This document shows positions 1-64,000 of a stretch of 64,000 bases of DNA, one piece after another (position 1 is the first letter of the stretch; the number at the start of each line of letters is the position of its first letter). The notes beneath the pieces are model-generated. The model was not told the DNA's origin. It ran no database searches and saw only the letters and a list, made by a program, of their open reading frames with translations. The translations under genes and the position numbers were made by a program. Origin of the DNA: a virus. The DNA is taken from the IMG/VR virus record IMGVR_UViG_3300025684_000016, positions 10,842-74,841 of that record. The stretch is one strand, 5' to 3'.

Positions 1-1051
1 CAGCGTCATCCTGAAGACTGTCTCCGTCAGCCGCAAATGAAATTCTATTTACTGTTAATGGAGTTCCATTATTATCTACTAAGGTTTCACCTTGTACCCT
101 TGAGTCTAACGTGTCTTGTACTAATTTGTTACTCCCATCTAAACCAATAAAGATTGTTGTATCTCCGTCAGGAACATTTGATAGTTCAATATATCCTGAA
201 TTTACAGTAATTGTATCTGAACTTGCATCACCTAAGGTAATGTTACCTTTTAAGTCTGTAGTTCCTGATACTGTTAGGTCACCTGGTAGTGCCAAACTGT
301 TTACGGCTAACCCACCTTCAAGTTCTAAATCTTGAATGTGTGCCGTCCCACTTACGTATAATTCTCTCCATGCTTTAGTTGTAGAACCTAAGTCATATGT
401 ATCGTTTACGTCGGGTATGAATGAAGATGCTATATCCGCACCGAACGAAACAAAGTCTGATGATGAATCACCAACAGTAATATTTCCACCTAAGTTTATA
501 TTACCCGCAATGTCGGCATCACCTGTAAGTTTTAAATTAGAACCTGTGATTTCACCCGAAATAAGTTTACCAACTGTTGCCGTAGATGTAACACCTAAAG
601 TACCTTCAATAGTTTGGTTTCCCGTTACCGTTACCGTACCACCTGTTATGTTAGTGATAGATGCGTTTGAACCCGTTAAAGATGTAATAGTTACATTGGA
701 AATACTATTCCCTTCCATGTTACCTGTTAAATCAAGTCTTTGATTTCCAACACCATCGTTGTTAAGGATATATAACGACTGATTTCCCGAAGCGTGGAAC
801 GGTGTTCCGTCCAGAATTGATCCGTAAGTACCAGCGGCTATAGTTGGTGCCGTAGTACCTCCATAGATTTTTGATGTAGGTTTAAATGCTCCGGCAACTC
901 CTTCGTCAGAAGAAACTGGGGAACCAATGAATACGAAAGGTCCCGACAAATCTGAGATAGATCCCGAAGCAACAAGGATTTCCCCATTACGTGTCGTCGT
1001 CGTCTTTAGACTATCAATCGATCCTCTCCTGTGTTTAATAATTTGAGCCAT
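1..1051 (-). CDS. Tail fibre-like structural protein, 5' part only (runs off the window start; not in the ORF track)
   Basis: ATG at 1051 reads MAQIIKHRRGSIDSLKTTTTRNGEILVASGS... and appears open to position 1. Gly/Ser/Thr-rich beta-strand sequence with a DTYDLGSTTKAWRELYVSG motif typical of phage fibres. TATTTATA motif upstream. Confidence 0.75.
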   Translation of the reverse strand, partial: MAQIIKHRRGSIDSLKTTTTRNGEILVASGSISDLSGPFVFIGSPVSSDEGVAGAFKPTSKIYGGTTAPTIAAGTYGSILDGTPFHASGNQSLYILNNDGVGNQRLDLTGNMEGNSISNVTITSLTGSNASITNITGGTVTVTGNQTIEGTLGVTSTATVGKLISGEITGSNLKLTGDADIAGNINLGGNITVGDSSSDFVSFGADIASSFIPDVNDTYDLGSTTKAWRELYVSGTAHIQDLELEGGLAVNSLALPGDLTVSGTTDLKGNITLGDASSDTITVNSGYIELSNVPDGDTTIFIGLDGSNKLVQDTLDSRVQGETLVDNNGTPLTVNRISFAADGDSLQDDA

Positions 1052-1081
1052 CTGTTTTTTTATTTAAAGTTTTAATTTTAT

Positions 1082-1089
1082 TATAAATA
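1082..1089 (-). promoter_or_regulatory. Putative late promoter motif TATTTATA
   Basis: 30 nt upstream of ATG 1051; the same motif recurs before many structural genes. Confidence 0.6.
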
Positions 1090-1098
1090 TCATCGTAA

Positions 1099-2307
1099 TT
1101 AGAAACCACCTAAATCCATGACACTATTATTCGATCTATCACCTATATTTCCTAAATTTTCAATATTAAGTGATGCTGATCTTATTTGATTATCTATTTG
1201 GTTCTTTAATATACTCATTGCTCCTGAAACAATTAAAGAGTCGTCACCTATGTTTTGAGACTGTAATATTGTTTGTCCCTCAACCTTAAGATCACCTCTA
1301 ATTATAACAGAACCTGTCACTTCTAAGTCTGAAGTTGCTGACCAATGTGATCCCGAGTTACCCCATATAAGGTCTTCTCTCCTCGCAATTGGTAATTCCG
1401 AACCCTGTGGTCCCGCAATCCATTCATCGTTCACTGTGTCCCATAAGAGAGACCCTGACACTAAGTTTGGAGCTGAAGTATCTTTTATACTAATACCACC
1501 GAAATTAGACTCATTACCATTTAATTCAATTATATTATCATTAACAACTACTGTTTCGGATAATGACGACGTAAAACTACCATGGACCGTAAAATCACCA
1601 CCAAGACTTAAAGACCCTGTGATCTGTAAATCATTTGTTGTTGAATAGAAGGAACCTGTTGGTTTAAAAATGTCCTGAATACTATCAGGATTACTACTGT
1701 CAAGTTGCTCACTTAATGTTCTACCAACATATTGGTAAGCACTTAAATAAACGTATCTGTTTGAAGATGGTGTACCACTTTTAAATTGTACAACACCCGT
1801 CTTAAAGTCAAACGAGTAAGTTGATGGTTGAACTAAATCACTTGGTGATGGTGATGATGAATTTGTTGAAACATATAATTTAACACCGTAACCCGCAGTA
1901 CCATCTTCAACTGTTGAGTTAGATAATGAGGAATCAGAATACTTTGGTGATATAAAATTAATCTCTTGGTTTGAGTCAATTAACTGAGCACCGATTCCGT
2001 TATCAACACCTACTGGGTTCAAAAAGAACCACACTTCATTGTTTAAATCTGATTTGGTTAGTTTATGTCTAAACCAATATTTCAACACATTGAATCCTGT
2101 TGTAGGATCCGCATATACACTTAAATGGTCACCCGAACTATTAAAAGGTAAGTTGTTGGATGGGATAAGTCCCTGATCCACATAAATCTCATTACTATTC
2201 AAATCAAGTACGGACGTGAATGATTCTTGAGAATCACTTAAGTTGTTGTGAGTGTATCTCCTACCTTGTAGGAACCTGGAGGATTTTAAATTACTATCGT
2301 ATGCCAT
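1099..2307 (-). CDS. Virion structural / tail-fibre-associated protein (402 aa)
   Basis: Long ORF. Shares a module (DNIIELNG..GG..IKD...PNLVSGSLLWDT.ND.WI.G..GSE) and TGS.Y....LQI.GS repeats with the adjacent 1104-aa protein. Confidence 0.65.
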   Translation of the reverse strand: MAYDSNLKSSRFLQGRRYTHNNLSDSQESFTSVLDLNSNEIYVDQGLIPSNNLPFNSSGDHLSVYADPTTGFNVLKYWFRHKLTKSDLNNEVWFFLNPVGVDNGIGAQLIDSNQEINFISPKYSDSSLSNSTVEDGTAGYGVKLYVSTNSSSPSPSDLVQPSTYSFDFKTGVVQFKSGTPSSNRYVYLSAYQYVGRTLSEQLDSSNPDSIQDIFKPTGSFYSTTNDLQITGSLSLGGDFTVHGSFTSSLSETVVVNDNIIELNGNESNFGGISIKDTSAPNLVSGSLLWDTVNDEWIAGPQGSELPIARREDLIWGNSGSHWSATSDLEVTGSVIIRGDLKVEGQTILQSQNIGDDSLIVSGAMSILKNQIDNQIRSASLNIENLGNIGDRSNNSVMDLGGF

Positions 2308-2312
2308 TTTTT

Positions 2313-5300
2313 TTAATTAAAACTTACACTTATACTTGTTAATGGTGTTGGATCTCCTTGGTATCTCACTAATACCAATATCTCATCGTATGTTGCATTT
2401 AAGAACATACCATCTGAGTTTCTTATCGGTAGTGTCCAAGAACCACCAGAACCCGAACCACCCGTATTACCGTAGAGATCAATATCACTACCAAATGGAT
2501 TCGTACCGTCACCATTTGCGTTTATACTATAAATAAAATTTGATAGTGTCTTTGTTGGGTCGTAGAATCGTGGATTTGAATAAACATTTGTTGATGATGA
2601 TTCAAACATAATAAGAACCGAAACTTTATTATTATTTTCTATATCATCCCAATTCGTCAACGAGTTACCACCACAATTAATTGACATACTTGTCTTAGTT
2701 CCTGAAGTGGAGAATTTTCTAACGTAGTATTTGAAGTTACTATCACTATTTGGATTAGGTAACCAATATCCGTTGTTACCACCCGGTTTAACTAAACGGT
2801 TAGGTCTAACTTGTAAGTCTTTAGGACCCATAATATTATATTCACCGTACGAATTGTCCCACGAATCTTCACCGAAAGAAAGTAAACTATCGGTTAGTTT
2901 TAGTCTTCTACCTTCACCACTGAAATTCTCAGATGTGTTAGACGAACCATCATATGTTTGTGATCTACCATAATAATGTAAACTACCACTTGATGCTGGT
3001 TGACCAAAGGTTCCTGAGGTGTGTACGGATCTACTTTCAGAATCTGATCTACTTCCACCGAATCCAGTTCCATTTATTGAAACCGATTGGTTAGCTGAGG
3101 TACCATACGAATTACCAGCACTCCAACTCAAACCTGAATTAAGTTTTATTTTATCATTAATGTGTGGAATCGTACCATTAGTTCTAAGATCTGTAAATGT
3201 TTCATCGTAAAAAACACCGTTTGTTGATATTCTACCGTTAGAAACACTTGCACTTCTTTGACCACTATTACCTGACATTGAACCGTGTGTACCGTTTTGG
3301 TACAACTTATTAAATGTACCCCCAATGGACCCACTTGCATTAAACGTTGCCGTTTGTAAGTATGGTGCCCCACTTAAAGATCTTGATGTTGCGGTTAATT
3401 GTTCCATAGAATCAATATTTGCCGAAACACCTAAATTAGTTGACCCTATACCACTTTCAATTGTCGGCATTGGTCCATATAGTATCTCAGTATTACTCTC
3501 TATTGGTGTAGTAAAATCACTTGACCCACTTGCTATAGATATCGAACTTGATATATGGTAATACCCAATATCGTCTATAGTATTACCAGCATTTAGTATT
3601 GTTGGGTTAAATACGTTCGAATATTTACCATCTTGGTAACCAGCAGGGATTAATTCAGGATTTGCAGATTCAATTCTACCAAGAGTAACTCCGTTGGTAG
3701 TTCCTGCGCCTGATTGTGTTATTAAATGATTAGAACTCGATTCTTCTAATAAAACCCTGTTATGATCAAACTTTTTAAATGTAAAAGAACCCGAAACTTT
3801 AAACGTTGTAGGTGTACCACTACTTAATCTACCTAAACCAAATAAATTACCATCGTTTGACGATCGAACACTCGTTGAACCACCATATCTACTTGTAAAT
3901 GAGTGTCTATAGTTACTATTTGTATAAAAAGTACCAAATGATCCTAATATTGTTCCACCAATAGACGCAAAACCCGCGTCAACTAACTCAAGTAATGTTG
4001 TATTTGTCGTTCCTGAAGGAAGATATCCGTTAATACCTGAATCTGTCGATGTATTGAATGTGTTTTTGGTATATCCGTTATAATATTTTGTATTTGGTGA
4101 TGCATCAGGTGCTGATGAGGATAATAACCCCGCCATGAACCTAATAATCTCCGAAACGTCTGTGTTTTCGTTAAAATTATTAAAATACGAACCATTCATG
4201 GTTCCCCACTCATTTGAGGTTGGTTGTCCCACGTTAATATTTTCAGCATGTAGTGATTTATGAACTCTAACACCGTATTTACCAGTGATTGAACCATCAG
4301 GTGAATCTAATCCACTACCTGATATTTGTAGATTCTCCGCAGTTCCATAATACGATCCTGTTTGTTGGAATATGTTACTTGCTCCAATATCTATCTGAGC
4401 TTGTTCAATTGCATCACTTAAAGATGACGAAACATCGTCTAATTCTTGATCTGTTGCGTAAGTATCATCTAAAGAACTACTAAAAAGTTCTAACCCGTCA
4501 ATCCTTGTTTCATGATCAGACCCTGTCGTTTCTAATTCGACTAACCTACCATCATGTAATGTGAATGTGGAATCAACCGATTGTGATAATTCGTTTATCG
4601 AAGATGATAATGACGATGATAAATCAGTTAGGTCATTATTAACCTGATCAAAAGATGAGGATACTGACTGTGATAAATCATTTATTGATGATGATAATGA
4701 AGACGATAATTCACTTATTGATCCTGATAATGAAGACGATAAATCTGTTAATTGTTGGTCTGTCGCAAATGTCGCATCTAATGAAGAACTAAATAACTCT
4801 AAGTCAACCAACCTACCGTCATGTAGGGTAAACGTAGAGTCGACAGATGAAGATAATTCGTTTATTGATGATGATAATGATGAGGATAAATCTGTTAAAT
4901 CCGTATTGACTTGGTCAAACGACGACGACACTGATTGTGATAAATCATTAATCGATGACGATATTGAAGACGATAAGTCACTAATAAACTCACTGTTTTC
5001 GTTAAAGGATGATGAAACAGATTGGGATAATTCATTAATTGACGAAGATATAGAAGATGATAAATCACTAATAAACTCACTGTTTTCGTTAAAAGACGAG
5101 GATACTGATTGGGATAATTCATTAATTGATGAGGATAGTGATGATGAAAGTGTTGTTAATTCACTCTCAACCACTAAATTCTCTTCACTCCCTAATTGAC
5201 CACCGATCCATCTATCGTTTGTCGTGTCCCATAATAATGAACCTGAAACAAGATTTGGACTTGTTGGGTCTTTTATTAATAATCCACCATATTTTTCTTC

Positions 5301-5627
5301 ACTACCATTTAATTCAATGATATTATCATCTAATATCACCGTTTCCGATTTAACTGATGTAAAAGTACCTAAAACATTAAGACCCCCTTTAACGGTTAAG
5401 TTTGAACCCGTAAACTCCAATGAGTTGGAGACAGACCCTGTAAATGAATTAAGACCCTCAAGACTAAATTTTACATCTAATGATTCAGAAATATTAGTCC
5501 CACCTATCACTAAATTGTCCGCGTAAACGGATCCCAAAGAAGATGATGGGTTACCTAATGTAATATTAGATCCCGATACAACATTTTCAGTTGCAATTTG
5601 TTCCCAGTATATTTGTTGTAAAGCCAT
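2313..5627 (-). CDS. Tail-fibre-like structural protein with Ser-rich coiled-coil stalk (1104 aa)
   Basis: N-terminal fibre module, LSSS(L/I)SSSIN(E/D)LSQSVSSSF helical repeats, Gly/Ser/Asn-rich beta C-terminus. Confidence 0.7.
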   Translation of the reverse strand: MALQQIYWEQIATENVVSGSNITLGNPSSSLGSVYADNLVIGGTNISESLDVKFSLEGLNSFTGSVSNSLEFTGSNLTVKGGLNVLGTFTSVKSETVILDDNIIELNGSEEKYGGLLIKDPTSPNLVSGSLLWDTTNDRWIGGQLGSEENLVVESELTTLSSSLSSSINELSQSVSSSFNENSEFISDLSSSISSSINELSQSVSSSFNENSEFISDLSSSISSSINDLSQSVSSSFDQVNTDLTDLSSSLSSSINELSSSVDSTFTLHDGRLVDLELFSSSLDATFATDQQLTDLSSSLSGSISELSSSLSSSINDLSQSVSSSFDQVNNDLTDLSSSLSSSINELSQSVDSTFTLHDGRLVELETTGSDHETRIDGLELFSSSLDDTYATDQELDDVSSSLSDAIEQAQIDIGASNIFQQTGSYYGTAENLQISGSGLDSPDGSITGKYGVRVHKSLHAENINVGQPTSNEWGTMNGSYFNNFNENTDVSEIIRFMAGLLSSSAPDASPNTKYYNGYTKNTFNTSTDSGINGYLPSGTTNTTLLELVDAGFASIGGTILGSFGTFYTNSNYRHSFTSRYGGSTSVRSSNDGNLFGLGRLSSGTPTTFKVSGSFTFKKFDHNRVLLEESSSNHLITQSGAGTTNGVTLGRIESANPELIPAGYQDGKYSNVFNPTILNAGNTIDDIGYYHISSSISIASGSSDFTTPIESNTEILYGPMPTIESGIGSTNLGVSANIDSMEQLTATSRSLSGAPYLQTATFNASGSIGGTFNKLYQNGTHGSMSGNSGQRSASVSNGRISTNGVFYDETFTDLRTNGTIPHINDKIKLNSGLSWSAGNSYGTSANQSVSINGTGFGGSRSDSESRSVHTSGTFGQPASSGSLHYYGRSQTYDGSSNTSENFSGEGRRLKLTDSLLSFGEDSWDNSYGEYNIMGPKDLQVRPNRLVKPGGNNGYWLPNPNSDSNFKYYVRKFSTSGTKTSMSINCGGNSLTNWDDIENNNKVSVLIMFESSSTNVYSNPRFYDPTKTLSNFIYSINANGDGTNPFGSDIDLYGNTGGSGSGGSWTLPIRNSDGMFLNATYDEILVLVRYQGDPTPLTSISVSFN
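4560..5160 (-). repeat. Intragenic tandem repeats encoding a Ser-rich coiled coil (87-nt/29-aa units plus variants)
   Basis: tcactaataaactcactgttttcgttaaa occurs twice 87 nt apart (~4978 and ~5065). Peptide blocks such as VDSTFTLHDGRLV and SSSFDQVN.DLTDL are duplicated. Confidence 0.85.
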
Positions 5628-5645
5628 CTCTAAAAGTCCTTTTAC

Positions 5646-5652
5646 ATAAATA
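5646..5652 (-). promoter_or_regulatory. Putative late promoter motif TATTTAT
   Basis: 18 nt upstream of ATG 5627 and just downstream of a terminator. Confidence 0.55.
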
Positions 5653-5675
5653 CTTTTGTTTATCTTCTTGAATAC

Positions 5676-5710
5676 AAAAAAGGAAGACTTTTTTTAAAAT
5701 CTCCCTTTTT
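5676..5710 (-). terminator. Intrinsic terminator after glutaredoxin
   Basis: Imperfect hairpin AAAAAGGGAGATTTT...AAAGTCTTCCTTTTTT on the minus strand, ending in a U-tract. Confidence 0.6.
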
Positions 5711-5712
5711 AA

Positions 5713-5976
5713 TCAGATATTATGTAAAATTTGTTCTATAAAGTGGTCCTCATCGTCCACATTTAGACCCGGCATTAATAAAACACCTTTTCTTTTTTCT
5801 TCGTTTCTAAAGAACACAGTTGGTAAAGTGTCCATTTTTGTTTGTTCTATAATTTGACCCCATAAAAATGAGTGTTCGTCAATATCATACTCCTCATATT
5901 GTATATTCTCCTTACTTAATCTTTCTTTTAAGTTTTCACAATGAGAACAACCCTTTAATGTGAAGACACAAACCAC
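5713..5976 (-). CDS. Glutaredoxin/NrdH-like redoxin
   Basis: CSHC active site, TLPTVF cis-Pro motif, 87 aa. Confidence 0.85.
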   Translation of the reverse strand: MVCVFTLKGCSHCENLKERLSKENIQYEEYDIDEHSFLWGQIIEQTKMDTLPTVFFRNEEKRKGVLLMPGLNVDDEDHFIEQILHNI

Positions 5977-6284
5977 TACAACATACTATCTATGACCGTA
6001 GTATAATCACTGTCAGGTTTTGCACCAATACTTTTATTCATTATGGTCTCACCATTGTATATGATTACGGTAGGTACGTTTCTAATACCCAATTCCATAG
6101 CAAAGTCTCCGTGTTCATCAACATTTACCTTAACGAAATGAACGTCAGGGTACTTATCCGATAGTGACTCTAATCGTGGTATTAATGACTTACATGGACC
6201 ACACCATGGTGCCCAAAAATCAACTAATACTTTCTCACCTTTACTTAAAAGGGACTTTACTTCTTGTGTTGTTAAATCTTTCAT
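5976..6284 (-). CDS. trxA: Thioredoxin
   Basis: VDFWAPWCGPCK motif and IRNVPT. Confidence 0.95.
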   Translation of the reverse strand: MKDLTTQEVKSLLSKGEKVLVDFWAPWCGPCKSLIPRLESLSDKYPDVHFVKVNVDEHGDFAMELGIRNVPTVIIYNGETIMNKSIGAKPDSDYTTVIDSML

Positions 6285-6290
6285 TAAATT

Positions 6291-6590
6291 CTATTTTCCT
6301 TGTTTTATTATTTTAACCAAACCTCGTTCATCAATAAATATTTTAGGTTCGTAGAAAGAATCAGGTCTTTTTGATATTTCTATTGCCCTCATTGTTTGTT
6401 TTACTGCTTCAAATTGTGGTAGGTCTAATGTTGGGTCTCCTTTTGTTGAAAAGTTTTTTTGTGCCAACTCTGTGACCATATCAAAAAATTTCTCCTCATT
6501 TAAGTTTTTTAAGAAATAGTTCTTAGCATTTTCGTTTTTCTTAAAGTACCCCCTTAGTTTGTTTATGTATATTATAATCTCAGGATCCAA
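6291..6590 (-). CDS. Hypothetical protein (99 aa)
   Basis: ORF fills the gap within the operon; TTG start. Confidence 0.7.
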   Translation of the reverse strand: MDPEIIIYINKLRGYFKKNENAKNYFLKNLNEEKFFDMVTELAQKNFSTKGDPTLDLPQFEAVKQTMRAIEISKRPDSFYEPKIFIDERGLVKIIKQGK

Positions 6591-6613
6591 CGTTATTTTG
6601 TGTTAAACATAGA

Positions 6614-7522
6614 TTATGAGTAATCTCCCTCACCAAAAAGTGTTAGTTGTTGACCAATCACGTGGTTCGGGGTACCATAATTCATTATCAGGAGTTCCAT
6701 TCCATCGTTTTGTGTTCCATCTTTTTTAGCTGCCGCTGATTTCTTGAATGCCTTCTCCTCCCATTTATATTCTGTTAGTGGGAACCATTCACGTAAAAGT
6801 GGGAAGTCGTAATAAGATAAACTAAATTTACCTTTGATATTCTGTAAACAATTCGCTAACCTTTCATGATCTAATCGATCAAAGTCGTGATTAGAATAAT
6901 AGTTTTCTGTTTTCCAATACGGTGGATCCACGTAAAAATATGTTGTAGGTGAATCATATTTACAAATCACCTCACTAAAATCTTCATTCTCAACAAAGGT
7001 TATCTTGTCGAAATGTTCTCTGAATTTAGGATTCTTTAACTTATCCATAAATATTAAAACCTTACAACGGTACTTACCTTTATAATCTGTGTAGTTAGAT
7101 GATTCAGGTTTTGATCCTGAAAATATCTGTGTTAGAACATAAACGTATTTACCCGCAGCGTCGTAATTAGGTTCATCACCAATTACATAATCGGGGTGAA
7201 ATACCTCCTCTTGACATGTATTAAAGAATTCCCTACATTTTGGTGGTGTAATCTCTTGACCAACCACTTGTATATATTCACTGTATTTGTCCAATTCGTC
7301 CCACATCTTATCATAGTCTAAGGAACATTTAATTAGGTTTGCATTTAACCCATTAAAGTCATTGTAAACGACAGTATTAAGATTTGGGTACTCTTTTAAA
7401 TCCATGTTGAAAAAGACCCAAAACATCCCTGAGAATGTCTCCACATATGTTTCAATATCTTTCGGTATAAATGGGACAATCCATTTCCCAATACGTGCTT
7501 TTCCTCCAATGTAACTTATCAT
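6614..7522 (-). CDS. DNA adenine methyltransferase (Dam/D12 class)
   Basis: N-terminal YIGGK, ETFSG (SAM-binding motif I variant), catalytic DPPY, C-terminal ELLIMNY. Confidence 0.92.
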   Translation of the reverse strand: MISYIGGKARIGKWIVPFIPKDIETYVETFSGMFWVFFNMDLKEYPNLNTVVYNDFNGLNANLIKCSLDYDKMWDELDKYSEYIQVVGQEITPPKCREFFNTCQEEVFHPDYVIGDEPNYDAAGKYVYVLTQIFSGSKPESSNYTDYKGKYRCKVLIFMDKLKNPKFREHFDKITFVENEDFSEVICKYDSPTTYFYVDPPYWKTENYYSNHDFDRLDHERLANCLQNIKGKFSLSYYDFPLLREWFPLTEYKWEEKAFKKSAAAKKDGTQNDGMELLIMNYGTPNHVIGQQLTLFGEGDYS

Positions 7523-7550
7523 TTGCTTCTTATTAGATGTTCTTGTATAA

Positions 7551-7618
7551 AATATAACTAAAATAAGTCACGTTATCAACCCCCCACTCTTGATTATTGG
7601 ATAATTATTATATATATT
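7551..7618. promoter_or_regulatory. Back-to-back divergent sigma70-like promoters
   Basis: Minus strand: TTGATA(7579-7574)-17-TATATT(7556-7551). Plus strand: TTGATT(7590-7595)-17-TATATT(7613-7618). Confidence 0.7.
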
Positions 7619-7623
7619 TAATT

Positions 7624-7785
7624 ATGGCGTGTAGTAAATGTAAAAAACAAAAACAGAGGGAAGAGGTTTTAGCTGAAGTAGCAAAGGTAGAACGACCAAT
7701 TAAGATATTCCTTGTTGTCGTTTTTGGTTTAGGTATGTGGGGGTTAGTATCTTTAATTGGGTACGTAGTCAACTTGTTTGGTTAA
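7624..7785 (+). CDS. Small membrane protein with N-terminal CxxC (MACSKCKK..., 53 aa)
   Basis: ATG 5 nt after the -10 box, one hydrophobic helix, stop overlaps the next ATG (TAATG). Confidence 0.7.
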   Translation: MACSKCKKQKQREEVLAEVAKVERPIKIFLVVVFGLGMWGLVSLIGYVVNLFG

Positions 7786-8429
7786 TGAAGAAACGGAAGT
7801 ATAAAATAATACTATTCTGTAATCAAAAGAGAAAAAAACTCATCTACCAAACAATTAGTTTACCAGCAATAAGAGATTTGTGGTATGAACTAAAAACTGA
7901 AAAAAAACCTCGTTATGTAAAAGAGTTTGGTGGTAAGAGGAATTTAAGTCTCTCATACGAACTTGCACTAATTTATCCTGATAATCGTTGGGCTAAATCT
8001 AAAACAATTACTAAACGAGACGAAATTGGAAGATTGATAAACGTCAGTGCCAGTGAAAAGGGGTATAGAATGAAAGAACTCATTCCTTATTGGGAAGAAG
8101 AAAAAGTTTATGATCATGACAATAAGAAAAGAATTCGTTACCATGAACTTCTAAAGATATTTGACAAAGTCGATGAAATTGCACAAATTTTCACATTAAA
8201 TAATAAGATATTTCTTCAGATTGAAAATGAAGTCAGGATGTTTGGTAATAAGAACCTAAGTGATTCTGAAAGACTATTCAACATTTTAAAGGAAGATCTT
8301 CTCGATAAGAGAAAGGGTAATTTTATATTTGTTAAAGATGTAACAACCACACAAAGAAAAAACCTTTATCCTCTATTAGAGAAAAAAGGTTATAAAAGAA
8401 CTGATTTATTTAGACATTACTCTTACTAA
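7785..8429 (+). CDS. Basic hypothetical protein (likely start MKKRKYK at 7785)
   Basis: Long plus-strand ORF, coupled by TAATG to the preceding gene. Confidence 0.75.
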   Translation: MKKRKYKIILFCNQKRKKLIYQTISLPAIRDLWYELKTEKKPRYVKEFGGKRNLSLSYELALIYPDNRWAKSKTITKRDEIGRLINVSASEKGYRMKELIPYWEEEKVYDHDNKKRIRYHELLKIFDKVDEIAQIFTLNNKIFLQIENEVRMFGNKNLSDSERLFNILKEDLLDKRKGNFIFVKDVTTTQRKNLYPLLEKKGYKRTDLFRHYSY

Positions 8430-8658
8430 AGACATATATACATTCTCCAATACCAACAGAGAATACTTCACCCTCATCATCTATCTTATCATTATACTTA
8501 GTTTTAAGGTAATCTCTCACTCGATCATACTCTTCAACATCAAGTTCAAATAGTAACGTAGGTTTCTTAACCTCTAAATTCATCTTTTCAGTTAAATCCG
8601 CAATTATCGCTAATTGGTTTAATAGGTCACCTTTTTTTTCTTTATTGTCTCCCATCAC
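8410..8658 (-). CDS. Hypothetical protein (82 aa)
   Basis: Start overlaps the stop of the upstream 71-aa ORF; converges on the plus-strand gene. Confidence 0.7.
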   Translation of the reverse strand: MMGDNKEKKGDLLNQLAIIADLTEKMNLEVKKPTLLFELDVEEYDRVRDYLKTKYNDKIDDEGEVFSVGIGECIYVFSKSNV

Positions 8659-8870
8659 ATACCCAATATTTTACCCACCCTAAGTAAGAGTATTTTTAGT
8701 TTACTTTTTTTCTTTATCGTTGGTGGGATGAATATATCCTCCTTCTTCGTCTTCAGTAGTTCCTGAATCATCTTCTTCTTGTGTGTCTCCACCAGTAGTT
8801 GATCCTTCTGCACTTCCTTCTCCAACCAAGCTAAGTCCTTCGTTTTCGATTTCTTTATCATTCTTTTCAA
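8655..8870 (-). CDS. Small basic helical protein overlapping the previous gene's 3' end
   Basis: Protein-like amphipathic sequence; stop coupled to the next start; bridges the 8659-8700 gap. Confidence 0.55.
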   Translation of the reverse strand: MKRMIKKSKTKDLAWLEKEVQKDQLLVETHKKKMIQELLKTKKEDIFIPPTIKKKSKLKILLLRVGKILGM

Positions 8871-9219
8871 ATTTTAAACTGTGTAATTCATCTAATCCTG
8901 TTCTTTCAAAAACTTCTCTCAACTCCCTCACTTTCTCATCAAACAGTTTACGTTTTTGTTCTTCCTCAAGGTTTTTAATCACGACTTCATTCGCACATTG
9001 GAATGCAGTGTCAAAACCATCTTCGTTAGCAATAGCAACAAAAGAGACTAAAACACTCTTATCGTTCTTGTCTTGTATTTTCACTTCTAATGTTTTATAG
9101 ACTTGTACTATTTTTTCGTACTTCCACGTTACGGGTAGTTTTAGATCTAAACTAACGTTGCTCTTTATTTCTCTCAATGAGAAGAAATATGGTTGTAATG
9201 GTTTTATATTTTTGTACAC
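8701..9219 (-). CDS. Hypothetical protein with acidic tail (172 aa)
   Basis: ORF within the operon, GTG start. Confidence 0.75.
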   Translation of the reverse strand: MYKNIKPLQPYFFSLREIKSNVSLDLKLPVTWKYEKIVQVYKTLEVKIQDKNDKSVLVSFVAIANEDGFDTAFQCANEVVIKNLEEEQKRKLFDEKVRELREVFERTGLDELHSLKFEKNDKEIENEGLSLVGEGSAEGSTTGGDTQEEDDSGTTEDEEGGYIHPTNDKEKK

Positions 9220-9221
9220 TA

Positions 9222-9401
9222 TTATATGATTATATATGTTATTATGTATGATATTGAAATGTAAATAAACACTCTTTCATACTTATTTATTTCTAATGGG
9301 TTAGGTGTTGTTTGTAGTAGTTTAACCCCAAACTCACCAATGAATCTAAGTATATAGACTGTACTTAGAACCAATACGAATAGTTCTATGTTATCTATCA
9401 T
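9222..9401 (-). CDS. Small two-TM membrane protein (59 aa, below the ORF-track cutoff)
   Basis: MIDNIELFVLVLSTVYILRFIGEFGVKLLQTTPNPLEINKYERVFIYISISYIITYIII*; exactly fills the gap between its neighbours. Confidence 0.75.
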   Translation of the reverse strand: MIDNIELFVLVLSTVYILRFIGEFGVKLLQTTPNPLEINKYERVFIYISISYIITYIII

Positions 9402-9573
9402 GTGATTTAATTTCTTCTAATACTTCTTTCCTGTATACCGAAATTAGACTCTTTATCTCCTGAGCGTATTTACGAGCTCTTATGGATGCAGAACGATTTC
9501 CCTTGTCAAATACTTTATTAGTATCGACAGACATTTTCTCGACAAGATTTTTAATTTTGATTAACGTTTCCAT
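9391..9573 (-). CDS. Histone H1-like Hc1-family nucleoid protein
   Basis: 60 aa with KGNRSASIRARKYAQEIK, matching the KGNKAAGxRARK pattern of Bacteroidota Hc1-like proteins. Confidence 0.75.
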   Translation of the reverse strand: METLIKIKNLVEKMSVDTNKVFDKGNRSASIRARKYAQEIKSLISVYRKEVLEEIKSHDR

Positions 9574-9596
9574 ACTTATATTACGTTTTTGATAGT

Positions 9597-9625
9597 AATA
9601 TACGTAATTTTTTCTATTAGGTCAA
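9597..9625 (-). promoter_or_regulatory. Sigma70-like promoter
   Basis: TTGACC-17-TATATT upstream of the Hc1-like gene. Confidence 0.7.
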
Positions 9626-10057
9626 GTTCTTTTCTAATATTTTGTAGATTTCTGTTAGTACACCTAACTCTGGTCTCGTTTTTTTGTGTTTGTAGTTAAA
9701 TAACTTAAAAAGGTACTCTTTTAGATTAGTTTCTTCACCATCCATTTGTGCATGGTAGAAAGTCTCCATAAAAAAAGTCCAAAAATATTCATAGTGGATA
9801 CCTCTTTCTTTAAAGACGATTCTTTCCTTTTTAAAATTGTTGATTGTTTTGTCCCAACACCACGTAAAGTGTCCTTTTTGGTTGAGTTCCTCATCCATTA
9901 CATCAACCCCCAAATAAGTCCTATCCATTAAAGTGTGGATGGAATCGAGGAAATCATAAAATAAAATGATTTTTTCTGTGGATATGTCGTAAGCACGGTA
10001 CCAAACTTCAGTCTGTTTACCGTAATTCTCATTATCAATCAAATGGTTCTCATTCAT
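9617..10057 (-). CDS. Hypothetical protein (146 aa, aromatic-rich)
   Basis: ORF with its own upstream promoter-like element. Confidence 0.75.
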   Translation of the reverse strand: MNENHLIDNENYGKQTEVWYRAYDISTEKIILFYDFLDSIHTLMDRTYLGVDVMDEELNQKGHFTWCWDKTINNFKKERIVFKERGIHYEYFWTFFMETFYHAQMDGEETNLKEYLFKLFNYKHKKTRPELGVLTEIYKILEKNLT

Positions 10058-10084
10058 CTCTCTTATTTGTTTTCTATACTATAG

Positions 10085-10113
10085 AATATACACATAAAAG
10101 AGTTTAAAAACAA
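10085..10113 (-). promoter_or_regulatory. Sigma70-like promoter
   Basis: TTGTTT-17-TATATT. Confidence 0.55.
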
Positions 10114-10117
10114 TGGG

Positions 10118-11218
10118 TTATTGAGTCTTTTCGTTGTAAGAGAACATTTTTTTCATTTTACTGATCTCTTCCTGTAAAACATTCCCAACCTCACTTGTTT
10201 CTTCTTTAAGTTCTTTTACTGGTTGTACATCCTTAACATACATAGGTGCCTTTTCTTTGACCTCTTTTCTTCTTTCAGCTGTCTTGTGAAGATTCTTACC
10301 TGTTTCTGTTTCAATTGTATTTCCTCCGTCAGCATTACCCATAGTTGAATCACCCTCTAAAGATTTCTTAAGTCTTTCTTTAAATTCTTCACTTGGTTCA
10401 TGATCATAATCTAAGTCTAATGGATTCTCACCTCTTGAGTTTTCCATTTCTTCATTTTCCTCTTCAGTATTATGAACTACTTTCTTATCACCTTTACCAT
10501 TAGCCTTAGGGAATTCAGGATTGTCTCCACCTTCGATAGTTAATGTGTCTTTAATTTTTTTATCTACGGTTTTCATATGTTCCGCAGTTTCTTTTTTGTT
10601 CGCTTTATGTACGTCATCCACTTCTCTAACACCAGGTACATTTGACTTTGACTCTTTAACCATTTTTGTTACCATATCAATCATTTGTGATTCTGTTAAA
10701 CGTAAAACTCTTTTTCTACTTTCATTTACAGACTCTTCCTCTTCCATCGCTCCACATTCACAAAGACCATTACCACACTTTTCACATTCGATTTCTGTAA
10801 TGTCAAAATCTTCATTAGTGTCACCCTGTCTTATGTCTTCAAGATCAGACGCTTCGATTTTACCATCGTTATCAACATCTAATTTGTGTTGGTCACCATG
10901 TAACTTTTCTTCGATTGATTGGTTTTCTTTCATGTTTTCTATGTCTTTTTCTTCACCCAACTCATCTAACCTACTGATTAGTTCTTCTTGGGATTCAAAT
11001 GTTTCAACCTCAACAACATAATCTTTGTCAGGGTTATTTTTATTATATTCTTCACATTTTTGATCTGCTTCATCTTTAGATTCACAAACCTCAATATATT
11101 CACCCTCACATTTAATACAATGTGCGGTTTTTTCACCCTTACTTTCGTTAAGGATTCTACTTTTAATCTCCTTAGAGATGGTTTCTTCGATAATTTTATC
11201 TAATTCTGAAACTTTCAT
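10118..11218 (-). CDS. Acidic putative head/internal virion protein with an EF-hand-like loop
   Basis: DVDNDGKIEASDL Dx(D/N)xDG loop, CxxC...CxC, LRLTESQM motif, several (I/L/V)xE(S/E) sites; late motif upstream. Confidence 0.6.
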   Translation of the reverse strand: MKVSELDKIIEETISKEIKSRILNESKGEKTAHCIKCEGEYIEVCESKDEADQKCEEYNKNNPDKDYVVEVETFESQEELISRLDELGEEKDIENMKENQSIEEKLHGDQHKLDVDNDGKIEASDLEDIRQGDTNEDFDITEIECEKCGNGLCECGAMEEEESVNESRKRVLRLTESQMIDMVTKMVKESKSNVPGVREVDDVHKANKKETAEHMKTVDKKIKDTLTIEGGDNPEFPKANGKGDKKVVHNTEEENEEMENSRGENPLDLDYDHEPSEEFKERLKKSLEGDSTMGNADGGNTIETETGKNLHKTAERRKEVKEKAPMYVKDVQPVKELKEETSEVGNVLQEEISKMKKMFSYNEKTQ

Positions 11219-11219
11219 A

Positions 11220-11732
11220 TTATATAAATATACGTTTTATCTCTTTTATCACTAATTTCTCAACCTCTTTGAATGGTAATCCGTATTTTTTTGAGATTTC
11301 CTTCACCGATTCATTTAATTGGTCGTTTTCGTAAAATTCGAGGTTATTTAATCCAACACCCTGATTACAGTAAGGAAACTTTTTACACTTCTCCTTAATT
11401 GACACATAAACACCGTCAGGTCCACCCCACATTGGGAATTTCTTTTTCCTCATGGTCTTCATTCTCTTCTTAATTGTCTTTTCACCACCGATTTTTAGTG
11501 GGTTACCACCTGACCCATCACCAAAAGGTGCATCGTACATAGCACCAGCAGATACTCCAGCAGTCATCGCTTCGGTGAACTCACCTTCCTCAACATCTTC
11601 CTCAACTTCATCTTCGTTGTACTTTTTCTTGTTGTGTACTTTATATATCTCCTTTTTAGTTACAAATCCCATAGGTGCTGAGAAGGATCCTGAAGATCCT
11701 GCCATTGTTTGTTCTGTTGATTCTTTTTTCAT
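11220..11732 (-). CDS. Hypothetical protein (170 aa) with KCKKFPYCNQG motif
   Basis: ORF coupled to its neighbours. Confidence 0.7.
   Translation of the reverse strand: MKKESTEQTMAGSSGSFSAPMGFVTKKEIYKVHNKKKYNEDEVEEDVEEGEFTEAMTAGVSAGAMYDAPFGDGSGGNPLKIGGEKTIKKRMKTMRKKKFPMWGGPDGVYVSIKEKCKKFPYCNQGVGLNNLEFYENDQLNESVKEISKKYGLPFKEVEKLVIKEIKRIFI
11223..11230 (-). promoter_or_regulatory. Putative late promoter motif TATTTATA
   Basis: 4 nt upstream of ATG 11218, embedded in the last codons of the upstream gene. Confidence 0.6.
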
Positions 11733-11971
11733 TATCTAACGTTTTTAAGTGGTGATTCCCAAAAAGACTTACGTTGCCAAAGTTGTTTAAATAACTCCAC
11801 AACCACTTTAGTTGATAATTCAACCACCTTACCGTTTATGTCTCTCGTACCCATTTCCTTTTTAATGACATCAATCACTATTTTATGTGCTTGAGTACCA
11901 TCAAGGAAAGTTTTAATCTCTTTCTTGACAATTCTTTCAATATCTTTCTTATCTGTGTCTGTAAGTGCCAT
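11732..11971 (-). CDS. Hypothetical protein (79 aa)
   Basis: Helical ORF, TAATG overlap with the next gene. Confidence 0.7.
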   Translation of the reverse strand: MALTDTDKKDIERIVKKEIKTFLDGTQAHKIVIDVIKKEMGTRDINGKVVELSTKVVVELFKQLWQRKSFWESPLKNVR

Positions 11972-11972
11972 G

Positions 11973-12482
11973 TTAGTCTATTCGTCTTTCAGAGATTAAG
12001 TCATTCATAGAATCAGAAAAGACATCTTCGAATTTTAAAAGTTTCTCAGTCGACTCTAACACATCATAACTAACCTTTAACATACTCGTGTTTAAGTATG
12101 TGCCTTTATTTACACCCGCAATGATCACGAAATTTAAACCTACATCAGGTAGTACACCGTCTAACCTCACCGAACCACCCTCTATGGTGATGCCAGGTCT
12201 TAGATCACCCAAATCTGATACCTGAGTACCAAAGTTCTTTATAACGTCGGATATGACCTTCTTTTGTGGGTCCTTTAATTCTAAATCCTCTTTAGAGTCA
12301 GCAATTAACCTAACCTCAACACCGTCAACTACAATAACAGTGTCTTTCATTTGTTTTTCCTCTTCTTGTTCGTTTAAAGTTTTTACACCTCTACTCGACG
12401 ACTCATTGAGTTGTCTAAGAGTATCTAACATTTTTTTTGTCTTATCGTAATTCATATGTGTATTATATTTCATTTTCCACAA
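11973..12482 (-). CDS. Hypothetical protein (true start may be a downstream Met)
   Basis: ORF within the operon; LNES/LNEQ motifs near the N-terminus. Confidence 0.7.
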   Translation of the reverse strand: MWKMKYNTHMNYDKTKKMLDTLRQLNESSSRGVKTLNEQEEEKQMKDTVIVVDGVEVRLIADSKEDLELKDPQKKVISDVIKNFGTQVSDLGDLRPGITIEGGSVRLDGVLPDVGLNFVIIAGVNKGTYLNTSMLKVSYDVLESTEKLLKFEDVFSDSMNDLISERRID

Positions 12483-13068
12483 ACATTTTAAAATTGAATG
12501 ATGGGTTTATATCTGTATAAATATTTGAAAAATTCGATTTACAAACAATTCCACCTAATTTATCGATATTTTCTATAATTCCGTTAGTTGGAACTACGTG
12601 TTTTTTGATGTCATACTCCTCACAGAGGTGGTCACACAGGGAAATTAAGGTTTTTATTTGTTCAGGATTATATCGATCCCAATAAAACTTTTCTCTCCAA
12701 CTCCTTATAAATGGTTCAGTTCTGTACGGATCTCCAATCCAATTTGAAAAAAACCCCGTTATTGTATTTTTATTTAACCACCCAAGATTCTCGATTGCAA
12801 TCTTAATTTGCTGTCTGTCGATTTTGTCAATGTCAAAAGTCTTAGACGAATATTTTACATCTAAGACTTTATATATGTCGCCCGACTTACTAATAATGAA
12901 GTGTGGAATATCTTCGTATTCACCATTTCTTCGAAATTTGATTTTTTTAACAAAATCATCTATTCGTCTTTTAGTATCATATAATAGAATTTGTTTCTTC
13001 TTATACGATCTTTTAGAATGGTTTAGGTCGTCCTTATTAATTATTTCTACGTCTCGAATTCCCAACAT
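12463..13068 (-). CDS. N-acetylmuramoyl-L-alanine amidase-like (Amidase_2/PGRP fold), catalytic residues apparently divergent
   Basis: [44 protein letters not shown] and TDINPSF match the Amidase_2 layout. Confidence 0.7.
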
Positions 13069-13357
13069 TTCTTCTAATTACTTTTTGACCAACCTTCATA
13101 AAAGGTTCTAATGGAATATCCCTATTTACCGTAGGTTCCAAATACAATTCATCAACATAAATAGTTGGTGTCGGAGTTGCACTTGGAAATGGAGTACTAC
13201 TTGGTGTTGGTGTAGGGTTCTCCGTTGATTGTGGAGTGGACGTTGGTCCTTCAGTTTGTGAAGGTATTGGTGTTGGGTTCTCCGTTGGAAATGGTGTTGG
13301 ACTACTGAAAGGTGTTGAACTTAATGTCGGACTTGGGGTTTCGGTAGTTTCTATTAT
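13037..13357 (-). CDS. Start-less 106-codon ORF: predicted -1 frameshift extension of the 437-aa membrane protein
   Basis: After the A11 run, the -1 frame reads [106 protein letters not shown]. Confidence 0.75.
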
Positions 13358-14667
13358 TTTTTTTTTTCGGGATCATCGTTTGTGATGTCCTTAGTTGTTT
13401 CGTTGATTGGTTCCTTAAAAATGAAATTAGGTTCGGGGGTTGGTGGTTCAAACCTCACCTGTGGAACTTCTTTAATTTCAACATCAACACTAAACTCAGG
13501 ACCATTATTATTAGGTAACTCGTCCAACACAACATTAACCTCTTTAAGTTTTTCTGTTGGTGTTGTTATTTGACCCGTATTTAAATCCAATTCTGCCGTT
13601 TCAACCACGTCAGGTAGTTGTTCCTTATTTACCTCTCTATATTTTTCTATAGGTACACCATTAACGTGTTGTGGTGTCTTAGACGATAAAACCAAATTAT
13701 AATCCTTATCAGGTTCTGTATCAGTTGTGTATTCTATATTTTCATTGAATTGGTGTGTAGATGGTTCTATTGTTTCTGGTTCATTAACTTCAATGTCTTT
13801 GACCATATCATTTAAAACCATATCCAACGCATGATCCTCATCCCACTTATCATCTACGTCAGTTTCAGTCTGACTATCTTCATATGGAATATCATCTAAA
13901 CCATCATTAATTGTAGTGTCGAAATCTTTGTAGTCTTCTTCCGTTGGTTCAGGTCCATCATTTAACCATGATGGTGGTTCAGGTGTTTTATTTCTTTCAG
14001 TGTCGTAATAGTGTTCACTTTTAGGTTCTTCTTCATCAGAGACTTTGGTCTTGGGTTTAGATAATATCTCATTTAATTTATCCAACTCCTCTGTTGTTGG
14101 TCGATATCTTGCAATCTCACCAACTAAATCAGATGCCTGTATTGGGTCTTCTTTAGGTTCGGTACTTGATTTGTCTTTTGTTTCATTAGAAAGTGTTCTC
14201 TCTTCATTAAACTTAACTAACATGTGAAGGAAAGATAACGATATCAGTGGTAACATACCCCCCGAAAATATAGCAAGAAAACGTCTATGTGATTGTAAAT
14301 TATCTTGTTCAACACCAACATATTCCAATATTGGACCTGTTAGATCAACCCATGATAAAAATTGTGCAGATGAAATATCAATGTATTCGAATGCGAAGAA
14401 TATATTCCCAACAAACTGAATTATTGTTACAATACCGAATGGTACGTAAACTTTAGAACCCATATTGACCGATATTGCCGCCAATGCAGATAACGCAGCA
14501 ATTTCAATACCTATTGAAAGATATAATGCCCACGACATAGGGTTTGACATTCCATACCACCCCGTTACGTGTGATATTGACACAATTGCAACCGTAATGA
14601 TAGGAACAAGAAACGCTACGTAGATAATTGTTTTAAAATTTCTACTAAACCAATTCGTACCCTTCAT
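13354..14667 (-). CDS. Four-TM membrane protein with long acidic disordered C-terminus (holin-like position)
   Basis: Four hydrophobic segments in the first ~155 aa; lies between a lipoprotein-like gene and an amidase-like gene. Confidence 0.75.
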
Positions 14668-14668
14668 A

Positions 14669-14971
14669 TTATTTTTTTAATTCACTTTCTAAGGATTCAA
14701 GTTCTTTCTCGATCTGACTTTGTCTTTGTAAATCAAACATTTTTCTGTCAGTTGCCTGTATCATTCTATGTTCACTTTTTAAACCTTCAATCTTTAATCT
14801 AAGATCAATCTCATCCTTAGTAAATGTGTGATTTTCGTTATATTCTTTTAAGTCTCTCATTTCTTTTTTGATTGAGGACATTTCTCTACTATCACCACAA
14901 CCTCTAAAGAATGTAAATATTAGTACAACAAATACAATAACGTTAAAATACTTTTCTATAAAATTTTTCAT
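14669..14971 (-). CDS. Membrane-anchored/lipoprotein coiled-coil protein (spanin-like candidate)
   Basis: N-terminal hydrophobic helix ending FFRGC, followed by a coiled coil. Confidence 0.6.
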   Translation of the reverse strand: MKNFIEKYFNVIVFVVLIFTFFRGCGDSREMSSIKKEMRDLKEYNENHTFTKDEIDLRLKIEGLKSEHRMIQATDRKMFDLQRQSQIEKELESLESELKK

Positions 14972-14987
14972 AATTCTTATTTTACCT

Positions 14988-15791
14988 TTATAAATAGTTT
15001 AATAGAGTAAAACTCTCATTTCTTAATTTCTTCATCGCCTTTTCTTTCAACTGTCGAATACGTTCTTTGGTACAACCAAACTGTTCACCGAGATCTTCTA
15101 AATTACATTCGACACCATCCAAACCAAAGTACTTAGTTATGATGATCTTTTCCTTTTCATTCAACAGATCCAATAACTTTCTCACCTGTTCTTTTGTTTC
15201 GTCTTGATTAATAACATACGATTCAGGACTAAACGAGTCATGATTTACGATGATATCAATTAATTCATCACCCTCATCATTAATGGGTGTGCTTAAATTT
15301 ACACATTTTGGTATTGAAAGTGTAGGGATCTCGAGAAGTTTTTCGGGATTTTCATATTCATCAAAGAATAACTTTTTAAGTTTCTGTTGTTCTTGTATAA
15401 TATTAGATGGGATACGTATTGTTCTTGAGTTATCATTTAGAGAGGACATTATTGCCTGTCTTATCCACCACACCGCATATGAAATAAATTTGATTTTCCT
15501 TTTAGGGTCAAACTGTTCTGCCGCCTTAATTAAACCTATGTTACCTTCAGAAATTAAATCAGGTAGATCCAACCCCTGATTTTGAAAGTTTTTAGCAACT
15601 GAGATAACAAATCTCAAATTACCTAATACTAACTGCTTTAAAAGATCCTCCCTTTCTTTTGACGAAATATTTGTTTTCTGTAATCCCTTTACTATTAATG
15701 TTAATCTTTGTTTATCAGAAACAGGTAATTTTTTGATGTCTTTAAGATAGAACTGGATCTCTTCTGTGTTTAGGAAATTTGTGTTTTGCAT
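14988..15791 (-). CDS. RpoD/sigma70-family RNA polymerase sigma factor
   Basis: Region 1.2 YLKDI; region 2 NLRFVISVAK, DLISEGNIGLIKAAEQFD, KFISYAVWWIRQAI; region 4 HTH LEDLGEQFGCTKERIRQ; no region 1.1. Confidence 0.95.
   Translation of the reverse strand: MQNTNFLNTEEIQFYLKDIKKLPVSDKQRLTLIVKGLQKTNISSKEREDLLKQLVLGNLRFVISVAKNFQNQGLDLPDLISEGNIGLIKAAEQFDPKRKIKFISYAVWWIRQAIMSSLNDNSRTIRIPSNIIQEQQKLKKLFFDEYENPEKLLEIPTLSIPKCVNLSTPINDEGDELIDIIVNHDSFSPESYVINQDETKEQVRKLLDLLNEKEKIIITKYFGLDGVECNLEDLGEQFGCTKERIRQLKEKAMKKLRNESFTLLNYL
14989..14996 (-). promoter_or_regulatory. Putative late promoter motif TATTTATA
   Basis: Overlaps the sigma gene's last codons (..NYL*), 17 nt upstream of ATG 14971. Confidence 0.55.
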
Positions 15792-15850
15792 GAATGAACG
15801 GGTTTTTTTATTAGGTGAACGAAATATTATACTAAAATAACGATATTTTA

Positions 15851-16291
15851 TCAGTCCTCAAAATTATCTAAGAACTTTTTTTCATCAATTGATAAACTTT
15901 CAATACCATCCTTATTTATTTTTTCAAGTAGATCATCTATATCCATAGATATAGGTTGTTTTTGGTACTCAATCCGTAGGTATTGGTCTTCTATTTTTTC
16001 GAAGATAAATTCTTTTACTTTTTGAGGTAAGTGTGCCGCAACAACATCATTAATGTCAAACATAAAATAGAACTTAACTTCTGGTGCCTCTAAAACTTTG
16101 TGAAGTGACTCAGCAAACTTATCAGTGTCAACCTCAGTTTCTACTAAAACTATTAAGTTTTTACTATTCTCCACTAAATATTTAACTGATTTTACCATTT
16201 CGTGTTCTCCGATTACTGAAAGACAGAAGAACTCAATATCTTCCATATCATCAAATAATCCATATAGAAAGATTGTATACGTTTTTGACAT
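15851..16291 (-). CDS. Hypothetical protein with C-terminal DUF6576-like motif
   Basis: C-terminus IDDLLEKINKDGIESLSIDEKKFL resembles the LDKI..G..SL...EK.FL motif. Confidence 0.65.
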   Translation of the reverse strand: MSKTYTIFLYGLFDDMEDIEFFCLSVIGEHEMVKSVKYLVENSKNLIVLVETEVDTDKFAESLHKVLEAPEVKFYFMFDINDVVAAHLPQKVKEFIFEKIEDQYLRIEYQKQPISMDIDDLLEKINKDGIESLSIDEKKFLDNFED

Positions 16292-16993
16292 TTATTTTTT
16301 GTTTAAATTAATTTTCCAAAAGATTCCACCACCGATGTAAGGTACCACACCATCTACTCCGTTGGTTTGTACACCTAAATTTAATTGATACAATTTATCA
16401 GACTTTGTCTTTAATATAAGACCACCTGATGCCGTTGAGAATATATCTTGTTTGTTTCCACCAAGATTAAAACCATAGTAAAGTTGTGTTTTAGGTAAAT
16501 CCTTCACTATTGTTGTGTTATATATAGTAGGAACTTCAAAATTCCAAACAACGTCCCTACTTAATACTTTATTTTGTGTTATAGTATCAGTAATAACCCC
16601 AAAACCTAATGTTGGATTTGGTTTAGTACCAATCGAATCTATTGTGATTTCAGGTGCAAACTCATAAGTTAACCTTAAGGTATCTTTAGTTACAAACTTA
16701 GAATAATAGTCCTTAATAATTTGTAGAGAGTCAACGTGTGTTGGTATTTTAACTATCTTCTCAACAACCCTGTCAACGTATTTAGGTACGTATGTAGGTA
16801 CTTCAACACGTTTTTCAACAAAAACAGTATCAATGGTTTTATCCACCAATTCATACTTTTTACCATCCACCTTAACGATTTCTTTAGTTCCTTGTGGTGT
16901 ATCACCACATCCCCTTAAGAGGAGGAATATAATAAGTCCGACAATGATTATTGTCTTTATATCGAGTTTAAAAAAATTGTTAGATAGTCCCAT
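16292..16993 (-). CDS. Membrane-anchored/lipoprotein with C-terminal amphipathic beta-strands
   Basis: IIIVGLIIFLLLRGC lipobox-like N-terminus; C-terminal strands LYYGFNLGG, LYQLNLGV, YIGGGIFWKI. Confidence 0.65.
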   Translation of the reverse strand: MGLSNNFFKLDIKTIIIVGLIIFLLLRGCGDTPQGTKEIVKVDGKKYELVDKTIDTVFVEKRVEVPTYVPKYVDRVVEKIVKIPTHVDSLQIIKDYYSKFVTKDTLRLTYEFAPEITIDSIGTKPNPTLGFGVITDTITQNKVLSRDVVWNFEVPTIYNTTIVKDLPKTQLYYGFNLGGNKQDIFSTASGGLILKTKSDKLYQLNLGVQTNGVDGVVPYIGGGIFWKINLNKK

Positions 16994-16997
16994 AACT

Positions 16998-17005
16998 TAT
17001 AAATA
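16998..17005 (-). promoter_or_regulatory. Putative late promoter motif TATTTATA
   Basis: 4 nt upstream of ATG 16993. Confidence 0.6.
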
Positions 17006-17007
17006 CA

Positions 17008-17682
17008 TTATTTTTTTTTATTAACAATGTCGTCAATAATTCCATACTTAAGTGCTTCAGTTGAAGATAACCACAAATCTCTTTTTGAGTCATTCTTTAC
17101 TGTCTCAGCTGGTTTACTACAATATTCACCAAGTAGATCAAACAGTTGATCATTCAATTTCTTCCACTCAACCATGTCGATTTCCGCGTCTTGTATGTTA
17201 CCACTAAAACCACCACTCGATTGGTGTAACATAGTTCTTGAGAACCTTAGAGAACTTCTTTTCCCTTTAGTTCCCGCACCTAATAGTATCGAACCCATTG
17301 ATGCTGCCATACCTGTGTTGACGGTACGAATATCTGAGACCACATAGTCCATTATATCCACCATAGATAAACCTGACTTAACAGATCCACCGGGTGAGTC
17401 AATATGCATTGTGATATCATTATTATCAATACTATCAAGGAACATTAATTGTGCTTGAACTATTGTTGACATCTGATCATTAACAGGTCCTGCAACCCAA
17501 ATAATCCTTTCCATCATTAGTCTTGAGAAGACATCCATTGCAGTTACGTTGAGTTGTCTCTCCTCAAGAATGTAAGGTGTTAGGTTGTTTTCAATTTGTT
17601 TATTATAGTAATGTAAGTCTAAAGAACTTATTTTGTGGTCTTTAGCATACAGATCAAAGTTTTTGAATTCTTTTGATATCAT
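17008..17682 (-). CDS. clpP: ATP-dependent Clp protease proteolytic subunit
   Basis: DVFSRLMMERII, IDSPGGSV, MAASMGS (catalytic Ser), MLHQ (His), RDLWLS. Confidence 0.95.
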   Translation of the reverse strand: MISKEFKNFDLYAKDHKISSLDLHYYNKQIENNLTPYILEERQLNVTAMDVFSRLMMERIIWVAGPVNDQMSTIVQAQLMFLDSIDNNDITMHIDSPGGSVKSGLSMVDIMDYVVSDIRTVNTGMAASMGSILLGAGTKGKRSSLRFSRTMLHQSSGGFSGNIQDAEIDMVEWKKLNDQLFDLLGEYCSKPAETVKNDSKRDLWLSSTEALKYGIIDDIVNKKK

Positions 17683-17699
17683 AATTAATTTATTTGTTT

Positions 17700-17730
17700 C
17701 AAAGTTAAAATAATAATTCTATTATACAAG
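17700..17730 (-). promoter_or_regulatory. Bacteroidota-type housekeeping promoter (-33/-7)
   Basis: CTTG-19 nt-TAACTTTG, matching the (T)TTG-N19-21-TAnnTTTG consensus, upstream of clpP. Confidence 0.6.
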
Positions 17731-17748
17731 TATTTTTTTAAGATTTTT

Positions 17749-20091
17749 TTAAGAGATTTTTGTGGTGATTGATTCTATAATGGATACGTTCTCTTCTTTC
17801 TTAACCATCAACAGGTTATCTGACCAAGTTCGTATTAATGGATTGTGAGAAATTACAAAAATATTTTCAAAATATTCTTTTATTTTTTTAAAAAACTCAC
17901 CAACCATCTCCAAATTTTCATCCGCAATCTTACCAAATACCTCGTCCATTACAACAATGTTTGGTTTTGGAAGTGCAGAAACCTTAGTTAGAACCGCACG
18001 TAATGCAAGAGACGCAATTGTTCTTTCATAACCTGAACCTGAGTTTAGTGGTTTAACAACTCTTGTATCACTATCAATCATAACAAAGTCCAATTCATTC
18101 CTCTCATTAATATTTACCTCCAATTTAAAGTAACAACTATCATCTAACAACATACTTAACTCATTATTTAATAAAGGTATCATGTCTCGAAGTATGGTTT
18201 TTGAAATACCGTTCTTACCAAAAACAGAAAGATAAGTCTTATATGTTAATTGTACCTGTTCCTCATTTTTTATTTTGGTGATTAGTTCCTTATTAATTGC
18301 AATCTTCTCTTTTAAATTCTTTATTTCATTTCTAAACCTCTCAATTTGAATGTTAGATTGTTTTATATTAGAATCTGCGGTTTCTATTTGAGTCCTAAGG
18401 ATGACTAATTCCTTATCAATTTGTATATTTCTCTCGTGTTTTATCTTGTTAGCTTCGTAATAATTAATCTTTGTTATCTTAGCGTCTAATTCAAGTTTCT
18501 TTTGGTCTATTTCCAATTCATACTTAGCCGAGATAAGTTTATTTTTCTCATACTCGTCATATTCTTTTTTAAGTGTTGAAAGTACAACCTCACTTTTAAT
18601 TGATTCATCAAGAAGTGTTTGTGTTTTCTTTATTGACTCCTCCAATTCAACGATTGATAACTTCTTAGTGTCAATCTCTTTAGTATGGTCAACATTCTCT
18701 AAGGGTCTCTTACATTCCGAACAGACACTACCGTCAGTTAAGTGTTTAATGTGTGTAGTGACTTTATTAATTGAAAGACCACCTTCTTTTATCTCATAAT
18801 TAAGATCCCTAATCTTATCTTTTAAAGTGTCGTGTTTATCCTCATAGTAATATTCCTTAGGTTCCACAACAACAGTTGTTTTTAAGGTTTCCTCAATCTT
18901 TTTTATCTTAACGTTAATGTCACTAATCTCATTAGTTAAAGTCTGCACATTTGTTTTAAAGAGTGCTTGATCAATATCATTATGTTTTTCACTTAATAGA
19001 CTTTCTTTTTTTTGAACTAACTCACCCGATTTAACCGTAGTGTCATTCAGTTTTTTCTCCTCAATAACAATAGTCTTGTCAACATCAATTATAGTATCAC
19101 TAAAAGTTACATTCTGATTTTCTAATGTAAATGCATTGTGAGTGTTAGAGACCATGGTTCTTGAATACTCGTTATACATAACCTTACAGACCGATTCTTT
19201 TTCTTTTAAAGTGTCAAGACCCATAAACTTAGTAAGTATTGCACCTCTTGCCGTTGGTTTTGAATCAATTAATTCTTCAAGATTATAACCTGTTGTTAAT
19301 ATCGTAGATAAAAAATCTTCTTGGGTACCAATTGCCTTGGTAATAAATTGTTCAGTTTCCCTTCTTTGTTCACCAGCTAAATTCTGTATATCTCCATTGG
19401 GTAATACTTTAGAGAATTGTAAATCTGTTTTAACGGTATATTCATCACTCCTACCTTTTTTCCTTGTGATAGTACGTTCGATAATGTAATCATCCCCATC
19501 AATTGTTATTAATCCTTTAACCTCAACACTATCCTTATCGGTAAATCTGTTAAAGACCTCTGCATTTGTTTTGGTCTTTGTTGTAGTATTAAAAAATAGA
19601 AATAACAGTAAGTCCACCGTTGATGTTGATTTACCTCCGAAATTTTTAGGTGTTGACTCAACCACCGTAATTCCTTCTAATCCTGTGAAATCAATAACAT
19701 TATTATCACCAAAGGAAAGGAAATTGGAGAACTCAACATTCTTTATATACCATCTATTGTATTTAACACGATTCTCTTCTTTGTTAAAAATCTCTTCATT
19801 AATTTTATTATCTAAACGATCAAGATAATCAATATTAGAATTAATGTTATTTTGTATAACGAAATCCCTCATTAACGCTTTTTGGTAGTTAGGGTCTGTT
19901 ATACTATCAGAAACTTCAAGAGATTTTAATTTTGCATTACTATTGTTACTGAGAATTTTGGTAATAATTTTAACATGACGAGTATTGTACTTGTCTTTAA
20001 AATATTCTTTTACCCTTTTAATTCTTTCTGGTGTAAATGCATCGGGTGTGTCTGCCCACGTAACCTTAATCTGAGGATTTTTGTATTCCAT
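17749..20091 (-). CDS. Rad50/SbcC (T4 gp46-like) ATPase with ~113-aa N-terminal extension
   Basis: NFLSFG, Walker A-like NFGGKST, coiled coils, CSEC zinc hook, GSGYE signature, VVMDEVF Walker B, ISH. Confidence 0.92.
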   Translation of the reverse strand: MEYKNPQIKVTWADTPDAFTPERIKRVKEYFKDKYNTRHVKIITKILSNNSNAKLKSLEVSDSITDPNYQKALMRDFVIQNNINSNIDYLDRLDNKINEEIFNKEENRVKYNRWYIKNVEFSNFLSFGDNNVIDFTGLEGITVVESTPKNFGGKSTSTVDLLLFLFFNTTTKTKTNAEVFNRFTDKDSVEVKGLITIDGDDYIIERTITRKKGRSDEYTVKTDLQFSKVLPNGDIQNLAGEQRRETEQFITKAIGTQEDFLSTILTTGYNLEELIDSKPTARGAILTKFMGLDTLKEKESVCKVMYNEYSRTMVSNTHNAFTLENQNVTFSDTIIDVDKTIVIEEKKLNDTTVKSGELVQKKESLLSEKHNDIDQALFKTNVQTLTNEISDINVKIKKIEETLKTTVVVEPKEYYYEDKHDTLKDKIRDLNYEIKEGGLSINKVTTHIKHLTDGSVCSECKRPLENVDHTKEIDTKKLSIVELEESIKKTQTLLDESIKSEVVLSTLKKEYDEYEKNKLISAKYELEIDQKKLELDAKITKINYYEANKIKHERNIQIDKELVILRTQIETADSNIKQSNIQIERFRNEIKNLKEKIAINKELITKIKNEEQVQLTYKTYLSVFGKNGISKTILRDMIPLLNNELSMLLDDSCYFKLEVNINERNELDFVMIDSDTRVVKPLNSGSGYERTIASLALRAVLTKVSALPKPNIVVMDEVFGKIADENLEMVGEFFKKIKEYFENIFVISHNPLIRTWSDNLLMVKKEENVSIIESITTKIS

Positions 20092-20605
20092 TTATTCTCT
20101 GTTTGGTGTATTTTCCGTTTCTTAAATCGTAAGTTTCGACATGTTCCTTCCTAAAGGATAACCATTCTTCAACTTCGTTACTATTTCTTGGTTTAAACTT
20201 TGATCTAACCAATTTGTCTGAGTCCCTAATAGTATTAGGTCGTATAACAATAAACTGTGTAAAGTCAACATTGGACCTTACAAAAATATTCTTCTCACTA
20301 CTCTTATTTTCTCTTAACTTATTGTACGAATAGTATTGGTCTAACCAATATTTTTCCTTTCTACTTGGTATGTTAGCGGTTTGAAAACTTTGTTCTGAGA
20401 TCAATGAGTAGTTTTGGTTATCCCAAAAATTACCGACCCATTTACCGTGTTCAACCTCAACACCCAATCTTGAATCTTTAACCCCAACTAAATCAATTCT
20501 ATTATGTACGTCATTATGCTTTAGATTAACCTTAAATTTAATTTTAAAGAATTCTATTACTGCATTTCTTATTAAGGTATCATTAAACTTACCGGGTATA
20601 AACAT
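20066..20605 (-). CDS. Putative PD-(D/E)xK restriction-like nuclease
   Basis: IDLVG...LGVEVEHGKW (D...ExE) pattern; basic, 179 aa. Confidence 0.5.
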   Translation of the reverse strand: MFIPGKFNDTLIRNAVIEFFKIKFKVNLKHNDVHNRIDLVGVKDSRLGVEVEHGKWVGNFWDNQNYSLISEQSFQTANIPSRKEKYWLDQYYSYNKLRENKSSEKNIFVRSNVDFTQFIVIRPNTIRDSDKLVRSKFKPRNSNEVEEWLSFRKEHVETYDLRNGKYTKQRINGIQKSSD

Positions 20606-20611
20606 TCATCA

Positions 20612-20923
20612 TCATTTTATTCTACTCTCTTCGAAGAATTCAATGACAGAGTTAAGTGCCCACACTGCACCAGCAGTGAAGAGACCGTCGAAAAAGATAC
20701 CGAAGTATCCAACATTAAATAAATCCTTAGTTATTCCACCCAATGTAATAGATAGGAAGAACCCTACCCACGTTGCAGTACAAAGGGGACAGTTAATAAG
20801 TTCTCCAAAAAATTTAGAGTGTTTTGTAATCCACGTACGTAGTCCCTCAAAGATTGACCCGTATACAATTATGGTCGTCATTCCATACGCCATAAAAGTC
20901 CAAAATATTAATAATCCGATCAT
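20612..20923 (-). CDS. DUF1360-like membrane protein
   Basis: Three hydrophobic helices and FFGELINCPLCTATWVG. Confidence 0.7.
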   Translation of the reverse strand: MIGLLIFWTFMAYGMTTIIVYGSIFEGLRTWITKHSKFFGELINCPLCTATWVGFFLSITLGGITKDLFNVGYFGIFFDGLFTAGAVWALNSVIEFFEESRIK

Positions 20924-20928
20924 AGTAA

Positions 20929-20957
20929 AATATACAGATTATTAATTTAGTAATCAA
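20929..20957 (-). promoter_or_regulatory. Sigma70-like promoter (leaderless geometry)
   Basis: TTGATT-17-TATATT, followed 5 nt later by ATG 20923. Confidence 0.7.
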
Positions 20958-20960
20958 CCC

Positions 20961-21500
20961 CTATTCATCATATAAAGACCCCAAATTGGAACTCTTCATA
21001 TACTTTGCTCGGTTGAAACCTGAAAGTGATGTTGTTATTTTATCGAGATCCTCGATAAGTTTCGCGTTTTCTACCTTTAACTTTTCAATCTCTTGATCGT
21101 CGGTTATGTAAATTGGTTTTTCTACAATGACTTCTTTTATCACTTCTTTAGTGACAACTTCCGTATCGGATTTGACAGGTACTTCTTTTATCACCTCAAC
21201 AATCTTCTCAACGATCACCTCTTTGGTGATTGTCTTTGGTTTTTTACTAAGTTCTGTCTCTAATTTATCCACTTTTTGGGACAACTCCTCGATTTTTTTG
21301 GTGTCTTCAACCTCAACGACCTTCTCCACTTCTTTAATAACGTCTTTACCACGTGCAATTGAAGGTGTCTCACCAAATTTTAATATAGTGTAACCTCTTT
21401 CAAACACATCGTGTGCCAATTCTTCAATTTTATCAATATTATTTAACTCACAATACTGAATAAATTCTTTACTTAAAGTTAAGGAGTATTTCTTTTTCAT
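20961..21500 (-). CDS. Hypothetical protein with KEVIKEV/VEK repeats and coiled coil (likely start MKKKYSL)
   Basis: Low-complexity V/E/K/I repeats; ATG at 21500. Confidence 0.75.
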   Translation of the reverse strand: MKKKYSLTLSKEFIQYCELNNIDKIEELAHDVFERGYTILKFGETPSIARGKDVIKEVEKVVEVEDTKKIEELSQKVDKLETELSKKPKTITKEVIVEKIVEVIKEVPVKSDTEVVTKEVIKEVIVEKPIYITDDQEIEKLKVENAKLIEDLDKITTSLSGFNRAKYMKSSNLGSLYDE

Positions 21501-22272
21501 CGTCAATGTCTTTAATATCACTTATTGAGAAATGAAGGAAAGGTTCTTCATTATCTATGTCATGAAATGTGTATTTATCGGTTGGTACATCATAAATTCC
21601 ATATCCATGGTGTTGTACCGTTTCTCCAAAGTTTTGTTGGATCATCGACCCCACCATAATTGCTTGACCACCTTCAGGTAATTCAAAAACTTGTCTCTTA
21701 TGAATGTCACCACACAACAATAGGTCTAAACCTGTGAAACTTAGAGGTGAAAACGAATCTTCAAACTCATAACCAGTGTCCGTTGATAATCCCATTATTG
21801 GACTGTGGAATAATCCAACATATAAACCTTCCCCCTTTTCAAACTCAGGTCTTTGGTTATGTTGATACAAGGAATAAACAACCCAATTGATGTTATCGTC
21901 TTCATACACACCACTATCCTTGTAAAACCGTATGTTATCGTTGTTTAATAATTCAATGATTGGTGTTATACTGTCAATCCTTTCATGGTTATTCTCTAAG
22001 AAATCGTGATTACCTGGTATTATAACTACAGGTGATATTTGTTCTGCAATATCATTTAAGAACTTTGCAGTTATGATTAATTGTTCATTTGAGATATTAA
22101 TCTTTTCATGTACTAAATCACCCGCAATAACAACACGGACTTCTTCATAACTATATCCATCCATTTGACCCTTAACCTCTGTTAGGAATTTTTGAAATTG
22201 TTTTTCGTAGTTCTCATGGTATAGTTGTCTACGAATGTGGATGTCGGCGGTGTGTATAATCTTCTTAATCAT
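21469..22272 (-). CDS. Mre11/SbcD (T4 gp47-like) metallophosphoesterase nuclease
   Basis: HTADIH, AGDLVH, PGNHD, FH and GDIH motifs; near Rad50/SbcC. Confidence 0.9.
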   Translation of the reverse strand: MIKKIIHTADIHIRRQLYHENYEKQFQKFLTEVKGQMDGYSYEEVRVVIAGDLVHEKINISNEQLIITAKFLNDIAEQISPVVIIPGNHDFLENNHERIDSITPIIELLNNDNIRFYKDSGVYEDDNINWVVYSLYQHNQRPEFEKGEGLYVGLFHSPIMGLSTDTGYEFEDSFSPLSFTGLDLLLCGDIHKRQVFELPEGGQAIMVGSMIQQNFGETVQHHGYGIYDVPTDKYTFHDIDNEEPFLHFSISDIKDIDDEKEILLNFK

Positions 22273-22699
22273 CTAATTTCATTTTTTTACGATATTCATC
22301 GTGTATTAATTTTTTAAACTTAGTTGTACTCCAACCATGTTCCCTTCCAATATAATGTATTGGTACCTCTAATTCAGAACCCGTAAAGTCAGTCCTATTT
22401 TTATAATCATCACCCAAAAACCTAACATCGGGGTTAAGATTTTTAATTAACTCTAAAAGATCTTTCTCAAACGTATATATATGTACATCACTTACGTATC
22501 TAACAGAAAGTAATGTTTTCATTCTTTCCTCCACACTGAGTATTGGTTTTATTTTTTCTTTAGGTCTTTCAATTGATGGGTCTGTATGTAATAAAACCAC
22601 AAACCGTTTACACATCTCACTACACTCCCTAAACATATGGATATAACCCGGATGGATTACATCAAAATTACCAGCTATTATTCCTACTTCATATTTCAT
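22265..22699 (-). CDS. Cytidylyltransferase-like nucleotidyltransferase (TagD/GCT family), copy 2
   Basis: GNFDVIHPGY, LGDDY, REHGWSTTK. Confidence 0.85.
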   Translation of the reverse strand: MKYEVGIIAGNFDVIHPGYIHMFRECSEMCKRFVVLLHTDPSIERPKEKIKPILSVEERMKTLLSVRYVSDVHIYTFEKDLLELIKNLNPDVRFLGDDYKNRTDFTGSELEVPIHYIGREHGWSTTKFKKLIHDEYRKKMKLDD

Positions 22700-22996
22700 C
22701 TACAGTAAATTAATAAGTAATGGTGCAACTTTATAACCAACATATGCCCCGATTGCTGTTGGTACGGGAAACACAATAAATTTACCTAAATCCGTAACAT
22801 ACTTCGGTCGACTCACTATCTTACCTAAAAAAAAGTAATATATTAAATACGATAAAAGGACGGCGATGTCTATTTTAATTGTTACTGAAACGATAACAAC
22901 CGCACCCAATAAACCATATATGAAATTATAAAGGACACCATCTACCCATATTTCCTTTTTATCATTTTCACGATATTCATTAACTAACTTCTTCAT
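22700..22996 (-). CDS. Small three-TM membrane protein
   Basis: Hydrophobic 98-aa ORF between the two cytidylyltransferases. Confidence 0.7.
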   Translation of the reverse strand: MKKLVNEYRENDKKEIWVDGVLYNFIYGLLGAVVIVSVTIKIDIAVLLSYLIYYFFLGKIVSRPKYVTDLGKFIVFPVPTAIGAYVGYKVAPLLINLL

Positions 22997-23453
22997 TGTT
23001 GTTTAAAATATTTGGGTTTTGTTTAATTGTTTGTTTTGTGATTAGATCTTTTATTTTTGTCGTTGACCAATCGTGAGATCGAGTAGTGTAAATCACTTTT
23101 ATCGGTAAATAGTCACCCGTAAATGGTTTTCCAAGATAATCTTCACCTAAAATCCTAACACTTGGTTTTATAATTGAAATCAATTCTAATAACTCTTCCT
23201 CAGTCTGATATACAAATACCTCATCAATGTACCTTATTGACATTAAAGTCTTATACCTCTCATATAATGGTACCACAGGTTTGTATTTACTCTTTCTGTG
23301 AAGTGAGGGGTCCCTCTGTAAAAAAACCACGAACCAATCACAATGTTGTTTTGCTGTTTCAAATGTATATATGTAACCAGGATGTAGTAAGTCAAAATTA
23401 CCAGCGGTAAAACCAACTACTTTTTTTTCGGGTTGAAATGACACAATTTCCAC
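22980..23453 (-). CDS. Cytidylyltransferase-like nucleotidyltransferase (TagD/GCT family), copy 1
   Basis: GNFDLLHPGY, LGEDY, RSHDWSTTK. Confidence 0.85.
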   Translation of the reverse strand: MEIVSFQPEKKVVGFTAGNFDLLHPGYIYTFETAKQHCDWFVVFLQRDPSLHRKSKYKPVVPLYERYKTLMSIRYIDEVFVYQTEEELLELISIIKPSVRILGEDYLGKPFTGDYLPIKVIYTTRSHDWSTTKIKDLITKQTIKQNPNILNNNEEVS

Positions 23454-24307
23454 TATTTTAAGACTTTTTCCATATCTAATAGGTAAATCTTTTGAATCAC
23501 ATCCATCGGTACTTTATACTCTTCGAACTCACCATCTTCCTTCACAAGTACTACAATGGAACCTAATAGTTTTTTATTTTCAAACTCAGTACCCTCTAAC
23601 ATTTTATTTAATAACCTACCATAAAAGGGTAGTTGTAGATAATAATGTCCAAGTGCTGTACTATCAATGTTATTGAAGGGTGGATACATTTTCTTAGTGT
23701 ATCTTTGTTTTTTAAAGTTAATTGGTTTGTTTGTTTTCCAATCCGTAATTAAAATACCGTAGTCCGTACCTTGTTTGTTTTCAACCAACCATACTTTATC
23801 GGGTTGACCCACATAACCTAAGTCAGGATCACCTAAAACAATTTCAGTATCAAGTAATACCGCGTTTCTCTCATGCATTAGATCGAGGAACTTATGACCC
23901 GCAGTAATCATGTTATTACTTCTTTCGATCTGTTCATCGTCACAGACGTAGATCGGTTCTCTTACTTTTTTATAATCACCATACTGTTCAATTAACTCTT
24001 TTTCTAAGATATAATGAACCCTACTTCCTTGATTGGTTGCATAAGTACCTTTATCCGCCCACTCCTGCAGTAATTCTTTTTGTTTTGTTCGGTCACCTTT
24101 TGACATCCTTAACGATATCGCATCTGACTGAAATTCCTCGTAAAATTTCTTTATAATTTTTGAGACTGATGGGTAGTTTGACCTAATCATACCATGTTTG
24201 TCTCTCATATAATAAATGTGGTCCTCTTCAATAAAAGAAAGATCTATATCTTTTCTTCTTCTATTTAATATTTTCCTAATCTTCTCCGCTTCTATTTTTA
24301 AATCCAT
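23453..24307 (-). CDS. PD-(D/E)xK exonuclease (RecB/lambda-exo/Cas4-like)
   Basis: PSVSKII, GSRVH, GQPDKVW, ITDWKT, YYLQLPFY. Confidence 0.85.
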   Translation of the reverse strand: MDLKIEAEKIRKILNRRRKDIDLSFIEEDHIYYMRDKHGMIRSNYPSVSKIIKKFYEEFQSDAISLRMSKGDRTKQKELLQEWADKGTYATNQGSRVHYILEKELIEQYGDYKKVREPIYVCDDEQIERSNNMITAGHKFLDLMHERNAVLLDTEIVLGDPDLGYVGQPDKVWLVENKQGTDYGILITDWKTNKPINFKKQRYTKKMYPPFNNIDSTALGHYYLQLPFYGRLLNKMLEGTEFENKKLLGSIVVLVKEDGEFEEYKVPMDVIQKIYLLDMEKVLK

Positions 24308-25242
24308 TAATCTAATTGTATTTCTTTAAACTCTGATAGATCTCCTTGCATATCCGCAATATCCCTATCCATTGGTAACTTCATTACCCATATTTTTCCT
24401 AATAATTTTCCTGCATTCATTCTGTGGTATAACTTTTCGGTATCATTCCAAGCATCACCATCTAAAACAATAACAACTTTCTTTGCCTTTCCGTAAAGAG
24501 TCATAAAAAGATGTTCGGTGATGAACTTACCTAACATTGGTATTGAATTATCTAAAAATAGACTATCAAATACACCCTCAACTAAGTACACGGGTTTGGT
24601 CCAATCCACCATATGTTCATTCCAAATAAGACTATCCTTATCCGCTTGTGGGTTCTTATACTTCATTCGTGTCCAACTAAGGAACGATCGTGCAACAAAG
24701 AAATTTACATATCCTTTATTATCATACGATGGAATTATTATCCTATTTTCATATGGTCCACTATCACAATACCCCATTCGATGTTTTATGATCATGTCCT
24801 TTGTGATGTTTCTTGACTTTAGATAATTGAATGCCTCCCTGAATTTATGTGTCATTTGTCGACCTTCGGACGATTTACTAAACTCAACAAACTCATATGG
24901 TAGTCGAACAATTGTGTCTCTTTTATCCACAACCATGACCAAATCTTCGGGAGTATAAAGTGTGAATTGTTTATACTGTCTCGGTGATGCGTACTTTCTA
25001 ACCAACTTATTTAAATGACCTTTTGTGTTTTCAGTCTCCGCACATGACCAACATTTGTACACATAATTCATATAATTAATCTCCAAATTACCTTTACCAT
25101 CACCATCGTCTAACCCCTTCATGTCTGAACATACGGGACAGTCAAAAGAAATCTGACCCCTATAATCGTTGTGATTATGAGGTTCACCGAAAATATCCTG
25201 TAGGACATCAACAACTAATGAAAAATCTGCATCTTTGGTCAT
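24307..25242 (-). CDS. DNA primase (Zn finger + TOPRIM); likely start MTKDADF at 25242
   Basis: CPVC...CWSC zinc ligands, RIIIP, KYKNP, LVEGVFD, LDGDA. The ORF-track start at 25341 runs through a terminator. Confidence 0.9.
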   Translation of the reverse strand: MTKDADFSLVVDVLQDIFGEPHNHNDYRGQISFDCPVCSDMKGLDDGDGKGNLEINYMNYVYKCWSCAETENTKGHLNKLVRKYASPRQYKQFTLYTPEDLVMVVDKRDTIVRLPYEFVEFSKSSEGRQMTHKFREAFNYLKSRNITKDMIIKHRMGYCDSGPYENRIIIPSYDNKGYVNFFVARSFLSWTRMKYKNPQADKDSLIWNEHMVDWTKPVYLVEGVFDSLFLDNSIPMLGKFITEHLFMTLYGKAKKVVIVLDGDAWNDTEKLYHRMNAGKLLGKIWVMKLPMDRDIADMQGDLSEFKEIQLD

Positions 25243-25271
25243 TATACAATAATATACGAAAAAAAAATGAC

Positions 25272-25307
25272 AAAAAAAAGTCCCCAGGAACACCACTCCC
25301 CGGGGAC
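25272..25307 (-). terminator. Strong intrinsic terminator
   Basis: GTCCCCGGGGA-GTGGTG-TTCCTGGGGAC (11-bp stem including G:U pairs) followed by T8. Confidence 0.85.
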
Positions 25308-25432
25308 AACCAACTAACGTATTAAAATTAACAGAATCCAATGAATATATTTCATTTCATTTTCCTCATTAACGTTAACTTCATACGTCCCGTCCTAATA
25401 TTAAATATAACGAATCATTTCCGTAAAGTAAA
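25272..25432 (-). other. Candidate small RNA / mini-ORF transcription unit
   Basis: TTTACT-17-TATATT promoter (25432-25404), ~125-nt transcript, terminator; contains coupled 10- and 13-codon ORFs. Confidence 0.5.
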
Positions 25433-25439
25433 GACCCCT

Positions 25440-26048
25440 CTATGTATTTTCTGATTTTATTTTATTAATATAACCGATTACTGCAGTTGCCGCATCACTC
25501 ATATCATAACATTCTTTTTTTATTCTACCTGTTCGAGGTGAAATACCCCATTCAACTTCAGGAAAAAGATCATTAACGTGTTCCCACACTACATGTTTCT
25601 TATCAATATCTTTAGGATATCCACCAAACAACACATTCCTACCCTTAACGTTCTTACCAACAAGATCAGGAAACGCAAATTTTCTTGCGTTATATGTTGA
25701 AATGAAATTTGGTACAACACCTAATATATCAAAACATGATTTTAAAACCATACTATTATATCTCAATAAGGTACCAACAGTGTAAACATTATTAGAATTT
25801 AACAATGGTTCTTCAATTATAATCTTAGTAATTCCCATGTTCTTGTATTTCTCAAGTTGTTCCGCAAACCCTTCCGATTTCTTCAGTAACTCCTCAATCT
25901 TATCTTCAGGTTGTGGTTTAATCTTAGGTGTAAAGTGTGTTAGTTCCAACAAATGGGAACCTGTGATATCAAATAATGCCCAACCAATTGTCTTAGTTGA
26001 AACATCCAAACCCAAAATCTTAGGTTTATTTTTAAATTTACTATTCAT
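25440..26048 (-). CDS. RuvC-like Holliday junction resolvase
   Basis: ILGLDVSTKTIGWA, IIEEP and YDMSDA acidic motifs of the RNase H fold. Confidence 0.85.
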   Translation of the reverse strand: MNSKFKNKPKILGLDVSTKTIGWALFDITGSHLLELTHFTPKIKPQPEDKIEELLKKSEGFAEQLEKYKNMGITKIIIEEPLLNSNNVYTVGTLLRYNSMVLKSCFDILGVVPNFISTYNARKFAFPDLVGKNVKGRNVLFGGYPKDIDKKHVVWEHVNDLFPEVEWGISPRTGRIKKECYDMSDAATAVIGYINKIKSENT

Positions 26049-26068
26049 ATAATATTATATATGTAATA

Positions 26069-26097
26069 ATTATACATAATTAACATTCAATAGTAAA
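26069..26097 (-). promoter_or_regulatory. Sigma70-like promoter at the start of the DNA-metabolism block
   Basis: TTTACT-17-TATAAT. Confidence 0.6.
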
Positions 26098-26112
26098 CAC
26101 TAATTAAATTCT

Positions 26113-28413
26113 TTAGAAGTCTATTTTTACTGATATTACCTGTGTTCCTTTTCGTTTAACAGGTGATGAAGTTTTTGCAGTAACTAACACGTCCTTATTT
26201 TGGTCCAATAGTACAACTTCTGTAACAAATTTCTCGGTTGGAAGACCTCTTTGTGTTGTTACATATGTTGGGTTTTGTGTATTAGTGAATTGAGTGTGTG
26301 GTAGGTTTACCAAGAACCTCATTTCTTCAATATCTGTCGATCTAACAAGTTTTATACTACCAGGGAATGGTTGTTCGTCACCAAATTGTGGTTGTATTGT
26401 TGAACCCGTGTACCCCAAATAATCAGTATCAGTGGTAATATAACTTTCCAAATCAAATAAAGATCCATTTTCAATATCAGAACCCGTTATAACGAAAGAG
26501 AAGTCTCTTAAGTTGGTTGGGTTAATTAATGAATTGGCTACGTGGTTTGGGATTCTACTTGTAATATCAATTTCCGTCCATAAATTTGGATCAGGTAATA
26601 AATCGGTGTTGTTGGTAGTTTCTTGTATTAATACTTTCAATTTGTCAGCGATGAATCCTTTAGTTGCACCACTAAACGATGTTTGTAAGTGTTGAAATGA
26701 TCCAACACCGTTTGGATGGTCTGTTGATCCTCCAAATTTTAATGCAATATTAGATGGGTATACAACGTCACATGCACCATCAACTTCATTTATCTGTACT
26801 TTAGAAAAGTTGTTACATGGTAATCCATTTAATGATTTATCACTCGAGTATTCTAACATATAAGTAACCCAATATGTTTGTGATGTACTTCCTGAGAAAC
26901 ACGCATCACTTATAGGTGTGTCACTTGGTATGTGGTATGCTTTAGGTGTTGGTAATGTGTATCTTCGGTTTGATCTGTAGTCAAGTAATGCAACTAATTC
27001 TTGATCGTCAAATACTATAACTTTTTTATCTACAAAAACTTTACCTACTTTCTCCCCCGTCTCATCTATTAAGAATCTATATTTTATATAGTTAGTTCTG
27101 ATATCACCAGGTGTTCCCGCAAATGTAGAATCTATATAATAATCCGTAGTGTCCATTTTAAATTCAGCACCTATCGTAGTACCTGTACTATTTTCATAGT
27201 AGATGAATGGTAAATAAACATTAAAGAAATTTACGTCTTCAACAACCTCATCATCAACTAAGACACCTTCAGTAGTTGAACTACCTATATAATCATCATA
27301 TTTAAAAAATCTATCAGGATCTTGGAAAATATGTCCTAATTCAGTGTAGTGAATTATTGCAACACATTTTTGTTCTTCAGGTAAGACCTTTATTGGTTCA
27401 TCAAAAGAATTAGAGTATGTTACCCCTGTGTTACTAACCTGTCCATCAGATATACCATAACCGAGGTATTCCATTGTAGATATGTGTTTACTACTGGTAT
27501 AACCAGATACATTCTCGTCAATACCGTCAACATCTGCCCCTATTGGTTTTTCTTGCCACACAACATTTAATGACCATGGATCGTGTTGTTCTCTTGGATC
27601 AACTTGATTTGATACACAGTATGGTGATACTTTAGGTTCTAATGGATGTTCTATATTACACTTGTTACATATAACCTGTGCAAACCCACCTAATGTTGTG
27701 AAATCAGGTACAATCCTATCTATTGTTATTGTTGTTTGACCTGTAATGACAGTGTCACACGATGGTGTCGTTGTAGATCCCGTAACCACACTTATATTAA
27801 GTATTTTATAAATTAAACTTGTTGAGTTACCTGTTACGACTTGTTCTTCTGAAACGAATTGGTTGTTATATACCACAGTAACGTATTCACACCCATTAAA
27901 TCTTGAAAGATTATTTGTGTCAATATCAGTAACCGCACCATTATTACAATCTAAGTACGCTAACGTCTCAGTAAATTGTATTGTAGTTCCTGTAATAAAA
28001 CTTGTGGACGTACCACTTAATGGTATTCGAACACTCGTACATTCCACAGTAGTTCCTGAACATTCACTACTATCATAAGGTTTATATTCTGTAATAAAAC
28101 CAGCAGGTCCCATTCCGTTTTTAATGGTTTCTGTTATAGAATCCATCACAGGTACACCATATGTTGTTGTACCATTAGTATCTAATAAGTAAGGATACTT
28201 AACTTGTGAGTCTTTATCAAAAGGTGCCAATACATTTTGTTGTGGATTATCCCCTATACCATCTAACGAATCAAATGGTGTTGTATAGTCAAATTCAGAA
28301 TCTCCTACTTGGAAGAATTTTATTTGAAAATCTCCTTGTGCAATTGATTTCCTACCCTTTTGGGTTAATCTCGCTGAGAGGAATTCCGCATTGTTTTGAC
28401 TTAAAAAACTCAT
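26113..28413 (-). CDS. Baseplate/tail-fibre attachment (tail-collar-like) protein (766 aa)
   Basis: N-terminal ARLTQKGRKSIAQG...FQVGDSE and C-terminal VTEVVLLDQNKDVLVTAKTSSPVKR resemble the two ends of a myophage fibre-attachment domain. Confidence 0.65.
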   Translation of the reverse strand: MSFLSQNNAEFLSARLTQKGRKSIAQGDFQIKFFQVGDSEFDYTTPFDSLDGIGDNPQQNVLAPFDKDSQVKYPYLLDTNGTTTYGVPVMDSITETIKNGMGPAGFITEYKPYDSSECSGTTVECTSVRIPLSGTSTSFITGTTIQFTETLAYLDCNNGAVTDIDTNNLSRFNGCEYVTVVYNNQFVSEEQVVTGNSTSLIYKILNISVVTGSTTTPSCDTVITGQTTITIDRIVPDFTTLGGFAQVICNKCNIEHPLEPKVSPYCVSNQVDPREQHDPWSLNVVWQEKPIGADVDGIDENVSGYTSSKHISTMEYLGYGISDGQVSNTGVTYSNSFDEPIKVLPEEQKCVAIIHYTELGHIFQDPDRFFKYDDYIGSSTTEGVLVDDEVVEDVNFFNVYLPFIYYENSTGTTIGAEFKMDTTDYYIDSTFAGTPGDIRTNYIKYRFLIDETGEKVGKVFVDKKVIVFDDQELVALLDYRSNRRYTLPTPKAYHIPSDTPISDACFSGSTSQTYWVTYMLEYSSDKSLNGLPCNNFSKVQINEVDGACDVVYPSNIALKFGGSTDHPNGVGSFQHLQTSFSGATKGFIADKLKVLIQETTNNTDLLPDPNLWTEIDITSRIPNHVANSLINPTNLRDFSFVITGSDIENGSLFDLESYITTDTDYLGYTGSTIQPQFGDEQPFPGSIKLVRSTDIEEMRFLVNLPHTQFTNTQNPTYVTTQRGLPTEKFVTEVVLLDQNKDVLVTAKTSSPVKRKGTQVISVKIDF

Positions 28414-28442
28414 AGTTATAATATATACATTTTAATCTTATT

Positions 28443-28450
28443 TATAAATA
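28443..28450 (-). promoter_or_regulatory. Putative late promoter motif TATTTATA
   Basis: 29 nt upstream of ATG 28413. Confidence 0.6.
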
Positions 28451-28485
28451 TCTAATTATATTATTTCTAATTAAATCCCACATTT

Positions 28486-29970
28486 TTAAGCTACATATGT
28501 CGTTATCTCATTTTGTTCTGCTCTAACAAATGACTCATTAAGTGACCATGCGAATGTATAAGATACATTTTCACCATCAGTAGAATAATAAGATGGGTGT
28601 ATTCCAACCGCAACAGTACGAGTACCGATAGGAGGTATTTCTATAACCCATTGGGATCCACCATAAGCTGGATTACCACTTGATATTGTGCTTTGATAGT
28701 TAGCATTTTGAGTTCCTCCCTGAATCCCCACATATATTTGGTCCCCATCTTGAGTCACATTTGAGTACACAATTTTCGCCATAGCGTCAAAAGACTGATT
28801 ACTTCCACTATATGTTTTAGCCATCATCCTAACGTAAATTGTTTCATCTGAACCATTGTAAATACTATGAACCTTCCCACTCCCTTGTGGAATGTTGTAT
28901 TCCCCAATAGGTCCTTGACCATCGTAAACGGGGAATGAGGAACCCTCTGAACCCGAAACAAAACCTTTAATTATAATATTTTGGTTGGTTGGAGGATTTG
29001 CTTCAGGAGTTGGTTGTGGTGTCGCTTCAGGGGTTGGTTGTGGGGTTGCGTTTGGTGTTGCCACTGGTGTCGCATCAGGAGTTGGTTGTGGCGTTGCGTT
29101 TGATGTTGGTATTGGTGTTGCGTTTGGTGTCGCATCAGGAGTCGCGTTTGGTGTTGTGTTTGGAGTTGGTTGTGGGGTTGGTTGTGGAGGACATGGGTCA
29201 AAATCCTCAATAAAGTTACCATTAGGACAACCATTATATAGTTCTTCTTCAGTGGATAATCCCATATCTTTTATTATTCTAACCCAACTAACATCAGTAT
29301 GACATGAAGAACCCACACAATTTTGATTAGCTCCAGACCATATACATGCACAATCAAACGAAAAGTCAATAAATCCATTTGGGGAGTTAGCTGCAATACT
29401 CTGAGCTTGTTGTGATGTTATTGATAACGCGTTATACCTATCACCTGAGCTAGCACCAGGATAATTAGGGTAAGTAGGTGGTCGATTTACATCGTCATAT
29501 ATTCCACCCGCATTATTCATATTAACCTGACCAATATTTACATTATTCGCCATAATGTCGAACTTCGCCCTATTACATCCATGACCACCACTACAAGGTG
29601 ATCCATTTAAACCACTATTATTATATTCAACAACAAACGTTAAGGAATTAATACAACTTTCTAAAACAGTTTGAGTGGTTTGGGGTGTTGGTGCAGGATT
29701 AAAAAATTCAACGAAATCCGCACATATTTCACAATCAACACTCGGTGATTTTATTAGTAAAACTTGATCTAAACAACCCGTACTAACTAATTTTAAACCA
29801 AACTCTATTATACTATCATCCACAGTAAAGGTAACAGGACTTGTTGTAACTCCCGCATAAACTAAGTTTGTGGCATTACCTGTGGTTGTTCCACTATATA
29901 TATCAACAGGGAAATCAGTCAACGAATGACTATTATCTAAATTTATATTTACCCTTATTAATTTACTCAT
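28486..29970 (-). CDS. Accessory virion protein: small N-domain, Cys-rich domain, ATPQPTP linker, beta C-domain (494 aa)
   Basis: Translated architecture; lies within the structural block. Confidence 0.7.
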   Translation of the reverse strand: MSKLIRVNINLDNSHSLTDFPVDIYSGTTTGNATNLVYAGVTTSPVTFTVDDSIIEFGLKLVSTGCLDQVLLIKSPSVDCEICADFVEFFNPAPTPQTTQTVLESCINSLTFVVEYNNSGLNGSPCSGGHGCNRAKFDIMANNVNIGQVNMNNAGGIYDDVNRPPTYPNYPGASSGDRYNALSITSQQAQSIAANSPNGFIDFSFDCACIWSGANQNCVGSSCHTDVSWVRIIKDMGLSTEEELYNGCPNGNFIEDFDPCPPQPTPQPTPNTTPNATPDATPNATPIPTSNATPQPTPDATPVATPNATPQPTPEATPQPTPEANPPTNQNIIIKGFVSGSEGSSFPVYDGQGPIGEYNIPQGSGKVHSIYNGSDETIYVRMMAKTYSGSNQSFDAMAKIVYSNVTQDGDQIYVGIQGGTQNANYQSTISSGNPAYGGSQWVIEIPPIGTRTVAVGIHPSYYSTDGENVSYTFAWSLNESFVRAEQNEITTYVA

Positions 29971-29995
29971 ATTTTTTTATTTTATTTCTAATTAA

Positions 29996-31807
29996 TTAGA
30001 CAGGTTCTAAACCTTCATCACGACCACCGCCACATTTATTTGTGGTTCCATAATTACCATTTTTTTGGAAAAGTAATTTTTCACTACCTTCTGTTGATTC
30101 ATCTGCGACCATATATGTACCATCAGACGAATATCTAAAGACTGTTGGTGTTCCAGACCATATAGAATTAGGGTGTATTGTGTATGCACCACCACCACCA
30201 TTTATAATCTCATTATCTGATAGTGCAAATGTTGATTTAACTATATTTTTCCCATCTGCATTGGTGGTGAACCATGATGTGTTATAAGTTACATAAACTC
30301 TATTTTCTAAAATACCATCATTACCTTCATCACAATTCGCGTTGTTTGGTGCTGAAGTTGTGTTAGATAATAAAATGGCAGATATCTCTGTCGTCTCTGT
30401 TGTAGGACTTGGAGTTGGTTGTGGGGTTGGACTTGGTTCTTGTTCATATGTACAATTACGATTTTCAGTACATGACCCTCCACTTGGTGGTCTTTCTACA
30501 CCGGATGGGTCTATCACTGCCGCACCTCCACCAGACTGACCGAAATCAAACCATAGTGGTGTTGTTTGAGAACATACACCATATACCGATCCACTCACCC
30601 CTTGATATACTGCAAGAGTAGCCAAAAGATTTGAGAACGGTGTAAGTATTGCTGTTTCACCACCTTGGAAGTAATCTAATCCCTGATTAGTTGTGTCGAC
30701 GTTATTAGGAACAAATACAAAGTTACAGGTTAATGCACTAACCTCTGTTGTGGGACTTGGAGTTGGTGATGGGCTCGGAGAAGGAGATGGGCTTGGTGTC
30801 GGATTAGGTGATGGACAAATACCTCCAACACAATCTGAACCTATACTATAACTTAATTTAGCGTCCGACACCGTTATATTTTGACCACTACCACACACAC
30901 TAAATGTTTCTTGAGTATAAGTCGTTCCTGTTTGAGGGACTCCCGAACAATCATCGTAACCGTAATATCTTGCTCCGCTTGAGTTATGAGAGAACTCTAT
31001 ACAAACACAAGGTCCTTCAGTTGGTGTTGGTGTAGGAGTTGCAATGTTAATATCAACATCAAAGTCACAATTTTCTGTAACTGTTGGTGTAGGTGATGGA
31101 GATGGTGTTGGACTACTTGAAGGTGTTGGACTTGGTGTTGGACTTGGTGTTGGAGTATTATCACAAACACCATCAGTACATGTTCCGTAAACGCCGTAAG
31201 TTACTTTTTCAGCAACTGATATTATACTTTGTGCACATACGTGAAATGTTATTTCCTCCATTGGTGGAGTGTCAGACGTTGCATTTACTGTCACACCACT
31301 ACAATCAACATATGAGTAACTGAAATAACCCTGACGATTACTATTAATTTCGAAACATTGACACGCCACCTCATCCGTAGGTGTTGGAGTAGGGCTTGGT
31401 GATGGGGTTGGACTTGGTGATGGACTATATTCCACAAAATTAACCGTGAAATTACAATCAGTCGTTGGTGTTGCGGTTGGTGTTGATGTTGGGCTTGGTG
31501 TGGCAACAGGACTAAATGGTGGACAGTTTTCACAATCAATATTAATTAACTTAACTTGAAAACCACCTTGTCTTTTAGGTAATTCAGATGGTGGTGGTGT
31601 AACGTAAAAATCACAGTGTACCAAAAAGATATATAAAGGACCTTCATATGTACCAACATCAAATGTGTGTGGTAAACTATGTGATCCAATTGATTGTGCA
31701 CTTACAGGTATTATATATGGATCACCGTTGTAGGTTGTACCCGTATATATTGTGAATTCATCACATACACCATTTTCATATAGATTATTTACCGTTATAA
31801 GACTCAT
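29996..31807 (-). CDS. Accessory virion protein: Cys-rich modules separated by PS/PT linkers (603 aa)
   Basis: Two CxCxE...YxDCSG...VC...C.GG/DG.C modules and one [12 protein letters not shown] peptide. Confidence 0.7.
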   Translation of the reverse strand: MSLITVNNLYENGVCDEFTIYTGTTYNGDPYIIPVSAQSIGSHSLPHTFDVGTYEGPLYIFLVHCDFYVTPPPSELPKRQGGFQVKLINIDCENCPPFSPVATPSPTSTPTATPTTDCNFTVNFVEYSPSPSPTPSPSPTPTPTDEVACQCFEINSNRQGYFSYSYVDCSGVTVNATSDTPPMEEITFHVCAQSIISVAEKVTYGVYGTCTDGVCDNTPTPSPTPSPTPSSSPTPSPSPTPTVTENCDFDVDINIATPTPTPTEGPCVCIEFSHNSSGARYYGYDDCSGVPQTGTTYTQETFSVCGSGQNITVSDAKLSYSIGSDCVGGICPSPNPTPSPSPSPSPSPTPSPTTEVSALTCNFVFVPNNVDTTNQGLDYFQGGETAILTPFSNLLATLAVYQGVSGSVYGVCSQTTPLWFDFGQSGGGAAVIDPSGVERPPSGGSCTENRNCTYEQEPSPTPQPTPSPTTETTEISAILLSNTTSAPNNANCDEGNDGILENRVYVTYNTSWFTTNADGKNIVKSTFALSDNEIINGGGGAYTIHPNSIWSGTPTVFRYSSDGTYMVADESTEGSEKLLFQKNGNYGTTNKCGGGRDEGLEPV

Positions 31808-31826
31808 TTAATAATTTCTGTATTTC

Positions 31827-31834
31827 TATAAATA
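31827..31834 (-). promoter_or_regulatory. Putative late promoter motif TATTTATA
   Basis: 19 nt upstream of ATG 31807, after a terminator. Confidence 0.6.
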
Positions 31835-31870
31835 CTTTGGAATCAAATTAACACAAAGAGAATAGTATAT

Positions 31871-31898
31871 AAAAAAACCCCCACCATGGAGGGTTTTT
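31871..31898 (-). terminator. Intrinsic terminator (possibly bidirectional)
   Basis: AAAAACCCTCCATGGTGGGGGTTTTTTT on the minus strand. Confidence 0.75.
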
Positions 31899-31924
31899 CA
31901 GATATTATAATACTTGTCTTTTTA

Positions 31925-32722
31925 TTACTCACCACAATGTAAAAAGTCATCACAACCAGGAACGATAGGTATACGTGATATGTATCCATTTTCACTTCCA
32001 GGAGGTGCAGTAAATGTGGTTGATATTACAGTTGCACAATACGTCGCACCACCACATCCACTATTACTGGTCCCCCTAAACTGTACAACATCACCTATAG
32101 AATATCCCGGATCGGACACGACAGTAAGGTTACCATTCTCACAATACACAATCTTAGGTACATGATAGTCCTGTGAGTCGTTACATCTCTCAAGTCTATA
32201 GTAAGTCTCAAGTTCGGTTGTTGGACTTGGTGTCGCACTTGGTATTGGTGTAGGTGTGTAAGTTGGCATTTGAGTTACATTTGGTGTTGCACTTGGATTA
32301 GGTGTTGCATTAGGTGTTGCATTTGGTGTTGCACTTGGATTAGGTGTTGGTTGTGGTGTTGCACCATTTGTTGGTAGTGGTGTTGCATCAGGTGTTGGTT
32401 GAGGTGTTGCATCAGGAGTTGGTTGAGGTGTTGCACCATTTGTTGGTTGAGGTGTTGCACTTAATGTTAAGGGATATTCCACAATATTTGTTGGACAATC
32501 TTTTATCATAGTTGCATTATTATTATAAAAAATAACACTTGTTGCACTATCAGGTACCGTTATTAGTACACCTCCCTGAACTTGAGCTAATGTTAAATTA
32601 GTTGCCTGATTACTTGTTCCATAGAGGAGTGCTTGGTTACCATTCGTTGATGACGTATGGTATATTGTATACGGACCATTGTTGGTTCCTGAAGTTAACG
32701 TTACTGTGAAATGTCTTGCCAT
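31925..32722 (-). CDS. Accessory virion protein: shared N-domain, ATPQPTP linker, Cys-rich C-domain (265 aa)
   Basis: N-terminus MARHFTVTLTSGT...YTIY...VPDSATSVIFYN is paralogous to the N-terminus of the 2045-aa protein. Confidence 0.75.
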   Translation of the reverse strand: MARHFTVTLTSGTNNGPYTIYHTSSTNGNQALLYGTSNQATNLTLAQVQGGVLITVPDSATSVIFYNNNATMIKDCPTNIVEYPLTLSATPQPTNGATPQPTPDATPQPTPDATPLPTNGATPQPTPNPSATPNATPNATPNPSATPNVTQMPTYTPTPIPSATPSPTTELETYYRLERCNDSQDYHVPKIVYCENGNLTVVSDPGYSIGDVVQFRGTSNSGCGGATYCATVISTTFTAPPGSENGYISRIPIVPGCDDFLHCGE

Positions 32723-32737
32723 TTTATTACTTTTATA

Positions 32738-32745
32738 TATAAATA
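32738..32745 (-). promoter_or_regulatory. Putative late promoter motif TATTTATA
   Basis: 15 nt upstream of ATG 32722. Confidence 0.6.
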
Positions 32746-32776
32746 CTTTATTCTTTCTTATTATCTATTACCTTAA

Positions 32777-33913
32777 TTAACAACTTGGTATACTATAACC
32801 TAAATTATTAATCGCCGTAATTATAAGTCCCATATAATATTGTGGACTACTCCCTGGTGTAACACCATAGGTATTATGCACTACAGATTTATCAGATAAC
32901 CCATACACACCACTATAGTTACCTAAACCACCCTCAACCGCTTCCAATAGATTTTTAAAGTATAGATACTGACCTGTGGGTTGAGTTTGAACTTGAAAAA
33001 TCTCACCAATAAGGTAATTGGTTGGATTATTATCAATGTTATTTCTTAAAGATGTTATGTCAGTATTAAAAGTACTGGTTCTGTTAGTGGTGTTGTTCCA
33101 TCCAGAAGTAGAACCACCATGATATATTGAAGCCCCTTCGTCTTGGAATGATAAGTTTATGACTTTAGTAATTGATGATGTAGTACCAGTCGTTGCTAAA
33201 CAAGCGTAACTTCTTTCCCCGAAATTCAATGATGACATATTTAAAACTCTTACCCTACTATCATATAATGCCGAATCATTGTTGTAAAACGGTAATAAAC
33301 AGTTTTTAAGAATGGTAGATGCCATAGTATTTAATGGGGCTTCAGTGGTACCCATAGAACCTGAATCATCAAAGAATATATTAATTTCAGTCTTGTCGTC
33401 TATGACCTCACCTGTTGGTGATGGGGTTGGACTTGGTGTTGCGTTTGGTGTTGCGTTTGGTGTTGCGTTTGGTGTTGATGCCAACGTTGGTTGTGGGGTT
33501 GGGGTTGGACATATTAATTGAAGATCTACCCCAAATTCAATCCTATCGTAACAATCAAATGCCTTACTATCATGAATGTATATGTTATGAATAACATATC
33601 TACTCCTTAAATCATTCTCGTGAACATCAATATCATTTACGTTATCCTCCAACTTTATCCAATACTCAGTATCAAATTCTAATTCAGATACGACATTTTC
33701 ACATGTAGTTCCCGATCCTGGTGGTGGAACAGTTGGGTCATCGTTAGTCATACATATCGGATTTGACATATAGTCTCTAACATTAGATGATGGCCACGCA
33801 CCATTAACCTCAGGACCTTCAATTTTCTTGAAGTACCCGTAGGGTGATGTTCCAATACTTAAGTTAAACTTGTTTGGAGAAACAATATCATATAAACGTA
33901 CAACTAATCCCAT
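32777..33913 (-). CDS. Accessory virion protein with C-terminal vWA-like domain (378 aa)
   Basis: INIFFDDSGSM MIDAS-like DxSxS motif after an ATPN linker; paralogous to the C-terminus of the 2658-aa protein. Confidence 0.75.
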   Translation of the reverse strand: MGLVVRLYDIVSPNKFNLSIGTSPYGYFKKIEGPEVNGAWPSSNVRDYMSNPICMTNDDPTVPPPGSGTTCENVVSELEFDTEYWIKLEDNVNDIDVHENDLRSRYVIHNIYIHDSKAFDCYDRIEFGVDLQLICPTPTPQPTLASTPNATPNATPNATPSPTPSPTGEVIDDKTEINIFFDDSGSMGTTEAPLNTMASTILKNCLLPFYNNDSALYDSRVRVLNMSSLNFGERSYACLATTGTTSSITKVINLSFQDEGASIYHGGSTSGWNNTTNRTSTFNTDITSLRNNIDNNPTNYLIGEIFQVQTQPTGQYLYFKNLLEAVEGGLGNYSGVYGLSDKSVVHNTYGVTPGSSPQYYMGLIITAINNLGYSIPSC

Positions 33914-33919
33914 ATGTTA

Positions 33920-33927
33920 TATAAATA
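33920..33927 (-). promoter_or_regulatory. Putative late promoter motif TATTTATA
   Basis: 6 nt upstream of ATG 33913, after a terminator. Confidence 0.6.
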
Positions 33928-33952
33928 CCCAATAATATAGATTACTTTAAAT

Positions 33953-33978
33953 AAAAAAAACCCATCGAAATGGGTTTT
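33953..33978 (-). terminator. Intrinsic terminator
   Basis: AAAACCCAT-TTCG-ATGGGTTTTTTTT: perfect stem, UUCG loop, U-tract. Confidence 0.85.
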
Positions 33979-34006
33979 AATTAAATATTTAATTTTAATG
34001 ATTTAG

Positions 34007-34540
34007 TTATATTTCATTACAATTGTCCCCTTGACTAATAGGTACATGTGTTACCGCCTTCGGTGTAGTACCATCAAATATCCATACATTCGAATTCTGG
34101 AAAGTACCTTGTCCATCTACTCTGATTGTATCTGTTCCACTTGGTAAAAACCCTCCACCACTTATAGTATTCCATGCGGCTTCACTAATTATAACATTTG
34201 CCGGTGCTTCACCATCATTTCCACACTTATTGAATCTGAGATTTGAAACAGGGTCGTCTCCACCACCTTCAGTTGGTGTTGGAGTTGGTGCCGGTGTATT
34301 ATTTAAACCTGTCCAACTCACTGAGTTATCACAATCACCTGTAGAAGTTACTGTACCACCCGTTATCGTATCGGCCACTTGATATGTAACACCAGCCGTT
34401 AACTGTGCTTTAGTCACTGAAGTAGCAATTGTTGTATCCGAAGGACTCCCTCCCGAATGTTTCCCGATAATTGTGAAATTATCCGCTTGTGTTGTACCTG
34501 TGTACAATGCGTTTAATGTAAATGTTACTGAATATGCCAT
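34007..34540 (-). CDS. Accessory virion protein: shared N-domain, short PT linker, small C-domain (177 aa)
   Basis: FTII...ATSVTKAQLTAGVTYQVADT...STGDC resembles the N-domains of its neighbours. Confidence 0.7.
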   Translation of the reverse strand: MAYSVTFTLNALYTGTTQADNFTIIGKHSGGSPSDTTIATSVTKAQLTAGVTYQVADTITGGTVTSTGDCDNSVSWTGLNNTPAPTPTPTEGGGDDPVSNLRFNKCGNDGEAPANVIISEAAWNTISGGGFLPSGTDTIRVDGQGTFQNSNVWIFDGTTPKAVTHVPISQGDNCNEI

Positions 34541-34564
34541 GTTTTCTTTTTTTTATCTGTTTAT

Positions 34565-34572
34565 TATAAATA
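34565..34572 (-). promoter_or_regulatory. Putative late promoter motif TATTTATA
   Basis: 24 nt upstream of ATG 34540. Confidence 0.6.
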
Positions 34573-34619
34573 TCGTGTTTTTTTAAAATATCACGATACT
34601 CGTATTTATTTTTGTATTA

Positions 34620-37600
34620 CTATATTACACCACAATCAAAATTATTATCACATGGCGAACCGTTAGATGAAATATCTGCAAACTCTGAAATGAATGAATC
34701 ACCACTTGGACCATATTTAAACATATTACTTAGTGTTGGTTTACTACAGAAATAAAAAGTATTCACACCTCCATTCTCCATGGATAGTTGTGAATTTAAG
34801 TTTACTGAGGTTTCACCTGCCTCACAATCGTTGTTTATATAGTATAAGTCTTGGTTAGAAGCGTTGGTTAAATAACTACTCGGAACCGAAACTTCAATAC
34901 AATTACATTTACTTACTCCCTCATCACCAAACGTACTTTGTATTGGTGAAGTTCCCACAGGACATCCATTTGCGTCTGTAACAACAACATAGTAATATCC
35001 TTCCACCAAGTTACTAAATGTTTGTGATGGGTTACCCGATGTTACACCTGTAATGGTTGCAACTAATGTTCCACCACCTACCGTGTATGGTGATGTTGTG
35101 TCATTGTAAAGTCTGTAAGTTTTATTCCATGTTCCACCTGACGATGTAACTACTATGTTACCATTAGGTCCCACAGTAAATGATGAAATAGTTGCAGTAC
35201 CCGCAGTTGGTTGTGTCACATTTATTATATATGCTTTTTCACATCCATCACCATCTTTAATTGTAATTACATGGTTACCACTACTTAATGAGGAGTATGT
35301 TTTAGGGAATGTTGTACTATAAGTTCCTGAACCTATTTTAGAATTATATGTTCCTCCGTTTCCACCCGTTGGACTTGAGACTGTTATTTCACCATCACTA
35401 CCTCCATTACAACTCACACTACTCATTACAAATGTTGCACTTGGGTCTGTCTTATTAAGTTGTGCACTTCCTGTTCGAACACAATCAGAAGTGTCTTTAA
35501 CCCTTATTAAATATATTGCTTCACTTAAAGTGGAAAAAGTATTACTCGCTTGGTAACTAAATCCATTATTTAAAGAATATGTGTATGATCCACTACCACC
35601 ACTTGCGTTAATTACTATTTTACCATCATTATCTCCACTACATGAAGGGTGTGTTAATGTGGTAGTAAAACTAACCTGTGTTGGTACCGTTATTGTTCTT
35701 GTATATGTGCTTGTACATCCACTACCATCTTTAATGTATATGGTATATGAACCAGCAACTAAACTACTATATGTTTTAGGGAATGTAGTCGTATATGACC
35801 CACTACCCAATTTTACACTATATGTTCCACCATTTCCACCTGATGGACTACTAACAGATATTGATCCCGTACCACCATAACATGTAGGGTTTGAATGAGA
35901 AACTATTGCAGATACCGCCGATTTAGATAATGTTCTACTAAGACTTTTAGTACATCCATTTTCATCTGTTGCAATTAAAGTGTATGTACCTTCCTCTAAA
36001 TTTGTTTGGGAAAGATCCGTAATTGCCACACCATTTTGTGTGTATGTTTTTGTTCCTGTTCCACCACCAACAGTCCATGTAATTGATCCATCACTACCTC
36101 CAATACATGTGGGGTTGGAGAATGTACTACTAATGGTAATGGCAGTGGGTTCTGTTATTGTTTTTGAATATGATCGAACACACCCCTCACCATCTCTTAC
36201 TTGTATTGTATAAGAAGTGGCACCTAAACTACTATATGTTTTAGGGAATGTCGTTGTCCATGACCCAGTATCTAATCTAACACTATATGTTCCACCATTT
36301 CCACCTGATGGACTACTAACCACAAAAGATCCTGTAACTTGTTTATTACACAATGGATTGGTAGTTACTATAGTTGCCTGTGGGAGTGATTTAGATAACG
36401 AATAACTTTGAGTGTCTATACATTGATTGGCGTCTTTAACGTATGCAGTTCCACCACCAATAGTTAAACCTGTAAACGTACCTGATGTGTAATAATTTAC
36501 ACCATTTATTGAATATAACTTACTTCCTGAACCACCTGTTGAACTAATAACAATCTGTCCGTCAGTAGACGATGTACATGTTGGATCTGTTACCACTACA
36601 GAAGCAACTAAGTTTGTAGGTTGGGTAACTGTTACAGTATATGATCTACTACATAGTTCTGAATCCCTGACTTGTATTGTATAATTACCCGCAGTTTTAG
36701 TACCGAATGTGACAGGTGTACTGAAATTAGTCCAATTACCACTTGAAAATTTAAATTGGTACTGTCCCCCATTACCACCTGTTATAGATGCCAATGTTAT
36801 ATCACCATCATTTCCACCGTAACAACTAACATCATTATTATATATTGATGCGGAAACAATTGATTTGGTTAAAGTTCTTGTTGATGACGAAGTACAGTTA
36901 CCACCATCTTTAACTTTTATTGAATACGTTCCAGTACCTAAACTATTAAAGACATTACTACTCTGATAGTTTGTACCACCATCTTTAGAATATACTTTAG
37001 TACCTGAACCACCAGACGCTGACACTGTTATTGAACCGTCGGTATCGTCACTACATGTTGGATTAACAAATGTTGTTGTATGAGTTAGTGTTGTTGGTTC
37101 TGATATGGTTTGTGTGTATGTTTTTACACATCCTTCACCATCTTTAATGTATATGGTATATGTACCAGGTACTAATGATGTATATTCTTCAATAGTGTTA
37201 TTTGGTAGGTCTATATAGGTACCTAATTTATTAATTTTTACCTGATATATTCCACCGTTTCCACCCGATGGATTTGCCACCGATATAGTACCATCACCAG
37301 CCCCATTACATGTGACATTTGTAAATGACCACGTTAATATAGGTGCTGATTTTGATAATGTTAAACTACTTGATCCTGTTGTTGTACATAAATTACTATC
37401 TCTAACGTCTAATGTGTAATTTCCAGTTGTTAAACCTGTGAAGGTTCCCGAAGGACCCCACTGAAAACCATCTTTAGTGTATTCATACGTACCACTACCT
37501 CCCGTTGCCGTTATAACTATCTCACCATCCGAACCGTCCCAACATGTTGGGTCAGTATGTGTTGATGTAAACGATACTTGAGTTGGTTCTGTTATTGTTA

Positions 37601-40600
37601 CTGAGAATTCTCTTTCACAGAAACTCCCATCCTGTATTGTTATCGTGTATGTACCCGCAGATAAATTACTTATTGTACGAGTAGTCCCATCATCATCTTC
37701 AAATTCTCCATCATCAAATTTTATCTTATACGGACCACCATTACCACCACCAATTTGAGTTATTCTAATTTCACCCGAACTGAGTCCATTACATAATGTA
37801 TTTGTTTTGGATAGTGATAAAGTTATTGCCGACTTAGTTAGTACTACCGTTCTTGAACTTGTACACCCATTTTCGTCAGTTGCAACTAAAGTGTAATTAC
37901 GTTCATCCAACCCTGTTTGGGAAAGATCCGTAATTGCCACACCATTTAACGTATATGTTTTGGTTCCTGTTCCCCCACCAACGGTGAAAGTAATTGTACC
38001 ATCAGAATCACCATCACATGTTGGATCTGTATGAGTATCGGATATGAATATTGCTGATGGTTTTGTAATTGTTTTACTTATAGTACCTATTTCACCATTA
38101 CTATCTTTTATGTAAATTGTGTATGTCCCTGAATCGAGATTTGAAAATGTCGTTGATGTTTGGTAATTAGTACCGTTAATTGAATATGTATATGGTGAAT
38201 CACCTCCCGTAGTTGAGGTAACCTCAATACTACCATCCCTTAAGTTGTTACATGTAATATTGGTTACATTCGCAGTACCTGATACAGATATATTTGTTAT
38301 TGATATGGTTATTTTCTTTTCATACCATAACCCTCCTTGATCTGTCGATCTTACTCTTATTGTGTATGAATTCTTGGTTTCATAATCAAAAACTTCTTTG
38401 CTTTTTAAGGTTGTTCCGTCTATATAGAATGAACCATTGTTGGTATCTCCAAGACCACTTACTAATGTATATGTAAATGTATTTCCTGCGTCAGGGTCTG
38501 TTGTGGATAATGTTCCTACAGTGGACCCTGTTACCACATTCTCATCAATAGATGAATTAGATAATGATATGTTTGTTGGAGTTTCATTAACATTAGTTAC
38601 ATTAATAGTAAACGATTCTTCTCTATATAAACCACCTTGGTCTGTTGATCTTACTCTAACTGAATAAGTGTTCTTAACTTCATAGTTGAATACTTCACTA
38701 CTTTGAATATTATTACCACTTATGTTAAATGAACTATTATTAGTGTCACCCACACCACTTACTAATGTATATGTAAATGTATTTCCTGCGTCAGGGTCCG
38801 TGGTTGAGAATTGACCAACCGTAGTACCCGTAGAACTATTTTCAGGAATATTATTATCTGATAAAATTATATCTGTAGGTGCTTCGTTTGCGTTGGTGAT
38901 ATTAATTGTTACTGATCTTTCGTGTGTTAAACCACCTGAATCTGTTGCTTTGACTCTTATTGTATACGAGTTTTTAACTTCGTAGTTAAACACCTCGTTA
39001 GATGTCAGAGTACCATTACTATTCAAACTAAACGAATCGTTGTTGGTATCTCCAAGACCACTTACCAATTCAAAAGTATGTGTATCGCCCGCATCAACAT
39101 CGGTGGCGGTGAATGTAGTCACTGTTGTTCCTGTCGATTGATTTTCTTGAAATGACACTGTTGATGGTGTTATGTTAGAAGGGGTTTCGTTAAGATCTGT
39201 AATCAAAATCGTAAATATACCTATGTAGGTTAATCCCCCCGAATCAGTAGTTTTTACTCTTATAGAATAACTGTTCTTACCTTCATAGTTATAAACTTCT
39301 TTACTTTTTAGAACACCACCACTTGTTAATGTAAATGAATCATTATTAGTATCTCCTAAACCACTAACAAGTTCATAAGAATGACTATCTCCCGAATCAA
39401 CATCCGTACTACTGAAAGTACCTATTGTTGTTCCTGTAGATTGATTTTCCGCAATACTATTACTTGATAAGGATAAATTTGTTGGTGATTCATTAACGTC
39501 AAGTACTGAAATTGTAAATGTATCCGTATAAGTGTTATTACCACTATCCGTAACCGTCACTTCAATACTATAAGAGTTTTTAACCTCATAATTAAAAACT
39601 ATTGCATTTTTGAGTACACCCGTACTTGATAAGGCGAACGCCGAATTATTATTACCACTACCCGTTAGTGCGTATGTGAATGTTTCGTTACTATCAACAT
39701 CTAACCCTGAAAAAATACCAATTGTTGTCCCCGTTGATGTGTTTTCACTTTGTGAATTATTACTTAAGGTTAAACCGTATGGTGTTTCATTAACATCAAC
39801 TATGTCTACCGTAAATTCTCTTGTATTACTTAAACCACCATCATCAGTTGCTTTAACATATAATGTGTATAAACTTTTTACCTCGTGATTAAAAACTTGT
39901 GCATTAGATAAAACCTCATTAGTTAACGTAAATGAATTATTGTCGGGGTAATTTGCACTATCTGTAAATTCCCACGTAATGGTTCCACCCTCAGTATCGT
40001 CAGCAACTAAACTACCAATAGTAGTTCCTGTTGCAGTATTCTCTGTTTGACTAAAATTTGGTAATCTAATCCTTGGTGATGTATTTGTTGTTACGTCTAC
40101 ATCAAAGTCACAATTAATTGTTGGTGACGGAGATGGACTCGGTGTAGGGGTTGGTAATGCCGTTGGTCTTGGAGTCGCGCTAAACGTCGGAGACGGAGAT
40201 GGACTCGGTGATGGACTCGGTGACGGAGACGGACTTGGGCTCGGTGATGGGGATGGACTTGGGCTTGGTGTAGGTGATGGACTCGGTGTAGGAGTTGGGG
40301 TCGCAATATCAATGTCAACATCGAAATCACAATTCGGAGTTGGAGTTGGACTTGGGCTCGGGCTTGGTGACGGAGACGGACTCGGTGACGGAGATGGACT
40401 CGGTGACGGAGACGGTGTAGGTGTAGGGTTAGGGGTTGAACTCGGTGATGGTGACGGTGTAGGTGATGCCGTTGGATTTGGTGTTGCACTCGGTGTTGCC
40501 GTTGGTAACGGAGTTGGTAATAGAATGGTGTCCTCAATTAGACACGAGTCGTTATATAATAATACCGACACCGCACTATCAGGTATCTCAACCTTTACAC

Positions 40601-40757
40601 CTGGTGACGTAATTAAATCATTATATGTAACACCAGTTGCTGGTAATGTGGTACTAACTCTTGTGGCAATATTTGACGGACCCACCAAATCATAGTAGAT
40701 TGTGTAATCACTATGTGATGTCCCTGATGTAATTAATATGTTAAATATTCTTGCCAT
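34620..40757 (-). CDS. Giant adhesin-like virion protein: N-domain, PS/PT linker, 6 cadherin-like repeats, ~14 SprB repeats (2045 aa)
   Basis: xNExP...EN...GT.(I/V)G...TDxDxG...(N/D)YE.K.SY.I.V..TD.GG cadherin pattern x6; (P/V)(T/S)C.G..DG.I...GG...Y...L..G.Y.I...D..GC SprB pattern. Confidence 0.85.
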
Positions 40758-40802
40758 TATTAAAATATATACTTTTTATATTGTTTTATGTACTCATTAT
40801 TC

Positions 40803-43800
40803 CTAACAACTTGGAATTGTATAACCTAAATTATTCATTGCGTTTACTATTAGATCCATATAATATTGTGGTGTACTTCCTGCAATCGTATCTTGAACAC
40901 AACTAACTTCAGTTTTATCACTTAATCCCGCAGTTCCCGAATAATAACCCGTTCCACTAAACAACGCATTCATAAATGCTTGATATTGTGGGTATGCATC
41001 GTTTCCACCACTTAAAGTGTCCACTTGGAATATTATTCCTCTATGTGACGTTGAGCTGGTTGCGTTGGTCAAATTAGTTCTTAAGAGTGTAATATCACTA
41101 TTACCCACTGTACTACCATTTGTCCAACCACTAACCGTTGGTGATTCTGCTTCGTATGAGTTACTCTCATCTGCGAATGCTAAATTCACCACATTCCTTG
41201 ACGGATCTGATGGTTGAGTTGCAATCCAACTAATCGCCCTTTCATTACTAATACTTGTTATTGTTACTCTTGAATTATATAAGTTAACATCATTATCATA
41301 GAATGGTAATAAACAATTCTGTAAAAGAGTACTCCTCATTGTATTAAGTGGACTTAGTGTTGAGTTCATTGAACCTGAACTATCAAAGAATATATTTATC
41401 TCCGTATCTGTACTAACCACTATCTCTTCCTGAATAACCTCAGTCGCTTGAACCTCAAAAGTACAATCACATAATATGTGTACATATTCTAAATCAAATA
41501 ACGTCTGATTCCATTCGGCAACAACAAACACCGCATTATTATTAGAGTCAATAAATCTAATTCCTGTGTCGTATAAAATATTTGTACCATGAGGTGTTAA
41601 ATTACCTAATGAGTGATCCACACTACTAACTTGGGTACCGACAGGTGTTACGTGTTGTCCAACACAACTTGTGTTAGATCCACCAGAATAACCACGTACA
41701 TAAACTAAACATGATGTGGAATCATACCACCATTCTTCACCGTCAGTATCAACACCAGGTGTCTCAGCACAATACCCACCTAAATCATATATTCCAGCTC
41801 CACTAACTCCTGTTCCTGTGGACACGAATAAACCACTAAAGATTTCAGTTCCACAATTTGGTGGACAACCTACCGATGTAGGACTTGGACTCGGACTCGG
41901 TGATGGACTCGGAGAAGGAGATGGACTTGGTGTAGGACTCGGACTCGGAGATGGACTTGGTGTAGGACTCGCAGTTGGGTTTGGTGTAGCACTTGGGCTT
42001 GGTGTTGGTGTAGGAGTTGCAATATCTATGTCAACATCAAAATCACAATTCGGAGTTGCCGAAGGTGATGGAGACGGTGATGGTGATGGTGTAGGACTTG
42101 CAGTCACACTTGGTGTTGGTGATGGACTTGGGCTTGGTGATGGTGTTGGTGATGGTGACGGACTTGGTGTAGGACTCGCAGTTGCATCAGGTGTCACACT
42201 TGGTGATGGTGATGGACTTGCAGTTGGATTTGGTGTCGAACTTGGACTCGGCGTAGGAGTTGGTGTAGCAATATCTATATCAACATCGAAATCACAATTC
42301 GGAGTTGCCGATGGTGATGGGGTTGGAGTTGAACTCGCGGTCGTACTTGGTGATGGTGACGGACTTGGTGTAGGACTCGCAGTTGTACTTGGACTTGGTG
42401 ACGGTGTAGGTGATGGACTTGGCGTAGGAGTTGGGGTAGCAATATCTATATCAACATCGAAATCACAATTAACCGTTGGTGACGGTGAAGGAGATGGTGA
42501 TGGTGACGGACTTGGTGATGGGCTCGGAGATGGGCTTGGCGTCGGACTCGCAGTCACACTTGGTGATGGAGATGGACTCGGACTTGGTGATGGTGTAGGA
42601 CTCGCACTCGGCATAGGAGTTGGAGTTGCAATGTTTATATCAACATCGAAATCACAATTTATTGTTGGTGTAGGAGATGTCGACGGACTCGGTGATGGTG
42701 TAGGAAATTGTGTAGCATCAGGTGTTGCCGGTGGTGTTGCAGTTGGGTCAGGTGTTGGTGCTGGTGTTGCCGAAGGTGATGGGGTTGCAGTTGGGGTAGC
42801 AATATCTATATCTACGTCAAAGTCACAATTCGGGGTTACCGACGGACTTGGGCTTGGTGATGGTGATGGTGTAGGACTCGCAGTTGTACTCGGACTCGGT
42901 GATGGAGATGGAGATGGGGTTGGACTTGCAGTTGTACTCGGACTTGGTGATGGTGTAGGACTCGCACTCGGCATAGGAGTTGGAGTTGCAATGTTTATAT
43001 CAACATCGAAATCACAATTCGGGGTTGCTGATGGTGATGGACTTGGTGATGGACTTGGCGTCGGACTTGCCGTTACACTCGGACTCGGTGATGGAGAAGG
43101 AGATGGTGTAGGACTTGGGCTTGGTGTAGGACTACTTGAAGGTGCAGGTGTTGGTGTCGCAATGTTTATATCAACATCAAAGTCACAATTAGCCGTAGCC
43201 GATGGACTTGGGCTTGGTGATGGTGATGGTGATGGTGTAGGACTCGGGCTTGGTGTAGGAGTTGGGGTAGCAATATCTATATCAACATCGAAATCACAAT
43301 TAACCGTTGGTGTAGGACTTGCCGTTACACTTGGACTTGGTGATGGAGATGGGCTCGGACTTGGGCTCGGTGATGGTGTCGGACTACTTGAAGGTGCGGG
43401 TGTTGGAGTCGCAATGTTTATATCAACATCAAAGTCACAATTTTCTGTAACTGTTGGTGTAGGTGATGGAGATGGTGTTGGTGTAGGAGTTGCAATATCT
43501 ATGTCAACATCAAAATCACAATTAGCGGTAACTGTTGGTGTAGGTGATGCAGACGGTGAAGGAGTTGGAGTTGCAATGTTAATATCAACATCGAAATCAC
43601 AATTTTCTGTAACTGTTGGTGTAGGACTCGGGCTTGGCGTAGGAGTTGGAGTTGCAATATCAACGTCCACGTCGAAATCACAATTTTCTGTAACTGTTGG
43701 AGTTGGAGATGGGCTTGGCGTAGGAGTTGGTGTAGCAATATCAACGTCCACGTCGAAATCACAATTTATCGTTGGTGTAGGACTTGCAGTCACACTTGGT

Positions 43801-46800
43801 GAAGGGGTCGGAGTCGCAATGTTTATATCAACATCAAAGTCACAATTTTCTGTAACTGTTGGAGTTGGAGATGGTGTTGGAGTCGCAGTTGGTCCCGCAA
43901 TATCTATATCCACGTCGAAATCACAGTTCGGTATATCTATATCCACGTCGAAATCACAGTTCGGTGTTGCCGAAGGTGATGGTGACGGTGTAGGACTTGC
44001 AGTCACACTTGGTGAAGGACTTGGTGATGGTGTCGGACTACTTGAAGGTGATGGTGATGGTGTCGGACTTGCAGTCACACTTGGTGAAGGACTTGGTGAT
44101 GGGCTCGGTGTAGGAGATGGGGTTGGACTTGCGGTCACACTTGGTGTTGGTGCCGGTGTTGCAGTTGGTGGTTGTGTTGGTCCTGGTGTGGGTGTAGGTA
44201 TGTCATTACAATCCTCAGTATAAATTGGTCGATTTAAATCTTCAATTGAAGGTATAACAGCACAATCTAATTGGTCTTGGAAATATTGTTGAGCACTTAA
44301 TGATAAATCCTCAAATGTTTGTTGTGGATAGTGAACTAAAATACAGTCGTCATCATCTCCGTTATATAAAATAACCTGTGGATATGCCACTTCAGACACT
44401 TGTGTCATTGTTAAGTGATAAAATAATTCACGTTCACAATATTCTAAATCTAAACTCGTAACTTCAATTGGGAAACCAAATTCATTAATAAGATAATCAC
44501 CTTTTATGAAGTAATCCTTATCATATGTACAACATGGGTCAACACCTTGTTCTAAAGGTCTAACAAATAAATCTTCAGGGTATTTTTCTGTAAATTCCCA
44601 CAAACCACTCACTTTAGTTAATACCCTCACCTTTGTATTTGGTAGGATTCTAAAACGATCATTAATGACGTTCATTTTAGTAGTCCCCAAACAATCAATA
44701 TTATCTACAGTAACTTCAGTGTAGTTCTGACCAAATGAGAATCCATTTAAAACTGAGTCTCTAAAATCTTCAGAACCAAACGGACATGACAAATATTCAC
44801 CCGACAACAATCTATCACCATCATTCACTTCTTGAGCCTTGATTCGTACTATATTATTACCATTAATTAATGTCTGTATATCTTCCCATGTTGTGGTTGA
44901 TGATATAACCACCGCATTGTCTACAATTTTTAAAACTGTACTATCTTGTTTTATTCCATAATCAAATGTTGGTCGATACTGTACCTTAGGATGTATAGTA
45001 TATCCAAGGTAATTATCACAATATGTTATACCACTTAGAGTCTCTATTGCCACATTACCATTTTCTGGTAATTCACCAGGTAAAAAAGATTCTACAGAAT
45101 ATTCAACATAATGACTTTTTGGTTCTGTAACCGTATCATTAATTGGATCCCATTCTAATTTTTGTTGTAACCCCTCAATTCTTACTTTTTGATCACAGTT
45201 TGCTGCGTCGGTGATTGATATATCAATGACATCATGTTCTCTTACATTTTTTACTATAAATGTACAACCCGACACATAATCAACCACATAAGATGGTGGT
45301 TCTGAAATACCCTCATTGTAATCACCAAGACAATTAATGAATATGTTAACCGGCCAATCAGTATTGTATGGTGGACATGTATCACACACATCACCATTAT
45401 CAACAGTATCTTCATTTCCAAATGTTATACCTGATACCTCAAAATAAACGTCTGACACTAACACACATTCGTCAGGATCTTCAGGTAATGTATACATTGT
45501 ACCATCACCATATACCTTAACTTTAGGGTCACATTTTGTTGTTCCTGTTAGGTAAACCGAATCAAAATAGAAATCAAACGTACTCGGATCTAAACAATCA
45601 AAATCAACAGGTGTATATGTCACATAAGGTGATCCCGTTGCACTATATAATTGTAAATTATAAACGTAGGGTACAATTGCAATTTTTTGAATACCATCCG
45701 TATCTGTAAAAATTCTATAATCTAATAAAGGTGCGTATTCATAATCATATGTTTCAGTCACTTTCGCAACACCACTAACATCATCAGTTGTATCACTTAG
45801 TTCGTTTGTGAATGCCGTAGATATTGATGTATTACCACTTACTTTAAATTCTTCCCATCCAGCATGGTTGTTAATTAACCCACCATGACCAGTGTATTTT
45901 GTTTTCTTATAATATGTCTTATTGATTTGATTATCAATAATATCTTTTATTTCGTCAATCCAAAGACATTCTAAAATCTCCAATTGTGGTTCTAAATAAC
46001 ATTTAAAATCACATAATAGTGGTAAGTGTACCGTTTTATCAAATTGGGTACCTCCACTTGTCACTGATTCTTGTGTTAATGTTGTTATCCCTGAAAATTC
46101 AAGAAACTCAACAGTTTGAGCACAATTATCATTATCAAAGTATACATTTTCAATGTCAGTACATTCAGATGTTATTGTGTATGGATCGAATAACCCCGCA
46201 TGATTATGATTAACAAGTATTTCATCACATGTTGAACCAGTTACTGTTTGTGTCTCACCACTAATGACAATATCAGTATCACCAGTAAATGTCAACCCAT
46301 TAAAGTCAATATGAAGTGTGTAAGTCACACCACTTACAACTGTAAGTCCCCTGAAATTATCATGGTCACCTAAAATTGTTTCTAAATCTTCTTCAATTAC
46401 ATCCTCAAACTTAGGAAAAAGGTTTTGTGTAAACTCATTTGGTAAACATGGTTTCTCATATTCAAACTTAGATCTTCCAATTCTACCGTTTTCAATGATA
46501 TTACCACCAGTCCATAGTGTTGTGGCAGGAACAAATTGTTCAATCACTTGTGTCCAATAAGGACTCATTCGGTTTATAAATTCACTAACAGTAGGTAAAC
46601 TATATGGATTGGACACCTTTGATAGGTAACCCTCATATATGTCTTCTAACTGTATATAATTCTTTTTATATCGAATTATGTGTGTGTTACGTATTTGTTC
46701 GTTTAAAACGTGTTCAGTGTACTCAGCAAACGTGAATCCTGTCTGTGGTTCTAACGTTGCACGACCAAACGACACTTTTAATTCTCTACTTTGTCTGTAT

Positions 46801-48779
46801 ATGTCATTATCAACACCTTGTGACGATGAAAGATAGATTTGAATATTTTTTCTGTTAAGGATTCTTGAATCTTCATCTTCTAAAACTTCTGTCTTATCAT
46901 TGTCAACCGTGTTATGTAATTCATAACCGTAATCTAAACCCGAAAACTGTCTATATAGGTCAAAATAGTCCTCACCATAGGTGAAATCTTTGTTTTTAGT
47001 CTTTATAACTTTAGGGTTCAAAGTCAAGTTTGAATTCTCAGTATCTAACTCAGTTGATGATCTGTGGTCTAATGTTATATCATACCATCCAGCACCTTTT
47101 TGGAAGAATGTGTCTTGTTTTTCACTTTCTATACCCTTTATATCCCCATATTGTGATTTACCCGACACAAGACTTACAGGGTATTCACCCTCACTATAAA
47201 GTGTGGAACCTGTGGTAGTTACACTATTGTAACTAAAACCTGTTGTTGATAATGATCCCACTTTAAAGGTTTTATCACCTTGAATAAGGTCATAAACATC
47301 ACTATCAATGTCACTCGTTGTCTTTTTTACTTGATCGTAACGGTAAACATATTCGTTAATATTAATCAACGGTTCAGGTGCACCAATAAATCTTAAAAAG
47401 AATTCAATTGCTTTCCTTGTACCTTTTGATTTGTAAATGTGTGAAAGGTTGATGACAAGTCTTCTGTAAAACTCAGTCTCTGCTTCCACCATATTCATTC
47501 CAACACCAACACCATCGTACTGACTGTCAACTCTTGTGTAAAGTGAATCCTGTAGATTCTTTTCGTCAAATAGGTTTAAAGTGTCTAAACCAAGTGTGTT
47601 GGATAAGTTTTTTAAAAGTACGTCAGGTAGGTTATTAATACGATCATAACTCACATTTCTCATGTAAGCGATATTATCAATAAACTTCTTAACCTGATCA
47701 AAACTATGACCAAGTAACTGAGTTGCCGAGTCAAATCTTCTATCCTCAGTATCAAATTCGTATAATGATGCGGTCGTTAAAAATCTTGAAACTACATTCG
47801 ATTTGTAATTATCAATACGTTCACCGAGTATACTTAACTCTTCAACATAATTTATGTATGCACTTCCCGATATCTTTAAATTCCATTTATCCCTATATAG
47901 TGGCCACGAAATCTCATTAGTTTTTAGTTCTGTTTTTGAACCATCGAAACTATCTTCAGGTGCTCTGAACTTTGCGGTGTATTTTATTTTAGATTCACGA
48001 TTTAATAAAACCGATTCTAAGTCATCTAACCCTTCAAAAAATTCTTCAACAACACTATTGTTCGGTCTTATTAAAAAACTATCGTCATATGTTGATGCCC
48101 CACCAAATGGAGACCCTTTTACCGTTAGACTTACTAACCCACTTAAATTAACCTCAGTATAACTTATAACCTGATATGAAATCGAATTTACTTCTAATTC
48201 ATATCTCTTAAAAGAATCGTAAAAATTCTTAATAGTGTTCGTTGTCTCAGGTAATGTATTACTCTTTGGTTTTTCAAGAATAACATCTAACGGATTGAAT
48301 ATTTTACTATTTTCAATCTGAAATGAAGTTACATTGGTTTTCTTATTATATGTAGAATTTAACGCGGTAAATAACGTAGATGCCGTTGGGGTTTCTTTAT
48401 CAATATAAATTCCAGCTGGAAACTTACCAATGATTCTTGATACGGATACCTGTAATCTTTGTTTTAGTGAACCAAATAAAGATTTACCACCATCTTCATT
48501 AGATTTTCTAAAGGTTACCTTATCCTTTCTTCTTTTAGTTGTAATTGTAGAGACACCACTTTCAATTGGTTCCTCTTCTTTAATGTCCTCAAATGTGAGG
48601 TATTCAGAAAATGGTTTAGATTGGAATGATTTTTTATCCCTTTGGGGAATACTTTTATCCAATGCAAAGTTCGCAGAGGTCAGCTGACTTGTACCATCGG
48701 TAATTTGATTACCGACCAAGTTGTCATTAAAGGTTTCCCTCCCACTCGCCGCTTGACTTGGAACTTTTCTTTTCGCCAT
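40803..48779 (-). CDS. Giant baseplate wedge (gp7/P2-I-like) protein with Hint-like domain, PS/PT repeat array and C-terminal vWA-like domain (2658 aa)
   Basis: [14 protein letters not shown] and [19 protein letters not shown] baseplate-wedge motifs; 16 NCDFDVD repeats; [11 protein letters not shown] near the C-terminus. Confidence 0.75.
41876..44200 (-). repeat. Coding repeat array: 16 x NCDFDVD(I/V)(D/N)I separated by variable (PS/PT)n linkers
   Basis: Plus-strand unit ~gcaatatctatatcaacatcgaaatcacaatt, with mostly synonymous variation, between ggtgatgga/ggactcggt low-complexity tracts. Confidence 0.95.
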
Positions 48780-49693
48780 TATTCTTGGATATCATCAAAA
48801 TTTTTAGTGTCATCAATTTCATCTCTCTCTTCTCTGATTTCATATAACGTTTCGTTAAACTCATCTTTAACTTCAAATAAGTTAAACTGTTTGTAGATGT
48901 TATCGGATTTATCATAGATGGTGTATATACCATCAGAAACTGATTTAGACTGATTACCGTAAAGTGCGTATGCTAACGTAGTGTCATCATGTTCAACCAT
49001 ATCAACCTCAATCGTTGTTGGGTTGAAGAATGTATTTGTGAAAATAATATTCTGTGATGGTTCACCAATAAACGGAACCGTATTCGGTCTGTTTGTCGGT
49101 GCTGAAGATGGTGTCACTGTTAGATACAAAAGATTAGTAATCGAGTCGGTATATTGATATCTAATAGCCTTCTGTGATGTACTTGTTAAATTTGATACTA
49201 TTGGTGTACAATAGAATGAAGATGTAACTACCCTATAAAAATTAGGTATTTTTGATCCATCATCGTTTAAATATTCTATTCTATACCCAGTTAATCCTTG
49301 AGGTGTGAATTTATTTCTGTCCCCTGATGGAACATTACTTAGATCTACAATAATCCCTCTCACTGATGGTAAGGACGCTAAGATCCCACAGTCAGTGATA
49401 CTTGTTCTAATTTGTTTGGGTCTAATATGTAACGTGTACACACCTAACTCATCGAAATCAGACGAACTTAATTTAAGATTGTATAAACCACCTAATATCT
49501 CAGTATCAGGTGCATTAGGACTATCCGTAGTATCTGAATTATGATATACAGGTGTTAGGACATCCTCCGAATTTAATTTTTTAAATTGCACTGGAGCCGT
49601 AGAGGTCCTACCCGATACATAGTGGAAGAAAATTTCCACATCGGATGGTGATACATCTGCCGGTCTAATTGTGCCATAACTACCTACTGCCAT
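48779..49693 (-). CDS. Virion structural protein of the baseplate region (304 aa)
   Basis: Coupled (TAATG) to the giant wedge gene; late motif upstream. Confidence 0.7.
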
Positions 49694-49706
49694 ATTCTTT
49701 TAATTA

Positions 49707-49713
49707 ATAAATA
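49707..49713 (-). promoter_or_regulatory. Putative late promoter motif TATTTAT
   Basis: 13 nt upstream of ATG 49693. Confidence 0.5.
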
Positions 49714-49718
49714 TAATT

Positions 49719-50831
49719 CTATTGTTTTTTTACATTAAAAAACCCATTTCCGTAAACAGATATTTCTCCAACGTTGTCTAATTCACCTAACCTTAGATTC
49801 ATTTCCAACACTCCTTGCTTTCCACGCTCAACAAACACGTCTGAATAAATAGACGGTTCATCAATAAATCCGATGAAATGTTCGTTTCTGGTTAACATTT
49901 TATTGAACACTTCTTCTTGTTCAAATGATGTCGTTGTACCTGTTATTGTCGTATGACCATCGTCGTAATCTCTATATGTTAGGTTATCAATAGTGTAACC
50001 TGAATATGTTAAACCAGCACTGTCAGTACCCGTTGTCACACCGTTATAGGTGTTTTGTCCATATTTTTTTAATTCTGATATTCTACTTCTACCCATCCCC
50101 GCAAAATATAATGTTGCGTCTGAATCATTATCAGTTATATCAAGATCATTGATATAATTTTGATTAGTTGTGATTGATTTGTAAGGAATTGTAAAAGGAC
50201 CAAAAGTTCCGTTCGGATTACTCACAGAAATATTTTTGGGTACTGTAATCTTTTTTGTTGTTTTTTTATTTGCCCACACATTATTTAATGAAATTGAGAC
50301 ATTATAAGTCCCAACAGCACTAAAAGTGTGTTGTAAAAATGCGAGGTTATTGCCTGTACCAACATTAATCGTATCGGTATTACCATCTCCCCAATCAACA
50401 TCAAACGTTTCGTTTACTATTATCTTTAAACTGTCCCGATCAATTGAGTTATATAACCTAACAGTATTTCCACCTGTTATTGTATAATTAAAATTACATA
50501 ATAATTCAACCTGTTGAATGTCACCATCAAAACCGACCATTCCACCCATTTCATCTGCCATAGATTCTAAATAAACAGGAAGGTCGTAAGTGTCATATGC
50601 TTGTTCTCTTGTGATTGTGCTCCATGATGTTCCACCCCATTTGTAATATCCTTCACTAAGACTTCCTGAATTGTAAACAACTTCGTTTACTTCAGGACCA
50701 ATATAAACCCCGTTGGATCCTGACCATGGAATGACATTATCATTTGGGTCGTACCATGTTTGATCAGTTAATGATGTTAACGATCCTGTCTGTATTGATT
50801 TTAATCTTAATGTGTATCGATTGTTTTCCAT
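49719..50831 (-). CDS. Structural protein with PKD-like Ig domain (370 aa)
   Basis: FDVDWGDG...HTFSAVGTYNVSI PKD signature. Confidence 0.7.
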   Translation of the reverse strand: MENNRYTLRLKSIQTGSLTSLTDQTWYDPNDNVIPWSGSNGVYIGPEVNEVVYNSGSLSEGYYKWGGTSWSTITREQAYDTYDLPVYLESMADEMGGMVGFDGDIQQVELLCNFNYTITGGNTVRLYNSIDRDSLKIIVNETFDVDWGDGNTDTINVGTGNNLAFLQHTFSAVGTYNVSISLNNVWANKKTTKKITVPKNISVSNPNGTFGPFTIPYKSITTNQNYINDLDITDNDSDATLYFAGMGRSRISELKKYGQNTYNGVTTGTDSAGLTYSGYTIDNLTYRDYDDGHTTITGTTTSFEQEEVFNKMLTRNEHFIGFIDEPSIYSDVFVERGKQGVLEMNLRLGELDNVGEISVYGNGFFNVKKQ

Positions 50832-50833
50832 AA

Positions 50834-51640
50834 TTAAGGTGTTGTGTCTTTCATTTCGTAAAAATTAATTGGTGATGCTGACGTACCAATTCGAGTACCC
50901 GCGACGTTGTTTACACTATCATATTCAGATATCATGTAGTTATATGTCGGAGCATTACTCTTATCCATCTCAACTATATAATATAAATCTTCCTCTTCTA
51001 CGGGTATTGAAAGATCACTAATTGCGTTATTTGTGAATTGTGAACGTTCTCCGTTAAATGCATTATGAAATTTAGCCGTCATATAAAACGTACCACCCGT
51101 TAAAAGTGTCTCCTCAAGTACGGTGTCATCTTCAAACCAAAAGAGATACATATTTTCTTTATTCTTAAATGGTGACCCATTAAAGACAGGAACTTTTATT
51201 TCTTGACCTGAAGTTAGTGTGACCTCTTCTCCAACCATTGGATTCAACATTTTAGAAAAAACCAATCTTCTATTTTGTCTATTAGGTGGATCATTGTCAG
51301 GTGTTTTATAGAATTCTAACTTAAAGAAACTATTTTTTAAATCTATCACGTTTTGATCTGTCTGTTCAATACCCACAATATTATAATCTAACCCAAGTGT
51401 ATATGAGTTTAGTTTTTTGAAATAGAAGTAAAACCAAATATCACTCTGTTGAATACCATTAGAGGTGTATGGTTTATGAATATACCTACACGTCTCATAA
51501 TTCTCCACAGGATTAATTATGTCCTCTAAAACCTCCCTTTCGTACGTTTGGAATGATTCATCCCAACCCGCATCAGTTCTGAAATTCTGATTAGTCCCTA
51601 TAACCAATTTCTTATCTCCGTTTTCGTTTCTTAATTTCAT
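50834..51640 (-). CDS. Structural protein of the baseplate region (268 aa)
   Basis: Tightly packed in the structural operon. Confidence 0.7.
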   Translation of the reverse strand: MKLRNENGDKKLVIGTNQNFRTDAGWDESFQTYEREVLEDIINPVENYETCRYIHKPYTSNGIQQSDIWFYFYFKKLNSYTLGLDYNIVGIEQTDQNVIDLKNSFFKLEFYKTPDNDPPNRQNRRLVFSKMLNPMVGEEVTLTSGQEIKVPVFNGSPFKNKENMYLFWFEDDTVLEETLLTGGTFYMTAKFHNAFNGERSQFTNNAISDLSIPVEEEDLYYIVEMDKSNAPTYNYMISEYDSVNNVAGTRIGTSASPINFYEMKDTTP

Positions 51641-53404
51641 TTAACAGTCATCATCATCACTTGTAAAGTTTTTAATCCCAACTCCCTTATTAAGGAATCG
51701 TTCTTCATTTCTAAACAAAAAGTTTATGTCGCTATGGACGTAGTGTTGGCCGTTGGTAAAAGGGTGATTTGTTCCAAAATTGTCAGGATCAACATACCCA
51801 TGATCGTATAAATCTCTCCATTTCCACACACCATTTAGTTCATCATATATTACATTTTCAGGTAAATTATGAATGTTATTTGTATTCGCAGTCTCAACAT
51901 AAGGTGATAATTCCCTTAGTTTTATTCTGTGGTGTGGTTGGTAGATTAACCCACTCGGATTAGTTTGACTAAGTCCCGCGAAAGTACCCTTCAAGGATGA
52001 CTGACCGTGATTAAAAATGAGGACATCCGAAGATATTTTATGAAACCCCTCACTTAGTATTGTTTCCTTAAAATCTTGTTCGTTATATTCGACAAATGCA
52101 CCATCTAATACAGTTCCCACAGGTAACTCATCACCCTGTTTGAAGGTGAAACCACTACTACTGACAGATGTAAATGGTAAATTCGTATCAGAACCCGAAA
52201 ACGAGTCATCAAATTGTTCATCCACCCAACTATTATGAAAATTAAACTTCCATCCGTTTCTTGGTGGGTAATTAAAATACCCATTTCTATTTCTGAATGT
52301 AGTTGTCAGATATACCTCAGTTGGTGTATAATTAAGGTTATTTCTTAATCCTTTAATATCTATTGCATTTTTAAAATGATACAATACCGATTCAGGTCTA
52401 TTCTGTTCGATATAAACATCATTTCTTTGATCCGCAGTTTCAAATTGTAATTTCCTTTCAATTTCAAAAATCGGTGTCTCAAACCCACAATTATCAATAA
52501 TACAATCATCCACGGTAGTTATTGTCTTATGTTTGTGTACGTAATATTTTGATGTGGTTTGTATAATGTTAGTTCTATCTAAACATCGTTGTCCGAAAAC
52601 AACACCAATAGAATCCATAATTGTAATTTGACTCGTAGTGAATTCTGATTTTGATATGTTTATAACATATAATTCAGATTCATAGTTATTATCTCCAACA
52701 GAAGTAATATTAAAAACCCTGTCAGATTTATTTACGTTTGTTAATGTTGTTCCCGAAAGAACAATATGTTCACCTAAAGACATATTATGTTTTATAGGAC
52801 TTATTAATTGGTATGAGGTATCGAAAACCTCAACTCTAAATGGTACTCCTGATTCAGCAGTGAAGTCGTACGTTGTGTTACCAGATAGGGTGTATTTCAT
52901 TGGGTAAGTACTATCATGATCATAAACATAACTCACATGGTAGTTCCAATTCCACGTAGACGAATCCAACACAGTTATTGTTGTATGGTCAGTTGTCCCC
53001 GTTAATGATATTGTTTGGTTGAATTGTCCAATTGTGGATCCTGTTGCGGTCGCGACTTCTCTAACCGTATCTCTCCTTATAAACGCAAATTCGTCATAGG
53101 GTAAATAACCCGTCCAATCACCATCTAATCCATCACCTAAATCGTATAAACTATTTTTAAGTGGAACGTAATCAGTTACACCACTATAAAGGTTACGAAA
53201 GATCATTTTGGTTTTACCAAATATTTTGTATTTAGTACTTTCGTTTCTTTCTTTTTTATATAACTCCGCAATATCAAGAATTATAGTTCTATCACCTTCA
53301 CGTAATAACTGTTCGTCTCTTTCAAGACCAATTTTAATATTTAAGTTTTCTGCATCAGATCCACTATATCTTTCAGTTGGGTGCACTATTTTCTTTTTTA
53401 TCAT
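51641..53404 (-). CDS. Structural protein of the baseplate region (587 aa)
   Basis: Tightly packed in the structural operon; ATGA overlap with the upstream gene. Confidence 0.7.
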   Translation of the reverse strand: MIKKKIVHPTERYSGSDAENLNIKIGLERDEQLLREGDRTIILDIAELYKKERNESTKYKIFGKTKMIFRNLYSGVTDYVPLKNSLYDLGDGLDGDWTGYLPYDEFAFIRRDTVREVATATGSTIGQFNQTISLTGTTDHTTITVLDSSTWNWNYHVSYVYDHDSTYPMKYTLSGNTTYDFTAESGVPFRVEVFDTSYQLISPIKHNMSLGEHIVLSGTTLTNVNKSDRVFNITSVGDNNYESELYVINISKSEFTTSQITIMDSIGVVFGQRCLDRTNIIQTTSKYYVHKHKTITTVDDCIIDNCGFETPIFEIERKLQFETADQRNDVYIEQNRPESVLYHFKNAIDIKGLRNNLNYTPTEVYLTTTFRNRNGYFNYPPRNGWKFNFHNSWVDEQFDDSFSGSDTNLPFTSVSSSGFTFKQGDELPVGTVLDGAFVEYNEQDFKETILSEGFHKISSDVLIFNHGQSSLKGTFAGLSQTNPSGLIYQPHHRIKLRELSPYVETANTNNIHNLPENVIYDELNGVWKWRDLYDHGYVDPDNFGTNHPFTNGQHYVHSDINFLFRNEERFLNKGVGIKNFTSDDDDC

Positions 53405-56400
53405 AATGGTCCAAATTTTTGTATAAACTTATTCCACGCAGTTTTTCCTGTTCTTAAACCAAAATAGAAGAAGAATGGTCCACCGATTGGGATTTTCGTA
53501 TCCGCATAGTTGTCATTATCACATTCTCGTATTGGTGGTAACAGTGAACCGTCGTAGTAATAACTACTAATTTCAACCGTTGGGTCCGCAGATGCACCAC
53601 CAAATGGGTCAGGGGTAGTCATTAATCCAACATAATCCCACCCTCCTTGATATTTTGTTGAATAAATATTATCTCTATGCCAATTCTGAGATTCTGTATC
53701 AGTAGTACCTACACCACCAAAACCATAACCTTTTTTATCCCATCTATAATACGGAACCTCTTGTGCTGTTTCGGTTAGATTACCCGCAGAGTTAATACAT
53801 AATCTAAGTAGTGTACCATCTTTTTCAATGATTGAGGTGTCTTCGTCATCCTCAGAAAAAACAAAATTTTTGCTTAGTGGTCCTGCACCGTCAAAATATT
53901 CCGCACCGTTTATAGGAAAATAAGGACTCTCAGGATCCTCATCGTCATACCCATATATTCCAAGTTGTGAATTAAAATTTAATAGTTGTACAATATCACC
54001 ATCCATCGAACCCCCACCTCTTTTATCAAAAAGATCCTTCACGTGAAGTTTACCTTGTTCTTTAACCTCTTTAGATGATATTACCCATTCCATAAGATCA
54101 TTAATATCTTGATATGATGTATTCCCGATACTTTTAGAAACCGAACAATTCACATCTAATTCAGGGTCTACACATATCTCTTTAATAAACATATTTCTTG
54201 GACCTAAATCCATAATCGTTGTTGGAAATAATATTTCAGGATTAAACTGACCAATTTCTTCATTTGTACCACCAATGAAATTAGTACCATCATGTGGTGT
54301 TGACCTATAATAGTAATGGACACCATTGTCATCTACATTACGGAATATTACATCTTTACAATATTTTGCATTATTTCCACCCTTTCTTCTTCTGAATTGG
54401 AAAAAGTAAAGTGAACCATTTAACCAACTATTAGTAAACATATAAGATGTTACTCCTGCACACATAAGTTTACCAAGTAATTTTCTTCGTGAATAGTTTA
54501 AAATTAATGCCCTATTTTTACCCGCAGCCGCAACTAAACTATATACCCCATCTCTAAATTCTGAGTGACCAGATGCAGTACCGTCTTGATCTCCACTATT
54601 TGAGGTCCACCCCGCTTTTAATGCAAGTCTCCTATCTCGTTTACCCATATAACCAGTCGTTTCATCCGCATATGCACTTACAGAAGCTACAATATCGTTT
54701 ACTGGTAATGTGTAGTTACATGGGTCCTCAGTGTCAATAAAGATATCAGGATAAGGGAAAGTACCTATACTTGGATGTTGTTCCCAATAAGCATAATCCT
54801 GTGTTCCTTGTGAGTTATTTAAAAGTGCCCTTAGATTCATATCACCATCAGCATCGTAAATTGTATCGTATTTTTCACAACCACTCTCCGACAAATCAGG
54901 TGGATTCTCAGTCGTTACCAATTCCGAAAGAAAGTAAATGGTGTGAATGGTGATGTTGTTTGCGCTTGAAAGTGCTGTATTCGGATAGGATAGTGGTAAA
55001 GTCGATTGTGTATCCGCACCTTGAGCACCATAGACATCATTATGTATTTTTGATGCAAGACCAAGAAAAGTAATCGTAGATTGAGGACCACCTTGGTTTA
55101 GTCCTTCATATGTGGACCCATACCCAACCCAAGCATACCCATAAGTTGCCGGTGTTATGGTTATCGGATTTCCATCATTATCAGTCCCCATTACCACGGC
55201 AGTTAAAGTGTATTTTATTATATAATTTTTTATTATACTACCACCACTAATTGTCACTGTTAAATCAGTATTAATTAAGGGATCCGAACTGTTTGGATCA
55301 AAAGAATGTGAAGAAGTGACGTTTGTTTGAACAGACGTAAGTCCTATAGTGGCATCCGCGAGATTATTAGGTGGGTCTGGTGTTTCAAAACTATAAGTAA
55401 AAGACCCACCCGTACCACTTGCTTCACCAGAGTTAGGGTCTAAAGTACATTCATAACAATCAGGGTAATTAATTAAACTCAACCTTCTTAGAGTGGTTAT
55501 TTGTATAGATCTTGCAAATTGTGCTATCCTATTTGAAATACCTTCAAACGGTCTCCATTTAAATGGCCAACCAAGATAGAAACTATATAAAGCCTCACTC
55601 AAGTCGAATAAGAATTCAACAATAAAATCAATTGCAAACTGAGTAACAACCAAATATATCCTCTCTAAGAAATTTAATATGATTATTATAAGAAACTTAA
55701 ACTTATGGTTTCTAACCGCATCTGTAATTGGAAAGTACTCATTATTATTCGCACAATCTTCTTCGATAGAAGGTTGTATTTCTTTAATTCCAATGAAAGA
55801 TTCATTTCTATCTTTCACAAAGAACGGAAATGTCCTTTCTCCCCAAGATTTATTGTGGTATTGATTAATGAATGAGGAAACTGTATAAATCCTATTATAT
55901 CTAAATGAATAAAAATAATCGTTTGAGAATCCATCGGCATTATTAACACCACCTATATCATCAAGTGCCTCAGTCGGATAATCATCAATTTTATCTGAAA
56001 ATGCATATGATTTTGGATTGATATTAGTACCTAACTGATATTCTTTAATTTGTGGTACCAAATATTTACCCCTGTACTGTTTCTTTTGACCATTATCATT
56101 TTGTAATGATAATCTGAATCGATAAGTGGATCTTGTTGCAATACCTTTATTACGGTCTTTTGTTGTTACGGTCTCACCAAATTCATTAGTGATGACATAT
56201 CTCATATTCATTGGTACCCTAAAAAAGAAGTTACCATTTTCATCTATTTCGGAGTCTAATTGTACCGCTTCAAGATGTGGTCTACGATAATTTAAAGTCC
56301 CATCCACATTTTTATCATACTCACCAGTAAATCGTATCGCTTCGATATTACCCTCACCAGTTATAAGTGAACATTTTTCACCCATTTGGTTGTCAACATT

Positions 56401-57216
56401 ACACTTAACCCTTATAGAGTCTTTACCACCATCAGTAAATGAACCACCCATCATAATGGAATATGGTTCAATACGGATTCCTTGTTCTTTTAAATCAAAA
56501 TCAGTTCTTGTAATACCAATCTCACATAAATCTTCATTACCCCAAAAAGGATAAATTTCAATGGTTTTTTCAAATGTTGTAATCTGTGGTAACCCCGCAA
56601 GGTTATTGGATTTCATGAAGGTATATCCGTTTTCGAATTTTTGTTCAGACACTCCCTCGTATATGAAATCGTAAGGGACAAGTGATTGACATCCCATATC
56701 GGACATGTCAACATCCACATGGATTACTTGTTGACCGACAGGAACACCCCATATCATGAAATCACCCGAATCGTTTGTCTTTACCGTGTATTTGTAATAT
56801 TTGTCATAAACCTCCAACACTTCTTCTCTCCCCAAGATATCTTCTTGATCGGGAAATGTACCTGTAGGTGTATGTCCCGTGTGTTGTTTTCTCGATGGTA
56901 GTAAATTATACTTATATCCATCGTCATTTGTTTCGGATGTTGAAGTATACGGATACAATGCACTTATAATCGGGTCATCACTATCCTCATCACTTAGTGG
57001 TATAAAGATTGAAACCCTTGCATTTGCAACACCATAACCATCATTAACAGAAATACGTCCCGCAACAACACCATAGTCCGCACAAAGCGAAGCGTAAACA
57101 TCTTGTTGTGTAAATTTCAGAGAAAGGATTTCTAAAAGATCATAGTCCTGTTTTAATTCAACAGTCAATTTTTGATCCTGACCTATCTCGGTTAGTATTC
57201 TGTGTTTTTGTATCAT
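53401..57216 (-). CDS. Large structural protein with N-terminal prealbumin/carboxypeptidase-regulatory-like fold and central hydrophobic helices (1271 aa)
   Basis: GVVAGRIS...GVANARVSIF...KTNDSGDFMIWGVPVG; hydrophobic FKFLIIIILNFL...YLGWPF segment. Confidence 0.65.
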   Translation of the reverse strand: MIQKHRILTEIGQDQKLTVELKQDYDLLEILSLKFTQQDVYASLCADYGVVAGRISVNDGYGVANARVSIFIPLSDEDSDDPIISALYPYTSTSETNDDGYKYNLLPSRKQHTGHTPTGTFPDQEDILGREEVLEVYDKYYKYTVKTNDSGDFMIWGVPVGQQVIHVDVDMSDMGCQSLVPYDFIYEGVSEQKFENGYTFMKSNNLAGLPQITTFEKTIEIYPFWGNEDLCEIGITRTDFDLKEQGIRIEPYSIMMGGSFTDGGKDSIRVKCNVDNQMGEKCSLITGEGNIEAIRFTGEYDKNVDGTLNYRRPHLEAVQLDSEIDENGNFFFRVPMNMRYVITNEFGETVTTKDRNKGIATRSTYRFRLSLQNDNGQKKQYRGKYLVPQIKEYQLGTNINPKSYAFSDKIDDYPTEALDDIGGVNNADGFSNDYFYSFRYNRIYTVSSFINQYHNKSWGERTFPFFVKDRNESFIGIKEIQPSIEEDCANNNEYFPITDAVRNHKFKFLIIIILNFLERIYLVVTQFAIDFIVEFLFDLSEALYSFYLGWPFKWRPFEGISNRIAQFARSIQITTLRRLSLINYPDCYECTLDPNSGEASGTGGSFTYSFETPDPPNNLADATIGLTSVQTNVTSSHSFDPNSSDPLINTDLTVTISGGSIIKNYIIKYTLTAVVMGTDNDGNPITITPATYGYAWVGYGSTYEGLNQGGPQSTITFLGLASKIHNDVYGAQGADTQSTLPLSYPNTALSSANNITIHTIYFLSELVTTENPPDLSESGCEKYDTIYDADGDMNLRALLNNSQGTQDYAYWEQHPSIGTFPYPDIFIDTEDPCNYTLPVNDIVASVSAYADETTGYMGKRDRRLALKAGWTSNSGDQDGTASGHSEFRDGVYSLVAAAGKNRALILNYSRRKLLGKLMCAGVTSYMFTNSWLNGSLYFFQFRRRKGGNNAKYCKDVIFRNVDDNGVHYYYRSTPHDGTNFIGGTNEEIGQFNPEILFPTTIMDLGPRNMFIKEICVDPELDVNCSVSKSIGNTSYQDINDLMEWVISSKEVKEQGKLHVKDLFDKRGGGSMDGDIVQLLNFNSQLGIYGYDDEDPESPYFPINGAEYFDGAGPLSKNFVFSEDDEDTSIIEKDGTLLRLCINSAGNLTETAQEVPYYRWDKKGYGFGGVGTTDTESQNWHRDNIYSTKYQGGWDYVGLMTTPDPFGGASADPTVEISSYYYDGSLLPPIRECDNDNYADTKIPIGGPFFFYFGLRTGKTAWNKFIQKFGPL

Positions 57217-57220
57217 ATAA

Positions 57221-57228
57221 TATAAATA
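57221..57228 (-). promoter_or_regulatory. Putative late promoter motif TATTTATA
   Basis: 4 nt upstream of ATG 57216. Confidence 0.6.
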
Positions 57229-57275
57229 GATTACAACCTATTTTCCCATTATAATAATAATACACAAAAAGTTAA

Positions 57276-59108
57276 TTAAAATGTAGTGGAAGAGAGAGTT
57301 TTTATTCTTACTTTAATATCTTTCTTAGGGAACCTAATTTGAAAAATTTGATTATTTTTCATGTAGATAGTAGAATCGGATTGTTGTATCTCCTTAGTTG
57401 CTTCACTAACATACCCCTGAGATACTTCTGCCATTGAATATTCACCTTCTGTTTTACCAAAAACTCTAAGGTCAACAACATTAACAACACCCACAACATC
57501 CCCAACGGTCTTCTTTAACTCACCAACAAATAATGGATCACCCATCTTTCTACCTTCAATTGTGAAGTAGTTTGTTGCCGATTCTATTACGTCTTTTAAA
57601 ACATCAGTTTGTGTTGTGTTTTTATCAATAACTAAATCAATTTCTAAACCTAAATCTATTACTTCACCACTAACAATATCCAAATAATCATTTATCATTC
57701 TATAGTTAGATAAATAATTTAAGATATTATTCTTTAATGTTGTTGAGACTGTGTCAGTTAAACTACCATCACTATTATATGAAAGTAATTTAATTCTGAT
57801 TTTGTTATCTTCCTCCATCACATTAACCTTTGCAGGTGCTCCGTATGTTGATGGCATTGTTTCTATTAATGACTTATAATCGTTAAGTGTAACCGCTCTA
57901 TTTTGTGCTGAAAAGTTATATCCAACCATATTTCTAATTTCTTCAATTGTTGGTTGATCAGCTCCACCAACAGCGGGAGTTACATTAGTAACCCTCAATG
58001 ATTGTACTACTTGATTATTTACATTGGTCAACGGACCGCTTACATTAAATTCCACATTATCTACACTTGTAATGACATTGACACCTAAATTCGTGTCTTT
58101 ACCACCTCCAATTCTGTATTTTATGAAAACCGTACTGTTTGCTCTTGGTGTTGCACCTAACGATAAGTTATTTAAATAAGACCCAAGACCAACCTTTAGA
58201 GACCCGTCGTTGAACGAATCTAAGTTATCTAACGGATCTACTGTTCCTGAACCAAAAGTCACTGACATGTAACCTTCTGGTGTATATTCACTAATGAATT
58301 TATTTGTAACCCTTTTATTATCACCAGCAATGAAATTCTTTTTGTCAGATGCCGATGTTGGGTTTGGTATGAAAACTTTATCTTCCATTAAAGATTTCAC
58401 CTCATACCACTTATTTGATGAGTTTGAAAATTCTGAAGATGATGGATTAGATGTAAAGTTTGTACCTTCTTTATGTATTACTGATACCACACCTAAAATA
58501 TTTTGTTCAGGTAAGTATAGTTTTAAAAATGGTTTTTGATCTTGTGTTGTAATTACTCTTCTATAAACTCTTGATACTCCATTTACCACCGCTTCACGTT
58601 TGGTTATGGTATATGATATTAATTTATTATTACTATCAAAATTAGGTATCTTTAATCTGTTTGGTTCACCTTTATTATTAAATGGGTTTGCAAAGTCAAT
58701 ATCTTCAATAGTTTCAAATGTTTGACCTCCACCCGAAACTTGAGCTCCTGATCTTACAATACCTAAGTATCTCTCATCCTCTTTGTCACCTCTTACAGGT
58801 ACATTGATTGATAAGTCACATAATGACACTGATGGTCGATTACCTGGTATTCTCATACCATATGTTTTTGCAATGTGAAACAAAGATTTCCTTTGTTGTG
58901 CGAAATCCAACATAGTTTCTTGCCATACTCTATCAATATGATAATGAAGGTTATCCCCGATAGCCGCGTTCAAATCCAATAACACCGAAAATATCGATGC
59001 GTCGTTTGTGTTCTGAACTAACTCAGGGTAGTACTCTTTACTTAGATTAACAAGTTCTTCTCTTAACCCTGCAAAATCTCTTGTTGAATATGATATTTTC
59101 TTCGCCAT
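57276..59108 (-). CDS. Baseplate wedge subunit (T4 gp6 / baseplate J-like)
   Basis: SYSTRDFAGLREEL, VTFGSG, YRIGGG..N, AVGGAD, AQNRAVTLNDY. Confidence 0.9.
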   Translation of the reverse strand: MAKKISYSTRDFAGLREELVNLSKEYYPELVQNTNDASIFSVLLDLNAAIGDNLHYHIDRVWQETMLDFAQQRKSLFHIAKTYGMRIPGNRPSVSLCDLSINVPVRGDKEDERYLGIVRSGAQVSGGGQTFETIEDIDFANPFNNKGEPNRLKIPNFDSNNKLISYTITKREAVVNGVSRVYRRVITTQDQKPFLKLYLPEQNILGVVSVIHKEGTNFTSNPSSSEFSNSSNKWYEVKSLMEDKVFIPNPTSASDKKNFIAGDNKRVTNKFISEYTPEGYMSVTFGSGTVDPLDNLDSFNDGSLKVGLGSYLNNLSLGATPRANSTVFIKYRIGGGKDTNLGVNVITSVDNVEFNVSGPLTNVNNQVVQSLRVTNVTPAVGGADQPTIEEIRNMVGYNFSAQNRAVTLNDYKSLIETMPSTYGAPAKVNVMEEDNKIRIKLLSYNSDGSLTDTVSTTLKNNILNYLSNYRMINDYLDIVSGEVIDLGLEIDLVIDKNTTQTDVLKDVIESATNYFTIEGRKMGDPLFVGELKKTVGDVVGVVNVVDLRVFGKTEGEYSMAEVSQGYVSEATKEIQQSDSTIYMKNNQIFQIRFPKKDIKVRIKTLSSTTF

Positions 59109-59109
59109 T

Positions 59110-59562
59110 TTATAAATTAATTATAACAAAATCTGATGAACTAAACGCACCATTATTAACCGTGTAGTCTATTTTAACTTTCGCCGTGTATGGTTTCGTT
59201 GATGAGTCCCCTAACCTAAATAACCTTTCGTCTGTTTCTTCGTCAACAGTAGTTACAGGATCAGTATCGTCTTCAGCAGATTGAACCTTTATTGAATTGA
59301 TATCTAAGTTTGGTAGATATGTCTTACACCCCTCACGAATTTCCTCCTCAATTAAATTAAAAGTCACAATGTCGTTCTGATCAAATATATATTCATATAT
59401 TCTCGTACCGAATTCTGGTAAGTAGTATCTACTTCCTTTCTTTGTCAAAATGAGATGTATAAGGTTAGCCCTTACCTCCTTTTCAGGTGAAGTGGTTAAC
59501 TTTAAATAATCTCCTGTTGTACTTTCTCTAAAAGGAAAGTCAATTCCATAGGTTAATGCCAT
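59110..59562 (-). CDS. Baseplate wedge/sheath initiator, gp25-like (likely start MALTYG at 59562)
   Basis: VRANLIHLILTKKGSRYYLPEFGTRIYEYIFD gp25 motif. Confidence 0.9.
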   Translation of the reverse strand: MALTYGIDFPFRESTTGDYLKLTTSPEKEVRANLIHLILTKKGSRYYLPEFGTRIYEYIFDQNDIVTFNLIEEEIREGCKTYLPNLDINSIKVQSAEDDTDPVTTVDEETDERLFRLGDSSTKPYTAKVKIDYTVNNGAFSSSDFVIINL

Positions 59563-59566
59563 ACTA

Positions 59567-59573
59567 ATAAATA
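59567..59573 (-). promoter_or_regulatory. Putative late promoter motif TATTTAT
   Basis: 4 nt upstream of ATG 59562, directly after the nrdA terminator. Confidence 0.6.
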
Positions 59574-59599
59574 TAAACATTACTAAAATGGTGTTAAAT

Positions 59600-59626
59600 A
59601 AAAAACCCCCATTTAAGGAGGTTTTT
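59600..59626 (-). terminator. Intrinsic terminator after nrdA
   Basis: AAAAACCTCCTTAAATGGGGGTTTTTT hairpin with U-tract. Confidence 0.7.
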
Positions 59627-59649
59627 AAAAAAATAAATAAAATATGATT

Positions 59650-62103
59650 CTAAGAACCACATCCTTCACAATCAAATGGTGAATCATCGGGTCTAATATC
59701 CTGATTAGTTACCATTTTTAACTCTTTATTTTCACTTAAAAGTGAATTAGAAGTCGGTATAGGGTTGTTTTCAATTACTTCTTTTTGAGGTTCCGTATTC
59801 ACATCAGGTGTTTTCTTCTTAGATGTGTTTACTCCTAAACCTTTAAGTGGGTCAACCGCCGACCTTGTTCTTAAGTAGTACATACCTGTTTTTAAACCTA
59901 ACTTCCACCCATGTAGGTGTGCAGCTAATAGTTTTGCTTTGGTTGCATTACTAATGAAAAGGTTGAGTGATTGTGACTGATCAATAAATACTGATCTATT
60001 AGCCGCCATATTAAGAAGTCTCTTTTGTGACATTTCCCATACGGTTTTAAAGACTTCTTTAATTTCTGTTGGAATTTCAGGTATATTTTGTACTGACCCG
60101 TTTTCCATAATTAATTTATCTTTAATTTCATCACCCCACAAACCAACCGACATTAGTTCATTAACTAAGTGTTTGTTTATAACAATGAATTCACCACCTA
60201 AAGTTCTTCTTGAATATAGATTCGTAGTAAACGGTTCAAATGCTTCATTATTATTTAGGATCTGTGCGGTAGACGCGGTTGGCATCGGTGCAACTAATAA
60301 GGAATTCCTCACACCGAATTTAATCACTTCTTTTCTAAGTGATGACCAGTCCCATCTACCAGATAGATCTTTATCTTTTAATCCCCACATTTGGTATTGG
60401 AAAATACCTTTCTCAATTGGTGATTCACTTATTGATTCATATGGTCCGTGAACTTCAGCAAGATCTTTAGAAGATGTCATTGCCGCAAAGTATAAAGTTT
60501 CAAAGATGTCAGTCTGTAGTGTGTCTCCCTCTTCAGATTCAAAAGGTATTTTTAACATACAAAACACATCTGCCAAACCTTGAACACCAAGACCCACAGG
60601 TCTGTGACGCATATTAGATTTTTCAGTTTCCTTTGTTGGGTAGAAATTTAAATTGATTACATTATTTAAATTTTTAACTACTTGGTAAACATATTCATAT
60701 AATAACTTATGACTGAACTCCCCATCAATAATATACTTAGGTAATGCTATAGATGCTAAGTTACACACCGCCTGTTCGTCAGGTGATGAGTATTCAATAA
60801 TCTCAGTACAAAGGTTAGAAGACTTAATAGTCCCTAAATTTTGTTGATTTGATTTGTAATTTGCAGGATCTTTATATAACATGTATGGAGTACCTGTCTC
60901 AATCTGTGCAGTTAAGATAGCGTCCATTAATTTTCTTGCTTTTAAGACTCTACGACCTTTACCTTCACTTTCATACTTTTCGTACAATTCTGTAAAGTTT
61001 TTATTATCAGGTGAGTCATAAACATCAGAAAGACCAGGTGCTTCATCAGGTGAAAATAGTGTCCAATCACCATCTTCTTGTACTCTTTGCATAAATAAAT
61101 CAGGTGTCCACATTGCAAGAAATAAATCTCTTGCTCTCATTTCTTCTTTACCGTGGTTTTTTCTTAGGTCAATGAATTCAAAGACATCTGCATGCCATGG
61201 TTCAAGATACACAGCAAAAGAACCTTTTCTTTTACCACCTTGATTAATCCATCGTGCAACTTCGTTATACGTTTTCATCATAGGGAGTAAACCGTCAGAT
61301 TCACCACCAGTTCCTTTAATATAAGAACCCTTTGCTCTTACATCATGAACATGTAGTCCAATACCACCAGCCCACTTAGATATATTTGCAACGTCTTGAA
61401 TAGTATTAAATAAACCATTAATATCATCACCTTTATTTCCAATTAGGAAACATGAGGACATTTGTGGTCTACGGGTACCCGCATTGAACAACGTTGGTGT
61501 TGCGTGAGTGTAGAAGTGTTGCGACAAGTCATCGTAAATTCTTAGACCCATTTCAATATCACCATCACAAATACCCATTGCAACTCTCATATACAAATAT
61601 TGTGGTCTCTCAACTATACGTTCACCGATTTTAAGTAAATAAGATCTTTCTAAAGTCTTAAATCCAAAGAAATCAAAATCAAAATCTCTTTCCTGTACAA
61701 TTGCACCGTCAATAACCGCTCTATTCTTTTTAACGAAATCAAATAATTCGTCAGAAATTAAAGAAGATTCAGTACCTGTTCGAGGTTCAATAAAAGAATA
61801 TAACTCCTTAATTGATTGTGAAAACTTCTTTGGTGTTGTTTTATGTAGGTTAGTAACCGCTAAACGTCCCGCTAATTTTGCATAGTCAGGGTGGGTAGTT
61901 GTCATTGACGCAGCTGTCTCAGCAGCTAACGTATCTAACTCCGTTGATGATATTCCATCGTATATACCCTGTGTAACTTTTAGGGTGATGTACGTTGGAT
62001 CAACATAATCTAAATTTAAATCAGAACACAAAGAGGAAATTCTCCTTGTGATCTTATCATATCTCATTTCCTCTAAGGAACCATCTCTTTTTTTAACTTT
62101 CAT
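59650..62103 (-). CDS. nrdA: Ribonucleoside-diphosphate reductase alpha subunit (class Ia, ATP cone)
   Basis: VKKRDG ATP cone, ATPTLFNAG, SSCF, SNLCTEI, APMPTAST, KTGMYYLR, C-terminal CEGC. Confidence 0.97.
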   Translation of the reverse strand: MKVKKRDGSLEEMRYDKITRRISSLCSDLNLDYVDPTYITLKVTQGIYDGISSTELDTLAAETAASMTTTHPDYAKLAGRLAVTNLHKTTPKKFSQSIKELYSFIEPRTGTESSLISDELFDFVKKNRAVIDGAIVQERDFDFDFFGFKTLERSYLLKIGERIVERPQYLYMRVAMGICDGDIEMGLRIYDDLSQHFYTHATPTLFNAGTRRPQMSSCFLIGNKGDDINGLFNTIQDVANISKWAGGIGLHVHDVRAKGSYIKGTGGESDGLLPMMKTYNEVARWINQGGKRKGSFAVYLEPWHADVFEFIDLRKNHGKEEMRARDLFLAMWTPDLFMQRVQEDGDWTLFSPDEAPGLSDVYDSPDNKNFTELYEKYESEGKGRRVLKARKLMDAILTAQIETGTPYMLYKDPANYKSNQQNLGTIKSSNLCTEIIEYSSPDEQAVCNLASIALPKYIIDGEFSHKLLYEYVYQVVKNLNNVINLNFYPTKETEKSNMRHRPVGLGVQGLADVFCMLKIPFESEEGDTLQTDIFETLYFAAMTSSKDLAEVHGPYESISESPIEKGIFQYQMWGLKDKDLSGRWDWSSLRKEVIKFGVRNSLLVAPMPTASTAQILNNNEAFEPFTTNLYSRRTLGGEFIVINKHLVNELMSVGLWGDEIKDKLIMENGSVQNIPEIPTEIKEVFKTVWEMSQKRLLNMAANRSVFIDQSQSLNLFISNATKAKLLAAHLHGWKLGLKTGMYYLRTRSAVDPLKGLGVNTSKKKTPDVNTEPQKEVIENNPIPTSNSLLSENKELKMVTNQDIRPDDSPFDCEGCGS

Positions 62104-62115
62104 CTTTTGTATATT

Positions 62116-63090
62116 TTAAAAATCCATTTCACCAAACGCAGAATCTAAATCCTCATCTCCTTCGGTATTAACTCCCGCCTTTTGGTATTCAGCGACTCTC
62201 TTTTCAAAGAAATTGGTTTTTCCTTGTAATGCAATGTTTTGCATAAAATCAAATGGGTTCTCAGTGTTAAATTTCTTTTCAATGTTTAAAGAATCCAATA
62301 ATCTATCAGTAACAAATTCTAAATATTGTTCCATTAAATCTGAGTTCATACCAATTAATCTAACTGGTAATGCTTCAAGAATAAATTCTTTCTCAATTTC
62401 TAATGCAGAAAGGATAATTTCCTCAATTCTTCCTTCTGGTAATTTATTTTCAATGTGTTCATTGTACAGATGACATGCAAAATCACAGTGAAGACCTTCG
62501 TCTCTTGAAATAAGTTCATTAGAAAAGGTTAAACCTGGCATTAAACCACGTTTCTTTAACCAAAAAATTGAACAGAATGAACCTGAAAAGAAAATACCTT
62601 CAACCGCAGCAAACGCAATAAGACGTTCTGCAAATGACTCGGAATCGATCCATTTAAGTGCCCACTCCGCCTTCTTTTGAATTGCTGGAATAGTTTCAAT
62701 GGCATTAAATAATCTATCTTGTTCTTCAGTATCTTTAATAAGAGAATCAATTAACAATGAATATGTTTCTGAGTGAATATTTTCCATTGCAATTTGAAAA
62801 CCATAGAAGAACTTAGCTTCTGTATATTGTACATCATTAATGAAGTTTTCTGCAAGATTCTCATTAACAATACCATCAGACGCCGCGAAGAATGCTAACA
62901 CATGTTTAACAAAATGTCTCTCGTCATCGTTTAATTTGTTAACCCAATCACTCACATCTTGTTGTAAGTCAATTTCCTCAGCAGTCCAAAAACTTGCTTC
63001 CTGTTGTTTATAATACTTCCAAATATCATTGTGTGTTATTGGGAATAGGACAAATCGTCCCGGATTTTCTTGTAAAATCTTTTCTGTCAT
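62116..63090 (-). CDS. nrdB: Ribonucleoside-diphosphate reductase beta subunit
   Basis: [53 protein letters not shown]. Confidence 0.97.
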
Positions 63091-63105
63091 CTTAATTATT
63101 TTTAG

Positions 63106-64000
63106 TTATTGTTTAATTCCTTGTGATTGTTTGTACAATTCAGCCGCTCTTTTGTTGTTTCTTTGAACTTTATTCTGTTCAAATCCTAACATAGTCATCT
63201 GTTCCTCAAGAACGATATCCATCATTGCATTGTCAAACTTACAGTCATTGAAGGTAATACCGTCTTGACCAATTCTTGATTTGACTAAAGTTACGTTAGC
63301 CGTTTTGTTTTCTTTTTGTTCATTTGATCTTGATATAGATAAAATGATGTGTGATGATTGTGCCTTTTTAATAGAACCACCGAAATGATCCACACCTGGT
63401 ACATCAACAGTACTTGATTGTCTGTTACCTTGAGCCGCAGTCCAAACACCTATGTTCATTTCATGACACATAGATTCTATCGACCTAATAATTGCTCCTT
63501 CACCTTTCCACTCTTCACCATTGATTGACTTATCAGATGTAAGACAGTCAATATAATCAATAAGTACTAAGTCGGGTTTTTGTCCTTGTGCCGATACTTT
63601 TCTAATGATTCTTTTAATGTCCCCCGTTGTTGATGTTCCGTTAGGTAATCTAACCAACTTAAGACTACCAAATCCTTCTCTACTTGTCGCCTCTTTGATC
63701 TTCTGTTGAACATACGCCTTCTGTTCACTCTGATGTTTTGCTTGAACACCAGACCACACCGTAAAGTGTTTTCTTTGTATTTGTGCATTACTATCTTCAA
63801 AGAAGAACTGAATTACGTTCTTACCTTGATTAACCGCCGTGTTTGCAAACTTCGTTAAAATTGTTGTTTTACCTGTCCCCGTAGGTGCTAAGACCATACC
63901 TAATTCACCATGTGATAATCCACCGTCAAGTAAATTATCTAAACCAACAATTCCTGTCGCCATTGGAGTTCTCATATCGTTCTCTAACGCTTCAGAAATA
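63106..64000 (-). CDS. DnaB-like (T4 gp41-like) replicative helicase, C-terminal part (frame open to the window end)
   Basis: LAPTGTGKT Walker A, LIDYID Walker B, WTAAQGNR, KSRIG. Confidence 0.9.
   Translation of the reverse strand, partial: ISEALENDMRTPMATGIVGLDNLLDGGLSHGELGMVLAPTGTGKTTILTKFANTAVNQGKNVIQFFFEDSNAQIQRKHFTVWSGVQAKHQSEQKAYVQQKIKEATSREGFGSLKLVRLPNGTSTTGDIKRIIRKVSAQGQKPDLVLIDYIDCLTSDKSINGEEWKGEGAIIRSIESMCHEMNIGVWTAAQGNRQSSTVDVPGVDHFGGSIKKAQSSHIILSISRSNEQKENKTANVTLVKSRIGQDGITFNDCKFDNAMMDIVLEEQMTMLGFEQNKVQRNNKRAAELYKQSQGIKQ

Follow-up and report, generated by a model that had tools for sequence, protein, structure and literature searches.

A conserved A-run and an out-of-frame extension in a membrane-protein gene of large uncultured phages: a probable site of transcriptional slippage

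To our knowledge, the bacterial genes in which programmed transcriptional slippage has been demonstrated are few: Thermus dnaX, genes of Shigella type III secretion, tssM and IS elements. Bacterial RNA polymerase slips efficiently on runs of at least nine A or T, and a hairpin adjacent to the run on its 5' side stimulates slippage (PMC5009743). The closest precedent for the phage locus described here is tssM1 of C. rodentium, likewise an inner-membrane gene broken just past an A11. Slippage of 20-25% is reported for it, extra A's in the mRNA giving the full-length protein beside a truncated form, and both forms are needed; ribosomal stimulators are absent from its vicinity (Gueguen et al., 2014; PMC4256274). 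In tssM3 of Y. pseudotuberculosis, according to the same source, the run is in frame and slippage yields the short form, which mirrors the continuous phage homologues that carry an in-frame A10. The phage gene differs from tssM in that it encodes an unrelated protein family and is known from sequence alone. Furthermore, poly-A is described as rare among tssM genes, whereas the phage site is conserved in a family that numbers thousands of proteins, and a predicted hairpin abuts the phage run, whereas the part of the article at hand mentions none for tssM1 (PMC4256274).

Two other systems share single features with the phage locus. In Shigella flexneri, a C-terminal extension of spa13 of about 110 aa runs into the beginning of the following gene, spa32, the expression of which it controls, a geometry that is the same as in the phage; as described there, spa13/spa32, like mxiE, mxiA and spa33, belong to a type III secretion operon and carry T or A runs of about nine (Penno et al., 2006; PMC5009743). 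In Roseiflexus IS630, an enabling nascent-RNA hairpin lies directly 5' of the slip motif, but this motif is reported as T5C5 with one base lost, whereas +1 or -2 is needed here (Penno et al., 2015; PMC5009743). Compared with IS630, the phage A-run is long enough to slip unaided. Phage genes recoded near the end of an ORF include lambda G/GT and other tail-assembly-chaperone shifts, in which two products with a common N-terminus are made at a set ratio by entry into the -1 frame. Those shifts are ribosomal, use short heptamers such as G_GGA_AAG and concern virion-assembly genes, whereas the present gene encodes a membrane protein outside the structural module and carries a homopolymer of 9-11 nt. 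In the literature searched, we found neither a published case of transcriptional slippage in a DNA-phage gene nor a published description of this membrane-gene family.

The interrupted gene and its -1 extension

The gene lies on the minus strand of a stretch of 64,000 nucleotides of DNA from an uncultured marine giant phage, which is called the window (Table 1). A preliminary description had placed an A_AAA_AAA heptamer within the A11 and tandem stops after it, in the context CCC GAA AAA AAA AAA TAA TAG; the sequence reads exactly so at the positions given. The A11 is the sole homopolymer of at least 10 in the 64-kb window, two others being 9 long.

Table 1. Positions of the features of the locus within the window
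Feature	Position	Strand	Remarks
N-terminal helical membrane domain, 165 aa	14173..14667	-	55-82% identical to 48 homologues from related loci
0-frame ORF, short isoform, 437 aa	13354..14667	-	TAA stop 13356-13354 included
Predicted nascent-RNA hairpin, GGACAUC-ACAAAC-GAUGAUCC	13370..13390	-	-5.8 kcal/mol; CG spacer before the A-run
A11, putative slippage run	13357..13367	-	T11 on the + strand
Tandem 0-frame stops TAA TAG	13351..13356	-	directly 3' of the run
-1-frame extension, 106 codons + TAA	13037..13357	-	Pro/Thr/Ser-rich linker, then conserved tail
Downstream Amidase_2-fold gene, 201 aa	12463..13068	-	ATG 13068-13066, inside the extension end

In the 437-aa protein the membrane domain (residues 1-165) precedes a long, acidic and variable region. 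The domain contains invariant polar residues (S30, S32, H33, E55, Q84 and N88) and a nearly invariant H148. The protein had been described as having four transmembrane segments, which is approximately right: the AlphaFold2 model (pLDDT 74.6) has five helices within residues 4-164, one of which is short (101-116). The N-terminal region has 3122 homologues. No match to the domain was found in Pfam or PHROGs, nor among solved folds (best Foldseek E 1.9), and its matches in the protein atlas were unnamed viral hypothetical clusters only. With the region as query, blastn found no match in 50,697 phage records, and the sole tblastn match of the membrane domain (30% identity) was to an unannotated 462-kb uncultured phage. 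Neighbouring genes encode a sigma-70 factor, ClpP and an SbcC-like protein.

Between 13372 and 13040 the -1 frame contains no stop; counted from the ATA at 13357, it runs for 106 codons to the TAA at 13039-13037, in agreement with the length and stop first proposed. The long isoform would thus be 543 aa. As had also been noted, the extension has a Pro/Thr/Ser-rich linker with a duplicated TENPTP and an Arg-rich end, its first ATG is late (in FMK, 20 codons from the extension end), and it fills the 285-nt gap (13069-13353) before the amidase-like gene. This gap is the only large one in the gene row, other minus-strand neighbours being at most about 60 nt apart. The chance of 106 open codons is about 1e-4, given that the base composition of the strand implies stops at an estimated frequency of about 0.077 per codon; after the window's 46 long ORFs, the -1 frame stays open for a median of 11 codons.

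Two related loci, L011 and L012, differ in the extension at 18, 16 and 42 sites of codon positions 1, 2 and 3, respectively. In an RNA library, X15, six of the seven variants of the extension are at third positions (our own count), and one variant carries a 3-nt insertion that keeps the frame. Because of this third-position bias and of the frame-keeping insertion, the extension is, as judged from substitution patterns, under coding selection. Independent translation of the extension was considered and rejected: ATG, GTG and TTG are all absent from its first ~70 codons, and continuous homologues exist. A match of the extension to phrog_15511 (E=3e-5) covered the Pro/Thr-rich part only and was taken as compositional. 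An Rfam scan over 12000-15000 gave nothing meaningful, and promoter-like and terminator-like sites were not above shuffled controls; these scans therefore give no indication that the gap holds an RNA gene or a transcription unit of its own. The RNA runs cover the window in part only; coverage by one of them, X17, is confined to 13027-13276, outside the A-run.

Conservation of the interrupted arrangement

Whether the run is A11 or A12 had been raised in the preliminary description. A11 was found again when the probable source run was assembled independently (X1), in a contig from another, independent marine sample (X4, at a depth of about 3) and in a 48-nt contig from an RNA library; these independent assemblies give A11 and not A12. 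On this comparison, the A11 interruption is not an assembly error.

The six IMG/VR relatives first compared (about 50% identical) all have G-A10-T followed by a stop within 1-2 codons, and a -1 frame open for 95-135 codons that ends RNVGN[ST]RRRNN(R). More broadly, 52 of the 77 usable IMG/VR loci are recoded like the window; a further 5 retain the run but have their extension shortened. All 34 loci with a readable gene end in other marine assemblies (TARA, JGI, ENA) are recoded. The terminus EKK[KN], in some cases with one more residue (Q or Y), is found in 103/120 best protein clusters. The layout shared by some 90 related loci and some 100 protein clusters is an unbroken A9-A11, a stop 0-4 codons on and the -1 tail RNVGNSRRR. 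At 39 unique IMG/VR sites the run is A9 (2), A10 (27) or A11 (10), never shorter and with no AAG interruption, and in the 34 TARA, JGI and ENA loci it is also A9-A11 and never shorter.

The same tail is found within one continuous ORF in the loci L016, L026, L051 and L086 and in the protein cluster P0103; a search with the extension part of P0103 gave, apart from many low-complexity Pro/Thr proteins, P0103 itself only. Since continuous homologues encode the same tail, the extension belongs to the membrane protein. In the family tree the recoded state is present on both sides of the midpoint root, and the continuous forms make up 3-4 nested lineages. In conclusion, A-run, stop and open -1 frame are retained together in nearly all homologues, and this comparative evidence strongly supports the original proposal of a programmed -1 frameshift or transcriptional slippage that gives a second isoform 106 aa longer. 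Of the two refuting outcomes named in the preliminary description, an A12 or homologues that are single continuous ORFs, neither was borne out by the assemblies and homologues compared. As far as sequence comparison can tell, the A11 represents a recoding site that is both conserved and selected in this gene family, whose members come from large uncultured phages of marine and fresh waters.

A predicted hairpin abutting the run and the probable mechanism of recoding

A predicted hairpin abuts the run at 37 of 38 unique sites, with a mean energy of -5.4 kcal/mol; for control positions within these genes the mean is -1.5 kcal/mol (P = 5e-17, Mann-Whitney). Stem sequences differ from clade to clade, and in the relatives L101 and L103, which share about 64% protein identity with the window, the stem has undergone a compensatory change from CAUC/GAUG to CAAC/GUUG. 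In-frame A9 and A10 runs of the same gene family are mostly without such a hairpin. In the window itself the hairpin is of modest stability (-5.8 kcal/mol; 2-nt spacer), and in two close relatives a stem mismatch weakens it to -1.4 kcal/mol; both points count against slippage by the polymerase. On the 3' side, no conserved stem-loop or pseudoknot was found in 80-nt folds (mean z -0.75), no flanking sequence is conserved, and the downstream minimum free energy in the window's clade ranges from 0 to -9 kcal/mol.

The locus thus has a run of at least nine, a conserved run and out-of-frame extension and, as an optional feature of slippage sites, a predicted 5'-adjacent hairpin. Polymerase slippage is favoured because of this upstream hairpin, of a run that is never shorter than nine and of the lack of a conserved downstream structure, and on these sequence features it is the most likely mechanism. 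Standard decoding would give the 437-aa protein with its helical membrane domain and acidic tail. The 11 A:T pairs would span the whole 9-10 bp RNA:DNA hybrid, so that a multisubunit RNA polymerase could slip on them and some transcripts would carry one more A (or two fewer). A hairpin forming directly behind the run should aid this slippage, as in Roseiflexus IS630. Ordinary translation of the slipped transcripts would then enter the -1 frame and produce the 543-aa form, with its Pro/Thr linker and conserved basic C-terminal segment. In RNA library X15 the two main contigs end exactly at the run, whereas DNA contigs cross it (assembled contigs of one study), which we take as a weak hint of slippage in RNA. 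Strain mixture or RT-PCR stutter could also cause such a break.

The same protein would be made by a ribosomal shift on mRNA that keeps the A11, either by a tandem -1 slip on A_AAA_AAA, perhaps aided by the stop, or by sliding on AAA codons. This explanation, which we hold to be unlikely, is the one that best survives besides polymerase slippage. AAG is the best bacterial shift site, and in a few lineages (L024, L056, L060) the run ends in AAG. Every lineage has the heptamer in the right phase, whichever of the two observed run phases is present, and the 0-frame stop is always 0-4 codons away; ribosome sliding on poly(A) is moreover documented in E. coli (PMC4363877). The ribosome may accordingly have a share in the shift or even account for most of it. 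A heptamer would suffice for the ribosome, yet no lineage has fewer than nine A's or a synonymous AAG interruption of the run, and a conserved hairpin or pseudoknot is missing downstream. Hairpins that abut a shift site on its 5' side attenuate, rather than stimulate, -1 ribosomal shifts. At this locus the conserved element is precisely a 5'-abutting hairpin, a known stimulator of polymerase slippage (PMC5009743).

Replication slippage in the tract could instead generate phage sub-populations that are 'on' (continuous) or 'off' (interrupted). A10-A11 tracts are mutable, and P0103 reads EAEKKKL straight through where its nearest relatives, P0051 and P0102, end EAEKKN. Such phase variation at the DNA level is nevertheless very improbable: the interrupted state is the consensus in nearly all of about 190 loci and clusters, continuous forms being limited to 5 IMG/VR loci and P0103; DNA contigs from two samples cross the run without alternative forms; the fused lineage compared base by base at the site, L016 (A10-C-TTA), has an extra non-A base after the run and not a longer tract; and the hairpin would have no role. 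Finally, homopolymers are error-prone on some platforms and the window is a single metagenomic contig, but an error of sequencing or assembly is hardly credible, and neither is decay into a pseudogene that has ceased to make the extension, given that the same interruption with the same -1 shift recurs in many studies and platforms across ~50% protein divergence, that the frame relation holds while the run varies (A9, A10, A11), and that substitutions in the extension are biased to third positions and its tail is conserved.

Taken as a whole, the data are likely to be explained by a conserved, selected recoding site at which polymerase slippage yields 437- and 543-aa forms, with probable coupling to the next gene. 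What the sequences show is the site and its conservation, the selection for coding in the extension, the hairpin and the overlap with the next gene; that the polymerase rather than the ribosome slips, in what ratio the two forms are made, and that the next gene is coupled is what we infer from these features.

The downstream gene and possible functions of the two forms

The gene that follows matches Amidase_2 (Pfam PF01510, E=4.9e-7, 30.6 bits for a cut-off of 26). The AlphaFold2 model of its product (pLDDT 87) matches AmiD, AmpDh2 and phage amidases in Foldseek (E about 1e-5, probability 1.00), and single-sequence and profile searches against PDB sequences gave no match. An alignment of 35 sequences contains no invariant His or Cys. 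The stop of the extension lies 29 nt after the ATG of this gene, and the overlap is -29 or -32 nt in almost all relatives. Because the extension ORF ends so close past that ATG, slippage probably sets, by translational coupling, how many ribosomes reach the start of the Amidase_2-fold gene.

It had been suggested that the two isoforms could act as a holin/antiholin-like switch of lysis timing, an idea for which the analysis provided no direct support. As in the lambda S105/S107 pair, two membrane-protein isoforms differ by a charged terminus and an amidase-fold gene adjoins. In holin pairs, however, the isoforms vary at the N-terminus through alternative starts, and the phage gene described here has transcription and replication genes around it. 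With about 70-220 aa, known holins are far smaller than the present protein (437 or 543 aa). The small size, recognised family, dual starts and lysis cassette expected of holin/antiholin pairs were not found, and the N-terminal domain matched none of the holin families of Pfam and PHROGs.

A different role may be proposed, albeit tentatively. The hairpin and A-run would form a stoichiometry device: ribosomes would pass through the extension to the ATG embedded in it on slipped transcripts only, and by this means the amidase-fold protein would be made at about 1:1 with the long isoform and captured by its basic tail at the cytoplasmic face of the membrane, the excess of short isoform remaining untethered. 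If true, giant phages would possess a timer or ratio control, set by the polymerase, for a membrane-tethered cell-wall-binding or lytic module.

For annotation, the consequence is that gene callers truncate the protein and leave an apparently empty gap of 170-480 nt. Thousands of giant-phage proteins from marine and fresh waters make up the family, and the hairpin and A-run module is kept across deep divergence. Natural 'fused' variants serve as controls, so that the family offers a comparative system for the effects of run length and hairpin on slippage frequency, and the neighbouring amidase-fold gene may be controlled via the slip.

The A11 run and the extension of the membrane protein

The ORF end, the A11 run, the open -1 frame and the filling of the following gap were all confirmed as first described (see table). 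The extension exactly fills a gap of 285 nt ahead of the next gene, and the spacing of other neighbours in this minus-strand gene row is at most about 60 nt. None of ATG, GTG and TTG occurs in its first ~70 codons. Its product consists of a Pro/Thr/Ser-rich linker followed by a C-terminal segment. The chance of so long an open stretch, estimated from base composition, is about 1e-4, and the -1 frame after the window's long ORFs stays open for a median of 11 codons. Whether one A is added to the transcript or the ribosome shifts by -1, the product would be an identical 543-aa protein; loss of one A would lead into the +1 frame (window 13357 onward) and to a third product, with a tail of 17 residues.

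Features of the slip site, its surroundings and its relatives
Feature	Position	Strand	Remarks
Membrane-protein ORF, short form	14667..13354	-	437 aa; ends CCC GAA AAA AAA AAA TAA TAG
Predicted hairpin	13390-13370	-	GGACAUC-ACAAAC-GAUGAUCC, then CG, then A11
A11 run	13367-13357	-	sole homopolymer of at least 10 within the 64-kb window
Open -1 frame	13372 to 13040	-	106 sense codons from ATA at 13357, then TAA 13039-13037
Amidase-fold gene	12463..13068	-	downstream gene
Small proteins	14669-14971; 16292-16993	-	N-terminal hydrophobic helix, then lipobox-like RGCGD[ST]
T9 run	17011-17019	+	overlaps clpP ORF 3' end; just upstream of start of ORF 16292..16993
A9 plus A8	near 25259-25279		besides this A9 and the T9, the window has no further run of 9
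Linker-like matches	G000:C1:41938-41992 and 54862-54912 (L002, L003)		76-85% identity to query bases 286-341
In-frame A10 runs	L016:3258 and 3537; L026:3291 and 3850; L051:3713; L086:3733		continuous-ORF members

The extension codes for protein. Its linker and tail are also present in continuous homologues, including the protein cluster P0103 (551 aa), and in the window's clade its substitutions fall chiefly at third codon positions. Between the related loci L011 and L012 it showed 18, 16 and 42 differences at codon positions 1, 2 and 3 (codon changes: 32 synonymous, 23 non-synonymous); a contig from the X15 marine metatranscriptome differed at seven positions of the extension, six of them third positions and four synonymous. 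Part of the linker DNA recurs in similar form at two further sites of this phage record (see table); different genes share linkers.

Conservation in the family

Database searches gave 3122 homologues of the N-terminal membrane domain, and 103 of the 120 best protein clusters end in EKK[KN], some with one more residue. The A-run, stop and open -1 frame, which the preliminary description proposed to look for in homologues, proved to be conserved in 52 of 77 usable IMG/VR loci and in all 34 metagenome loci with a readable gene end. In these 52 loci an A9-A11 run is followed 0-4 codons later by the 0-frame stop, and the -1 extension (55-161 codons) ends with RNVGN[ST].RR..R. Five other IMG/VR loci retain the run but have a shorter extension, five, representing four distinct lineages, have a continuous ORF with the same tail in frame, and 15, all of one clade, encode short proteins and have no run. 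Together with the coding character of the extension in relatives, this layout supports the proposal that frameshifting or transcriptional slippage at A11 extends the protein.

In a maximum-likelihood tree built from the membrane domain, recoded members stood on either side of the midpoint root, and continuous forms made up three to four separate nested lineages. The required shift is into the -1 frame in every case, irrespective of run length or codon phase. A11 is derived from A10 through a change in the base that follows the run (TTA to ATA, TCA to ACA), so that the frame relation is preserved. Continuous members still hold one or two in-frame A10 runs, mostly with no abutting hairpin. Four loci of one lineage (L052, L058, L063 and L072) keep A11 (about 3666-3748) with an extension of only 37-41 codons that ends with YWE.DDKK, near the ATG of the amidase-like gene; L052 has an NVRN remnant in the same frame after the new stops.

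Probable transcriptional slippage and its alternatives

The shift at A11 probably results from hairpin-assisted transcriptional slippage. RNA polymerase is favoured by the length of the run, an upstream hairpin, the lack of a downstream stimulator and a weak hint from RNA. A ribosomal slippery heptamer requires only seven bases. At 39 unique sites the run was A9 (2), A10 (27) or A11 (10), never shorter than A9 and never broken by a synonymous AAG. Bacterial RNA polymerase slips efficiently on runs of at least nine, which is how far its RNA:DNA hybrid extends (PMC5009743).

At 37 of 38 unique sites a hairpin is predicted with its 3' arm ending 0-2 nt ahead of the run; the mean energy is -5.4 kcal/mol, compared with -1.5 for 760 control positions within these genes (Mann-Whitney p=5e-17). 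Stems vary by clade (CAGG/CCUG, CUUCC/GGAAG, CUUUAUCUG/CAGAUGAAG, CUUCGUCA/UGACGAAG and others), and relatives L101 and L103 carry a compensatory change from CAUC/GAUG to CAAC/GUUG. Such a hairpin is mostly absent from in-frame A9/A10 runs at other sites in the family, those of continuous genes among them. In Roseiflexus IS630, polymerase slippage is known to be stimulated by a nascent-RNA hairpin immediately 5' of the slip motif (PMC5009743), the position predicted here. Downstream, folds of the next 80 nt were unremarkable (mean z -0.75), and in the window's clade this stretch is almost without structure. Finally, the two main X15 RNA contigs end exactly at either end of the run, with one extra letter left unaligned in each, unlike DNA contigs, which pass through it; such a graph break is expected from heterogeneous run length and, coming from assembled contigs of a single study, is a weak hint.

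With a lower probability than polymerase slippage, the ribosome may make or contribute to the shift: A_AAA_AAA is in phase throughout, the 0-frame stop follows soon after the run, and ribosome sliding is possible on iterated AAA codons (PMC4363877). DNA-level phase variation of the run is unlikely.

The split of the ORF at A11 is not an assembly error, and an artefact is an unlikely source of it. The question raised earlier, A11 or A12, was answered from assemblies: when the probable source run was independently assembled, the homopolymer was crossed without a gap, as it was in a contig from another marine sample, hence both have A11. Fourteen loci from other assemblies (TARA, JGI, ENA; best aligned segments 63-99% identical to the query protein) without exception have A11, then T or C, then a 0-frame stop, with -1 extensions of 103-117 codons; the common C-terminal end was present in all 12 with a contig that covers the entire extension. 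A 48-nt X15 contig (depth about 7; window 13351-13385) reads A11, TAATAG and an extra TAG, a 3-nt insertion that leaves the -1 frame open. The sequencing runs that hold the window sequence are marine metagenomes, and the parent IMG/VR virus record (74.8 kb, rated 22% complete) points to a phage of about 300 kb or larger.

The two isoforms and the amidase-fold neighbour

Residues 1-165 of the membrane protein were modelled as five helices (AF2, pLDDT 74.6) with invariant polar residues inside them; this domain had no match in Pfam, PHROGs, PDB or named protein-atlas clusters. The remainder of the short form, beyond residue 165, is acidic and varies strongly. The downstream protein has an Amidase_2/PGRP fold (Pfam E=4.9e-7; AF2 pLDDT 87; Foldseek matches to AmiD, AmpDh2 and phage amidases). 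An alignment of 35 sequences contained no invariant His or Cys, so the protein may be enzymatically inactive. Its zinc triad may have been lost, in which case it would be a PGRP-like binder. Surrounding genes encode a sigma-70 factor, ClpP, an SbcC-like ATPase and a DNA methyltransferase, a set that does not obviously form a lysis cassette. The holin/antiholin idea therefore has no backing other than adjacency to the amidase fold. The 100-aa coiled-coil protein (14669-14971) encoded directly upstream of the membrane-protein gene has a weak DivIC-like match.

In almost every relative the ATG of the amidase-fold gene is found 29 or 32 nt before the extension ORF ends. The clade of short proteins has this ATG 5 nt ahead of the membrane-protein stop, and in the lineage with a shortened extension the extension stop is near it. 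Full-length translation of the membrane protein thus reaches the start of the amidase-fold gene in all forms, and in recoded forms only shifted decoding would carry translation that far. We infer that the extension and this gene may be translationally coupled; their overlap has the same geometry as Shigella spa13/spa32, in which the gene that follows is under the control of slippage (PMC5009743).

The mechanism is of a known kind. Its nearest known parallel is C. rodentium tssM1, an inner-membrane protein gene with A11 ahead of a premature stop, in which 20-25% of transcripts carry extra A's and both forms are needed (PMC4256274). A Yersinia tssM relative has the run in frame (PMC4256274), mirrored here by continuous members with in-frame A10 runs, where slippage would yield truncated forms, as in Yersinia tssM3. 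Our searches found no literature description of the gene family, its phage setting or the regular pairing of A-run and abutting hairpin. Our best functional guess is that the two isoforms would combine ratio control of a membrane tether with translational gating of the amidase-fold gene.

What the first reader, a model, noticed from the sequence alone, without database searches (positions are those of the whole stretch)
28486..48779. Candidate modular scaffold-and-dock tail-appendage system: 16 Cys-beta-strand peptides on a baseplate protein plus a family of linker-tethered accessory proteins
Seen: the 2658-aa baseplate-wedge protein carries 16 copies of N-C-D-F-D-V-D-(I/V)-(D/N)-I, an alternating acidic/hydrophobic strand with an invariant Cys. 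The copies are separated by Pro/Ser/Thr linkers whose length varies freely while the peptide stays fixed. The peptide recurs twice in the 2045-aa protein and once in the 603-aa protein, with looser variants elsewhere ([33 protein letters not shown]). Six downstream genes are built as small N-domain + PT linker + different payload (cadherin/SprB, vWA, Cys-rich modules). Inference: a peptide of about 10 aa cannot fold alone. It may be a docking strand (beta-strand addition, possibly disulfide-locked) for the accessory N-domains, as in cellulosome scaffoldins, or it may self-associate into knots in an oligomeric fibre. Copies on accessory proteins would allow branching. I know of no described phage appendage with this design.
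Basis: partly seen in the sequence, partly recalled or inferred. Interest (0 to 1): 0.85.

Follow-up and report, generated by a model that had tools for sequence, protein, structure and literature searches.

The report
Graded Cys-strand beads on phage tethers
An uncultured marine T4-like phage strings a strongly conserved ten-residue, one-cysteine beta-strand 16 times along a proline/threonine thread, with spacing that widens from base to tip; the strand looks like a self-sticking knot in the thread, not a socket for neighbouring proteins, and its function is still only inferred.

Summary
The 2658-aa protein has 16 copies of NCDFDVD(I/V)(D/N)I, the 2045-aa protein has 2 and the 603-aa protein has 1.

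The copies differ heavily at synonymous sites but hardly at all in amino acids (pN/pS about 0.1), so the peptide is under selection. Relatives down to about 40% identity carry variant arrays of 7-22 copies. Across all of them only Cys (100%), Phe (92%) and the alternating hydrophobic face are conserved; the acidic face is not.

New here: spacing rises from N to C in all 38 non-redundant arrays (median Spearman rho 0.86).

The headline reading, a scaffold that docks the accessory N-domains, meets its own refutation test. Syntenic relatives (L187, L191/L196, L241, L251/L255) keep the accessory N-domain genes but have no peptide in the fetched locus. The N-domain also models as a complete FN3/Ig-like sandwich.

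The peptide is a portable strand-plus-linker cassette. It also sits inside accessory proteins (up to 10 copies) and is exchanged by recombination.

My best reading (0.4) is a self-association or cross-linking node in flexible adhesin-bearing fibres.

The "baseplate wedge" and "vWA" labels are unconfirmed. The scan met this design before on other genomes. I found no published description.

The parts
40803..48779 (-). 2658-aa giant protein. It has a conserved N-terminal core (aa 1 to about 1527), then a Pro/Ser/Thr tether carrying the peptide array, then a C-terminal Cys-rich domain with a DxSxS motif.
   Evidence: ORF and translation. There are 53 homologues at 36-88% identity, all unnamed. Pfam, PHROGs and PDB give no hit.
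44199..48779 (-). Conserved N-terminal core, likely the part that attaches to the virion.
   Evidence: It aligns over aa 1-1527 in 26 viral loci at 57-97% identity. It always follows the gp25-like, gp6-like, 1271, 587, 268, 370 and 304-aa gene block.
42021..43961 (-). Array of 16 NCDFDVD(I/V)(D/N)I strands in PT/PS linkers, with spacing 11 to 83 aa that rises from N to C.
40803..41840 (-). C-terminal domain of the giant protein. A class-2 strand ([11 protein letters not shown]) sits just before a DxSxS segment, and the domain is a paralogue of the C-terminus of the 378-aa protein.
   Evidence: Translation. The 378-aa protein matches the same region of the L003 and L019 homologues at 43-48% identity. 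No vWA hit in Pfam or PDB.
34620..40757 (-). 2045-aa accessory protein: type-A N-domain (aa 1-80), PT linker with two peptide copies (window 40305-40334 and 40086-40115), six cadherin repeats and ten SprB repeats.
34007..34540 (-). 177-aa accessory protein with a type-A-like N-domain and a short PT linker.
   Evidence: Sequence. A1 profile hit at 2.7e-20.
32777..33913 (-). 378-aa accessory protein: type-D N-domain, PT linker and a DxSxS domain paralogous to the giant protein's C-terminus.
31925..32722 (-). 265-aa accessory protein: type-A N-domain, PT linker and a small Cys-rich module.
   Evidence: Sequence. A1 profile hit at 9.7e-31.
29996..31807 (-). 603-aa accessory protein: type-C N-domain, one class-2 strand (DCNFTVNFVEY), one exact peptide (window 31043-31072) and Cys-rich modules.
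   Evidence: It shares 62 nt of exact identity with an array copy.
28486..29970 (-). 494-aa accessory protein: type-B N-domain ending in DCEICADFVEF, then a PT linker and payload.
57276..59580 (-). gp6-like (Baseplate_J) and gp25-like baseplate genes. They place the cluster in a T4-like baseplate module.
   Evidence: PHROGs and Pfam hits.

Best explanation
What it is. The ten-residue peptide is a selected amphipathic beta-strand. One face is Cys-Phe-Val-(Val/Ile)-Ile and the other is polar, here acidic. It is set inside Pro/Thr/Ser tethers.

Origin. It is an "orphan" copy of the Cys-led boundary strand that ends the small FN3/Ig-like N-domains and that directly precedes payload domains. Strand plus linker form a portable cassette that recombination spreads among the tail-appendage genes of this uncultured marine T4-like phage clade.

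Most likely function. It does not hold the accessory N-domains. It acts as a self-association or cross-linking node: strands pair with like strands of neighbouring chains or tethers through the hydrophobic face, possibly locked by the invariant Cys. This bundles the otherwise floppy threads that carry adhesin-type domains away from the baseplate.

The gradient. Node density falls from base to tip, which would give a stalk that is stiff near the base and loose at the end.

Shown: the sequence pattern, selection, distribution, spacing gradient and recombination. Inferred: strand pairing, disulfide formation, oligomeric state and virion location.
For: - Selection: synonymous sites among copies are nearly randomised while amino acids are fixed, with pN/pS about 0.1 in nine of the ten loci tested and 0.27 in the distant L053.
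- Conserved residues: an unbiased scan of PT linkers found 922 short islands. Of these, 720 contain Cys and 715 have exactly one. Cys is 100% conserved, Phe 92% and Val/Ile at +4 91%. The acidic positions become G, I, S, Q or T in other lineages. The conserved part is therefore a hydrophobic strand face plus a thiol.
- Portability: the strand sits inside accessory proteins' own linkers in variable number (10 in L059, 3 in L060, L070, L207 and L283), and directly before the first cadherin domain.
- Copies match their own genome's variant across different proteins. For example, the Gly variant of L019 appears in both the giant and the cadherin protein.
- The N-domain's last strand and its linker junction resemble the peptide junction of the same lineage: YAPTPTPT against YIAPTPTPT, and IPAPSPTP against LAPSPTP.
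- Complete arrays hold both odd and even copy numbers (13, 15, 16, 18, 19, 22). This argues against obligate intrachain Cys pairs.
- Tethers without the peptide carry as much or more hydrophobic residue, but dispersed as TxT(I/L/V)TPT: 14-26% against 13-16%. This suggests the threads need cohesive beta-prone content in every lineage.
- Spacing rises from N to C in 38 of 38 non-redundant arrays.
Against: - No binding of any kind has been shown.
- The oligomeric state of these proteins is unknown, and they have not been shown to be in virions.
- Concerted evolution of the copies is at least partly explained by DNA exchange: exact matches of 18-95 nt between accessory and array copies.
- The spacing gradient does not follow from a simple in-register bundle, so the stiffness-taper idea is my inference only.
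- One Cys per strand in a trimer could not be fully paired.
- The AF2 model of the 2045-aa protein's first 330 residues left both peptides unstructured, but its confidence is low (mean pLDDT 52.7).
Confidence: 0.4

Rival explanations
1. Scaffold-and-dock. Each strand is a docking site that adds to, or exchanges with, a beta-strand of the accessory N-domains. This would build a branched, cellulosome-like appendage, possibly locked by a disulfide.
For: - Six accessory genes share N-terminal domains followed by PT linkers.
- Each N-domain has one conserved Cys at the start of its last strand, and that strand resembles the peptide. Strand exchange is therefore physically conceivable.
- Copies on accessory proteins would allow branching.
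Against: - Syntenic relatives keep N-domain accessory genes with no peptide in the fetched locus: L187, L191/L196, L241, L251/L255 and L247. The N-domains must therefore anchor elsewhere.
- Only 14 of 130 representative N-domain proteins carry a Cys island.
- The N-domain models as a complete 84-residue sandwich with its own last strand (pLDDT 82.7).
- In L207 and L283 the same strand forms arrays in both the giant protein (8 copies) and the N-domain accessory protein (3 copies), so it is not specific to the scaffold.
- Pfam finds no cohesin or dockerin.
Confidence: 0.17
2. Intrachain compaction with hidden length. The strands of one chain stack on each other into a small cross-beta core, with the PT linkers as loops of growing size. 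The thread is stored compact and pays out under load or on contact.
For: - The shortest common linkers (9-13 aa; spacing 19-23) are about the length needed to return along a ten-residue strand (the geometry is my estimate).
- Loop size grows monotonically along the array.
- The strands are near-identical within a chain.
Against: - Accessory proteins carry only one to three strands, too few to form a core.
- One strand always abuts the cadherin domain.
- AF2 gave no such packing, though at low confidence.
- Nothing in stacking explains why the loops should grow.
Confidence: 0.15
3. Multivalent sticker for an external ligand. The strands, with acidic face plus thiol, bind a host-surface component or divalent cations directly, so the thread itself acts as an adhesive.
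For: - The alternating Asp pattern in this lineage resembles cation-binding loops.
- The phage lives in seawater metagenomes, which are rich in Ca and Mg.
- The payloads look like adhesins: cadherin and SprB repeats.
Against: - The acidic face is not conserved. It becomes Gly/Ile in L019, Ser/Gln in P0017 and Thr/Phe in L053.
- A hydrophobic strand face exposed to water is unlikely to be a soluble binding site.
Confidence: 0.1
4. Processing or modification signal. The [N/D]-C-[D/E]-F motif is recognised by an enzyme (cleavage, lipid or sugar attachment at Cys) or cleaves itself at Asn-Cys.
For: - Cys and its neighbours are absolutely invariant.
- An earlier AI note proposed a degenerate Hint-like segment just upstream.
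Against: - Pfam finds no Hint domain on aa 1250-1600 even at E up to 5.
- No modifying enzyme was found among the window genes I scanned with PHROGs.
- The conserved alternating hydrophobic pattern after the Cys is not explained.
Confidence: 0.06

Closest known systems
Cellulosomal scaffoldins (cohesin modules on Pro/Thr linkers, dockerin-bearing enzymes)
   Same: Repeated modules are separated by Pro/Thr linkers on one giant protein, next to a set of proteins that share a small terminal domain with varied payloads.
   Different: The modules here are 10 residues long, not cohesins of about 150 residues. Pfam finds no cohesin or dockerin. The shared N-domain persists in relatives that lack the modules.
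Branched multi-receptor-binding-protein sets of phages (CBA120 tailspikes, G7C, K1-5-type adaptors) and the particle-binding N-domains of P22/Sf6 tailspikes (from my own knowledge)
   Same: Several appendage proteins share a small N-terminal anchor domain and differ in the payload. Foldseek lists the P22 and Sf6 tailspike N-domains among weak rows (probability 0.2-0.4).
   Different: Those systems have no Pro/Thr tethers and no orphan strands. The structural match here is not significant.
Plant extensins and other hydroxyproline-rich glycoproteins; mucin PTS regions interrupted by CysD domains (from my own knowledge)
   Same: Extended Pro/Ser/Thr rods are interrupted at intervals by short hydrophobic or Cys-bearing cross-linking motifs, which turn threads into networks.
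   Different: These are eukaryotic, glycosylated and cross-linked by peroxidase at Tyr, or use CysD domains of about 100 aa. There is no sequence relation to the peptide here.
Donor-strand complementation or exchange in chaperone-usher and Bacteroidota type V pili (from my own knowledge)
   Same: A short amphipathic strand completes or replaces a strand of an Ig-like domain of another subunit. The peptide resembles the last strand of the N-domain.
   Different: The N-domain here models as complete, with its own last strand. No chaperone or usher is present. The strands are internal and repeated, not terminal extensions.
HYR and SprB-type repeats of Bacteroidota surface adhesins
   Same: One Saprospiraceae open reading frame of unverified family has an in-frame [13 protein letters not shown] strand inside a Cys-containing stretch, and the neighbouring phage gene carries SprB repeats.
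   Different: Here the strand stands alone between linkers, without the rest of the domain. The other single bacterial pattern matches were out-of-frame or isolated in-frame chance matches with no PT linker.

Membership tests
Cellulosome-type cohesin-dockerin system | Cohesin modules on the scaffold protein | tested here: not met
   Pfam scan of the 2658-aa protein returned 0 families at E up to 0.01. The repeated unit is 10 aa long.
Cellulosome-type cohesin-dockerin system | Dockerin (duplicated Ca-binding loop-helix) on the docked proteins | tested here: not met
   Pfam found no dockerin in any of the six accessory proteins. The N-domain models as a beta-sandwich.
Cellulosome-type cohesin-dockerin system | Docked proteins depend on the scaffold modules (co-occurrence) | tested here: not met
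   Accessory N-domain genes are present in loci with no peptide: L187, L191/L196, L241 and L251/L255.
Donor-strand complementation (pilus-type) | Acceptor Ig-like domain lacks its last strand and has an open groove | tested here: inconclusive
   The AF2 model (pLDDT 82.7) contains a C-terminal strand at residues 74-79 within the domain. I could not inspect coordinates for a groove.
Donor-strand complementation (pilus-type) | Predicted or measured strand-domain complex | tested here: inconclusive
   The one complex job gave no verdict (see Tried and rejected).
T4-like baseplate module | gp25-like and gp6-like (Baseplate_J) genes adjacent | tested here: met
   PF04965 at 3.1e-09 and PF04865 at 2.8e-05; PHROGs call both baseplate wedge subunits.
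T4-like baseplate module | The 2658-aa protein is homologous to a known wedge or fibre protein | tested here: inconclusive
   No hit in Pfam, PHROGs, a PDB profile search, cultured phages or the Atlas. Only conserved synteny supports the label.
Cadherin / SprB repeat adhesins | Pfam Cadherin and SprB repeats above the gathering score | tested here: met
   PF00028 at 1.8e-51 (6 stretches) and PF13573 at 2.1e-65 (10 stretches) in the 2045-aa protein.
von Willebrand factor A domain | Sequence match to vWA profiles or solved vWA domains | tested here: inconclusive
   No Pfam family at E up to 5 and no vWA chain in PDB at E up to 5. Only a DxSxS motif is seen. The fold was not tested.
FN3/Ig-like sandwich (accessory N-domain) | Structural match to FN3 or Ig domains | tested here: inconclusive
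   Best VIA match is Z 5.3, rmsd 2.9 over 69 residues, to an FN3 domain. Foldseek found nothing at E up to 0.001.

The most novel reading that the evidence does not exclude
The strand-plus-linker cassette is a new kind of building element for virus appendages. It would be a genetically portable "self-zipping bead". Its graded spacing would program a tapered, cross-linked (possibly disulfide-locked) or strand-exchanging tentacle network around the baseplate. Different adhesin proteins that carry the same genome-specific bead would then be tied into one branched structure.
Probability: 0.25. Interest if true: 0.85.

Novelty: new variant of a known kind. Interest (0 to 1): 0.62.

Why it matters
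Phage appendages are usually built from folded trimeric fibres. Here a widespread marine phage clade uses threads hundreds of residues long, whose only ordered elements are ten-residue strands under strong selection, placed at steadily widening intervals.

If the strands are cohesion points, this is a simple and evolvable way to tune the reach and stiffness of a host-searching tentacle. It could also tie several adhesins together.

There are practical consequences too. These arrays break short-read assemblies: many viral contigs end inside them. They also create long spurious antisense ORFs.

The cassette could become a minimal self-assembly tag if binding is shown.

Tried and rejected
- Complex prediction of the N-domain alignment (A1) with a 34-residue peptide segment alignment (A2): score 0.20, below the mark of 0.32, so no verdict. 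This is not evidence either way.
- AF2 of the first 330 residues of the 2045-aa protein (N-domain, two peptides, first cadherin): mean pLDDT 52.7 with the peptides unstructured. The confidence is too low to use.
- Identity of the giant protein's N-terminal core: nothing found in Pfam or PHROGs, a PDB profile search, the Atlas, or by blastn and tblastn against cultured phages.
- Pattern scan of bacterial genomes: apart from one Flavobacteriaceae "MAG" contig that is a near-identical phage, the single matches were out-of-frame or isolated in-frame chance matches with no PT linker.
I used the search for related loci instead.
Not supported, though the fold was not tested.
- vWA label: no Pfam or PDB sequence support.
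- Younger units at the 5' end as the cause of the spacing gradient: the 81-nt units at the 5' end and the 360-nt units at the 3' end are equally diverged, both at 76%. Rejected as the simple cause.
- Metatranscriptome contigs cover parts of the gene (shares 0.47 and 0.24). They cannot show transcription, because DNA carry-over is possible.
- Two of three literature searches ran (one was rejected for a malformed term), and they found no description of the design. This was a limited search and does not prove absence.
Full report
**Context**

The window is part of a 74.8-kb contig of an uncultured T4-like myophage.
- All genes of interest lie on the minus strand.
- The block runs from ribonucleotide reductase, through a gp25-like protein (PF04965) and a gp6-like Baseplate_J protein, to five conserved unnamed genes (1271, 587, 268, 370 and 304 aa).
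- The 2658-aa protein and six "accessory" genes follow.
- Other window genes are typical T4-like functions: prohead protease, sigma factor, SbcCD-like nuclease and primase.
- The closest cultured phages match the gp6-like protein at only 25-29% identity, among them Flavobacterium phage immuto. None has a homologue of the giant protein.
- The DNA is held by many marine and seawater metagenome runs.

**Observation**

The count is exact:
- 16 NCDFDVD(I/V)(D/N)I in the 2658-aa protein;
- 2 in the cadherin/SprB protein;
- 1 in the 603-aa protein;
- none elsewhere in six frames.

The copies are not recent duplicates. Codons differ freely at synonymous sites, while NCDFDVD never changes. Among copies of one genome, pS is 0.63-0.87 and pN is 0.04-0.10 in nine of the ten loci tested; the distant L053 has pN 0.20. 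The tandem units are only 76% identical as DNA. The one exception is a perfect 33-nt duplication at 43900-43965, which created the pair of copies with a 1-aa linker.

**Distribution**

- The giant protein's N-terminal core has 26 relatives in IMG/VR and 53 in the large protein collection, at 36-88% identity and all unnamed.
- Relatives at 57-61% identity keep the array with 7-22 copies, as (N/D)CDF(D/E)(V/I)D(V/I)(D/N)(I/V/L).
- L019 uses NCDFG(V/I)(D/I)VDI, both in the giant protein and in its cadherin protein.
- Relatives at about 40% identity carry NCEFEVTAFV, DCSFDVEVDIL, DCDFSIQYVV/DCTFDFDVIV or ACDFTVNVTYI.
- Other relatives have PT linkers between true globular domains, pure linkers, or no tether at all.
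- I scanned PT linkers without assuming a motif and found 922 short islands. Of these, 720 contain Cys and 715 have exactly one. The no-Cys islands listed among the commonest are plain linker variants.
- Conservation by position: Cys 100%, Phe(+2) 92%, Val/Ile(+4) 91%, hydrophobic residues at +6 and +8, then x-T-P.
- The acidic face is therefore lineage-specific. The conserved part is a hydrophobic strand face plus a thiol.

**New observation: a spacing gradient**

- Spacing between successive strands rises from N to C. In the window it runs 11, 27 x6, 47, 37, 57, 63, 57, 63, 57, 83 (rho 0.93). In L014 it runs from 23 to 67 aa and in L016 from 23 to 61 aa.
- Over 38 non-redundant arrays, including distant peptide variants and one array in an accessory protein, every rho is positive. 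Thirty-two exceed 0.5 and the median is 0.86.
- Units at the two ends of the array are equally diverged, so "young short units at one end" is not the simple cause.
- I have no proven explanation. A stiffness taper in a cross-linked bundle is my inference.
- An earlier agent of this scan noted the same widening on another genome (e1-5409998).

**Test of the docking model**

The six accessory proteins do start with small domains followed by PT linkers.
- A profile of type A (the 2045, 265 and 177-aa proteins) finds 297 cluster representatives in 1.84 billion proteins, nearly always starting at residue 1.
- Of the 130 representatives that are at least 130 aa long, 84 have a PT linker right after the domain, but only 14 carry a Cys island.
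- Types B, C and D (the 494, 603 and 378-aa proteins) form their own families.

Syntenic relatives keep these genes without any peptide in the fetched locus:
- L187: a giant protein of 1820 aa with no tether, plus type A and type D proteins.
- L191/L196: 580 linker residues and no strand, plus types D, C and B and a homologue of the 766-aa protein.
- L241, L251/L255 and L247 show the same.

The caveat is that only up to about 10 kb on each side of the gene was visible.

Further points against docking:
- With a 47-sequence alignment the N-domain models confidently (pLDDT 82.7, pTM 0.70) as a compact sandwich that includes its own Cys-led last strand.
- Its fold matches are generic FN3/Ig (Z 5.3), with only weak rows for tailspike N-domains.
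- The strands are not specific to the scaffold. An accessory protein in L059 has 10. The cadherin protein of L060, a hybrid protein in L070 and the N-domain proteins of L207 and L283 have 3 each.

**What the strand is related to**

- One copy always sits directly before the first cadherin domain.
- A class-2 form, DC(T/N)F(E/T)V..(T/V)E, sits before the C-terminal DxSxS domain and after some N-domains.
- Each N-domain ends with a Cys-led strand whose junction to the linker resembles the peptide junction of the same lineage.
- I therefore read the peptide as an orphan copy of a domain-boundary strand that was duplicated together with its linker.
- DNA exchange between genes is ongoing: exact matches between accessory and array copies run from 18 to 95 nt, 62 nt for the 603-aa protein.

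**Mechanism**

A lone amphipathic strand must bury its Cys-Phe-Val-Val-Ile face. With docking to the N-domains weakened, pairing with like strands is the simplest partner. Four observations point the same way:
- the genome-specific matching of copies across proteins;
- the mix of odd and even copy numbers;
- the absolute invariance of the Cys;
- the dispersed hydrophobic residues in tethers that lack the peptide, 14-26% against 13-16%.

Together these fit cohesion or cross-linking nodes in flexible fibres that carry adhesin-type domains. None of this is shown biochemically. I give it 0.4. The rivals are docking by strand exchange (0.17), intrachain compaction (0.15), an external-ligand sticker (0.10) and a modification signal (0.06).

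**Population data**

Marine contigs near-identical to the window break up inside the array. They also show linker indels: 30 nt missing at 41905 and a 6-nt insertion at 42854.

**Novelty**

I found no published description (a limited search). The scan met the same design before on other genomes. One earlier agent read it as graded beads, two as donor-strand docking and one as a self-sticking tag. My distribution test argues against the donor-strand reading.

Noticed in passing
window 41716-44223 (+): An 835-aa open frame lies antisense to the array. It coincides with the local GC rise (0.48) and strong GC skew (+0.37) caused by Pro/Thr/Ser codons. It is almost certainly an artefact of the repeat composition and not a gene.
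   Followed up: partly
window 43900-43965: A perfect 33-nt tandem duplication produced the two adjacent peptide copies joined by a single Pro. The close relative L004 has one copy there.
   Followed up: yes
window 31043-31108 and 43377-43478: A 62-nt exact identity links the peptide region of the 603-aa gene and one array unit 12 kb away. This indicates recent gene conversion between different genes.
   Followed up: yes
L070 and L075 (contig CBFHJJ010000001.1, 248 kb, labelled as a Flavobacteriaceae MAG): A near-identical copy of this phage region sits in a contig binned as a Flavobacteriaceae genome. Either a phage genome was mis-binned or this is a weak hint at the host. In L070 the 494-aa and 603-aa genes appear as one hybrid gene with three peptide copies.
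   Followed up: partly
L191:10001-17200, L241, L251: Tethers in relatives without the peptide use a different linker style, with regularly placed hydrophobic residues (TPTLTITPTQSITPT, TPSVTPS). In L241 this style runs for about 2600 residues.
   Followed up: partly
window 26113-28413 (-): A 766-aa protein with no family hit is conserved downstream of the accessory genes, also in the distant L191 locus. It is probably a fixed structural member of the cluster.
   Followed up: partly
window 41905 and 42854: Natural-population contigs show a 30-nt deletion and a 6-nt insertion in the linkers. Many IMG/VR contigs end inside the array, so short-read assemblies systematically break there.
   Followed up: partly
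window 34620-40757 (-): Linker lengths in the cadherin/SprB protein are nearly the same in relatives at 57-89% identity: about 60 aa from the N-domain to peptide 1, and 73 aa from peptide 1 to peptide 2. This suggests the lengths are constrained.
   Followed up: no
L031, L041, L045 (other viral contigs): Unrelated-looking N-terminal domains are followed by PT linkers (for example, ending in CIIGIP). L031 and L045 also carry arrays of VCDFDVDLTII. The cassette may reach beyond the clade studied here.
   Followed up: no
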